A stretch of 64,000 nucleotides of DNA. It comes from Neocallimastix sp. 'constans' (Eukaryota). Of this stretch, positions 1 through 64,000 are shown piece by piece. The notes below the pieces were generated by a model. It worked only from the letters and a program-made list of their open reading frames with translations. It ran no database searches and had not been told where the DNA came from. The DNA lies in the NCBI GenBank assembly GCA_050613775.1, contig JBODTK010000001.1, positions 682,001 to 746,000 of the forward strand. Direction: 5' to 3'. The position numbers were made by a program, and so were the translations under genes. How positions within the stretch are numbered: position 1 is the stretch's first letter; each line of letters opens with the position of its first letter.

Positions 1-943
1 TAATAAACACTTTAATAAAATAATAAAATTTAAGGTTAAATTATAGATATTGATATTAATAATAATAAAAATATAGAATTATTGATAATATTTTAGAAAC
101 TTTTAATAAAAATATAAAAAAAAATATATTTAGAAAATATTTTAGTATAGAAAATATAGTAAAGTAATATTAAGTAAAGAATAATATAATGGATTCTAAA
201 GTATGTTAAAATTAAGATATAAAATAGTTTTATGATTAATAACGTTACTAGGTTAATATGTTGAATTATATATTAATAATCTAACAATAATTAATTAATA
301 ATAATATAAAAATAATATAAGATAAATAGTTAAGTTATTTAAACACTTAATATCTAAGAATATTTTAAATAATAATTTCTTTGAAGGATTTATGAAAATA
401 TTTATTTATTGAATTATTAGTATATAATTATTATAAATACAATAACCTTACAAAGAACATAAAAGATAGATTTTTACATCTTTCTTTTATACTTTGTAAG
501 TTACATAATAATAGTATTTAATTATAAGATAATAATAATATAGTAAAATGAATATTAATAAAATATTAAAATAATAACAATATCGATATGTTTAAAATAT
601 TTAATATAATTAAATAAATTTAATTTGTATAATTAATTTGAATAATTAAAAATAGTAATTAATATATATGATATAAACATATATATAAACATAATATAAA
701 TAAATACATGTGACGTCATATGTAAATAATTGAAATTATTAATATAAATCTTATTTATTAATATTTTCAGAATTATTAGGCCAAAGATAATTCTTTAAAT
801 ATTAAATAAGAATTTATATTAATTATTAATTAAATGTATATTGAAATGTGAATAACTGAAATTGAGATTTCAATTCAGTTATAATTTCAACAAAGTAAGT
901 TGAAATTCTAATTAATAATCCATTATATGTTCGTTCTTTACCA
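1..943 (-). mobile_element. LTR of the element-2 family (5' LTR of an element outside the window, or a solo LTR), interrupted by a nested solo LTR
   Basis: 1-203 plus 898-943 match the distal part of LTRs 9834-10675 and 18020-18862 (…GGATTCTAAAGTA|AGTTGAAATTC…GTTCGTTCTTTACCA); truncated by the window start. Confidence 0.9.
204..892. mobile_element. Nested solo LTR (689 bp) with 5-bp TSD AAGTA
   Basis: Termini TGTTAAAATT…AATTTCAACA; AAGTA at 199-203 and 893-897; removing it restores the element-2-type LTR sequence. Confidence 0.88.
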
Positions 944-948
944 AAAAC

Positions 949-1542
949 TGATACAATATAAGTAATAAAGTATCAAATTTCTATTTGTAACGAGGTCGAG
1001 CAAATAGGGAATTTGTAAAATAATATATTCCAACTCAAAGATAATAAATAATAATTTACACAAATAATAAAATTTATTTATTTCTTTTTAAATCTTGTTT
1101 TTATTTATTTATTTATTTTACATAAATTATTACAATTATATTTATATTCCTCTGAATATAATGATTTTTATCTATCTCTAATAATTCAATTTATATTAAT
1201 ATCTTAATAATAATTTTACTTATAATTGTAGGATTCAACTCTTATCCTTTAACTATAAGTAATTACTTAATTATTTAAACTAAACTATAAGTTCTCTAAA
1301 ACTATTATTTTACTCAATTAGAATTTCTAAAACAACAAGAAAACTCTCTCTTTAACTTTTATTTCATTCTCTTCTTTTAAATTTATTAATTAATTTTATC
1401 TTGAATATTATTGGCTGTCTAATTAATTTTAATCTATTTATATAATGATTTAGTATATTATATTGTAATTATTTTTCACTATATTATTATAGGATTTTCT
1501 CTTTTGTTAATTTTCTTGCGTATTTCTAGCTGTATTGTATCA
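949..1542 (-). repeat. Element 1 3' LTR
   Basis: Direct repeat of 8191-8796 with several substitutions and indels; TG…CA termini. Confidence 0.93.
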
Positions 1543-1838
1543 AAACGCCCCCACTTAGTCTTGACTTCGTCCCTTGAAGTCTATTACTTGGGTATTTAGA
1601 TACAATTTATATAATATTTTTTTTTTTTATTAAATTTATAATGATTTATAAGATATATAATAAAATTTTTTTTTTTTTTTTTCTTTTTAATTAAATTTTT
1701 TTTTATAATAAATTTATAATGATTTACAAAATATAAATTTTTTTTTTTTTTTCTTTTTTTTTTTTTATTTTTTTTTTATTTTTTTATTAATTAATTAATA
1801 ATGATTTATAAAATATATATATATATACGTTATATATT

Positions 1839-4800
1839 TTATTCTTCATCATCTTCTATATTTATTTCCGTGAAGTATGGAATAATGTTCTTCAAATGGA
1901 TGTTTCTATCAGCAACTTCTCCTGTAATTGGGTCACAAACGGATACAGTGTTTAATTCTTGTTTTATAATCTTCAAAGGACCTGTAAAGAATGGGTCGAG
2001 TTTTCTTCTGTTAAACACTTTCACTAGTACCAAGTCACCAGGTTTATAATTGCTCTTTAAACGTCTAATTTGTTTTCTTCTGTCCATCCAAAGTTTATTC
2101 GCGGTCTCAATGTTTCTAATAGCTTCCCGGATCCATCTATCATGGGTAATGAACTTCCTTAATATATATTCTTCGTTTTCGAATTCGTTTCTCCGGTCTA
2201 TATTCAAAGATAATTCAAAAGGCTGAAGATCTCTACGGCCATACAATAATTCGAAACTACTGTGTTTCGTAACTTCGCTTTTGCTCGTTCTTAGTGCCCA
2301 TAACGCGCTATATAGTGTTTCATCCCATTGTTTATCGTTCTCACCCAGTAGTCTAAGGTATTTACAGATCTCACGGTTGCGGTTTTCCACCTCACCGTTT
2401 GAGGCAGGATAATATGTTGCAATGTATTGCACATATACATCATGCAAATCCAAAAATGCCTTTGTCTTATCCGATACGAATTGTGGACCATTATCCGTAA
2501 CCAAAACTTCAGGAATTCCATGACGCGATAACACCGACTTTAAAAACCTAATAACGTCTTCGGATTCAGTAGATTTAAGTGGCTCAGCTTCAGTCCACTT
2601 TGTAAAATAGTCTACAAGTACAATTATATATTTATTTCCGTTTTTGGTGAGAGGAAGGGGCCCAACCAGATCTAATCCAACTCTGGAGAATGGATATCCT
2701 GGTGGTATCGCAATATTTTCAGTGTAGTGGTTAAGTGGTTGTCGTCGACAAGTTTGACACTTGTGACAATATTTAATGAAGTTAGTTATATCTTGTTTCA
2801 TGTTCATCCAGTAATAGTCTCTCATTAAACGATAATAAGTCTTATAAATTCCTTCATGTCCTATGTTATGTGCTGCATTAATAAGTTTTATTTGTTCAGT
2901 TTTATCTTTAATAATCCTTCTGAGCTTACCATCTTGTTTATAATACTCAATACCATTTATATTAATAATTTCCTTTTTAATAAATTCTCTCATATATGTA
3001 ATAATAGTATCAGAGTCCGAATCCGCAACAACATTAGAAGGTAAATTATTATTAGTAGTAATTATATTAATAGTTTCTACAGGTTGATCCGAAACAGGTT
3101 TGTAAGAAGAAATATTATTCATAATTAAATCATTATTATTAATATTATTATTATCATCATTATTAACTGTTACCATTCTTGATAGTGCATCAGCAACAAA
3201 ATTATTTTTGCCTTCTTCATATGCTACTTGAACATTTAAAATACTGAGTTCAGTAATCCATTTCAAGTGACGGCTGTTGGTTGGTTCTCTCTTAGCAAAT
3301 ATATATACAAGTGGTTTATGATCAGTATAAACCATTGTATTAAACGGGCTTCCAGAAATATATGGTTTAAACTTTTGAACACAGTGATAAACTGCTTTTC
3401 CTTCAAGGTCTGTTATGCTATAGTTAAGTTCTGAGTTGGATAAGGTACGACTTTCAAAGTAAATTGGGACTTCTATACCATCTTGGTTCTTTTGTAACAA
3501 TACACCTCCTAGACCATCACGAGAAGCGTCAGTTCTAATAATAAACGGTTTTGAATAATTAGGAGCTGTTAAAATAGGTGCTTCAATTAGCTTATTCTTT
3601 AATAAATGAAATGAATTAGTACAATCTTCAGTCCAACAAAAAGGTGCCTCTTTCTTCAATAGTTGATATAAAGGCTTTGCGATCATGGCAAAATTTTTAA
3701 TAAATTTTCTATAATACGAAACAGCTCCTAAAAACGACCTTACCTGTTTCAAATTCTTCGGAGGTAGCCATTGTGATATAACCTTTACCTTGTCATTTAA
3801 AGGAGATAATCCTTTTGTCGAAAGCAAATGCCCTAAGATTTTGACTTCAGTTTGAAAGAAAGAACATTTTTCTAAATTTATTTTTAATTCATTTTCTTGT
3901 AAAATTGTAAATACCTTATGTAAGTGACAAATATGTTCATCTAAAGACTTTGAAAGTATAATTAGATCATCAATATACGCGAACATGCAGTCTCCTATTA
4001 AATCAAAGAAGATACGATTCATCTCTCTTTGAAAAGTGGCGGGGGCATTGCAAAGTCCAAAGGGCATTAAACGGAAGTTGTAGTTGCCAAACATAGTTGT
4101 AAAAGCGGTTTTATCCTTATCGGCTGTATCCATGGGAATCTGGTGATATCCAGAGTACAAATCAATAGTGGATAGAATTTTTATGTTATCACCAGCTAAT
4201 GATAGAATATCGTCAATAAGAGGTAAAGAATACGAATCTTTTATAGTTAAATCATTTAATTTCCGATAATCTACACATAACCTCCAATCTTTATTCTTTT
4301 TTGGGACTAAAACAATAGGTGAAGACCATTGGGAAGAGGATGGTTCGATAAGCCAGTCTCTAATTAGTTTCTTCAATATTTTCTTTAAAGCTATGGTTTG
4401 ATTTTTGGTTAATCGATAGGCTCTTTGTTTTATGGGTCTTGACCCAGGTAATAAATTTATTTTATGTGGGAATAACTTTGATTTTCCCAATTCGTCGGTT
4501 TTTAAAGCTAATATATTAATAAATTTTTGAAACATTTCTTTAACTTCTTTTTGAACATTAGATGGTAATGAATTAACAATTTTATCAATTATTTCATTTT
4601 TATTTGGTTTAGGATCTTCTTGTTTATTAAAGTCTGTGTTATTTACCACTAAGGTGCACAATAAGGGCTGAGGATCTAAATCTTCTGTATTAACATTATC
4701 ATCTTGATTCATGGGACGAGTGTCATATTGTAGATCTGATAGTTTATGGTAATTATTATTGTTATCAACATAGTACAGAGTATCATTAACAAAATCTAAA

Positions 4801-6713
4801 ATAAATCTATTCTTTTTTAAAGAATCAACTCCAATTAATATGTCAAATAAATTATCCTTTTCTATTATTCTGAAATAATTTTTGAATGATTTGTTCCCAA
4901 TTGTTATTTCTAATTCTATAATTTCGGATTGTACGGATGTTTCGGAACAGGCTTGTACTATGGTTTCATTGATAGTTTCTAAGGTAGGTTTGTTAATTTT
5001 TAATTTTTGTAAAGCTGAGCGAGTAATTATATTAAGACTCGCACAAGTGTCCAAAAATATTTCAGTATCGGCACCTTCTACTTTTCCTTTTGTTTTACTA
5101 ATTTTAAATTTACTAAATATTGATAATAGAGTGCTTGTAGAATTTCTAGGATTTAATTTTAAAGCTTTCGAAAAGGCTGCCCTGAACTTCGGAAATAAAT
5201 CAAGTAAGTGTACTAATTTAGTATTAATTTCAGTAGAAGCTATTTCTTTAACTAAATCTTCTATCAGATATTCGTCAAATTCTTCTACTAATTTTATGTG
5301 CCTTTCTTTATTTTCTTCTTTATTATTCATTTTATTATCACCTTGTGTGGGACTATCTAAAATTTCTTGTGCTCTTTTTAATTTATTAGATTTCTTCACA
5401 CTCCTGATATTCTTTTCGGTAATAAAGGAAGGATCTAGGTAGTTTAATTTTTCTGTCTCATTAATAGGTAAGTCATCATTATTCTCAATTTGGTTATTAC
5501 CTTCTTGACTTTCATTGTTATCATTCTCATTATATATTGAAGTATTATTACTCTCATTAGTATTTTTATTAAAATCTTGATTGCTTTTTTCAGACATTAA
5601 GACATCTTCTTCGCCCTTGTCTGATATAGTATTACTTTTTAATTTATTTAATTTATTGTTATGTTTATTAGTATTAGTTAATTGTTTATTTTTATTATTT
5701 GAACTCACTAAATGATTATTATGATTCATTGCTGTTGTTTGTATAGGAATTGGGTTGTTCTTTAATATTTCTCTTCTAGATGGTGTAAGTGTAAAGATAT
5801 TATTAATATCTTTATAAATTTTAATTAAATTTAATCATAAATTTAAGTAAAATTGAAATAAATCTATTAAAAATCACGTGTATAAAATTATTGCAAATAA
5901 TTTTAAACAAAACTTCGACTTCTTCCCAATCATATTAATAAATTAAAAATTTCTCTTGTGAAACTAGTAATTGAAAATCATTTCTTTTTATGTAATTTAA
6001 TTTAAATAATAAGAGTTAAGGTTTTTTACAAGATAAATTAACAACATGAAACTATGCAATTAGTCATGTTGAAACTTGCGGCATTTTATGCTAAAATCAT
6101 ATTAAATAATTATGACAACTTTTATATTAATTTTAAATAGAAAATATAATAAGAATTTATTAATAATATTTAAATAATAAATAAATAATAAATGAGCTCG
6201 ATTGAAATTGTTTATATTTATTTTAGTTATTAATTATAATTCTCTTTATTTAGTAATAGTTAATTATTTATTATTAGTTTAGGTTAGTATTGTTTTTAAA
6301 TAAATAGTTAGATAATATAATTCAATAGGAATTATATATTCTAAATGTAATAAGATAAAAATATAAATAGTTAACCAAATTTCATGTATTTTAATCGATG
6401 TAATTGTTATTAACGATTTATTGTTAATAACACTAATAATTAATAAAGATTATTTTAAAATCTAAATATAATAAAACTTATTTGTTTATAAAACATTTTT
6501 GTGTTATTTAGTGTTATTATAATTTTTGACTTATAATCTATTTTTTTTAAATCAAAACTTTATAGTAAGATTCTTACTTTTTGTTTTGGTATTCTTGATG
6601 GCGGTAGCAATGACTTCAGGTGAGTTGTTAATTATTGGAAGTGTCTTTGGGTTATTTTCTACTTGGTTGGTTTGTTTACTGGGAGTCATCCTTCTCCCAA
6701 TTATTGGTTTAAA
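1839..6713 (-). CDS. pol: Element 1 Pol (protease, RT, RNase H, integrase with GPF/Y motif), in the -1 frame from gag, interrupted by a nested solo LTR at 5790-6564
   Basis: FLDTCAS protease, WRLCVDYRKLN and YIDD RT, TDAS RNase H, H..GH…C..C zinc finger and DDE integrase, LDPFFTGP. Excising 5790-6564 plus one TSD copy gives an open frame from the slip site (6707-6713) into ORF 1839-5729. Confidence 0.92.
5790..6564. mobile_element. Nested solo LTR (775 bp) in the element 1 pol N-terminus, 5-bp TSD GTAAG
   Basis: Termini TGTAAAG…CTTTATA; GTAAG at 5785-5789 and 6565-6569; removal restores …KNLTPSRREILK…. Confidence 0.85.
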
Positions 6714-7846
6714 TGGCTAGTACTACTTGATACTTTTTCTTCCATTTCTGCAAGTTGTTTAAAGGAATAGGGGCAATCCGTAAATTTGTGTCCCGGTTGT
6801 GAGCAACGGAAACAGATAAGTCGTTTATTTAAATTATTACCAAAATTGGAAGTATTAACCTCCTTAATTTGATTATTATTTTTGTTATCACCATTTAAGT
6901 TAGTGATCGACATGAGATTATTTCCAGGGGTAAAGGCCGCAATATTTCGTTTGTTATTACCGTTAGATTGATTATTATTTTTCATATAGTTTCTATAGTT
7001 ATTAAAATTTTGACTGTTATATTTTGAATTAGTATTATTATTAATTCCATTTACATTATTATAAGTATTTCCATTGAGGTTTTTATTATTATAATAATTA
7101 TTATAGTTATTATAATATTGACTATTATTATTATTATCTTTATATCCATAAGTGTTATAATTATTATAATTAGGATTAAAATATCTCTGGATGCCACGAC
7201 GACGGGATTGTCCTACTAAAAATCCTTGATAGAATGGGTGATTCATAATCGATAAACCTCTGTTATTCTGAGCTATCATCAAATTATTACTATGATAATT
7301 ATTTTCATTGAATGAAACTGTATTCATCTCTCTCTCTGTTTCTTCTGCAACCTCAGCTACCTTGTAAGCTTCGCTTAATGTTTCACATTCAGCCTCCAAT
7401 ACTCTTGAGCAAGGATACATTCGAGTTTTTATTGCATTTATGTAGTCTTTTACGGAGACAAATTGTTGACGGTCTCTGCTTAGCCTGTGATATAATCTTT
7501 TATGTCTATAATTAAATTTTTTTACTGTTTCATTGTTACTAATTTTTAAATCCTTTAGAATAGAACATTTATCATTTTCAGTGACGTTTAAGTATTCTTC
7601 GATGCACGATTGAATTTGCTTGAGGGAAGGATATTTCACTTCATTTCCCTTTTTCACTTTAAGAGAATTCAAATCTCCATGTACATCTTCATCTGTGGCT
7701 TCTAATACCCAAATGAAGATCTTTCTTGGTTCGACGATGTCATATAATTCTAGGGTTTTAGCTAAGTCGCTAATCCAAGTATCAACGTCTTTGTCATAAT
7801 CGTTCAAGCGAGGTAGAACCCTTTGTAACTTTTCGGCATCAATCAT
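6701..7846 (-). CDS. gag: Element 1 Gag (capsid-like region, Asn-rich insert, CCHC zinc knuckle)
   Basis: 381-aa ORF with CFRCSQPGHKFTDC; homologous to element 3 Gag (LPRLN…, CPYSFxxLAEMEEK). Confidence 0.92.
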   Translation of the reverse strand: MIDAEKLQRVLPRLNDYDKDVDTWISDLAKTLELYDIVEPRKIFIWVLEATDEDVHGDLNSLKVKKGNEVKYPSLKQIQSCIEEYLNVTENDKCSILKDLKISNNETVKKFNYRHKRLYHRLSRDRQQFVSVKDYINAIKTRMYPCSRVLEAECETLSEAYKVAEVAEETEREMNTVSFNENNYHSNNLMIAQNNRGLSIMNHPFYQGFLVGQSRRRGIQRYFNPNYNNYNTYGYKDNNNNSQYYNNYNNYYNNKNLNGNTYNNVNGINNNTNSKYNSQNFNNYRNYMKNNNQSNGNNKRNIAAFTPGNNLMSITNLNGDNKNNNQIKEVNTSNFGNNLNKRLICFRCSQPGHKFTDCPYSFKQLAEMEEKVSSSTSHLNQ

Positions 7847-8166
7847 TTTTTTTTTTTTTTTTATAATTAATGTTAATGTAAATTGTTAAATGTAGAATTA
7901 AGAATAGGTAGAATATTTGTAATTAAATTTTTATATTATTGATATATTATATAATATGATTAATAAAGTATTTTATTTGTAAAAAAAAAAAATTTTAAAA
8001 AAAGAAAATAAAGAAAAATAAAATAAGATAAAATAAAATAAAAAAAAAATCTAAATTTTTTTGAAAGGTTTGTTTTATTAAAAAGAAATTAAATCAATAT
8101 TATTCAAACTATTATTTAATTATTATTATTTTCTTTTCATTGTTTTCATATTATTTTATTTTGCTC

Positions 8167-8183
8167 GCCCGGATTCTCCACCA
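8167..8183 (-). promoter_or_regulatory. Primer-binding site of element 1 (tRNA-Ala-like)
   Basis: Minus strand TGGTGGAGAATCCGGGC, complementary to a …CTCCACCA tRNA 3' end; 7 nt from the LTR. Confidence 0.75.
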
Positions 8184-8190
8184 AAATTTA

Positions 8191-8796
8191 TGATACAATA
8201 TAAGTAATAAAGTATCAAATTTTTATTTATTTAATTATAACGAGGTCGAGCAAATAGGGAATTTATAAAATAATATATTCCAACTCAAAGATAATAAATA
8301 ATAATTTACACAAATAATAAAATTTATTTATTTCCTTTTAAATCTTGTTTTTATTTATTTATTTATTTTACATAAATTATTACAATTATATTTATATTCC
8401 TCTGAATATAATGATTTTTATCTATCTCTAATAATTCAATTTATATTAATATCTTAATAATAATTTTACTTATAATTGTAGGATTCAACTCTTATCCTTT
8501 AACTATAAGTAATTACTTAATTATTTAAACTAAACTATAAGTTCTCTAAAACTATTATTTTACTCAATTAGAATTTTTAAAACAACAAGAAAAACTCTCT
8601 CTTTAACTTTTATTTCATTCTCTTCTTTTAAATTTATTAATTAATTTTATCTTGAATATTATTGGCTGTCTAATTAATTTTTAATCTATTTATATAATGA
8701 TTTAGTATATTATATATTGTAATTATTTTTCACTATATTATTATAGGATTTTCTCTTTTGTTAATTTTCTTGCGTATTTCTAGCTGTATTGTATCA
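8191..8796 (-). repeat. Element 1 5' LTR
   Basis: Adjacent to the PBS; repeat of 949-1542. Confidence 0.93.
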
Positions 8797-8800
8797 AAAA

Positions 8801-9330
8801 TGTTGAGGTTCATATTGTAAAAGGAGTGTGAACATTAAATAAATAGATAAATTAACTAATTACTAAATTACACTAAAAGAAATTATTACTACACATTATA
8901 AATTTTATTTAAAGAAGTATTATTAAAAAAATATTTATTATTTATAAATTATATAATTATTTTATTGTTAAAAATAACTTTATTAATATTAATATTTATT
9001 ATTATAACAATATGGGAAACCTTTCAGTTATTATTCCTATTTCATTATCACTACTATTTCTACTATTTCTTTTCTCAGAAAGGCCCCCCTTCATAAAATA
9101 ATATGGATAATACATATTTTATATTATTTAATTACATTATTAAAATCAATCATATAAATTAATTAATTACATAAATTTAATATTTAAAATAATAAAATAT
9201 AACTAATATAAAAATTATTAATATAGAATATAAGAAAATTATTAATAGTAAAGAATATAATAATATATTTTTATATAATAAATTATTAAAAATTTAATTA
9301 AAAATATTATTATTATTCTATTCTTTATCA
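8801..9330 (-). mobile_element. Solo LTR a (530 bp)
   Basis: TGTTGAGG…TTCTTTATCA, flanked by AAAA on both sides (8797-8800, 9331-9334); right end resembles the element-2 LTR end TTCTTTACCA. Confidence 0.78.
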
Positions 9331-9334
9331 AAAA

Positions 9335-9829
9335 TGATACGATATTTTTATTAAACATCAATATCAATATTTATTTTATTTTATTTGGACGATAACAGTA
9401 GGGAATAATTGACAAAATAATATATTCTAATATTATATAGAATAATACACACAATAATAATATTCACACTTTAATATTTAGTTTATATATTTTATTTATT
9501 TATTATCATTCATCAATAAAAATACATCATCAATATAAATAGTTGTTAATTAGTTAAAATATAATTAAATCATTCAATAAAATATAATTAATTACTAAAA
9601 TCTATCATATTATTAATGTAAACTAAATATAAAACTACACTAAACTATACTAATAAACATGTTTATAGGTTAAATTATTAATAAACTAAATTAATATTAA
9701 TAAAAGAACCATTCCTTAAACTATTATTATTTACTAACTATATATATTATTACTAAATTATTATTAACCAATAAGATTTCACTAACCTAATTTTCACTAA
9801 ATTATGGTATTTATGGTGGTACCGTATCA
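9335..9829 (-). mobile_element. Solo LTR b (495 bp)
   Basis: TGATACG…TACCGTATCA, flanked by AAAA; shares the AGGGAAT…AAAATAATATATTC motif with the element 1 LTR and its right end with the element 3 LTR. Confidence 0.8.
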
Positions 9830-10698
9830 AAAATGTTATGGTTCGGGTTTTATTAGAATTTTTATTTAATTATTTATTTTTAATATTTTCCTCTCTACAT
9901 TTTAATTATTGAAAAACTTCACTTATTTATACTTTTTGAAAAAAAAATAAATATGTAAAGCCTTTCTACATTTTATTATCATATTTAAAAAAAAATATTT
10001 ACTATTACTAATTACTTAAAATTTTATATTAATTTAAATTAACTAATTCATAAGTATTTTTATTTTAATAAATTTTGTTTACATAATTTTATATTATTTT
10101 TCATATACTAAAACTAAATTATTTAATATATACGAAAAGTAACAAACAAAATTTAAAAAGATTTTACAGAAAAATAAAGTTATTTTAATCAAGAATGTTA
10201 ATATAATATTCTTATATTTTATATAAAATAAATTTAAAAACTATAAATATATTTAATATTTATTATTAATCAATTAAGATTTGATTTTATTTGTGGGGAA
10301 TAAAAATATTAAATAATCAATTTAAAAATAAAATAAAATACTAAAAAGAATACAAGTTTAATATTGATACAATATAATAATAATATAATAATATATTTGA
10401 AAATAAAAATAAAATATTAATATTGATAATAAACACTTTAATAAAATAATAAAATTTAAGGTTAAATTATAGATATTGATATTAATAATAAAAATATAAA
10501 ATTATTGATAATATTTTAGAAACTTTTAATAAAAATATAAAAAAAAAATATATATTTAGAAAATATTTTAGTATAGAAAATATAGTAAAGTAATATTAAG
10601 TAAAGAATAATATAATGGATTCTAAAGTAAGTTGAAATTCTAATTAATAATCCATTATATGTTCGTTCTTTACCAAGATGTCCCCACTAAGACTCAAG

Positions 10699-13600
10699 CT
10701 AATCTATAGCTGAGTTATACTTTACTATATTTTTCAAATGAACATTACGATTCATTTGAATCATAGTATCATAGTATTTGGGTCCGCAAGTGTTACGGTA
10801 TTAAATTGTTTTTTTATTACTTTTAAAGGACCAACAAAATAAGGTTCTAATTTAGAACGACTAAAATTTCGAACAAGAACTAAATCACCGATTCTTATGT
10901 TTTTGGAATTTTTCATGCTATTTTTTTCTTCCCTTCGATTGGCCCAATATTTACTTGCGTTCTTTACATTTTCAGCTGCTTCCATGGTCCACCTATAATG
11001 TGAGATAAATTTTTCTAAAAGAATTTCATCTGAAGATTTATTCACTCCTTGTGTAGGTCTAGCAGCAATGTCGAAAGGCTGTTGATCCTCACGACCATAA
11101 ACTAATTCGAAGCTAGAATGTTTGGTTACAGAATTCTTTGTAGTTCTAAGGGCCCATAAGGCTGAAGGTAATACCTCATCCCAGTCTTTATTTTCTTCAC
11201 CAAGTAATCTCAATAATTTACCAATTTCTTTATTTCTATTTTCAACCAATCCATTACTTTCTGGGTGATAGGTAGTGGTAAATTTTACGTAAACATCATA
11301 TAAGTCCAGGAATATTTTAGTCATATCCGATGTGAATTGAACGCCATTATCCGTTGTAATGACTTGAGGAACTCCATGTCTAGCGAAAACATTTATTAAA
11401 AACTTAATGATGTCCTTAGATGTAATATTTTCAGTAGGTTCAGCCTCCACCCACTTTGTGAAATAATCCACCGCAACAATGATATATTGGTTTTTATTAC
11501 CAGTCTTTATTAAGGGACCAATAATATCAAGTCCAAGATGAGTAAAAGGGCCTTCAACTTCTGTTGGAATGTTTTCGGTTGGTTCTGGATATGGCTGAGG
11601 GCGATTTAACTGACATTTTTCGCATTTTGAAATTATTCGTTTTATATCGTTGACCATATCATTCCAGTAGTAACTTTTTCTAAGTCTTTGATATGTTTTA
11701 TAATAACCTTCATGGCCAACATGATGTGCTTCTAGAATTAATTTTAGTTTTTCATTTGTTTCGGTAACAAGTTTTCTATAATTATTTCCATCTATAAAAT
11801 AATCTATACCATCAATCTTTGTAAATTTTTATTCAATAAATTCTTTAATTACTTTAGAAAGTGAATCATTTTCATCATCTTTATTCGTTTTTATAGCTAA
11901 TACCTTTTGTTCTTTATCGTTCTTCATTCTAGATAAAGCGTCGGCTACTACATTCTTTTTACCTTGCTCATAGCGAATATCCACTTTTAGCATACTTGCA
12001 GTCAAACACCATCTTGTTTGTCGTGCATTATTCGGTTCCTTATTATTAAATAAACCCAGTAGAGGTTTGTGATCTGTAAAGACTATGGTTCTAAAGGGGC
12101 TTCCCATAATATAAGGTTTTAATTTAGTAATACAATAATATAAAGCCGTTCCTTCTAAATCGGTTATTCCATAATTCTTTTCTGCTTTGGTTAAGCTACG
12201 GCTAATGAAATGAATCGGGTGTTCTATTTCCGATTCGTCTTTCTGCAATAAAACTCCACCAATACCTTCATATGATGCATCTGTTCGAATAATGAATTCT
12301 TTGGAGAAATCAGGATATTTTAAAATAGGAGCATTAATTAATTTTTCTTTTAATTTGGTAAAACTTTGTTTTTGTTCATTATTCCATTTATATTTTACGC
12401 CTTTTCTTAATAGCTTACAAAGAGGAGCTGAGGTTTGAGCATATTCATTTATAAAGTTCCTATAATATCCTACAGCACCTAAGAATGATCTTAACTCATG
12501 TATATTCGTGGGTTCTTTCCAGGCTTTAATTGCTTCGATTTTACTATTTTGAGGACTAAGACCCTTAGTAGAAATCTTGTGACCAAGAACTTCAACTTCC
12601 GTTTGCATAAAGTGACATTTTTCAATATTAATTTTTAATTTATGTTCCTTGAAGATTGCTAATACCTGTTTTATGTGTTGGATATGTTCTTCGACAGTTT
12701 TTGAATATATAAGTATATCATCAATAAAGTTGAAAACACATTTTCCGATTAAAGGAAATAAAATTCTACTCATTTCCCGTTGGAAGGTAGCCGGAGCTCC
12801 AGTTAATCCAAAAGGCATAACTTTAAATTGGTAGTTGCCAAATTTGGTTGTAAAACTGGTTATTTCAACACTTTCTTCGTCCATTAGGATTTGATGGTAA
12901 CCTAAGTATAGATCCATAGTAGTAATGATTTTGGCACCATCTAGACTGTCAAATATCTCGTCAATATATGGAAGGGCATAAGAGTCTTTTTCGGTTAGAT
13001 CATTCACCTTGCGGTAGTCCACACACAATCTCCATTTTCCATTAGCCTTTGGGACCACAACAACAGGTGAAGACCATTCTGAATAAGATGGTACAACTAG
13101 CTTTTTCTTAATAAGTTTAATTAGTTCTTCTTTAATAATATCCGATTTAAATTTGGTTACTCTGTAACATCTTTGTTTAACAGGTTTTGCGTTCGCTTTC
13201 AAGTTAATCTTATGAGGTGCTAAGTCTGACGGGGTTAATTCTTCAGAAGATGTCGCTATAATGTCCAAGTTTTCTTCAAGTAATTTTACTATTACATCTT
13301 TATAATCTTTACAAAGACTTGCTAAAAATTTTTCATCATGGATATACTCTTGCGGAGATAGACCTTCAAGTTTCTTTAATTCATTAGTTGTGTCTTCATC
13401 TTCAAGTATTTTCCTTACTATACATACTAATTTTTCTTCTTCTTGGAAATTATTATTAATAGGAGCTATAACGTCGATGAGAATTAAATTGACATAAACT
13501 ATATCTTATAGGATGGATAAAAAGATTGTGTTCTACTTGAGTTTGAAAATTAATCAACAAATCATAAAATGGGTCATCATCATCAATTATTCGAAAATCT

Positions 13601-14804
13601 ACTATCATTTTATAATCATTAATCTTAACAGGTATTCGTACAATAATTCCTTCCGAATACTCATCATTCTTAGTCGCTAAACGTATCCTTCCACGACTAA
13701 TACCTACTTCTTCATAATTTCCAGGTAATTTCTCATAAAATTTTTTTGTGATAACATTGAGATTGCTACAAGAATCAATTAGTGCTTTACCAGGAATTTC
13801 ATCTACTGTTACATCAACCATGGCAATATCTTCTTCTGAGGTTTCCTTACTTTTGCTAATATAAGAGTGATCAATATTATTTACCAAAGTAGCAGCAGCA
13901 ATAGTATTGTTTAATGCACCTATTATTTTCTTTTCAGGTTTTTCTAATTTTAATCCTTGACTTACTTGACTTTTGACTTTTGGAGAAACATTGAGGAGCT
14001 GACCGAAACTAATATTACACTTGGTTTCATTCAAATCTTGTAAAACATCATATTCTTCCTGATCCTTACACATCTTGATGTTCCTAAGCGTTCTACTAAT
14101 TGTTGCTTTTTCTTTAGGCTTTTGAAAATCTATGAGCTTCTGTAATGTAATATTCTCATGACCTTCGTCATTAAGCTTTTCAGGAACTTCAATAACTTCC
14201 ATTTCATTGATTTGTTTTGTTTTAATAATTTTATCGTTTTCATTATCGATAAATTTATTTAATCGTTGATGCATTTTATCACTAGTAGTACTGATGCTAT
14301 TTCTTTGTTTTGAAGAATCCAGACTTTGCTTTTCTCTTATAGTAATATTATCCTCCCTTTCCTTCCTTTTTCCCTTGTTATTTCCAAAGTTAGCTCTTTC
14401 TTTATTCCGAATTTGTTTTTCTTTGGCTTTCTCAATATATATTAAGCGGCGCCATTATCGAAGGATGTAGTTGATTTTTATTTTTAACAATTATTCTATT
14501 TTCTATTTCTTTCTCTTTTATCTTTCTTATTGCAGGAGTTGTTATAGGGGTAGGATTATCTTTGAGACTTTTACGTTGTCTCTTTTCATTATTTTCACTA
14601 GTTTCATCGTTAGTCGTCAACTTCCTTTACTATAAATTCTACATCATTCTCATTATCGGATTCTTTGTGAGTTTCATTAGTATAGGAAGCATCTTCTTTT
14701 TCTTCCTTATTATAATCTTTTGTACTACTAGGAATAGATTTGTATTGTAATGAAGCTATTTTATTTTTATAGGGAGTGCTTCCTCTCCCTTTTAGTGGTT
14801 TAAA
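10699..14804 (-). pseudogene. pol: Element 2 pol, disrupted
   Basis: Fragments 14432-14620, 13456-14274 (LIDSCS protease), 11829-13268 (RT FIDD, RH), 10761-11657 (IN). Several frameshifts, in-frame TAA at 11829, and an 8-bp duplication near 10760-10776 displacing the …NRNVHLKNIVKYNSAID* end. Confidence 0.9.
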
Positions 14805-15685
14805 GATTTTCCACTATATAACCGTTTCTTATTTTCTTGAATAATTGCATTTAACTTAGGACAATTATACTGCAAATGTCCTGGATCGCTACAATAAAAA
14901 CAGGCTTTAATGGTAAGATTTTTCATTTTTTTTGTTAAGTCTTCCAATTCGTAATCTTTATTTCTTTTTGGGCTTCTAACTTCATAATTCTCTCTTACTA
15001 CCTTTCTGTTGTTTTGATAATTATTCCTGAAATTTATTCTTGGATTGACAATTTCAGTTGAGTACTCTTTTGAGGGTCTCAAATTCATTACTCTATCAAC
15101 CTTTTCGGCAATGTCAAACGCCCGATTTAAAGAAATGTCATCCTTAAGGGAGACCCTTTTCCAAGCTTCTTCATTGTTCCTAAGAGCATCAATATAATCG
15201 AGAACACTGACTCGCTTCTTTCTTTTCTTATTTAATTTCAAATATATGGATCGGAAACGAGTATTAAAGTCTTTTACTCGCTCATTTCTTTTAATTCTTA
15301 AAGCACGGAGCTCACGAAGTAACATATTCTGGTCTTCTTTAAGACCATAAAAAGTTTCTATTGCTTCTACAATTTCCTTTAAGGAAGGATATTCATCTTT
15401 TTTCTTTTCTTCTGAATCAGATTCTTCTTCTTCTTCGTCCTCACTTTCTGATTAAGAATCGGTACTGTAACTCTCAATTAAATCCTGGAAAACTTCGCGA
15501 GGCTCTCCAGTAGACGTGAGTAAGCAGGCGGTAAAAATCGTTTTGGGATCAGTAACTTCCTCAAGTTTTATCCATAATCGGATTTCTGATTCCCAAGATT
15601 TGATATCGAGATTTTCCTTTGAAATTTTCTCGATATCTTTTAATTCCTTTTTTAATTCTTTAAAATTGATTTTATTTTCAGCCAT
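14792..15685 (-). pseudogene. gag: Element 2 gag with in-frame stop at 15452-15454
   Basis: ORFs 15452-15724 and 14792-15325 are in the same frame; CFYCSDPGHLQYNC knuckle; likely start MAENKINF at 15685. Confidence 0.85.
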
Positions 15686-17024
15686 TTGAAAATTTAAAAA
15701 TGGTATTAATGCTATGATATCCAATTTAAAAATATGTTTACTTTAAAAATATATTTAATAACAAAAAAAAATAAATTTATCTTTGTTTTATAATAATATA
15801 ATTATGGACTCAGAAAACCCTCTGACAATCCAATTCTTTATTCCAATAATAATTCATACTCAGAATCTCTCTCTGAAAATCTAATGAATTAATTCAGACT
15901 CGAAAACACCCTCCGAAAATCTGAAACAAAAAAAAAAAAAAAATTGAAATTCAGACTCAAAAACGCAATTTGAAAATCTGAAGCTTTTTATTATGAATTT
16001 TAATATTTATTATATTCTCTTGAGCATTAATACACAGAATATGTATATCTTAATTTTTTTTATTTATTTGTAGTAATAACTTCTTTATTTAATTTTATTT
16101 AATATATTTATTTCCTTTATTAAAATAATTAATATAACATAAAGCAAATTGTATAAATACTTAAATAATAATAATAATGTATATTTATTTTTATTTTTAT
16201 TTCTTTTTTGTATATATTTATTATTCTATTAATTCTTTGTTATAACATTTAATGAAATATTAAATAAAAAGTTAAAATACAAGCCAAACTATATAGTGTT
16301 GAACCATCAAATATATAGCTTGTTAACCCTTCTTACAATAAGTCCCCTTAGCTCTTTATTGATAAGTTGATAATGTCGATTGTTAATTATTAAGAAACTT
16401 AATAAAAAGAAGGTAGCAATATTAAATTCTTTTTAATTTGGCTAACTTATTGTTAGTAATAAAGAAGATAATAACGTATCCTTCCCAGTATCAACAAGAT
16501 CAAAACAATAAAGTATTATGTGTGGGTGTTCAACTATCCCGCGTAGAGAGTTGTAAGACAGCTTATTTATATTTTTCTTTTTAATTAAAATTTAATTAAT
16601 TATATAACGAATAATAGAAAATTTAACACACACAAAAAAAATTTCAATTATAAAAATTTCAATAAAAAAAATTTAATTATATAAAATCATAAAAATAATA
16701 CACTTATTTGAAAAATAATAATAATAATCTAATTTTATATATTCTATATATATATATTGTACATGTATATATTAGAAAAAATAAAATAAACTGATAAACA
16801 AAAAAAATTAAAATTTATTATTTAGAATTATTAATATAAAAAAAAAAATTTATTTATAAAATTTATTCTTATTAAAAAAAAATTAAAAATTTGTACTACA
16901 AAAAAAAAATTTTTGCTTATTATTTTAATTAATATTTATCATTAATTAAAAAATTTTTTTTTTTTTTTTTTTTTTTTTTACATATATAAATCTATATCTA
17001 TGATAATACTATTGGTTAAAAAAA

Positions 17025-17086
<62 letters not shown>

Positions 17087-17994
17087 AAGTTTGTTCTACA
17101 CTAAAGAAAAATTTAATTTATTATTTATTAAAAAAAAATTTTTTTTATTAATGAAATATTTATTATTTTAATAAAAGGAAAAAATATATATATATTTTTA
17201 TTTTATTGCAAAAAAAAAAATAATAATAATAATAATAGGCGAACAAATTTATAAAAGCCTAAAATAAAAATAAAAAAAAAAAACTATATATTTTAACGTC
17301 ACTTCGCAAGAATGACCAGGGTTTTATCAGGGATCGAACCTGACCCACCTCTTATTTTCTGAGCGAGTGAACAAACTATCACCTGTTGAAGTGTGTAGTT
17401 GCCTTCAGCGTGAAGGTTTTATAGTTCTAGGGCGTATTTGCCTAATTGTCAAGGATTTGTTCCTTGAAATAATCGCGTTTACAATCTACAAAACCTTGCA
17501 AAATTGTAAATAAGAGTTTATGAAATTAATATCCTGCAAGCTAACACTGTCTTACTCGAATATTAACTTCGTAAATTTGTTAACTTTTTATTATCTTTTT
17601 TTATTATTATTTATTTTTATCTATAATCTACAATTAAATAAAGTTACTACAAAAACTAAAGTTTTCCAAAGTTTTTTTTTTTTTTTTTTTTTTTTATTTT
17701 TTTTTTTTTATGATAACTTTTATTATTATTAATATTAATATTAAATTATTAATTATTATTATTTAACAAAACTTATGGATAATCTGATAGTATACCCTGT
17801 CTGACGTGCAGCTTGCCTCTTCACGGCGTCATGCCACGCGGGTACCACGGCTACTGTATTCAATATAAAATACAGCAGTCCAGAGCCTACTAGCCCAATT
17901 ACTATGTAGGTTAAACTTAGCCCGGAAATCTATATCCAAGGCTTTGTTAAATAATTTAATTAATAAATAATATTAAATTTTATTTTTCTAATAT

Positions 17995-18012
17995 TCCCCG
18001 ATATCTCCACCA
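17995..18012 (-). promoter_or_regulatory. Primer-binding site of element 2 (tRNA-Ala-like)
   Basis: Minus strand TGGTGGAGATATCGGGGA; 7 nt from the LTR. Confidence 0.75.
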
Positions 18013-18866
18013 TAAATTATGTTATGGTTCGGGTTTTATTAGAATTTTTATTTAATTATTTATTTTTAATATTTTCCTCTCTACATTTTAATTATTGAAA
18101 AACTTCACTTATTTATACTTTTTGAAAAAAAATAAATATGTAAAGCCTTTCTACATTTTATTATCATATTTAAAAAAAAAATATTTACTATTACTAATTA
18201 CTTAAAATTTTATATTAATTTAAATTAACTAATTCATAAGTATTTTTATTTTAATAAATTTTGTTTACATAATTTTATATTATTTTTCATATACTAAAAC
18301 TAAATTATTTAATATATACGAAAAGTAACAAACAAAATTTAAAAAGATTTTACAGAAAAATAAAGTTATTTTAATCAAGAATGTTAATATAATATTCTTA
18401 TATTTTATATAAAATAAATTTAAAAACTATAAATATATTTAATATTTATTATTAATCAATTAAGATTTGATTTTATTTGTGGGGAATAAAAATATTAAAT
18501 AATCAATTTAAAAATAAAATAAAATACTAAAAAGAATACAAGTTTAATATTGATACAATATAATAATAATATAATAATATATTTGAAAATAAAAATAAAA
18601 TATTAATATTGATAATAAACACTTTAATAAAATAATAAAATTTAAGGTTAAATTATAGATATTGATATTAATAATAATAAAAATATAGAATTATTGATAA
18701 TATTTTAGAAACTTTTAATAAAAATATAAAAAAAAAATATATTTAGAAAATATTTTAGTATAGAAAATATAGTAAAGTAATATTAAGTAAAGAATAATAT
18801 AATGGATTCTAAAGTAAGTTGAAATTCTAATTAATAATCCATTATATGTTCGTTCTTTACCAAAAA

Positions 18867-19889
18867 TGGTAGACTCGGGGTTGACACTTAGATATTTAAA
18901 ATCAAGCAGGGGGGGACGGGTATTACCCTGCTTTGATTTTAAATAAAAAAAAAATAATTCTTTATTAAAAGTTATTTATTTTTTTTTTTTTTATTAATAT
19001 AAAATTTTATTATTTAAAGTACACATATTTAATTTTTAAGAAATTGTTACAATATTTATATTTTTTTATAAATTTAAAGTATAATTAATTGTTTATAATT
19101 TAAGTAATTTTATAGAATTATTGAATTAATTTTATATCAATAATTCATTTTTGTTTTAATTTTTATAAATATAATAATATAATATTCAAATATAATTTAA
19201 TTAAAAATAATTATAAAATAAATATATAGAAAATAGTTTTTACTATTTTCTTTGATATTTTTAAGTTATATAAATTGTTTTTAAAGATTAATATAATAAA
19301 TTTAATAATCTTTAATTATTTTAAATAATACTTGTAATTATTTTCAAAATAAAATAAAATTTTTATAATATTTAATTAATAAATTTGATAATATTTAAAT
19401 AATAATTTTTATAATAAGTAAAAATTTTTAATAATAATTTTTAATAATAAATTTAATTAATAATCTTAATAATTTTATAATAATATTTAATAGTTATAAT
19501 ATATAAATTTTTATAATAATATTTAATAATTTTAATAATTTTATAATATTAATAATTTATAATAATTTTTAGAATAATATTTAATTAATAATTTTAATAA
19601 TTTTATAATAATTTTTATAATAATATTTAATTAATAGTTTTAATAATTTAGTATCTTAAAAGTATAATTTTAATATTTACAATTGTATTTTAATATATAC
19701 ATATATTTAATAATATAACAATAAAGTAATTAATTAAAATTTATTTACATTATTTACAAGTTAAAATTAATTTATATCAAAATAAATTAAATTTTATTAT
19801 TAAGTTTAGGTTATCAAGAATATAGGAAAGTACAATTTAGTAAAGAATTATTAATAATAAAATAAAGGTTATTAATTTATTCTTTACCA
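18867..19889 (-). mobile_element. Solo LTR c (1023 bp)
   Basis: TGGTAGAC…TTCTTTACCA, flanked by AAAA (18863-18866, 19890-19893). Confidence 0.8.
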
Positions 19890-19893
19890 AAAA

Positions 19894-20740
19894 TGGTACA
19901 AGATCTGAAGATTTTATTAATAAAATAATATATTCTAATAATAAGGAAAAATTTAAAATATTATTCTCTAATTCTAAACCTAAATTAATTAATAAACTAC
20001 TCTAATTTTAGTCTAAACTATCCTAATCTAAAAGAATCTAAACTAAGTTAAAATAACTTAAACTAATATCTTAATCTAAACTATTCTAATCTAAACTAAA
20101 CAATTTCTCTAAATCTATTACTATTTCTATAAAATGTTTAATACAACTAATCTATTACTAAACTAATTTTATACTATACTGATCTTAATATTATACACTA
20201 AACACAAAAATCTATTAATTAAACACTTTTAAAACATTAAATTTAGAAAAAACTATTTAATAAATTTTAATTTATTTTAAACTATTTAATTTATTATTTA
20301 ACTTTTAGAAAATATTAAAAAAATAATATAATAATAAAGTCGTAAGAAAAAAAGGGAGAGAACAAAAGTATTGTGTTACTTTGTTCTTTTTTATACTAAT
20401 AAAATATTTATTTGATTGGATTAAAAATAAAAATAAAAAAAATTAATAATAAAAATTTAATAATAAAAATTTAATAATAAAAATATAATAATAAAAATAT
20501 AATAAACTTAAATTTTCTAAATTATTAAAATATTATATAAAAATTTTACAATATTAAATAATATAATTAATACATGATTTTTTAATACATCTAATTATTT
20601 TTATTTAACTTTATAATATTCTATAACTAATATTTTAATATTCAATTTTTTATTATTTATTTATAATTGTTAATGATATTTTTTACTTTAATATTTTCTT
20701 TAAATAGTTTAATTTTTCTTTATTTAATTGTACCGTAACA
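19894..20740 (-). mobile_element. Solo LTR d (847 bp)
   Basis: TGGTACAAG…TACCGTAACA, flanked by AAAA; termini resemble the element 3 LTR (TGGTACAGG…TACCGTATCA). Confidence 0.82.
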
Positions 20741-21384
20741 AAAATGGTACAGGACTTTTGAAATTGATGGATGTATAATAATATATTGGTAAATAGATAG
20801 TAGACGTATAAAAATTACGAAAAACTTATACAATATTTATTTATTTATTTATTGATTATTTATTAATTTATTTATTTAAAAATTTATTTAACTATATATT
20901 ATTCATCCATTTATTTATTTGTTCATTTATTTATTTATTCCTCCATTACATAAAAAAAAGAAAAGAGAGAGATTTAAAATAATATTATTACAAAATATTT
21001 TATAAATTTTGGTAATACATTGATTAGTTAAAAATAATTTTGTGTAACAATAAAATAATAATAAAATTTTAGATATGAATATTAATAATAAAAATAATAA
21101 AAAAATTTATAATATAAAATAAAATTTATCAAATGTATAATAAAAATATAATAAGAATATAATAAAATATTTATTTTATAGCAAAATATTAATAATTAAT
21201 AATATATATATTTATATAATAATAAAGGAAATATTGATAAAGTTAATAAAGATAATAATTAATTAATAAAATAGATTTAAAACATATTTATATGGAGAAA
21301 TATTAAAATTATTATAATTTAAGGTATTTGGGTAAATACCGTATCATGATGCCCCCGTTAAGTTTAGACTTCGTCCCTTGAAGT

Positions 21385-24300
21385 CTATACTTCACATAGT
21401 CTGTATGGTACAATGTTCTTTAAGTGAACATTTCTCTCAGCGATTTCATTAGTTACAGGATCGCAAAGTGTGACCGTGTTAAATTTCTTCTTAACTATTT
21501 TCATAGGGCCAAGGAAGAATGGGTCTAATTTTCTTCGGTTAATAAGTTTGACAAGGACAAGATCACCAGGGTTATATTCAGCCTTCATTCTCTTCATTTG
21601 TTTTCGCCTGTCTTCCCATAACTTGTTAGCAGTATTAATGTTGTTAATGGCTTCTTTAATCCAGGCATAATGTTTAGTAAATCTACTTATTAAAAATTCT
21701 TCTTCACTTTCGTATTCTTCTTTCTTGTCTAAGTTCAGTGTTAATTCAAAGGGTTGTAAATCGCGACGTCCATATAACAACTCGAAACTGGAAAACTTAG
21801 TAGTTTCATTCTTACAGGTGCGAATAGCCCATAAAGCGCTTGGTAGCATCTCATCCCAAATGGTAGTGTTGCGATTACAAAGAATTCTCAAGTACTTGCC
21901 AATTTCTTTATTTCTATTTTCGACTTCGCCGTTGGATTCTGGATGGTATGTTGTAATATAGTGTACATAAACTCCATATAAGTCGAGAAAAGCTTTCGTT
22001 TTGTCCGAACAGAATTGGGGTCCATTGTCCGTTATTAAAATCTCAGGCGTTCCATGTCGAGCAAAGACTTTGGATAGAAATTGGATAACGTCATCTGATT
22101 CAATGTTCTTAGTGGGTTCAGCTTCAACCCACTTAGTCAGGTAATCTACTAAAACTATAATGTATTGATTACCTTTCTGAGTAACTGGTAGAGGTCCTAC
22201 AATGTCTAGACCTACCTTGGTAAATGGAAGACCGGGTTTCGTGGCTGTATCTTCAGGTTGATAGTTAAATGTTTGTGGCTTAAAGAGTTGACAAGTTTTA
22301 CAGGTCCTGACCATGTATTTAACATCTTGTATCATGTTGGTCCAATAGTAATCTCTTTTCAAGCGGTTGTATGTCTTGAAAGTACCTTCGTGACCGATAC
22401 CATGGGCCTTAAGAATAAGTTTGACTTTTTCCTCTGGGTTATCTATAACTTTTCTTAGCATTCCATTGTCTTTATAAAATTTTTCTCCATTTATTAAAGT
22501 AAACTTGTCTTTTAATAGATTTAATAAGTTGTTTTCATCTGTTTCACTATTTACACTCACGGTTGTAGTTGCTAATATATCGCTTTTGATGGATGGCATC
22601 CTCGAGAGAGCGTCTGCGATAACATTCTTTTTACCAGGTTCATATTGAACACGAACCTTCAACATTGATAAGAGTAATACCCAGCGCGTTTGCCTTGCGT
22701 TGTTGGGTTCTTTGGAGGTGAATAAACTAACTAGTGGTTTGTGGTCTGTATAGAGGATAGTGGAACAGTTATTGCTAGAGATGTAAGGTTTGAATTTCTT
22801 TACGCTATAGAATGCAGCTGTTCCTTCTAAGTCGGTGATAGAGTAATTCTTTTCGGAAGGTTTTAATGAACGGCTAATGAAATGGATGGGTTTTTCCTTA
22901 CCATCTTCCTCTTTTTGTAATAGAACGCCACCGATACCATCATAAGAGGCGTCTGTACGGATGATGAAAGGCTTTTCGAAGTCAGGCATAATTAATATAG
23001 GTGCCTTCACAAGTCTATCTTTAAGTTCTTGGAAGCTATTTTCTTGTTCTGTATTCCATTCGAAATCAGTACCCTTTTTCAGCAGTTTATATAGTGGTCT
23101 AGCCATCTTCGCAAAGTTGAATATAAATTTTCTGTAGTAGCCTACAGCACCTAAAAAGGACCGTAGTTGAGTTATATTCTTGGGAGGCAACCAGTTGTGA
23201 ATAATTTCAGTTTTTCCTGGGATTGGAGCAACTCCTTCAACTGATAAAATATGTCCAAGAAGTTCTACTTTTTTCTTGAAAAAGTGACATTTTTCTAAGT
23301 TTATCTTCAATCCGTTGTTCTTGATTATTGTAAAGACTTTTCTTAAATCTTGGATGTGTTCTTCAATTGATGGTGAGAATATCACCAAGTCATCTATATA
23401 AACGAACATGCATACTCCAATTAGCGGGAAGAAAATTCTGTTCATTTCCCTCTGAAAAGTACCAGGAGCATTGCATAGTCCGAACGGCATCACCCGGAAT
23501 TGGTAGTTCCCAAACATAGTGGTAAAAGTGGTCTTGGGAATGTCTTCTTTATTCATTGGAATTTGGTGAAAGCCGGAGAATAAATCTATAGTAGTAAAGA
23601 CCATAACCTTCCTTCCAATAGAAAATAAAATACTATCGATAATTGGTAACGCGTAGGAATCTTTGATGGTAACATTGTTCAGCTTACGGTAGTCCACGCA
23701 CATCCTCCACTTTTTATTTTTCTTGAGGACGAGTACTACTGGAGACGACCAAGGGGAGCTGGATGGCTCTATCAACTTGTTTTTTATAAGTTTTGTTATT
23801 TCTTGCTTTAGAGCTTGAATTTGAACTTTGGACAACCGGTATCCTTTCTGCTTGATCGGCTTTGCATTTTCTATTAATTGAATGGTATGTGGAAGCAGTT
23901 TCGTTGGCTGGAGTTCATCAATTTTGATTGCTAAGATGATGATGAATTCATGAAATAGTGAGTTAACTTTTCTTCTGTATTTTCTTGGTAATTCATCCAA
24001 TACTTTGTTCAACAACTCTTGTTTCTTTAAGGGTCCGTCTTTAACTTCTTCAATTTGATCTGTTTCATCATGGTAGTTCTCATCTTTAACCTTATTTACA
24101 AGACAGAAGGCATAAGAGCTTGATGCATCTTTATTGTTGGTAAGATTGTGATTCTCATTATCGTCACTCTCCTTCGATTCTTCCTCATCAGTCCCTAAAG
24201 GAGACACACGATCCCATGATTCTTCACTGAGCATCTTGCATAAGTGATTGTCGATAGGATGTACGAATAATTTATTGTCTTTTAATGTATTGAACCCTAT

Positions 24301-25236
24301 AAGTATATCGAAGATATTTTTATCATTTTCAACAACTCTAAATACATCTTTAATTGTGGTATCCCCAATTTTGACATTCAATAGATAGAGTTCTGAATCC
24401 AATTTCTTCTCAGAGAAAATTTGTACAATATTATTATTTGTGTACCCCATTGGTACCAAGTTTTGTTTTTCTTTTATCCTTGTTAAGTAATTCTTTGTCA
24501 CCAAGTTTAAGCTAGCACAGGTATCCAAGAAAGCTATACCTTCAATCCCATAAACATAACATTTTATACTGGCGATATCACTTCTTGAAATAGTGGATAG
24601 AACTATTTCGTTTAGAGATTGTCCTTGAGTATTGCTGTCCTTTAGCTTAAGTAGTTTAACTAGTTCCGATCTAAGCTTAGGACTTATATCTAATAGCTGT
24701 GTGATGGAGATATTAGCTAGTTTGTTGTTTAAGTCATCAGAGATATCATAACTGTTCTTTCCTTCCATCAAGGCTATATGTTTTTCGGTAGATGTCCTTT
24801 TAGATTTGACTTCTTCAGCTTTATCACTAGGAAGTTTTCCTTTTGTTACTTCTTTAGATTGATCATCTCTTGATGGATGAGTACTTGTTTCAGTTTCTTC
24901 TATTATTTCTTTTTCTTTATCTAATTTGGTTTTTCTTTTCACGGACTTGATGGATGGCTGAGCTATCACAGAAAGGTCAATTTCTTCAAGCTTTTCTGTA
25001 GTAGTAGGTGTAGACACTGGTGATTCAAACTCCATAGTAGTATCCTGAGTATTTGTTGCAGCTTTTCCTTTCCTAGATTTTTCTTTTGAAGAGTATGGGG
25101 TTTCTGCCATACTATTATTCTTTTTCTTTCTTCTTACTACCGCTGCTAATATGTCATTATTTGGAACTAGTGGTAAATGGTTCTTTTCGTTGGTTTGATT
25201 AAAGGAAGTTTCCCTTCTTCCTTTTACCAGTTTAAA
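21385..25236 (-). CDS. pol: Element 3 Pol (PR-RT-RH-IN), expressed by -1 frameshift from gag
   Basis: ORF 21385-25110 is open upstream to the TTTAAAC slip site at 25230-25236; FLDTCAS, YIDD, TDAS, HHCC/DDE and LDPFFLGP motifs; no chromodomain. Confidence 0.95.
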   Translation of the reverse strand, partial: FKLVKGRRETSFNQTNEKNHLPLVPNNDILAAVVRRKKKNNSMAETPYSSKEKSRKGKAATNTQDTTMEFESPVSTPTTTEKLEEIDLSVIAQPSIKSVKRKTKLDKEKEIIEETETSTHPSRDDQSKEVTKGKLPSDKAEEVKSKRTSTEKHIALMEGKNSYDISDDLNNKLANISITQLLDISPKLRSELVKLLKLKDSNTQGQSLNEIVLSTISRSDIASIKCYVYGIEGIAFLDTCASLNLVTKNYLTRIKEKQNLVPMGYTNNNIVQIFSEKKLDSELYLLNVKIGDTTIKDVFRVVENDKNIFDILIGFNTLKDNKLFVHPIDNHLCKMLSEESWDRVSPLGTDEEESKESDDNENHNLTNNKDASSSYAFCLVNKVKDENYHDETDQIEEVKDGPLKKQELLNKVLDELPRKYRRKVNSLFHEFIIILAIKIDELQPTKLLPHTIQLIENAKPIKQKGYRLSKVQIQALKQEITKLIKNKLIEPSSSPWSSPVVLVLKKNKKWRMCVDYRKLNNVTIKDSYALPIIDSILFSIGRKVMVFTTIDLFSGFHQIPMNKEDIPKTTFTTMFGNYQFRVMPFGLCNAPGTFQREMNRIFFPLIGVCMFVYIDDLVIFSPSIEEHIQDLRKVFTIIKNNGLKINLEKCHFFKKKVELLGHILSVEGVAPIPGKTEIIHNWLPPKNITQLRSFLGAVGYYRKFIFNFAKMARPLYKLLKKGTDFEWNTEQENSFQELKDRLVKAPILIMPDFEKPFIIRTDASYDGIGGVLLQKEEDGKEKPIHFISRSLKPSEKNYSITDLEGTAAFYSVKKFKPYISSNNCSTILYTDHKPLVSLFTSKEPNNARQTRWVLLLSMLKVRVQYEPGKKNVIADALSRMPSIKSDILATTTVSVNSETDENNLLNLLKDKFTLINGEKFYKDNGMLRKVIDNPEEKVKLILKAHGIGHEGTFKTYNRLKRDYYWTNMIQDVKYMVRTCKTCQLFKPQTFNYQPEDTATKPGLPFTKVGLDIVGPLPVTQKGNQYIIVLVDYLTKWVEAEPTKNIESDDVIQFLSKVFARHGTPEILITDNGPQFCSDKTKAFLDLYGVYVHYITTYHPESNGEVENRNKEIGKYLRILCNRNTTIWDEMLPSALWAIRTCKNETTKFSSFELLYGRRDLQPFELTLNLDKKEEYESEEEFLISRFTKHYAWIKEAINNINTANKLWEDRRKQMKRMKAEYNPGDLVLVKLINRRKLDPFFLGPMKIVKKKFNTVTLCDPVTNEIAERNVHLKNIVPYRLCEV

Positions 25237-26096
25237 GACTTATTTTCTTTTTGAAGTTGGCCTTTTTCTTCCATCTCTGCTAATTCCCTGAAAGAGTAAG
25301 GACATTGGTTTAAGTAGTGTCCCACTTGACCACATTTATAGCATTTTCTATTATTTTGTTGATGTGTGTTTGAATTATCTTGGCGTCTTCTAGTCTGTTC
25401 TTGATTTGACTTCAGTTTATTTTCTTTTACATACCTATAATCGCTTCGGTCGTTATCCCTTGTGTTGTATTTTCGGTTACCAAAGCCCTTGAATGGATGA
25501 CCTCCGTAGTTGACTTTATAATAATAAGGTTGGTTGGATTGAAATGTTGCTAAAACAGTTTCAGGCTTACGTAGGAAGTTTTCTTCAGCCCTTTCGGCTA
25601 GTTCGGCTTCTTCGAAGGCATCCTCCAGATCATAACACCTTTGGGTGATTACTTGAGACCTTGCATAAGGTCTACTAGCAATGGATTCAATGTAATCGTC
25701 TACCGTAATGAAAGATTGGTATAGTTTGGAAAGACTATTATAAAGCTTTTTGTACCTCCAGTTAAAGTTTTGAATACTTTCACCCTTTCTGATTCTAAGT
25801 TTCTGGAGTCTCTTGCATTTTTCCTGGGGAGTAACTTCAAGTGCATCTTCTATAGCCTTTTTCATCTGGTCGATGGATGGATACTTCTTTCCCCCTTCTT
25901 CGTCGGTAGTTACTAAGTCTTGTAGTATACCTCTTAGTTTGCCTTCCACACATTCCATAGCCCAGGAATGTATGTTCATAGGTTCAGTGATGTTTGCTAG
26001 TCTCATGATCCTAGCAAATTCATCACCCCAAGAATCCACATCTCTTGCTGTTTCGTTTAGACGAGGTAGAATCTCTTCGAGTTCCCTGATCTTCAT
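25224..26096 (-). CDS. gag: Element 3 Gag
   Basis: 290-aa ORF with CYKCGQVGHYLNQC knuckle. Confidence 0.94.
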   Translation of the reverse strand: MKIRELEEILPRLNETARDVDSWGDEFARIMRLANITEPMNIHSWAMECVEGKLRGILQDLVTTDEEGGKKYPSIDQMKKAIEDALEVTPQEKCKRLQKLRIRKGESIQNFNWRYKKLYNSLSKLYQSFITVDDYIESIASRPYARSQVITQRCYDLEDAFEEAELAERAEENFLRKPETVLATFQSNQPYYYKVNYGGHPFKGFGNRKYNTRDNDRSDYRYVKENKLKSNQEQTRRRQDNSNTHQQNNRKCYKCGQVGHYLNQCPYSFRELAEMEEKGQLQKENKSLNW

Positions 26097-26230
26097 TTCT
26101 TTAGTTTTTTTTTTTTTTTCTGTTTTATTTTATTTGCTTTATTATTATTATTATTATTTCGTTTATAATATTTTATTTAATCTTCTTTCTTTTTTACTAT
26201 CTATTAATGTTTCATATTATTATACTTTCG

Positions 26231-26247
26231 TCCTGCATAGCTCGCCA
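26231..26247 (-). promoter_or_regulatory. Primer-binding site of element 3 (tRNA-Arg-like)
   Basis: Minus strand TGGCGAGCTATGCAGGA; 7 nt from the LTR. Isoacceptor assignment is by resemblance only. Confidence 0.68.
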
Positions 26248-26871
26248 GAAATTATGGTACAGGACTTTTGAAATTGATGGATGTATAATAATATATTGGT
26301 AAATAGATAGTAGACGTATAAAAATTACGAAAAACTTATACAATATTTATTTATTTATTTATTGATTATTTATTAATTTATTTATTTAAAAATTTATTTA
26401 ACTATATATTATTCATCCATTTATTTATTTGTTCATTTATTTATTTATTCCTCCATTACATAAAAAAAAGAAAAGAGAGAGATTTAAAATAATATTATTA
26501 CAAAATATTTTATAAATTTTGGTAATACATTGATTAGTTAAAAATAATTTTGTGTAACAATAAAATAATAATAAAATTTTAGATATGAATATTAATAATA
26601 AAAATAATAAAAAAATTTATAATATAAAATAAAATTTATCAAATGTATAATAAAAATATAATAAGAATATAATAAAATATTTATTTTATAGCAAAATATT
26701 AATAATTAATAATATATATATTTATATAATAATAAAGGAAATATTGATAAAGTTAATAAAGATAATAATTAATTAATAAAATAGATTTAAAACATATTTA
26801 TATGGAGAAATATTAAAATTATTATAATTTAAGGTATTTGGGTAAATACCGTATCAAAAATCTATAAACTT

Positions 26872-26943
26872 TCCGCACTGGTCCAGTGGCTAGGATTCCA
26901 CGCTCTCACCGTGGCGGCCGGGGTTCGATTCCCCGGTGCGGAG
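26872..26943 (+). tRNA. tRNA-Glu (anticodon CTC)
   Basis: Cloverleaf TCCGCAC/GTGCGGA acceptor, CCACG-CT-CTC-AC-CGTGG anticodon arm, CGGGG-TTCGATT-CCCCG T arm; A and B boxes; no intron. Confidence 0.96.
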
Positions 26944-26945
26944 TA

Positions 26946-26953
26946 TTTTTTTT
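26946..26953 (+). terminator. Pol III oligo-T terminator
   Basis: T8 run just after the tRNA discriminator base. Confidence 0.85.
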
Positions 26954-28170
26954 CCCAATGATATGGACTGCTTTTTCCAAGGTCCATTGAGAGTTGAAGG
27001 AAAAGGAATAGTCTATCTCAGGTGTACTATTTACAATTTTCTGTAATTATGATAATAATCGATAGATATCCATTCTTAGGTAGCTTCTAGTACGAAGAGT
27101 GTAAAATTGGAATACTAGAAGACTTTTGAAAGTGAACCTAATGTTTTTTTAAACCGGATATAGTAACATTGGTGTTGTGTAAATATATAAAATCATGTAA
27201 TTTCTACATATTATCATTGCAATGTATCTATTGTATTTTTTTTTTTTACTTTAGCATTATTTTGTATATAGTATTTTTCAATAGTATTATTTAAAATCTC
27301 ATGTAGCTATTGTAAAATGGAAATGTAGGAGATTGATTCACACCAAGGTTTGTGTTTAAGATTTTATTTAAAGGATTGGAATCTTTTTATTGTCTTTCCC
27401 AACTAAAAATTTATTTATCTTTGCATTTTAGTTTATACATGATTATTTATAGAAAATTATTATATTGCACTGTGATTTTTTTTAAAATCAAACAATTTAA
27501 AGATAAAAAAAAGCTCTTCATTAAGTATTCTGAATTTAGCATTGGCATCCGATTGGTACTTCGTGCTAGATGTGGATATGAATTCAATGATCATGTTGCC
27601 CAAGCCGTCAATAGGATTGAAAAAGACTGTCCAGAATGTTGTCCTTGTTGTTAAAGAAAAAAAATAAAGAAATCCTTGATTGGAACATTGGTTTTCCAAA
27701 TGCTATCTTTTTCGTGAATTTCAAATGAAATATTTTAAGGATATTAAAATTCTTTATTAAAAATATTTATAATTTCCATATATTGTCCAATATCAAATAG
27801 GAATGTAAACACTGTTATCACATATATGAATAATGTAGAATCAAGTACAGATTCTGATAGTAGTAACAAGGTATATAATATTAATAATAACAATAATAAA
27901 AGTAATATTGTTAATATTAGTAGAATTAGTGATAGTGAAAATTAGAATATAAATATTATTGATAGTGAAAATAATAGTATCATTACTAATAATGTAGTGA
28001 GTAGTTCAATTGGTGAAAATCGTATTAATTTAAGTAATTTTCTGAATAATGAGTGTGTAAATATATACGTGGCGTGGTACGGATTATATAACTTTCTTTT
28101 TGGTGGAAGAGATGCAGACATTATTGATTTAAATTATAATCTTGGAGGTGAGGTTCGTTGCCTATGAACT
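26954..28170 (+). mobile_element. Internally deleted, degenerate LINE (5' UTR joined to the ORF2 C-terminal Cys-rich region)
   Basis: 26954-27510 is homologous to 37812-38370; LRARCGYEFNDHVAQAVNRIEKDCPECCPCC matches LRARSGYRLD…CPNFCPCC of the LINE at ~53870. Confidence 0.75.
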
Positions 28171-28359
28171 TTTTTCTGAATTTATTTATATATTTTTAAT
28201 TTAAATATTACTTTTTACTTTGAGTTACTATTTTAAATAATATTATGTTTTAATTGGACAAATAATATTTATTTTTTTTATTAATTCTGTGTTTTTTTTT
28301 TTTAAAAATAAAAAATTCATATAATTAATAAAAGAATAAATAAATAAAGATAAAAGTTC

Positions 28360-28700
28360 TCAATAATTGCGGCTATAAAAAAAATAAACTATTTATCTAA
28401 TTCAAGATTAAGAAAAACAAATTAATGAATATATTTTTATATTACTTCTTGGTGGAACTTTTGCTTTAGATGAGTTATAATTCAAAACGGGAGAATAAAG
28501 ACATTTAAAAAGAACTTATATTTATTAAAGAGTTTTGGATCTAATGTTCCATATATAATTAGCCTTTCAGATTACCTTACCAAGAACAAAGAGTAGCTCT
28601 CTTTGAATTAATTGCTGATTGGTATAGTAAAAAACCATTCACAACCAAGAGAGTCAATATGGTAAAAAATAACCTTTATTATTAGTCCTATTAGTGCATT
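28360..28700 (+). mobile_element. LINE ORF2 3'-end remnant
   Basis: LLLGG-type segment and …ACAACCAAGAGAGTCAAT similar to the LINE C-terminus at 54340-54560. Confidence 0.45.
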
Positions 28701-29558
28701 TTACACTTATAATAATGATTGTACTTTACACAACAAATCTAAAGAAATTGAGTCTCCTAATAATATTACTCTTGTCTCTACATAATCTACTTTAGAGATG
28801 TTACTTCTTTGGTTATTCTATTTTTAAATATAAAGAATTCATGCAAAATATTTAATATTTTAGCAATTTATTTAGCTATGAATTATTACTTTAATCAATT
28901 GTTACTAAAAATGTAATTTAAAGTTTGGGCGTTTTTATTTTTTTTTTTATTATATTTTTTTTTAACTTCTACTAATTATTTCTTTAACAATTAAGTACTA
29001 TAAATCTTTAAAAAAATATTCCTATAATAAGATAAAAGATATATTCAGTCTTATCTTATATTATCTTTAAAGCCACTGAAATATAAATATAATTATTAAT
29101 AAGCTTAGTTATAATTGGTGATTAAATAAAATATACATATTCACTGATATATACTAAAATATTCTTTCATGAAAAATGTTTTAAATGTATTACATGAATG
29201 TATAAGCCATATTTTAAAATTTGTAAAAGCATATAAATAGTATTAAAAAGAAATACAACTTTTTTTCATATAAAATTTTATCATATTAATAAAAATATAA
29301 TGATTAATAAAATCCAAATTACTATCTCTTAATATTAATAAAAATAAATATATTTATATATATGTATATATATATATATATAATTAATTAAAATATTGTA
29401 TTACGTAAAATTTAAGGAAAAATATTATATATTTATTAATCTATAAGCCACATTTTAAATATAAAATGTATAATTTGTACTAAAAAATAAATTGATATTT
29501 TATAATAAATTATAATAAATTGACATTATAAAATTCCTGTCTTTTCATAATTCTTAAT

Positions 29559-29589
<31 letters not shown>

Positions 29590-29705
29590 TAAAAAAAAAA
29601 AAATGGGAAAGATCCTAAAATGGTATGGCTACTTAATACCAATAATTATTTTTTTTTTCTTTTTCGAATATCTATTATTTTTATTATCTATAATTATTTT
29701 AATTA

Positions 29706-29748
<43 letters not shown>

Positions 29749-30031
29749 TTTTAATTATATATTATTTTCTATTATTTTTATTCCTATTTTATTATTACAA
29801 TTACTATTTTTGTATAACTTTATTATTATTATAAATAATTCACACAAAGTAGTCTTTTTTTTTTATAAAAAAAAAAAAAAAATTACAAAATATTTTTATC
29901 AATTTCATATGTTTTTAATTTTTTAAATTTTATTTTATTTTTTATTTTTTTTTTTTTTTTTTATATTATTTGATTGTTATATAAAATTTAATAAAAAAAA
30001 CAAAAAAACAAAAAAAAAAAAAAAGAATTTA

Positions 30032-30087
<56 letters not shown>

Positions 30088-31974
30088 AAGGAATTATTAT
30101 TATTATTTATACTAATAATACAAATATTAAAATATATTAAAGTAAAATAAAAATAAAGTTTATAATATTTTAAAATCCTTTTTAAGACGTAAAATAAATG
30201 TTTATATTTACCTTTTTATTTTTTTTTTTTCATTTTATTATTATTATTTTAACATTCTCAAAGTTATTTTTCATATTTTTATATTATTCTTACCATTGAC
30301 TTTAATAAAATGGCATTTAATTATGTTTTTAATATAAATAAATAATATTTATTGTTAAACATTTTTAGTAGTAAGAATAATAATTATACTTATCTTTTGA
30401 TAATTATGATAATTGATATAATATAGTTTTATAAATCATTATTATGATAATTGATATAATATAGTTTTATCTTTTGATAATTATGATAATTGATATAATA
30501 TAGTTTTATAAATCATTAAAATATTTTAAATGATGTTAATATATAAATATTTTTTATTCTATATTATATTTGAATCAATACAAACTTATTTCCCTATTAT
30601 TTTATTTTAATTTCTATAATTTAATAATTAAAAATGGAATTTTCATTTTTTTTTTTTTTTTTTTTTTAATTTCTTTAATTTAATTAATAAAAATAAAATT
30701 AAACAATTACTATTATTTTTATTGCTATTTACTTTCAATTATTAAAATCAATATGAGAGGAATATAAAAAAATGAATATATAGTTAAATATATGTTTATT
30801 TAAATTCACAATTTTATTGTCTTGCAATGAAAATTTTGAAAATCCTTTATATTTATTAATTATATTTTATTAATTTAATAATATAGTTCTTATAATAGAA
30901 ATATATAAAATTAATTTTTTAATTATTAAATTTTTTATTATTATAATTATTATTATTATAATTATTATTATTAATATCTGGTATGGAATATCAATATTAT
31001 ATATTTAAAATCTAATATTTATTATAATCATTATTATTTCTATTTCATTTTATAATTATATACATACAATTTTCTAAATAAATATTTTTTTTATTATAAA
31101 CAATTTTTTTTAAAAAAAAATAATAATTATAAATAAAAATAAAAATATAAAATTAAAAACTTAATTATTATTAATTTTTTTTACTTTAGTAACTATTTTC
31201 ATTTTTTAGAATTATTTATAATTAATAATTAATTATTTTTAAAGTACTGGTAGGTTTGAAAATATAATTTTTTAAGAATTTTTTATATATGCTTCTTTTT
31301 TTTTTTTTTTTTTTTTTCCTTTTTATTAATTAAAAATTATCTTGGTAAATAAATATAGTTAATTAAATAAGATATAATAATAATAATAAAAAAGAAAAAG
31401 AAAAAGAAAAAGAAAAAGAGCAACTTTATATTAGTGTTTTAAACTTTTTTTTTTGTATCTCTTTAATTATATATTATTGTATTTTTTTTTTGTATCTCTT
31501 TAATTATATATTATTGTATTTTAAGGTATAAAAGATGTTGAATATATTTTCATATTTTTTTAATGGAAAAATAATTTTTATTTTTATTTAAGGTATTTAA
31601 AGTATTAAATATAACTATATTTTTATATTTAATGGAAAAATAATTCTTGATTTATAAAAATAATTATATCAACTTACTTTTTTTTTAATTTTTATTTCAT
31701 TCGTCTTTTTTATTTTTTCTTTATAAATAATAATATTTTTAAAAAAAAATTTTTTTTCTTTAATAATGCAGAGTTTAAAAAAAAAATTTTTTTAATGAAT
31801 TTTAAGCTTTTTTATATTTAATTATCATTATTTTAATATCCATTTTCAAAATATTTTTATTATACTGGATATAAAATGATTCAACTTTCAAAATTATGAT
31901 TTTTAATTTATTTTAATTTATAATTAATTTAATCTTTTTTTTTATATATATATATATTATTTTTGTGTATTTTT

Positions 31975-32800
31975 TTTTCTAAAAATTTATTTTTTTTATT
32001 TATTTTTTAATTTATTTTTAAATTTTTTTTTCTCAATATTTTAGATTTAATTTTTAATTTAAAATTACGAATTTATAGTTTTTGTTTAATTTTTTATTTT
32101 TTAATTTCTTTTGTGTTTAAAATTTTAAATTTGTGTATAAAACATAATTAAAAAATAAATATGAAAATATTATAAAAAAAAATTTTTTTGCTAATAATTA
32201 TAGATAGTTTTTCTCCATAAAAAAATTTTTTTTATTAATATTTTTTATATTGGATATAAACCTTATTTTTCTATTTTTTTTTTTTTTTCATATTGTTTTT
32301 ATATATATATATATGCATTTTAATTTTTAATTTTTTAATTTTTTAATTTTTTTATTTTTTTAATTTATTTTTAATTTTTTTAATTTATTTTTAATTTTTT
32401 TTTCTAAAAATTTATTTTTTTCATTTATTTTTTAATTTATTTTTAATTTTTTTTTCTCAATATTTTAAATATTTTAGATTTAATTTTTAATTTAAAATTA
32501 CGAAATTATAGTTTTTGTTTTATTTTTTCAATTTCTTTTGTGTTTAAAATTTTAAATTTGTGTATAAAATAAAAATAAAAAATTAAAAAATTAAAAAATT
32601 AAAAATTAAAATGCATATATATATATAAAAACAATATGAAAAAAAAAAAAAAATAGAAAAATAAGGTTTATATCCAATATAAAAAATATTAATAAAAAAA
32701 ATTTTTTTATGGAGAAAAACTATCTATAATAATAGTTCATATTAGCAAAAAAAAAATTTTTTTATGGAGAAAAACTATCTATAATAATAGATCATATTGG
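31975..32800. repeat. Interleaved direct and inverted duplications (foldback-like)
   Basis: About 31975-32150 recurs at 32402-32570; about 32198-32360 is inverted at 32580-32730. Confidence 0.7.
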
Positions 32801-35543
32801 CAAAAAAAAAATTTTTTTTATGGTTTTTTTTAGTTACAATAATAATTATATAAAACTATAATATTTAAAAACAGAAATCTATAATCCAATAATATAAAAT
32901 AAAACAAGGTTATTCAATAAAGATATATTATGTTTTTTAAAAATTTTATTATTCAATTATATTATTAAAAATGAGGAAAAAGAATAAAAAAAAAAAAAGA
33001 GAAAAAAAACCAAAATCAAAATTTAAAATAGTAGAAGAGTCAAAAAAAATGTTTAATTAATTATATATATTTTAGTTACATATATTTTAACTAGCAATAC
33101 AAAAAAGGAGAATATGACCTTTATATGCTATTCTATTTTGGTTATGAATACATTTATAATAAATTATTAAAGTAAAATGAACAAAATAGAATTAAAATAA
33201 AATAGTATTATTTATACTATATTGTATTTTTATTTATATTATTTATGATATACTATGTTATTTGTAATTAACAGATAAATTATAACATATTAAATAAAAC
33301 TATGATTACATGTGGATACTTTGGGGATAATATGAAAAATAAAAAAGATAAAAAAGGAAAAATAGTTCTTTTGTTAATAAAAATTATAATAATAAATTTT
33401 AAAATGATTTGGTACTTTTTATTAATATAATTTTAATATTATAAAAGTTTTATACATTTTTTTCTTTACATGTGAATTAAATATGAAATTTATTCATATA
33501 ATAATAATAAAAAATGGTATTTAATATATAAAAATAGATTATATGATCATAAGAATTTTATTTTTGTTTCATTATTATAACTCTTAGCAATAATAAAATT
33601 TTAAAGCTTGAATCTACTAAGGATAAATTAAATTAAAAATATTTTACCTTTTTAAAAATTTTAATATGTTCAATTACTATCCTAAATATATTTATATTGA
33701 ATAAATAATTTAATACTGAATATATAATTAATATTTAAAAATATATATAAAAAATTTTTATTTTATTATTTCTTGTATAAAATTATTTTTATATATATAG
33801 AAATGTTTTATTTTTTATTTTCTTTTTTTATTCTTTTTTATTCTATTATTGTATTTTTTCTTATTTAGAATTATTTATATAGATGCAACATTTTAATTTT
33901 ATTTAAACATTTAAAATTAAAATTTTAAAATACTATTATTATTAAATTATTAAATTTTTTTAAAATATATTATTATATATTTGTATCATTTTATCCATAT
34001 ATATTATATATATTAATGTAAATTATCCATATATATTACAATATAATATTATAAATGTTTAATTTTTAATATATATATTTTTTACCAATGATATTTAATT
34101 AATAAAGAAAAATTTAATAATATGATAAATAAAATAGAGTTTATTTTTATTTTTAAATATTTTTGATACATAAAAGTGTTTTTTTTTCTTTTCCTTTTTT
34201 TTATTTTGATATATAAAAAAAAGTTTATTGTTTTTAATTATTTTTGATAAATAAAAAATAAATTATACATAAAGTTATAATTATAATCTTTTTTATTTTT
34301 TTTATATTATAGGACAGTATATAAATATAGAAGTGAGGCAAGATACACATTAAATAATTATGTAGTTAAAATATATATATATTTTTACCGTGGTAATTAA
34401 AGTAATATATATTTTTATAAAATAATTTAAATTAAAATGTAAAATTAACATTTAAACTTTTTTTTTCCATTTTATATTTTTATTTTTAATTAATATTAAT
34501 GAAATAGCATCTGATTTTGATTAGGATCTATATAATAGTATTACCTAAAAAAGTCATTTTATACATTATTTATATAAATACTATTTATAATACTTTTTTT
34601 TCTTATAATACAATTTATATTACTGTAATGTAACAATTTAGTGAAAGAGTATATTCTTCCTATATAATTAATTACTACTATGAATTAAATATATCTTTTA
34701 ATGTAATATTAAAAAAAAACAATAATATCAATAGTAATTATAATATTAAATAATAATGAATAGCATTAAAAATAATTAATATTAATAAATAATATTATTA
34801 AAAAAAAGTAAATTATATAATTTATTAATAAATAAAAATCACAATTCATTTATTTTTTTAATTACTTCTCTTTATTTTTTCATATAATAATTTAATAAAT
34901 TTTATTTTATTTTTTATTTTATTATTATTATTATTTTTTTTTATTAATATAAAATAGTTATATAATAAATAAAAAATTTTTTTAATTTTTTATTATTATT
35001 GAATATTTGATCAGTATAAAGTAATATATAGCATTAATTTATTATTAAAGTTGAATGAAATCAATTAAAAATTTTGAATTAAAGTTGATTTTAATTATTA
35101 TGAATTTAAAGTTTTTAAAATTTTATTGCAAATTGCAAATTGTGTAACAAGAATGATGAAATTTAATCTTTTTAATATAGGTTAATAATTAAATATGAAA
35201 GATATATAAAAACATGGATTTTTAACCACTATTCTATTTTTTTTTTTTTTTTTATTTATTTTATTTTATTTTATTATATTTTACTATATTATATTTTATT
35301 ATATTAGATTTTATTTAAAAACTTTTTTTATTTTAATAATTTAATTTAATTGTATATTATATATTAATATTTAGTTTAATTTGAATATATATATTAATAA
35401 TTAATTCTTATTTTTATTAAATATTTATATTAACATTTTATAAGAAAAAAATATTAATATATTAAAACAAAAAATTTATAAAAAAGGAAAAATTAATTTT
35501 ATATTATAAAAAATATATTTAATAGAATAAAATAAATCAGAAA

Positions 35544-36580
35544 ATGAAATATTATCAATATATTATCATCTTTTTTTGCATTTTTATTCAATTGATATGG
35601 TCTCATGGTATTCATCATCATGACGGTGAAGAAGGTGAAGAGGGTGAAGAGGGCCATGAACATAGTGAAAAAGAATACTCCGTAGGTGTTTCTATTGCTG
35701 GTGTTGCTGGTGTATTATTAAGTTCTTTTATGGGTACTGTTCTTCCAATTATTTTCAGAAAAAAAGATTACTTTAGAGAAGATACTGTTCTTTTCAGCTC
35801 AATTAAACTTTTTGGTACAGGTGTTATTCTATCTGTTGCTTTCATTCATATGCTTATTCCTGCTGGACAAATTTTATCTAGTGAATTTACTTATAAACTC
35901 TTTTATGAGGATTATACATCATTTGCTGGTGTATTTGCTATTCTAGGTATCATGCTTACACATATTATTCAAGTTTATACCAGTCATTTTCTTATTAAAA
36001 ATTCTGAAAGTCTTGAAGATGTGAAAAAAACTTCTCATGAACATGTTGGTGATGGATGTGCTGAAGATCAGCATGGACTTATGCACATGATGGAAAATAA
36101 AGAAAAACAAATTATTTGTTATTTATTAGAAATTGGTATTTCTCTTCATTCTATTTTAATTGGTGTTGCTTTTGGTATGACTAAAGATGAAGAACTTATT
36201 GTCTTAATGATTGCTTTAATTTTCCATCAATTCTTTGAAGGTATTTCTCTTTCTTCTGTATTCATTGAAGCTCATTTTAAACGTTTTACTGCTATTGCTA
36301 TTATGGTTGTTGTTTATTCCCTTACTTTACCATTTGGTGCCATCATTGGAATAATAATTCGTAGTGCTATTGAATCTACTGATAAAGCTTACCTTACAAC
36401 TCAAGGTATTATTGATGCTATTGCTGGAGGTATTTTAGTTTATGATGATCTTGTTAACATTCTTTCAAGACATTGTTCATCCAGTATGTTTAAACAATGT
36501 TCTATTATGAATAAGAATATTCAATTGTTATCTTTTTATTGTGGTATTGCTGTTATGGCTATTATTGGTATTTGGGCTTA

Positions 36581-36581
<1 letters not shown>
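35544..36581 (+). CDS. ZIP-family (Zrt/Irt-like) zinc/iron transporter
   Basis: 345 aa, signal peptide, HGIHHHD His/Glu-rich N-terminus, FGTGVILSVAFIHM, LEIGISLHSILIG, FHQFFEG motifs; intronless. Confidence 0.93.
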
Positions 36582-36624
<43 letters not shown>

Positions 36625-37811
36625 GTATATTAAACAATCAAACAATAATTTTTAGACAATTATATCTTTTTTAAAGAATATCTTATTCATTATATATATT
36701 ATATATATTATATATATTATATATATTATATATATTATAATTTTTTTAATTTTTTAATTCAATTTCTTTTTAAAACAAATATCAATATTTTTCTAAAAAA
36801 AAAATAAATATTTTTAAATTTTAAATTTATTTTAATTTTTGAAAAAAAATTTTTTATATTATGTTTATGAATAACTCGTTATTTTAAAATATATATATAT
36901 TTTTAGATATATATATATATATATATAAATTTCTTTTTGTATTTAGAAAAAGAATATATATAAATCATATTACTATTTTTTTTATTTGAAATAATTATTT
37001 AAATTTTAGGAAATAAAAAAAAATTATGTATTAATTAATGTATTAAATCATAAGAAATAAAACCATATATAAATTATAACACTATTTAATAAATATGTAT
37101 ATATATATATTTTATAGTCAAATGCTTGAAAAAAAATTATTATATGAACATAAATATTAATATATATTAGATACAGTAAATATATATATGATAATAACAT
37201 AACTTAAAGTATATATGTTATTTTTTTTATCATATATTTAGTAACATATTAACAAACATATGTTGTATATATATGATATTAAATATGAATATATATGTTA
37301 TATTTCTAAACGCATATATATGTCAAATATAATATATATTAATACATCAATTATGTGCTATATTTTTTAATATATGTGAAGTATATAATGAGTAACTATT
37401 TATACTTATATTTTAATATAGTAATAAAGTATAGGATAGAATTATATATGCTTATGTTTTTAATATATCTTACATGTATGTATATTAAATATAAAATTGA
37501 ATACTTTTTTTTTAAAATATATATATATATATTGTATTTAAATTTTATTAAAAAATAGAATAAAGATAGATAGATTAAAATAAAATTGTTAGACAGTTTA
37601 TTTTATTATATTAGATAAATTTATATATATAATAAAATCATAAAATTAATTTTAGTTAAAAAATATAGATAATTTATATTATATTTAAAAAAATATAGTT
37701 TAAAATGTCATAATGAAAATATTGCAAATTATTATTTTTTTTAACGATTATATCTACATAATAATTATCAAAAGTATTAAATATTTAATATAATTCCTTC
37801 TTTATAAATAC

Positions 37812-39480
37812 CTCAATGTTAATGAATTGTTTTTTATGACCATTGAGAGTTGAAAGAAAAGGAAAAGCCTGTATCAGGTGTACTAAATACAGTTTTCTGT
37901 AATTCTGATGATAATCAATAGTTATCCTCTCTTATGTGGCTTCTAGTACTAATAGAGAAAATATGGAATTTTGGAAGACTATAGAAAGCGAACCTAATTT
38001 TGTATATTGTTTTTAAACTGGATATGTAGTAACATTGGAGTTATATAATAAATAATATCATGTAGATTCTACATATTATCATTGTAATGAATCTATTATA
38101 TTTTTTTACTTTATCATTATTTTGTATATGTATTTTTCTATAGTATTATTTAAGCTCATGAAGCTATTATAAAATGGAAATGTAAGAGATTAATTTACTC
38201 CAAAGCTTGTGTTTAAGACTTTATTAATAGACGGAATTTTTTTTATAGTTTTTAACTACTAACATTTTATTTACCTTTTCATTTTTGTTTATATATGATT
38301 ACTTTACAGAAAATTATTACATTATACTGGACTTTTTTAATCGATTAGAAAATTAAAAATTCAAAGATAAAAAAAAAAAAAAGAGAGAGAGATTAATAAT
38401 AGAAAATCAAAAATATAAAAGATAAATAATTTTGTTCTCTATTACAGATATTGCAAAGACATTTATATTACTTAAATATTTTACAATACAAGATAAAAAG
38501 CAAAAAAGACACGGATCTCATTGTTTTCTGATAATTATTTTTAATTTTTCAAGATTTATTTTTTTTTATTTTATATTAATCTTTATATTTTTTTTTAGTT
38601 ATTAATATTTTTAGTTTACTTTAGTTTTTTCATTTTTTATCATTTTGTAATTTGTTGTTCATTATGGAAAAGATATTTCACAGAGAGGTTCTTGCTATTA
38701 TGGAACATCTATTGACAACACAAGGTTGATTTTTATCACTCATGGATCAATGCTAAAATGAAGGAATTTATTCATTCAAGATGAAAAAAATTCAAGAATA
38801 ATATTTTATCAGTGAAAAGAAATACTAAAATTCAATGATAGTTTCTTCAGGATAAAAGTATAGACTTCAAATTTAAGACACGTAAAAATTTACAAAAGTA
38901 TTTGAAAAAGAAATATCATAGGTTAAAATTTCATATTGTAGATATTCCAAATGGAATCATAAGGCTACTTTCATAATAATAGCACATTCAATAATATTAA
39001 CTCATCAAATCTCAGTTAAACTAATTTAATAAATGTTATAAATGGCAATCATGATCTCAATGTTTCCAATATACCAAATCGTATTTTTCCAAATTCAATT
39101 TCACATACTAACACAGGTCTTCTTTTTATTTTTATTTTATTTTTATCTTAGTTGGAATACCAATGGATAGAATTTTGTGACAAGAGATAGTTTTGAGTAC
39201 TTCAACACGATTTTTAAACCATTATTCCTATTTTTTTTAGGAAAAAGGTAATGATACCAATGATACAAGAACTTCATGTTTCTCTACATAAAAAGGGAGA
39301 CCATCAAATTGTAACAATCATCGTAACATCTCTCATATTAATAATGAATTAAAAATTGTGGCAAAAATCATCGCTAATAGAATTCCCTAAATATAGAATT
39401 GATAAAGGATTTATTAGACTAGAACAATTTGGATTTTGTAATGAGAAGAGTGTATAAGTCTTTACACTTCATTAAGAATT
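37812..39480 (+). mobile_element. Degenerate LINE copy (5' UTR, ORF1 relic, APE SWNTNG, RT KKGDP…IANRI…EQFGF relics)
   Basis: 5' UTR homologous to 26954-27510; AGTTGGAATACCAATGGA at ~39150; RT-domain remnants at 39290-39440. Confidence 0.72.
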
Positions 39481-39483
39481 ATA

Positions 39484-39560
39484 TATGGACTTGTACATGC
39501 AGCATTTACTAATCTGAAAGAGTTGTATTAAGAATATTTGGCATAAATAATAAATTTCAT
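39484..39560 (-). pseudogene. Relic exon 1 of a third CBM1-GH6 paralog
   Basis: Minus strand ATGAAATTTATT…GCTGCATGTACAAGTCCATAT aligns with exon 1 of both intact GH6 genes; frameshifted; the upstream motif TTTCATTGGTAAATAA is retained at ~39969. Confidence 0.72.
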
Positions 39561-40150
39561 TTTAAATAATTAAAGCTAAATAATAAAATGAAATATGAAT
39601 CTCTATATTATAAAAAAAGTATATATAATAATTTTACAAAAATAAAAATAATTCTTTTTAAACTATTTAATTAATAATAATAATATAGATAAAAAAAAAA
39701 GGAATCTTTTTTTTTCTCTCTTTTATAGAAACAGTCTTATTGGAATTTTTTTTTAACTTTAATTACAAAATAGAATTAAAAAATAAAACTAATAAAAATT
39801 AAATTTGATTTTTACCATTATACAATGTAAAGAAAATAAATCAAATTTGTGAAAATAATTTATAGTCATCCTTACTTTATTAAAAATATATAAATCATCA
39901 AAGAAAAAGTATTTAAGTAATTAAAATAATTGATTTTCATAAGTATATGTACATATAAATACCTTTTATTTCATTGGTAAATAATTTATTATACTAAAAT
40001 TTAATGGTAAAAAAAAATTACAATCATAATTTATTAATTTTTGTAAATATAAAAAATAAAATAAAATAAATAAGAAAATAAATAAATCTATTAATTTTTT
40101 ATTAATAACTAGTACGGTTATTAATAAAGTAATTTACTAATATTATTATA

Positions 40151-40885
40151 TTATAATTACAAATAACGATTTTAATCATTTTTTCTTTTTTTTTTTTTTT
40201 ATAAAAATATCTAAATAGAATAACCTTATAAAACATTTAGATTATTCAACAATTCATTTTATTATTAAAGAAAATTTATTTTTACATAATAAAGTATAAT
40301 TAATTTTTTTATTTAAAAAACAAATATTATTTTTATTATAATTAATAACTATTTAAAATCAATATTAATCATTATTTTTTTTTTATTTTTTAATAATTAT
40401 ATAAAATAAAAAAAAAAAAACTTAAAATGTACAAAACATTTTAATTGTACAACTTTTCCCTAAATAATTTTGATTTATTTTTATTTTTTTAAAAAAATGT
40501 AATTTTTATTTAAATAATTATAATTACAAATAACGATTTTAATCATTTTTTCTTTTTTTTTTTTATAAAAATATCTAAATAGAATAACCTTATAAAACAT
40601 TTAGATTATTCAACAATTCATTTTATTATTAAAGAAAATTTATTTTTACATAATAAAGTATAATTAATTTTTTTATTTAAAAAACAAATATTATTTTTAT
40701 TATAATTAATAACTATTTAAAATCAATATTGATCATTATTTTTTTTTTTATTTTTTAATAATTATATAAAATAAAAAAAAAAAAACTTAAAATGTACAAA
40801 ACATTTTAATTGTACAACTTTTCCCTAAATAATTTTGATTTATTTTTATTTTTTTAAAAAAATGTAATTTTTATTTAAATAATTA
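40151..40885. repeat. Near-perfect tandem duplication, period ~367 bp
   Basis: TTATAATTACAAATAACGATTTTAATC… begins at 40151 and 40518. Confidence 0.85.
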
Positions 40886-40997
40886 GATTATAAAACTAAA
40901 TTGTTCAACAATTTATTTTATAATACAAAATTTACAAAAAAAAATAATTACAATCTTTTTTATTTAATTCAATTAATAAATAATGAATTTAGACAAT

Positions 40998-42670
40998 TTA
41001 GAATTCTGGTTTAGCATTTGTTAATAATTGAACGAAATATTCATGGAACCATTGACCAGCATCTGGAGCTCCTGGAAGTGAATCAGATTTAGCACAACCT
41101 GGATCAGCTCTAGCTCCAGAAGAAGATCCATCTGCTTCTCCTGGAGTCTTAAGCCACATGTATGCATCTAATAATGGCATACCTGGGTTTGGATTACCCT
41201 TGGAACGTTCTCCAAATCCAGTACCAACTAAGTTACACCATGTATCGGAACTAATACCAACTCCATTACGGCCAGTATCAACAACGAAATGCATATCTGG
41301 AACTCCTACTGCTGAAAGTGCTGAAGCAAGCTTTTGATGATATCCATATTCTGAAGCAACTGGTTGATAGTTAGAAATATTAGTACTTAAACCACGAATC
41401 TTTCCATTTGGTGCATTATTTAAGATTTCTTTAATAACTGCTGCAACCTTATCTGTAGAATTACCTAACCAAGCTCCATGAGCTGCATCAATATAAACAC
41501 TAACATTACTCATACTACCGAAGACATTAACACCATAAGATAAAGCATTCTTGTGTAAGGTGTGAACATTCTTACAAGCTTCACTGTTAGCTGTAACAAG
41601 ATTACCAAGAGTATCTGGTTCAAGAATCATAACCACTTTTGAATTTGGATGACTCTTAATAGTGTTAGCAATGTTATCAACATGTCCCTTGTAAGCTTCA
41701 AGACTGGAGGCACCACCAGCTGAAGCATTAGCATTACAATCACGAGTTGGAATCATATACATAATGAAAACAACAGTTTTAGTACCAGCTGCTTCAAGAT
41801 GTTGAGCAACTTCTCCTGGAGCACCTTCCCAAGCTAACCAAACAGCAGTTGGAACACTTTTAACCTTTTCAGCCTTAGCCTTTAAATCACCATCTAATTT
41901 TGCCATAGAAGAATCGACTTCTTCAATAAACTTTGGGTTAGCGTAAATTTCATTTTGGAAGAAATTTTGAGAACTTCCATTTCCACCATTACCGGCAGGA
42001 GCTGGTTGTGGTGGAGCTTGTTGTGGAGGAGCTTGTTGTTGTGGAGCTTGTTGTGGAGGAGCTTGTGGTTGATTTTGGTTTTCCCATGGATTTTGTTGTT
42101 GTTGATTTTGATTTCCCCATGGATTTTGGTTTCCCCATGGGTTCTGTTGTTGTTGATTTTGGTTACCCCATGGATTTTGGTTTTCCCATGGGTTTTGTTG
42201 TTGTTGATTTTGGTTGCCCCATGGATTTTGATTATCCCATGCAGCTGCGTTAGAAGTAGGAGGTGCGGCTGCTGCTGGAGCTGGAGCTGCTGGAGCTGAA
42301 TTATCAACTTCACATTGAGCATACCATTCATTTATGGAAACACACTTGTATCCACTTTGACAACATTTTTCACCAGAAAAATTGTTTCTAATTGATTATA
42401 TTATATATTAAAAAAGATATAAATAAAAATAAAAATAAAAATTAATTTATTAATAATAATCGATTTATATCAATTTTATAAACTCCACTCCTATTCACAT
42501 ATACATAATTATATACATATTTAAATTTTTTTTTTTTTTTGTAAATTCATCAGTAACATTATTTAAAAAAATATATACCCTCCACATTGAGCATATGGAC
42601 CAGCACATGCAGCGTCAGTTAATTTGAAAAGAGCAGCACTAAGAATACTAGCACAAACAATAAATTTCAT
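40998..42670 (-). CDS. Secreted GH6 cellulase (cellobiohydrolase-type) with N-terminal CBM1; exons 42670-42579 and 42387-40998
   Basis: Signal peptide MKFIVCASILSAALF; GT-AG intron 42578-42388 joins CAGPYAQCGG|NNFSGEKCCQSGYKCVSINEWYAQC (CBM1); GH6 motifs PTAVWLAW, YMIPTRDC, ILEPD, DTGRNG, WLKTPGEADG. Confidence 0.94.
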
Positions 42671-43580
42671 TTTGAATAATTTAAAATAATCAATACAATA
42701 ACTTATAAATATATTTAATAATACAAAGCTTATTTATTTATTTTACAAATATTATATTTTTTTTATTATTTATTGTTTTTAAAAAAAAAAAAAAACAATT
42801 AAATTTATATATTACAAATAATTATTGATAAGAAAAAAAAAAAAAAAAAAAAGAAATCTTTTTCTGCTTTTATAAAAAAATTTTACTAATAATTTTTTCA
42901 TATATATTATCTGCTTAACAATTAAAAAAAATAATATAATATAAAATAAAATTAACCAAAATTAATGAAAATAAATTTTCATTAATTTTTATCTTTACTA
43001 TTATGTATTATAAAATAATAAATTAAGTTTTAAAAAATATAAATTATTGTTACACAAGCTTTATCAAAAATGAAACAGTCGTCCAAATTTTATTAAAAAA
43101 AAATTACAGTCGTCCAAGTTTTTATTATAAATGTAATGATTGTTCAAGTTTTATTTTAAATATTAATTAATGAATTAAAAATAATTAATTTTCAAAAGTA
43201 TTAATATTGTTTATATATGTACTATTTATTTCATTGGTAAATAAAATATTATAATGGTAGAAAAAAAATAAATTAATATCATTTTTTTTCTTCATTTTTA
43301 TTTTGTATATAAATTAAAGATAAAAATATATATTAATTACCAAAAAAAAAAAAAAAAAAATAATAATAATAATAATAAATAAATAAATAATAAATAAATA
43401 ATAAATAAATAAATAATATATAATATATATTAACAAATAAATAATAAACTTTATTAAAAATGATAGGATGCCGTTTAATTAAACTTTTTAAATTATATTA
43501 TTATTAATGTCATAACATTTTTTTTTTTTTTTTTTTTTTAAATTTTAATATTAATAACTTTATAAAATATCTTTTAAAGT

Positions 43581-43728
43581 TTTATTAAAAAAAATATAAT
43601 AATAATATATATATATATTTTTGTTACATTTATTAAAAAAAATATAATAATAATATATATATATATTTTTGTTATATTTATTAAAAAAAATATAATAATA
43701 ATATATATATATATTTTTGTTACATTTA
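43581..43728. repeat. AT-rich tandem repeat (~49 bp x3)
   Basis: Unit TTATTAAAAAAAATATAATAATAATATATATATATATTTTTGTTA(C/T)AT. Confidence 0.7.
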
Positions 43729-44339
43729 TGCAAATTTAAAATATATAAAATTGAAGTGAAAGAATAACGAAGTACACTCATTTTTAAGATAATATAATAT
43801 TTAATATATATATATATATATATATATATTTTTATATTAGTAATAAACTTTATTTTTTAATATATATTTAAAAAAAAAAAAAATTTATGAATTATATATA
43901 TATATATATATTTTTTTTAATATATATTAATAAATATACATAAATTTTTTTTAAAACTACATTATATAATTAGGGCCTCTAATTCTACCATATGAATTAA
44001 TATTATCATTTGAATTTTTTTTTTTTTTATGTTTTATTTTTAAACCAGGAAGCGAAATACACTTTCATTGTTTTATTTATTTAATTATTAAATAATATTA
44101 ATTTATTGTATAAATACAAAAAATACATTATAAATATATTAAAATAAAAAAGAATATATAAAAAATGTATCAAAGAAAAACAATATTAAAAATATAATTT
44201 AATAAAAAAAAAATTTATATAATACAATGAAAATAAAAAGAAATTTTGAGAATTATTATGTTATCATGATATAAATTAGAGATCATTTCTACCAAAAATA
44301 GTTAATAAAATAAAACAAAAATGTAACATTTGTTAAAGT

Positions 44340-44670
44340 AGATAACGTGGAGACCACTAAACTCTCTTTCTAACAAAAAGAAATATTACCAGGATATTCA
44401 ATTCCGTTTTGAAAAGAATGATTATTACTATTTAAGAATGAAACTATATTTTGAGATTCTATCAGTTACTATCTTTGAAACAATTTTTAAATTTTCATTA
44501 ATTAATGAAATTCCCATTAGTATCAGAATATTTTTTTTTTTCTGTCTTATTGTTTCGACGTAACGGTAGGTCAAATGGTATACAAATTGATCAAATTTTA
44601 AAATCACTAATCACAAATTAACATAACATTAAAAAGGTATTCCACATGCCCAAGAATAACATGGACCAAT
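44340..44670 (-). mobile_element. Dispersed repeat, probable LINE 3'-end relic
   Basis: 44545-44660 is homologous to 49595-49720 (GGTC.AATGGTATACAA…TCACTAATCACAA…AAGGTATT.CACA.GCCC). Confidence 0.5.
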
Positions 44671-45121
44671 TCATTATAAATTTTAAAATATAAAATAAAT
44701 TATCATTAAGAAAATAAATATAAATTTAATTGTCTTTTTGCATAAAATAATAATTTAAATTACATTTAATATTTTGTATAACCTCATTTTTGTAATGTTT
44801 CATTTTATTTTTCTTTTTTCATAATTTATAAAATTTTCACATAATTATATTACTTTTTTATTATTTTTAATTTTTCCTTTTTATATTTTAAAAATATTAT
44901 GAGTTTTTTATTAATTATCTTTAATAATAACTGTTATTTACATGTAAAATTCTAGATTTACAAAATATTTATTAAAAACGTTTCTCGCTAAATATTTATT
45001 TTTTTAAATTGTTCAACAATTTAAATATATTATAAAACTTTTTATATTAGATATAAATATTATGATTAATTATCATTAATAAAATATTTTGATAAATAAA
45101 AAAAAATTTTTTTTAAATAAT

Positions 45122-46754
45122 TTAGAATTCTGGTTTAGCATTATTTAATAATTGAACGAAATATTCATGGAACCATTGACCAGCATCTGGAGCTCCTGGA
45201 AGTGAATCAGATTTAGCACAACCTGGATCAGCTCTAGCTCCAGAAGAAGATCCATCTGCTTCTCCTGGAGTCTTAAGCCACATGTATGCATCTAATAATG
45301 GCATACCTGGGTTTGGATTACCCTTGGAACGTTCTCCAAATCCAGTACCAACTAAGTTACACCATGTATCGGAACTAATACCAACTCCATTACGGCCAGT
45401 ATCAACAACGAAATGCATATCTGGAACTCCTACTGCTGAAAGTGCTGAAGCAAGCTTTTGATGATATCCATATTCTGAAGCAACTGGTTGATAGTTAGAA
45501 ATATTAGTACTTAAACCACGAATCTTTCCATTTGGTGCATTATTTAAGATTTCTTTAATAACTGCTGCAACCTTATCTGTAGAATTACCTAACCAAGCTC
45601 CATGAGCTGCATCAATATAAACACTAACATTACTCATACTACCGAAGACATTAACACCATAAGATAAAGCATTCTTGTGTAAGGTGTGAACATTCTTACA
45701 AGCTTCACTGTTAGCTGTAACAAGATTACCAAGAGTATCTGGTTCAAGAATCATAACCACTTTTGAATTTGGATGACTCTTAATAGTGTTAGCAATGTTA
45801 TCAACATGTCCCTTGTAAGCTTCAAGACTGGAGGCACCACCAGCTGAAGCATTAGCATTACAATCACGAGTTGGAATCATATACATAATGAAAACAACAG
45901 TTTTAGTACCAGCTGCTTCAAGATGTTGAGCAACTTCTCCTGGAGCACCTTCCCAAGCTAACCAAACAGCAGTTGGAACACTTTTAACCTTTTCAGCCTT
46001 AGCCTTTAAATCACCATCTAATTTTGCCATAGAAGAATCGACTTCTTCAATAAACTTTGGGTTAGCGTAAATTTCATTTTGGAAGAAATTTTGAGAACTT
46101 CCATTTCCACCATTACCGGCAGGAGCTGGTTGTGGTGGAGCTTGTTGTGGAGGAGCTTGTTGTTGTGGAGCTTGTTGTGGAGCTTGTTGTGGAGCTTGTG
46201 GTTGATTTTGGTTTTCCCATGGATTTTGTTGTTGTTGATTTTGGTTACCCCATGGATTTTGATTTTCCCATGGATTTTGTTGTTGTTGATTTTGGTTGCC
46301 CCATGGATTTTGATTATCCCATTCAGCTGCGTTAGAAGTAGGAGGTGCGGCTGCTGCTGGAGCTGGAGCTGCTGGAACTGAATTATCAACTTCACATTGA
46401 GCATACCATTCATTTATGGAAACACACTTGTATCCACTTTGACAACATTTTTCACCAGAAAAATTGTTTCTAATTGATTATATTATATATTAAAAAAAAA
46501 TAAAAAAAATATAAAAAAAAAAAATAAAAATTAAATTATTAATAATAATCGATATATTTCAATTTTATAAACTCCACTCCTATTCATATATATATAATAA
46601 TATATGTATTTAAATTTCTTTTTTTTAAATTCATCTATAATATTATTTAAAAAAATATTTACCCTCCACATTGAGCATATGGACCAGCACATGCAGCGTC
46701 AGTTAATTTGAAAAGAGCAGCACTAAGAATACTAGCACAAACAATAAATTTCAT
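45122..46754 (-). CDS. Second CBM1-GH6 cellulase paralog; exons 46754-46663 and 46469-45122
   Basis: Same architecture, intron 46662-46470; the 302-aa catalytic region differs from the first copy only by T/N near the C-terminus. Confidence 0.94.
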
Positions 46755-48614
46755 TTTGAATAATATAAATTAATTAATAGTATTATTTATAAGTATATAT
46801 ATATAACAAGAAAAAGTTTATTTTACAAAAATATATTTTTTTATTACAATTTTTTTATAAAAAAATTTTTATATTACAAATAATGATTAATTATGATTGA
46901 AAAAAAAAAAAAATTAACAGAATTTTCTCTCATTTTTATAAAAAAAATTTATTATTAATTTTTTTTAAATTTTTTACATATTTTTTTTGGAATTCATATA
47001 AAAATAAAAGATAAAGTTAATTAAAATTAATATTAATATTTACCATTATTCATTGTAATATAATAAATTAAGTTTTGAAAAATAAATTACTGTTACACGA
47101 GCTTTATCCAAATATAATAGTAATCCAAGATTTATTAAAATGCTTGTAATTGTCCAAGTTTTATTATAAATGTAAATTGAATTAAAAATAATTGATTTTC
47201 AAAAGTATTAATATTGTCTATATATGTACTCTTTATTTCATTGGTAAATAATATAATGTAATGAAATTTGATGGTAGAAAAAATAAATTAATATCATTAT
47301 TTTGTTCATTTTTATTGTATATGTAAATTAAAGATAAAAATATATATTAATTACCAAAAAATAAATAAATAGATATATTATAAATAAATATATAATAAAC
47401 ATTAAAGCTGCCGTTTAATATATATTTTTTAAATTTTTAAATTTCAATATTATTAACATTAATTTTTTTTTTAAAAAACTAATTAATAAAAAAATATACA
47501 TATAAATATATTAAAATACATATTTGATTTTAAAAAAAAATAAATATAAATCTTATTTACTATTTTTTTTACATTATTTCAAATAATTATATATATATAT
47601 ATAGAGAAAATAAAAAATTAATTATGTATTAATTTATGTATGAAATGTTATTTCTTGGTACTATTTTTCCTATTAGGGCGATATTTTATTATTTATTTTG
47701 CAATATAATATTTATTTAATTGACTTTCAAATTAAATGTAGTGAATTTCGGAACATGTGGAGTTTAAAATCTTTAATACATTTCTAAATAAATACTAATA
47801 ATAGTAATAATAATAAATTATAATTAATTAACTATAATAAAAAATAAAATAATAATAATAATATTAATAATAAATAAGTAACTATAATAAAGAATAATTA
47901 TAAAATAATTTAATAATCAATAATATTTAAAAGTTTTTTGACATTAAATAGAAAATTTTCATTGAGTTTTACATATTTGGTATATTAAAAAAACAAAATA
48001 ATTAATATTTAATTAAAATATAAAAGAATTATGAATTAAAAAAAGATAATTGGCCATAATATAAAAATATTTAATTATTTGTATAGTTATTATATATTAT
48101 TTAAATCAATAGGAATCAATGAAAAAGTTTTTGAAATTGTTATAAAATTAATAATTATCATTCATATATAGAAATATTAATAAAATATCATTGTAAAATT
48201 TTTTATATATGAGAAAAACCATTTATATACTAATTAAACAAATATAATAAATGCGATTTATGTCTGAAAAAAATTTTATTATTATTATTATTATTTATTT
48301 TAATGTTTTTTAATTAATATACGAATCATATAAATAAAAATATATTAATTTTTTGATTTGTTATATTACTAAAATATAATAATAACAACTAGAATTTTAT
48401 TAAAATAAAAAATAAAAACTTTTATAAGATATAATATTTTAAAAACATTAATACGGATATTAATTAAATTTGAAATAAAAAATATTGATATTAATAAGGC
48501 ATTAATTACATAATATTTATATTGATATAGATATTTATAAAATTTTAATTATATAATTTTATTGTTAAAATGTTTCAAATTTTATTAAATTAATAATAAA
48601 ATTATATAATTAAA

Positions 48615-49015
48615 ATTTTATTGTTAATATTAATAAAATTTGAACCATTTTAACTATATAATTTTATTGTTAATATAATTTGAACCATTTTAACTATATA
48701 ATTTTATTGTTAATAAAATTTGAACCATTTTAACTATATAATTTTATTGTTAATAAAATTTGAACCATTTTAACCATATAATTTTATTGTTAATAAAATT
48801 TGAACCATTTTAACCATATAATTTTATTGTTAATAAAATTTGAACCATTTTAACTATATAATTTTATTGTTAATAAAATTTGAACCATTTTAACTATATA
48901 ATTTTATTGTTAATAAAATTTGAACCATTTTAACTATATAATTTTATTGTTAATAAAATTTGAACCATTTTAACTATATAATTTTATTATTAATATTAAT
49001 ATAATTTGAACCATT
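48615..49015. repeat. 40-bp minisatellite (~9-10 copies)
   Basis: Unit ATTTTATTGTTAATAAAATTTGAACCATTTTAAC(T/C)ATATA; a partial inverted copy lies at ~48565-48588. Confidence 0.9.
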
Positions 49016-49494
49016 GCTATGTGGAATGGTTTTAATTATAATTTAATCAATAAAAAATAAAAAATAGCTAAAAAAAATATTTTATTAAGATTAATTTTAA
49101 TATATAATCTTAATTTAAAAAAAGGTTAAAATATTAAATTATTATAAATTAGTATTTTTTTTAACCTTTTTTAATTTAAGATTATATAATTAAATGAATA
49201 TTAATTTATAATAAATTAATAATTTATATCTTTAACAAATTATAACACATTATTAAATTATTCATAAGATATCTATTATGAAGGTTTAGTATATTTTGAA
49301 TTATTTTAATATACTTTTTATTATTCTTAATAGAATAAATTTATAATTTGGTAAAGATAATATAAAATATAATAAAAATATATATATATATATTATAGGT
49401 GAATAAATTTTATTTATTACTATTTATTAAAAAATATATAAAATAGAAATATTTAAAATTTTTTATATTTATATTAAAAAACTATTTTATTAGT

Positions 49495-49745
49495 TTCGAA
49501 GACGAAAAGGTCTCTAATTCTTCCTATTCATTGATGATAACTCCTTATGAATAATAATTATTTTATTGGAATCTGAATTAAAATTTCTTCTTAGTCTTAT
49601 CATTTTGACCTTGGCGCTCTTGACAACGGCAGGTCTAATGGTATACAATTGATCACAATACAAAAGTCACTAATCACAACTGCCATAATACTAGTAAGGT
49701 ATTTCACAAGCCCCATAAAATATAAAATCAAGAAGGAAGATTCCC
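49495..49745 (-). mobile_element. Dispersed repeat, probable LINE 3'-end relic abutting the M13 fragment
   Basis: Homologous to 44545-44660; minus-strand …CAAGAGCGCCAAGG… resembles the LINE C-terminal …CAAGAACGTCAATG…. Confidence 0.5.
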
Positions 49746-50477
49746 TTGAAGGTGATTAAAAAGAAAGTATTAATAAATCAAAATGAAAACGAATTGGAAA
49801 TGCCAATGCCACCACAAATAATGAATGCTTGCTACCTTCCATATTTGAATGAAATGGTTATTCCAGCCGGTATTTTACAATTCCCAATGTTTACACTAGG
49901 AGTTCCTGATTATATTAATTATGGTAGTATCGGTGCCATTATTGGCCATGAATTTAATCATGCCTTTGATAATACCGGTAAGAATTTCGATATGAAAGGT
50001 GTCTTAACGAATTGGTGGACCGATAATGATCTTGAAGAATACGAGGAATTAACCCAATGTTTTATTGACCAATACAGTCAATTTTACCTGGAAGATTTTG
50101 AAGGGGGAAAGTATTATAATGATGGTAAAATAACATTGGATGAAAATCTTGCGGATAATGGTGGATTAGCCCGTGCCTATGATTCCTGGAAACTTTCATT
50201 AATGGAAGATGCCGAAAGCGTTAAGCGAAGTAACCAAAAACTTCCCGGACTTACTCAATACACGAACGATCAATTATTCTTTATTTCTTATGGTAGTGCC
50301 TGGTGCCAAAATATTTACAGGGATGGTAAGAATTTGGATATGCTTAAATATGATAGTCACTCTATGAAGTTTGCTCGTATGAACGGCGCCATCAGTAATT
50401 CCAGAGAATTTGCTAAAGCTTTTTTCTGTCCATTAAAGTCAAAAATGAATCCTGAAAAGAAGTGTGAAATTTGGTAA
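49746..50477 (+). pseudogene. M13 (neprilysin/ECE/PepO-like) zinc metallopeptidase, C-terminal catalytic domain only
   Basis: MNACY, IPAGILQFP, NYGSIGAIIGHEFNHAFD (HExxH), ENLADNGG, MNPEKKCEIW; no N-terminal domain or upstream exons visible. Confidence 0.75.
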
Positions 50478-50956
50478 GAAGGAGAAGAAAAAGATAATTC
50501 CATAATAATAATAATAATTATAAAATAAAAATAAAATAAATAAAATAAATAAAATAAAATAACACATTAATATAAAATTGTAAATATAAAAAAAAAAAAA
50601 AAAAGGTAAAAATAAAAATAAACCAAATACGTTAAAATGTAACAAACAAATAATTAAAAATAAATAAAAATAAATATATAGTGTATGTAATATATATATT
50701 TATTATTTATTTAATTATTTCATTTTTTTTTTCTTTTTTACTTTATAAAGTAATAATTATAAATAAAGTGTTTATGAAAAAAAAATTTTTTTTTTGACAT
50801 TCGAAATTTTAAAAAACAAAAAAAAACAAAAAAAAACAAAAAAAAAAAAATTAAAAATATTAAAAAAATGAGGGGGGGTTAAATTACAAATTAAAATTTA
50901 TTTTATAAGGTACTTTCCGAAATATTACAACGTTCACTACTACTTTTAAATGTAAA

Positions 50957-53900
50957 TACCCCGAGCAGGGTGTACTCGATTTATGTATAATAAATCACCT
51001 GCAAGGGGAATCAACTTTAATCTTATAAAGTAGATCAACAGTACTGGTGCAAAATAGTAGTAAAGTTATATTTTGTATTAATTAATAACATTATGCGCAA
51101 TGGTAATGTTATTGGTAAATTTTTTTTTTTTTGGTGATCATTCACTGCAGAATATAATGGTGCATTTTTGGAACATTGTTAAATAAGTTACACCTAAGAA
51201 TAAGTAATACATTTTCATTGTATTTCTATTATCATGTAGTATTACTATTCTCATGTAAGAAACAATTGTATTCAATTGTATTTCAACTATATATTTCATG
51301 TATCACGTTGTAAGAGATTGATTCACTCTAAATCTTGTAGTAATTTATTTAACTCTTTACTAATTTTGTGCCATTATATTTCATCATTTCAATCTTAGTC
51401 ATTAAATACTTTATGATATTCAAATTAAATAATCTACTGAAAAAAGTGCTAAATCAAATTATTTTTCAATCATTCATTCAACAAACTACTAATTATCGAA
51501 ATTATTTAATTCAAAAAGATATAAAATTATTACAATTCTCATTACACTCAAGACTTTATAATAAAAACTGACTTTTATTTTTTTATTTTTTTAGTTTATT
51601 AATTTTTAGTTTTTTTTATTACTATTATGGAAATCTAATATATAAAAAATAAGAATTTCATTCTAAGAGGTTCACGGTGCCAAGGTATTCCAATGGAGAA
51701 TACGAAACTACTCTTTATTCGCGGACTTCGATCTTGGCCAGAAATCAGATTGAGAAGACATTTAAAGAAAACTCTGAAAGAATAAATATTAAGGTTTTAT
51801 CAGTTAAACGTATTGCTAATTTTAACGATGTATTTTTTAAAATTAAAATATTAGGTAATGAAGCAGAAATAACATCTATTACTAAATGTATTGTTAATAG
51901 TTTCAAACGTGCTTCAATTAATATTATTATTAATTGTAGCAAAAGGAATCATAAATATAGTTTTTCTTCTCTCAAAAGGAAACATTTTGCCTTATCAGAA
52001 AAAGTGAATTCATCATATAATATCAACTTATTCACTACTTCAATTTCAAATACAAGTTCAAGTCAAAATTTAAATTCAAGTTCAAATACAGATTCAAGTT
52101 CAAGTTCAAGTACAAGTTCAAGTACAAGTTCAAGTACAAGTTCTAATTCAAGTTTAGGTTCAATTTCAAATTTATGTTCAAATTCAGATTAAAGTTCAGA
52201 TTCAAATTCAAATTCCAGTTCAATCAATTATATAATAATTCCAATCATATTAATAACACTCAAATTAATAATAATACAGTTAAAGAATTTTCTCTAGGTG
52301 TTAGTTGGAATACTAATGGATGGAACTTTGATAAAAAAGACAGTGTTGAATTCTTTATTTCAATGTACAAACCACTTTTCTTATGCTTTCAAGAAACAGG
52401 AAAATGGTTCAGGTTCTAGCAGTAAATATCCATGTCGAGTATCATTAAAAAACTATAAACATTTCTTCAAAAAAGCTAATAATGAAATTCCCGGTAAAAG
52501 AGGACTTTATATTGGGTTTCATAATTCTTGTCAAGCTTCTCTTGAAAACAACACTTAGGAGTATATTATTTCTTTGTATACTTATAATTTTTGGAATTTC
52601 ACTAAATGTTCTATTGGTAATGTGTACGTATCTCATAGAGGCAATAGCCTTCATGCTAGAGATGCTAGAATTGAAATTTTGTCGTGGTTAAATACTTTTC
52701 TCATCCTTTCAATGTTGGTTGGTGATTTTTAATTTACCTACTGAGAAATTAGGTAATATTTTAAATAAATTAGATGCTTTAGGTATTAGAGGTAAATGTT
52801 ATCAATTTATAAAAAATCTATATTTGACTTCCAAAGCCAGTGTTAAAATTGATGATCAATATTCGGAATCTTTTAATATTATGAAAGGAGTTAGACAAGG
52901 TTATCCACTATCACCAATTCCTTTCCATCTATTTATTAATGACATTTTTAATAATTTTTTCAGAACTTGGAATTCCTTTAGGCGAATCTAAATGTTGTGG
53001 TGGACTATTTACAGATGATATTGTTCTATGCGCACCGTCAAGAACTAAGTTAAAAAAAAAATGCTTAAGAAGGTAAATGAATGGGCTAAATTTAATATGA
53101 TGAATTTTGGAATTAACAAGTGTGCAACGATGGTGATTCGACCAGGCACACCTCTTTTTCAAAATAAAAGAGAACCTACTTTTTATCTTGCTGGTCAACC
53201 AATCCCAATAACTTAATGTTATACCTATTTAGGTATACCATTTGATAAAAGCTTATCGTTGAACCTTATTATTAAATTACTTAACTCTAAAGTTACTAAA
53301 GCTCTCTTTTCTGTTAGTAAATTTCTTTCAAATTCCAAAATTCCTATTCCATTTAAGAAGATTATTAATACCTCCTATGTACTTAGTAAAGTCTCTTACT
53401 TTGCATCTTTACTTGGTTCAAATAAAGTGAGAACAAATAATACTCAGAAATTAATTAATGAAGGATTAAGATGGGTTACAGGTTTATAAAAAGCCAAATC
53501 TTTTATTAATGTATATTCTATTTCAAAAGATTTAAATATTCCTCCATTGTCAGCTAAGTGTGCTTTGTTTCAAGTCAAATGATTTGATAAATGGAAAAAT
53601 TCAAATTGTATTATTTCCTATTTAATTAATAATATTCCAAAATCTAGAAAATATTCATGGACAAAAGAAAGTAGAACTCTTAAACGTAAACTAGAGAAAA
53701 GTGGTAATAACGATTATAAAATCAAGGATTTTTATTGGAAAAGAGATATGGAAATCAATTCTATTAAAGCTGAATTTCATGACAAAAACAGATTCGAAGA
53801 AACATCAAATTTTATAAAACTTTGTTATGAATATCCTGATCTTTCATATGGTTTCTATTGGCTATTGAGAGCACGAAGCGGATATAGATTAGATACTAGA

Positions 53901-54873
53901 ATTGCTAAAGCTGCATAAATAATAGATCAAATGTGTCCTAATTTTTGTCCCTGTTGTAAAAGTAATAAACAATGGATAAAGCATTGATTAATTGATTGTC
54001 CATTTTTCAATCATATTCGTAGTAAAGTTAATGATAAAATTTTATTTTTATATAATGCTTTTAACCGTGGCAACCTAACAAATGATATTGTTAATAGTAA
54101 TAATGATAATAGCAACAGTAATAATAGTAAAAGTAATAATAGTAATAGTAATAATAGTAATAGCAATAATAGTAATAGTAATAATAGTAATAGTAATAAT
54201 AGTAATAGTTATAATAGTAATAGTAATAATAGTAATAGTAATAATAGTAATAGTAATAATAGTTATAGCAATATTAGTAATGTTAATAATAGTATTGAAA
54301 ATAATGTGTATGTCGATTCTAGTGTGTGTGAAAAAGTGTTTACTTTCCTTCTTGGAGGCAGAAGTATTAATAACAGTACAAGGGAATGGAAGGATCTATT
54401 TAAATGCCAGATTAAATCAGATGCTTATTCTGATACTCCATTCTTAGTGGTTACTGCTCTTCTTCAATCGATTAAACCTATTGCTATTGGCCAGCAATGG
54501 TCTTTGTTCAATAGGTTCAAATCGAATCGTACTACTACTACCAAGAACGTCAATGCTGAAGAAACAGTAAGATAGGCCAGCAGGGCTAGCGCAACCAATG
54601 AAGATCATAATTTCGTATCTTAAAATTATGATTAACATTGCGAAGTCAAAATTAATTATTATACTTCAGTATAATAATGCCCTTGTGAAGTCTTACAGAT
54701 ATTAATTAAATGAAACTAGAATATATTATACCATTATTTTATTTTATTTTGTGTTTTTTTTTTTTTTTGTTTATTTTCTATCTTTTTTTTTCTTTTTATT
54801 ACATGTATTTTATCGTATATTTAATTAATAAAGATGAAACAAGTTTGTTGCCGTTAAAAAAAAAAAAAAAAAA
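50957..54873 (+). mobile_element. Degenerate near-full-length non-LTR retrotransposon (APE endonuclease + RT + Cys-rich tail, poly-A end)
   Basis: SWNTNG…LCFQET and GDFN (APE); GVRQGYPLSP…LFIND and LFTDD (RT); CPNFCPCC; Asn/Ser repeat 54090-54270; A-run at 54856-54873; many stops and frameshifts and an internal deletion near 52745. Confidence 0.85.
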
Positions 54874-54966
54874 TAATTAAAAATATGGGGGGTTAAATTA
54901 CGAATTAAAATTTATTTTATAAGCCATGTTTCGAAATATAACAACATTCACTACTACTTTTAAATG

Positions 54967-55066
54967 TAAAACCAAATGTGACTTTTTCAGTATATTTTTA
55001 TTTTATTTTATTATATATATAATAAAATAAAATAAAAATATACTGAAAAAGTCACATTTGGTTTTA
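54967..55066. repeat. Perfect 100-bp palindrome
   Basis: 46-bp arms TAAAACCAAATGTGACTTTTTCAGTATA… around a self-complementary ATATATAT centre. Confidence 0.9.
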
Positions 55067-56109
55067 TATATATATATATATTTTTAGAAAAAAAATATAA
55101 CAAAATGAAAATTCATGAAATTAAAATATTTTTATTATAATAAAAAGATTAATAATAATATTTTTTAATATTTTTATTTACAAAAGTTTCCTTAACCCTT
55201 TTACATATTTTTACACATATAAAAAAAAAAGAAATGTAAAAAGAACATTTTATATTATCATCATTTAAAGAAAAAGATATATATAAAAAATTTAATTAGT
55301 AATTAAATGAAATCTTTAGAAATATGTATATTACAGTTATTATTACTATTATAACTATTTTTTTTTTTTTTTTTTTTTTACCTCCATCCACATGACCTGC
55401 TGTATCTATCTGAGGATTCGTCAAAGGCAATGCAGAAATGGGATCCAGTAGAATAAAGGCAATCATCGACGTTCATGCTCTACACAATAAAATTCTTTTA
55501 TTGATGTCTCCATCTATGTCTATGCCAAAATTATGGAAGAAGGAAATGTGCATAAGTGACATGGCCAAGGGAAGTACCCACCCCAGTCAAAATATAGACT
55601 AAAATGAAACTACGGATGCCCCTTCTCTCAAAGACCTACAGTAATTTATTGTATAAAATTACAACATAAAAGAAAAAGATTAAAAGATAAAAAGATAAAA
55701 AAAATTATTTTCTAATAATTAATTAAATAAAATATATAAAAAAATATAATTTATAATAATAATTTTAATATGAGTAAAAAAAAAAAAAAAAAAAAAAAAG
55801 CTAGTATATCTTAGTAATTATTAATTAAAATTTAAAAACTATTAACATATTATTTTTAACATATGAAAAATTAAATTCAATATTTATTATTTATTTTGTG
55901 GACGAAACACTATTCTATATATTTGTTCTATTCTATTTATTATTATTATTTTTTTTTCCGTATTATTTGTGTTACCTTATAAGATGGTTTTTTTTTAATA
56001 TATTTTTATCTTTATAGAGTGAGATATTAAAGTATAACAGTTTTAATTATCAATATAAGAAGAGAAAATTGTAGACTTTTTTTTTTTAGTTGGAATTAAT
56101 AGTTTTAAA

Positions 56110-57464
56110 CTTTATTAAAAGTAAAGTAAGTAAGCCATGACCCCATCATCAACAGTTTCAATACCTTAATTGAAAGTAAATCTTTAATTAATTTCATTTC
56201 AGGAGATTTCATCGGAACCAAAACTAGAAAGATTAGCTGCTTAGGCGGTGGCATTATATAAAATAGCTTCATCTCGATCAATGAACTTGAAAAGTATATT
56301 TCACCTTTTTCGTTAGAGTACTGAGAAAATTTAAACTTTTGAATCCATAGAATACAAGTAGAACTAGAACTATCATCAACAACATGAATTTTTTTTTTTA
56401 AAAAAATATAAGATATTATACTTATCTTACTTTGAATCATTAATAGCCTTTTCAAATTGGTTCAATAATGTTTCTAAAATAAGTTTTATAATATAAATTA
56501 AATTAATACTCTTCATTTTAAGGAATCAATTTCAATAAAAGTTGTAAATAAAAGAAGAAATAATAGGCTTTTATTACGCTCATTAGCTGCTCTAAGATGA
56601 AATAAAGATCTTTGATTAGAAGAGATATATTCATTATTCATTCTTGTACTTTTTCACTGTTTTTTTTTTTTGAATAAAATGACTAAATTAATCTATCATC
56701 GAAATCTTCATCACCTAAATGAGTATTTTTTAGCAGTAGTAGTCTTAACCTTGAAAATGTCATTTTTTAATAGTTAAACAAAAGAGAAAAAATTAAATAT
56801 ACTACCACCATCAAAATCAAAATCGAAAAAAAAAATTAAAACCTTCTCTTTTTTAACTTCAATCTTTTTATCAAGATCATAGGCAGTAATCAGTAGCAAT
56901 AAGCAATAGTAATTAACTCGTTAATGATTTCAAGAACATTAAGACCAGCATTCCGTAGTAGCTTGACAATGAATATCCATTGAAGTATGTTGTAACAAGT
57001 AATATCGGTGTTAGTAACCTTCTCATCTAGGTAAAAAGCATCAGCAATATCCTTCATTTTGGTCATCATCAAAAAGAAATCTTTTTTTTTCAGTAGTGAA
57101 ATTCTTAGTTTCACCATTTGAATTGAACTTGAATTTATAGCTTACTAGACTTTTCAATATTCTTGAAAGGCCTGTATTTCATTAAATTGAACTTCGGAAT
57201 CAGAAAAGATGACAACCAATATGTTATATTAGTATCGAAAATAGTGTTGGCTCGATTCATAGCAGCTTGATTCTTTGCGTCATCACCATTTAAACTTTTA
57301 GTAGATGTGAAAGCAACAAAAAAAAAAAAAAAAAAAAAAATGGAGGGGTACATATTCTCTTGACCTTTTGGAATAGTTTCAACCCCATCATTTTTGCCAG
57401 ACATCAACACAATAATAATAGGTAGTTTACCTTAAATTAATACCAAAAGAAGTACTATGGACAT
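56110..57464 (-). pseudogene. Degraded cytosolic Hsp70 pseudogene (ATPase domain and start of substrate-binding domain)
   Basis: Relics VAFT…GDDAKNQAAMN..NTIFD, TKMKDIADA, AGLNVLEIINE, DFDGG…HLGDEDFD, GIETV..GVM; many frameshifts. Confidence 0.85.
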
Positions 57465-57538
57465 TATATATTATATATATTTTAATGAAATTAATATATA
57501 TATAATTTATTTTATATTTTATGGTTTTCTATGCTTAA

Positions 57539-57581
<43 letters not shown>

Positions 57582-57845
57582 GACATATTTTCAAAGTATA
57601 ATGAGTAACACAGTAATAGTTTTTTTTTTTTTTTTTTTTTTTTATTTAATATATATAAGCATTAATATAAAATTAAATTTTTATATTAAAAAAATATTTA
57701 TAATATAAATTATCCATTTATTTCTAATTAAAATTAAGTATTTCTATAATAAATTAATTAATAATTAATTTATCGTTTATCTATTGATTTATATATATTT
57801 ATATATATATTTTTTTGTATTTTTTTTCTTTATTTTTTTTCTATT

Positions 57846-57882
<37 letters not shown>

Positions 57883-57926
57883 ATTAAATATTAAATAATA
57901 TATATTGAAAAGCATGATATGAAAAT

Positions 57927-58143
57927 ATGATATCTGATATTTTATTAAAACAGTTATTAAAGAAAAATAATATAATAACATGTCCTGTATGCAAAGTTAA
58001 AGAATTTAAAATAGATCGTAGAGGGGCTCTTATTTGTAAGCATGGTCATGAGTCAAAGGTAAAAATTTTCAATACACTAAATATATATATATAATTAGTA
58101 GATTTTTCATTTTAAATGATTCAAATTTAAAAAAATTATTATA

Positions 58144-58179
<36 letters not shown>

Positions 58180-59208
58180 TTTTTTTTTAAATAAAATTAA
58201 TTAAAATATCGAAAGTCATTATTAATCATTATTAAATCATTATTTTTATTATTATATCTATGTATATGTATATATATTTGTATTAAATTTAATTTAATGT
58301 ATTTTGTTTTATATATATATATTTTTTTACCCAAATTTATAATTTGAAATCTTTTAAAAACTTTGAAAATGATTATGCAAATTTAATGTATTTGTAAAAA
58401 ATAGAACTTTAGAATAGAATTATCTGAATTTGATGATATTACACTCAGTAATCGAACTATAAAATCAACGAAACAAAAATCAATAAATAATGAAGGTAAA
58501 TCAACATAGATTATTATTGTTTTATTAAAATTAAAATAATATATATATAATGAAATGTAATTTAAATTAAAAATTTAAATGTAATAAAAATTTACAATTT
58601 ATTTACTTTTTTTTTTTTTTATAATAAAATTATTTTTATGTGTAATTATAAAAGAAAATAAAAATAATGAATTATTAAATAATAAATACGAGGCTTATCA
58701 GTTTATACTGAAAGCTCAAATTAAAGTATTAATTATAAAAAAGAAATTCCCTAAAGAATATGCTGTAATTATAATTATTATAAATATTTGACATTTTTTA
58801 ATTTGAAATTAAAAATTAAAAAAAAAAAAAAAAAAAGAATTAATAATACATTAAAAAAAATCATAATTAAAAATTAATATGAAATTCAATGATTTTGAAA
58901 AAAAAAATAATAATGATAGGAAATTGTAAAATCTTTATGGATTCTTTTTGTTAATAGTTATTGTAATGCCCATGAATTATTATCTGATATTGCTGCAAGA
59001 GAAAAAGATGAAATTAAGAAATTGGAACAAAAAACATTTTTTGAAAAATATGAAAATGCGTTTTTTAATGAATTTATTAAAAATTCAAAGGCTTTACTAG
59101 TTGATAACTCTTTAATGAAATTATTAATTGTCATATTATATTTAGGTTGTATTTGGTTGAGAATGCCAATTCTTATAAGCGACTTTCATTAGTAAGTTTT
59201 AATTTAAT

Positions 59209-59253
<45 letters not shown>

Positions 59254-62200
59254 TAAATGAATTTTTAATTTAAATTTAAAATTTTAAATTCATTTAAATT
59301 CTTTTTTTTTTTTTTAAACTTAAGATTAATTAACATTAATAAATAAATTATTATGATTTATTTGATTTATTATTATTATTGTTTTTTATGTTAATAATTA
59401 AAATTATTTCATTTAAATATAAAGTTGGGTATGCCATGAAGAAATACCTTATTGTACAGCAGTTTATTGTGTTCCAGAAGATATTTTAAAAAAAATACCT
59501 AAACTAGATCATTTTTTATTTAGACCAAAAGTAAATATTAATTTTAATTAATTAATAATAATAATAACATTAATTAATTAGTAAATAATAATAATAATAA
59601 TGAACATTGATTAATTAATAAAATTTGATATTGATAATAATAAACATTAATAATAATAATAATAATAATAAAAGTATTTCCCAAGTTGTGAATGGATTGA
59701 AAAAAAGGCATGTGACCTATTATCATTCTTTAAAAATAAATATTGTATATTATTTCCAGAAATAAATGTACCTCTCGTACTTTTTAGATATACCAGTTGT
59801 TTAGCATTACCCCGTAATTATTATTACTATTACTATTATTATATATTATGAATCAATGAAAAATTTTAATATTCATCAAAAATTTTTTTTTTTTTTTTTT
59901 TTTTTTTTCATTATTATAATTAATATATAAATATTTTCATTATAACTGTTATTATTAATTATAAAATCTGGATTTGATTTAAAACAATATATATATTAAT
60001 ATAAAATTATCACTTAATAGCTGAAATGCTTTTAATATTATTAAGATATATTAAACTTTCAAAATTCGAATTTACACTAAATCGGACTAGAAGTCCATAT
60101 GTTACTCTTTTAGCTATCATTATTTTTTGTTTAAAATTAATATATGGTTTGGACGATTTTGAAAGGTATATATATATAATTATTATTTATAAAAATGTAT
60201 CAGTATTAAAATAAAAGTTGAATTGTTGAAAATTGTCATTAAATATTATTATTACTTTTGATTAAATATAATAATATTTAACGTATTATTATTTTAATGT
60301 AAAAAAAGAAAACGGGATTCATTTTTAAATATTTTCTTCGATTTTCAGGATTGGATATCGTGTATTGAAAATAGAAGAAGCTTATTTTCAAATAATGATT
60401 TATATTCATATGACAGGTTAATATACATATAATATAAAAATAAAAAAATATAAAAATATAGTTGTTATATATATATATTCATTTTTTTTTCTATTACTAT
60501 TATAATTGGTACAACTATTAGTACATTTATTACTACTACTATTATTAATAATAATAACTTTTTTTTTTTTTTTTTGTATTAAATTTAATATATATTATTT
60601 TAAATCAATACATAGAAATATATTTAGCGATGATAAAATAAAGTTTTATATTAAATATTGTGAAAAAGTTTATTATTCTCAATCATTAAATAATAATAAT
60701 AATAAAGGTATATATTATTAATTAATATAATTCATATTTAATATAAAATTTATTTATTTAATTTTTTAATGCTTTCTTTACATTTTTATTCATATTTTAT
60801 AATAAATTATTTTGTTATTAAACATTTTTTTTTTTTTTTTTTAATTTATTTTATCAAAAGCATATACCATTTTTATAAAAGAATTACAAAATTTAAAAAA
60901 TAATAGTAAATTTAATCCAAATTCAATCGAAACTGTAGCTAGTGATAAAGATAATGAAGATAATGAAAGTAATAATGACTTAAATAATAATAAGACTTTA
61001 ATTAATTCAGAATCAAAAAATGATAATGAACTTCCTTTATCCTATGGAAGTTTTGAAAATATACCAAAAAATGATTTAAGAAGGAACTTTATTAATAATT
61101 TTAATTATTCACAGTTATCTACTACAAATACTTTATTAAGTGATTATAGTAGTAATAATGATGATAATAGTAATGACACTTTATATTATTTTAATGATAA
61201 ATCAAATCCAGGTAAGATTTATTCATATTAATATTAAATGACAAAAGATAACCATTTCTATCCGATTATTCTAATTAATTTATTTAAATATTTAAATATA
61301 TATTTATATTAACTTATAATATATTATTATATTATTTTATTATTATTACAATAAACATTACGATCATTACTATTAATATTATTATTACAACAACAACAAT
61401 AAATATTGCTACTCTTATTACTATTACTATTATTAAAACAACAATTACTATAATCATTGTTTAATTTACTATTACTACAACAAATACCACTACTGTCAAT
61501 ACTATTATTAATGATAAATAATTATAAAATTTCATTTTAATAATAGGATTTAATAAAAAGATTGTTCAACCAGGAGATCATTATGTATCATATATTTTTA
61601 ATCAAAGATCTTCAGAAAATGAATTAGAAGTTAAATTTCATACACCTTTTTCCATATTAATAAAATTTTGTCAAGATGTTTTTCTTAAAACAAACATTAA
61701 TGATTTAATTTTTCAAATTAAAAATATAGAAGAATATTCAAAAAATTTAGAAGATGTCTTGGAGAGTTATTATACAAAAAATATTTATGAAGCCATTAAG
61801 GATGAGGAAGTTTCAGAAGTAGATATTATAAGTTCAAGCGATGAAGATGTACATGATGATGATGATTTTAACTGTAAAGAACTCTTAGAATTAATAGAAA
61901 ATTCACCTGATTTTATAATGCATGATTCAGAAAATAAAGATAATAGCAACAATCATCATAAAAATATTAATAATGAGGAAGAATCTAATAGTGAATCTGA
62001 ATTAAGTGAATCTGAATCAGAAGAATATGATTCAGAAATGGAAAGAAATGTATTGGAAAAGGAATTTTTTGAAGTTTTGGAATTTAGTGAGGGAGAAGAT
62101 GTTACCATGGATGATTTATATGAAGGAGAGATAGAAAGTGATAATAATAATAATAATGACAATATTAATGCTAATAATATTAATGCTAATAATAATAATA

Positions 62201-63228
62201 ATAGTAATGATAATAATAATAATACTAATGATAATAATAATAATAATAATGATAATAATAATAACAATAATAATATTAATATTAATAATACTGATAGTAG
62301 AAAATCACCTTCTTTAAATTCTAAAATAAAAATTGGACATAGGAATAAAAGAAGTAATAATAAAATAATTGAGGATGATGGATTTGATTTTATTAATGAA
62401 GATTTAAGTAATGGACAAGGAAAAAGAGGAAGATACAATTTACGAAGGTTAAAAAATAAGAAAAATTATTCATTATTAATTCCATTCCTAGAAAATGAAA
62501 AAAATTCTGATTCTATGGAAGATAATATTGATGAAGAGTCTCTTCAAGATAATATTACTAATGTAGATAGTAAAATGGAAGAAGAAGAAGTAGAAAAAGA
62601 AGATAATCCTAATCCTGAAAGTAAGCATATTGACATAAATAATGATCCTGAGAATAAAAATCTGGATAACACTTCAACTAAAGATAAATCAGAAAAAGAT
62701 CAGAATAAAAAATTTGTTAAATTGAGAAAAAAAAATAGAGTTCGTAATAAAATATCAAGAAAGAAAGAAAAAAAAGAAAAAGAAAAAAGTGAAAATGATG
62801 ATGTTTATAAAGTTAAAGAAGAAAAAGATACTATAAATGATAATGGTTATGAAGAAAATGAGTATGAATTTGAAGGTGAAAGTGACATTATTAATGATGA
62901 TGATTACGAAGAAGATGAATATGATGAATATTTATATGAAGAAGATGATGATGAATATGATGATGATGAAGAAGATAATGATGAAGAAGAAAACGATAAT
63001 AATGATATATCATTTATAAAAAGAAAAGATCATGGAATTAATGAAATACAAGAAGAAAGTGATGAAGATGAAAATCCTATCATAATTAGAAAAGGACGTC
63101 GTAATATTAATAAAATAGTTCTGGATAGTGATGATGAATCCATTAATAAATTAGAAGGAAGTTGTTTTAGTGATAATAATGATAATAATAATGGCGATAA
63201 TAATAATGGTGATAATAACAATAATAAC

Positions 63229-63259
<31 letters not shown>

Positions 63260-64000
63260 TTTCAGAAGAAGAAAATAATAATGATAATTTTGTTAAATTA
63301 AAAAGATCAAAAAAGTATAATAGAATATTTGAAGAAGAAGAAGATGATGATGATGATGATGACGATAGTGAAAATGAAAATGAATTAATAGTAACAAAAA
63401 TTAATCAAAAATTTAATAAAATAACTGATATAAATAATGATGATAATGATGTATCTCAAAAGATAATATCATTGAATGAATTTCTAGAAAATAATGAAGA
63501 TAATAATAATAAAGTTAATGAAATTTTAGTGGATAATGAAAATAATGTTAATAAAATTAATAAAGAAAAAGAAAATGAATCTGTTAAAACCAAAATATCA
63601 GAAGAAAGTATAAATAAAGTTAAAGATATTAAAAAGTCTGACAGACGTTTTAGAATAGCAGAAATAAGTAATGAAAAAGAAGTTGCTTATGATTCAAATT
63701 ATAATAAAGATAATACTTATTATACAAATAATTCAAATGACATTGATATTATTCAAAGTAATGAAAGAAAAAATGATACCAGCATAAATAATAGTAAAAT
63801 TGATAGCTCTGTAAATTTAAATGAAATAGAAAATTTAGCTTATAATAATGAGGATAACAACAATATTAATATTATTAAAGTTAATCATCATAAAAAGAAG
63901 GTCAACTCCGAATTACCTATAGAAGTAAATCTTTCACCAAGAAGATTAGGTTTAAGAAAATCAAAATATATTAATTATAATGTAAAAGATTATTATCATT
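57927..64000 (+). CDS. RRN7: Multi-exon Rrn7/TAF1B-like RNA polymerase I core-factor subunit, 3'-incomplete
   Basis: Exon 1 (57927-58058) zinc ribbon CPVC…ICKHGH; later exons YQFILKAQ, EIVKSLW, LYLGCIWLRMPILISDF, IPY, FPEINVPL, KLIYGLD, PGDHYVSY; GT-AG introns; last exon starts at 61547 and appears open to the window end. Confidence 0.75.

What the first reader, a model, noticed from the sequence alone, without database searches (positions are those of the whole stretch)
1..26943. tRNA-anchored, polarised stack of Ty3/Gypsy elements inserted serially at one site
Seen: eight LTR-bounded units (1-943, 949-8796, 8801-9330, 9335-9829, 9834-18862, 18867-19889, 19894-20740, 20745-26856) from about 7 LTR families abut with no host DNA between them. 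The spacers are AAAA at 8797, 9331, 9830, 18863, 19890, 20741 and 26857, and AAAAC at 944. The last AAAA lies 15-12 nt upstream of tRNA-Glu. All three full elements point away from the tRNA. Known: yeast Ty3 integrates at Pol III start sites via TFIIIB/TFIIIC, and S. japonicus Tj1 and Dictyostelium DGLT-A also target upstream of tRNA genes. Inference: several families share one base-precise target. Each insertion regenerates the 4-bp target beside the tRNA and pushes older elements outward, giving a growing array of at least 27 kb, formally like leader-polarised CRISPR or integron arrays. I do not know of this being described in gut fungi, but cannot search the literature.
Basis: partly seen in the sequence, partly recalled or inferred. 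Interest (0 to 1): 0.93.

Follow-up and report, generated by a model that had tools for sequence, protein, structure and literature searches.

The report
Retrotransposon stack at a tRNA gene
In a probable anaerobic gut fungus, eight retrotransposon units from seven families sit end to end over 27,000 bases, separated by the same four letters, just in front of a transfer-RNA gene, likely because each new copy lands on that one spot and pushes the older ones outward.

Summary
Confirmed. Window 1-26856 holds eight TG...CA-bounded units of seven LTR families: three full Ty3/Gypsy elements, four solo-LTR-like units and one cut LTR. Seven of eight junctions are AAAA and one is AAAAC. The last lies at -15..-12 of an intact tRNA-Glu. 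Best reading (0.8): Pol III-complex-guided integration at one fixed position, with a 4-bp duplication that regenerates the target. tRNA-upstream targeting (Ty3, Tj1, DGLT-A) and tandems at tRNA genes (Dictyostelium TREs) are known. Apparently new: the gut-fungal lineage, seven families on one base, divergent orientation, 4-bp duplication, and an integrase without Ty3's chromodomain. Not shown: targeting at other loci, because no genome was held and collection scans gave no flanked copy. No listed contig spans the tRNA junction; one run shows this LTR end followed by a 4-nt spacer and TG. This scan earlier noted a two-element stack at tRNA-Leu in another genome. The CRISPR likeness is formal only.

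The parts
1..943 (-). U1: cut LTR of the U5 family (the array runs off the window)
   Evidence: 0 substitutions and 1 indel against the right U5 LTR over 249 nt
204..892 (.). Nested solo-LTR-like insert in U1, TG...CA, 5-bp duplication AAGTA
944..948 (+). Spacer AAAAC (the one 5-nt junction)
949..8796 (-). U2: full Ty3/Gypsy element; LTRs 949-1542 and 8191-8796 (5 substitutions, 4 indels); gag 6701-7885; pol 1839-6689 interrupted; tRNA-Ala-type PBS 7 nt from the LTR
5790..6564 (.). Nested 775-bp LTR-like insert in U2 pol (TG...TA), 5-bp duplication GTAAG
   Evidence: splits the match to P0037 at residues 40-42; boundaries
8797..8800 (+). Spacer AAAA
8801..9330 (-). U3: solo-LTR-like unit, 530 bp (strand inferred from terminal motif)
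9331..9334 (+). Spacer AAAA
9335..9829 (-). U4: solo-LTR-like unit, 495 bp; right end equals the U8 U3 start in 10 of 10 nt (strand inferred, weak)
9830..9833 (+). Spacer AAAA
9834..18862 (-). U5: full-length but defective Ty3/Gypsy element; LTRs 9834-10675 and 18020-18862 (1 substitution, 4 indels); 3 frameshifts and 1 stop in pol, 1 stop in gag; tRNA-Ala-type PBS
18863..18866 (+). Spacer AAAA
18867..19889 (-). U6: solo-LTR-like unit, 1023 bp; right end equals the U5 U3 start in 10 of 10 nt (strand inferred)
19890..19893 (+). Spacer AAAA
19894..20740 (-). U7: solo-LTR-like unit, 847 bp; both ends match the U8 ends in 9 of 10 nt (strand inferred)
20741..20744 (+). Spacer AAAA
20745..26856 (-). 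U8: intact Ty3/Gypsy element; identical 602-bp LTRs (20745-21346, 26255-26856); gag 25224-26129; pol 21385-25239 in the -1 frame behind a TTTAAAC site
26857..26860 (+). Gene-proximal AAAA, the inferred target, at -15..-12 of the tRNA
26872..26943 (+). tRNA-Glu(CTC), followed by a T8 run (26946-26953)

Best explanation
This is a real head-to-tail stack of Ty3/Gypsy retrotransposons and LTRs from seven families, likely built by repeated integration at one position fixed by the RNA polymerase III complex on the neighbouring tRNA-Glu gene. Shown: the unit boundaries, the repeated AAAA, the 15-nt distance, the common orientation of the three full elements, and decay rising away from the tRNA. Inferred: integrase docks on TFIIIB or TFIIIC and cuts with a 4-bp stagger at -15..-12. 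Repair duplicates AAAA, so the tRNA keeps its internal promoter and the same 15-nt leader, and stays a target. The next element, of any family in the clade, enters between the previous one and the tRNA with its 5' LTR facing the gene. Older copies are pushed outward, collapse to solo LTRs by LTR-LTR recombination (which keeps both AAAA), and collect untargeted insertions with 5-bp duplications. The docking surface is untested. It cannot be a Ty3-type C-terminal chromodomain, which these integrases lack. A DGLT-A-like contact through RNase H or the integrase N-terminal extension, or the SH3 domain on a long linker helix, are the candidates.
For: All eight junctions begin with AAAA, p about 1e-10. 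The spacer is not element-derived: the bases next to the LTRs inside the elements differ (AAAC, AGAT, TGAT on the PPT side; ATTTA, AATTA, AATTA on the PBS side). A 5-bp stagger at a fixed position would leave five-base spacers. The distance matches Ty3 and DGLT-A, about 15 bp (PMC6101501, PMC5006619). Age order: LTR substitutions are 0/602 (U8), 1/839 (U5) and 5/594 (U2); U2 vs U8 Fisher p=0.03. U8 is intact, U5 has 5 ORF lesions, and nested inserts were found only in U1 and U2. U2, U5 and U8 are 50-55% identical in pol and fall in three subclades of one clade of 109 of 117 RT-RH rows (support 0.95) that excludes the 8 animal and plant rows and includes Orpinomyces proteins. A relative from another sample (L119, 74% identical) has TGTA, not TTTT, after its 3' LTR, so AAAA is not a clade-wide fixed motif (n=1). 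In run X9 a U8-type LTR end is followed by a 4-nt spacer and TG, as further stacking would give.
Against: One locus only. No second tRNA-flanked copy was retrieved. None of the 21 contig pieces listed (420 more not shown) for 4 runs spans the U8-tRNA junction, and in X9 the depth of the bin 26855-26869 is fully accounted for by two records that leave 26862-26869 uncovered. The order of three ages has a 1-in-6 chance by itself, and U5 vs U8 (p=1.0) and U2 vs U5 (p=0.09) are not separable. U5 has more ORF lesions than its single LTR substitution suggests. The extra C at 948 is unexplained. The strand of the four solo units rests on 10-nt terminal motifs that are partly palindromic. Other tRNA-Glu genes seen in X14, X18 and X19 show no LTR-type end at -16.
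Confidence: 0.8

Rival explanations
1. Sequence or structure hot spot independent of Pol III: the integrases prefer CA-AAAA at the U3 end of a resident LTR, so elements pile on each other and the tRNA is a bystander or only the seed.
For: Every junction offers a similar CA-AAAA-TG context. Target-preserving double insertion makes TSD-separated tandems without any tRNA (bioRxiv 10.1101/158386). The X9 junction is LTR end, 4 nt, TG and could be another locus.
Against: It gives no reason for the array to end exactly 15 nt from the only tRNA in 64 kb (p about 2e-4), nor for decay to rise away from the tRNA, since any junction could be used. L119 has a different flank.
Confidence: 0.1
2. The array was assembled by recombination (unequal exchange, or integrase-independent insertion of cDNA into resident LTRs), as in plant LTR tandems.
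For: Tandem LTR structures are common in plants (PMC11899658, passages). U1 and U5 share one LTR family.
Against: Homologous recombination would share LTRs between same-family units. Here seven unrelated LTR families abut with complete TG and CA ends and a constant 4-nt spacer. Joining different loci would mix spacers.
Confidence: 0.04
3. Assembly artefact: repeats concatenated by the assembler.
For: No listed contig piece spans the U8-tRNA junction in 4 runs, and the other junctions were not checked with reads. Several LTR-pair indels lie in homopolymer runs.
Against: Assemblers join by overlap and would not place the same 4 nt between seven unrelated families with exact ends. 13 of 24 runs hold 73-85% of the sampled words of 21400-29000. 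All three pol proteins have 98-99.8% identical counterparts in public assemblies. An LTR end, 4 nt, TG junction occurs in X9.
Confidence: 0.04

Closest known systems
Ty3 of Saccharomyces cerevisiae (Ty3/Gypsy, Metaviridae)
   Same: [quoted passage not shown]
   Different: Ty3 makes a 5-bp duplication (PMC6673722), inserts in both orientations and uses a +1 frameshift (PMC5911963), and contacts Brf1 through a C-terminal chromodomain (bioRxiv 10.1101/2021.07.27.453949). Here: 4 bp, 3 of 3 full elements divergent, pol in the -1 frame behind TTTAAAC plus hairpin, and the integrase ends after the SH3 domain.
DGLT-A of Dictyostelium
   Same: Ty3/Gypsy without chromodomain and with a short integrase extension; 18 of 20 copies 13-18 bp upstream of tRNA genes; many solo LTRs; a table footnote records further tRNA-specific elements at the same gene (PMC5006619, PMC6101501).
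   Different: DGLT-A has a single ORF, a PBS 2 bp from the LTR and either orientation (PMC5006619, PMC5911963). Here: two ORFs, PBS 7 nt off, one orientation, seven families on the same four bases.
Tj1 of Schizosaccharomyces japonicus
   Same: Targets just upstream of Pol III genes with a fixed orientation; the authors knew no other wild-type LTR element with fixed orientation (PMC4600332).
   Different: Tj1 is co-directional with the tRNA gene, self-primed, with a 5-bp duplication and gag stop read-through. These elements are divergent, tRNA-primed, 4 bp.
TRE5 tandems of Dictyostelium discoideum
   Same: New copies land between the tRNA gene and a resident element and form tandems without integrating into it; 91 of 98 occupied genes were hit again (PMC5391098).
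   Different: Non-LTR elements, about 47 +/- 3 bp upstream, not base-precise.
Double-insertion tandems (R1, P element, jockey in Drosophila)
   Same: The target duplication preserves the target, so a site can be reused (bioRxiv 10.1101/158386).
   Different: In the passages read these are same-family dimers set by sequence preference, not multi-family arrays ordered from a gene.

Membership tests
Ty3/Gypsy LTR retrotransposon | pol order PR-RT-RH-IN | tested here: met
   Pfam, (protease matched in U2; RT, RH, IN in all three)
Ty3/Gypsy LTR retrotransposon | TG...CA LTR pair, PBS, PPT, target duplication | tested here: met
   PBS 7 nt and purine tract 5 nt from the LTR in 3 of 3
Ty3/Gypsy LTR retrotransposon | gag with CCHC knuckle upstream of pol | tested here: met
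   zf-CCHC in U8 (E 4e-6) and weakly in U5; U2 gag 38% identical to U8 gag
Pol III-targeting Ty3/Gypsy (works like Ty3, DGLT-A) | [quoted passage not shown] | tested here: met
   LTR end 15 nt from tRNA-Glu; eight events at one position
Pol III-targeting Ty3/Gypsy (works like Ty3, DGLT-A) | most genomic copies next to Pol III genes | tested here: inconclusive
   no genome held; scans gave no flanked copies
Pol III-targeting Ty3/Gypsy (works like Ty3, DGLT-A) | integrase or RNase H binds TFIIIB or TFIIIC | not testable with these tools
Ty3 proper | 5-bp target duplication | tested here: not met
   4 nt at 7 of 8 junctions
Ty3 proper | +1 gag-pol frameshift | tested here: not met
   TTTAAAC plus hairpin at the gag end in 3 of 3; pol in the -1 frame in U8
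Ty3 proper | C-terminal chromodomain after the SH3 domain | tested here: not met
   model ends at residue 371 after strands 314-365; the match to Ty3 stops at polyprotein residue 1418 with 31 residues left; tail after the GP motif is 20-61 aa in 96 of 96 measurable rows; no Chromo hit
DGLT-A | no chromodomain | tested here: met
DGLT-A | single gag-pol ORF | tested here: not met
   two frames in U8
DGLT-A / Ty3 / Tj1 lineage | RT groups with these elements | not tested
   their sequences were not among the fetched proteins; the tree has only animal and plant outgroups
Tj1 | self-priming PBS and co-directional insertion | tested here: not met
   TGG-type tRNA PBS and divergent orientation
CRISPR or integron array | dedicated acquisition machinery and a use of the stored units | tested here: not met
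   units are self-encoded retrotransposons; no such genes among 15 ORFs scanned and no such RNA in Rfam

The most novel reading that the evidence does not exclude
A gut-fungal clade of about a hundred Ty3/Gypsy families targets tRNA genes to the base and in one orientation, by a chromodomain-free docking that evolved apart from Ty3, Tj1 and DGLT-A. Many tRNA genes in these large AT-rich genomes would then carry time-ordered, multi-family archives of past transposition that still grow at the gene-proximal end and differ between strains.
Probability: 0.4. Interest if true: 0.8.

Novelty: new variant of a known kind. Interest (0 to 1): 0.62.

Why it matters
It would extend Pol III-targeted LTR integration to early-diverging fungi with large genomes, where the usual compact-genome argument fits poorly. 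It would add a second fixed-orientation system, opposite to Tj1, with an integrase that lacks the domain Ty3 uses on Brf1. The stack gives a direct chronology of family activity. U8, with identical LTRs and intact ORFs, is a ready candidate for a targeting assay and a possible safe-harbour integrase for fungi that lack genetic tools.

Tried and rejected
No genome is held for the window. Viral collection: nothing in 4 scans. GTDB scan: 14 loci from 73 candidates, 12 of them close relatives (49-77%) binned into prokaryote MAGs; 0 of 14 carry a tRNA, and they are mostly internal parts. In five of those MAGs, 19 tRNA regions were fetched; 0 of 18 with upstream DNA show an LTR-type end at -16 (read by eye), and they are probably the prokaryotes' own genes. 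A junction pattern rang about as often as its reversed control, and an LTR query gave only low-complexity hits. Reads were laid only on 26795-27215, so the inner junctions remain unchecked. Rejected: a 5-bp duplication; spacer derived from element ends; solo units being small two-LTR elements (no second terminus or PBS in 4 of 4, apart from one 12-nt near-match in U3). Foldseek and the Atlas only confirmed an integrase. Six of 123 rows were dropped from the tree for short coverage. A recalled 2024 paper on gut-fungal LTR elements is not held.
Full report
Host and setting. The window is 10-37% GC in 2-kb bins and carries two GH6-CBM1 genes, a ZIP transporter and an M13 peptidase fragment to the right of the array. 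The closest named homologues of the U8 pol are Orpinomyces proteins. I infer an anaerobic gut fungus (Neocallimastigomycota). No whole genome is held.

Observation. Positions 1-26856 consist of eight units with CA right ends and, except the cut U1, TG left ends. Between and after them lie seven AAAA and one AAAAC. The last AAAA is followed by 11 nt and tRNA-Glu(CTC) at 26872-26943, then a T8 run. It is the only tRNA in the window. AAAA is 3.8% of LTR 4-mers, giving about 1e-10 for seven repeats; the junction motif occurs 6 times in the array and 0 times in the other 37 kb. U1 is a U5-family LTR; other LTR pairs share only low-complexity matches, so there are seven families.

Anatomy of the full elements. 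U2, U5 and U8 lie on the minus strand with gag and PR-RT-RH-IN. All three have a TGG-type PBS 7 nt from the LTR. For U2 and U5 it fits tRNA-Ala (G3:U70 rule, established knowledge); for U8 it resembles an Arg tRNA end (recalled, untested). All have a purine tract 5 nt from the 3' LTR, with a hairpin before it that is clear in U8 (z -3.7), weaker in U2 (z -2.1) and not significant in U5. All have TTTAAAC plus a hairpin at the gag end (z -1.3 for U8, -2.6 for U2, -2.4 for U5), and pol lies in the -1 frame in U8. Relatives L119, L120 and L126 show PBS offsets of 9, 5 and 2 nt. The pols are 50-55% identical and fall in three well-supported subclades of a clade of 109 of 117 RT-RH rows (FastTree support 0.95) that excludes the 8 animal and plant rows; 6 of 123 rows were dropped for short coverage. 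Those rows are the best 120 hits of a search with U8, so the clade's limits are not fully sampled. The predicted integrase (pLDDT 81, pTM 0.47) has a helix at 266-304 and a beta domain at 314-365, then ends. The tail after the GP motif is 20-61 aa in 96 of 96 measurable rows, and no chromodomain model matches the three tails.

Is AAAA a target duplication? The bases beside the LTRs inside the elements differ from AAAA on both the PPT and PBS sides, so it is not an untrimmed cDNA end. A 5-bp stagger at a fixed distance would leave five-base spacers. L119 has TGTA after its 3' LTR, so AAAA is not fixed for the clade, although this is one short-read contig. The two nested inserts, 204-892 in U1 and 5790-6564 in U2, have 5-bp duplications and sit inside elements. 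They act as an internal contrast: other repeats in this genome do not use the junction.

Polarity. LTR substitutions are 0/602 (U8), 1/839 (U5) and 5/594 (U2); only U2 vs U8 is significant (p=0.03; 0.09 and 1.0 for the others). U8 is intact. U5 has three frameshifts and a stop in pol against the intact homologue P0155, and a stop in gag. Nested inserts were found only in the two distal units; a scan also gave one chance-looking candidate inside U2's open pol frame and three in U5, none confirmed. U1 shows no substitution against U5 in 249 nt, where 1.2 would be expected if it were as old as U2 (P=0.3), so this is no conflict. The four solo units share their right-hand 10 nt with the U3 starts of U5 or U8 (9, 10, 10 and 9 of 10), consistent with one orientation, but the ends are partly palindromic and the call is weak.

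Outside evidence. 24 runs from 17 studies hold part of 21400-29000, 17 of them half or more of the words; the best may be the source. I laid 4 of the 24 on 26795-27215. No listed piece spans the LTR-tRNA junction (21 shown, 420 not). In X9 one 84-nt record (depth 204) carries the U8-type LTR end, a 4-nt spacer and TG followed by other sequence. It has two mismatches that the tool does not place, so the spacer reads AAAA only if they lie elsewhere. It may be this locus with one more element, or another stack. Nearly all tRNA contigs laid were the TTC isoacceptor, and the leaders shown for them have no LTR end. All collection scans failed to give a tRNA-flanked copy (see Tried and rejected). The inner junctions are unchecked by reads.

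Mechanism. Internal A and B boxes let TFIIIC place TFIIIB upstream whatever sequence lies there (established for yeast). An integrase docked on that complex cuts at a fixed distance; the 4-bp duplication restores AAAA and the 15-nt leader, so the target survives each event. The LTR end also leaves TCA-AAAA at -18..-12, close to the ttCAan motif found at yeast tRNA start sites (PMC6673722); that it serves as the start site is speculation. The docking surface is unknown.

Literature seen. Passages of PMC5006619, PMC5911963, PMC6101501, PMC6673722, PMC5391098, PMC7175516, PMC11899658, bioRxiv 10.1101/2021.07.27.453949 (35) and 10.1101/158386 (36); part 1 of 4 plus passages of PMC4600332. No supplements were read. 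Known tRNA-upstream Ty3/Gypsy elements listed there are Ty3, Ty3p, Tj1, Tca8, Tyl3, Ylt1, Tyl6 and DGLT-A, none from gut fungi. Searches with gut-fungal or chytrid terms gave 0 papers and no such report among the rows listed in the others (20 of 63, 20 of 414, 8 of 8). Searches on stacking gave TRE tandems, double-insertion dimers and plant tandems. Most subscription papers are not held, including a recalled 2024 survey of gut-fungal LTR elements (nothing seen), which could already mention tRNA association.

Earlier scan notes. e1-8067551 reports two small LTR elements on the same four bases 16 nt upstream of tRNA-Leu in another AT-rich fungal genome. It agrees with this reading but is an unchecked note. 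Four notes describe LINE stacks or LINE targeting at fungal tRNA genes.

Verdict. The feature is real, works like Ty3/DGLT-A targeting with TRE-like stacking, and is not a member of Ty3, Tj1 or DGLT-A proper. It is a new variant of a known kind. Confidence in the mechanism 0.8; interest 0.62, limited by the single locus.

Noticed in passing
window 26956-27512 and 37814-38376: A 560-bp repeat (79% identical copies) starts 13 nt after the tRNA end; many variant contigs lay on it in X9 and X14, so it is a dispersed family. No ORF seen; the second copy has no tRNA beside it.
   Followed up: partly
window 8176-8190, 18005-18019, 26240-26254 and 1543-1555, 10676-10688, 21347-21359: The PBS lies 7 nt and the purine tract 5 nt from the LTR in all three elements, more than the 2 bp given for the DGLT-A PBS; integrase may trim longer cDNA ends.
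   Followed up: partly
window 21347-21400 and 1543-1596; L119 5200-5250: A conserved hairpin just upstream of the PPT, with the same core in U2, U8 and L119.
   Followed up: partly
window 18890-18950: A strong inverted repeat (17-bp arms, one bulge) followed by an A run near the left end of solo unit U6.
   Followed up: no
window 5835-6700: The U2 nested insert has a 67% match to the start of fungal-type contig L179.
   Followed up: partly
window 15722-18000: U5 has a 2.3-kb leader with long T runs and short GC-rich patches; no nested element was confirmed.
   Followed up: partly
window 40998-42395 and 45122-46477: Tandem pair of CBM1-GH6 cellulase genes in a duplicated block (86% identical over 2.5 kb).
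   Followed up: no
window 32172-32765 and 54961-55072: A 600-bp self-inverted repeat region and a near-perfect 112-bp palindrome.
   Followed up: no
L117-L128: Twelve contigs of this retrotransposon clade are binned into five prokaryote MAGs in GTDB (two Methanosphaera, two Bacilli, one Erysipelotrichaceae): probable fungal contamination.
   Followed up: partly
L119 5923-6251: The 3' LTR abuts a repeat of about 270 bp that begins with TG; it could be flank or another element with no spacer.
   Followed up: no
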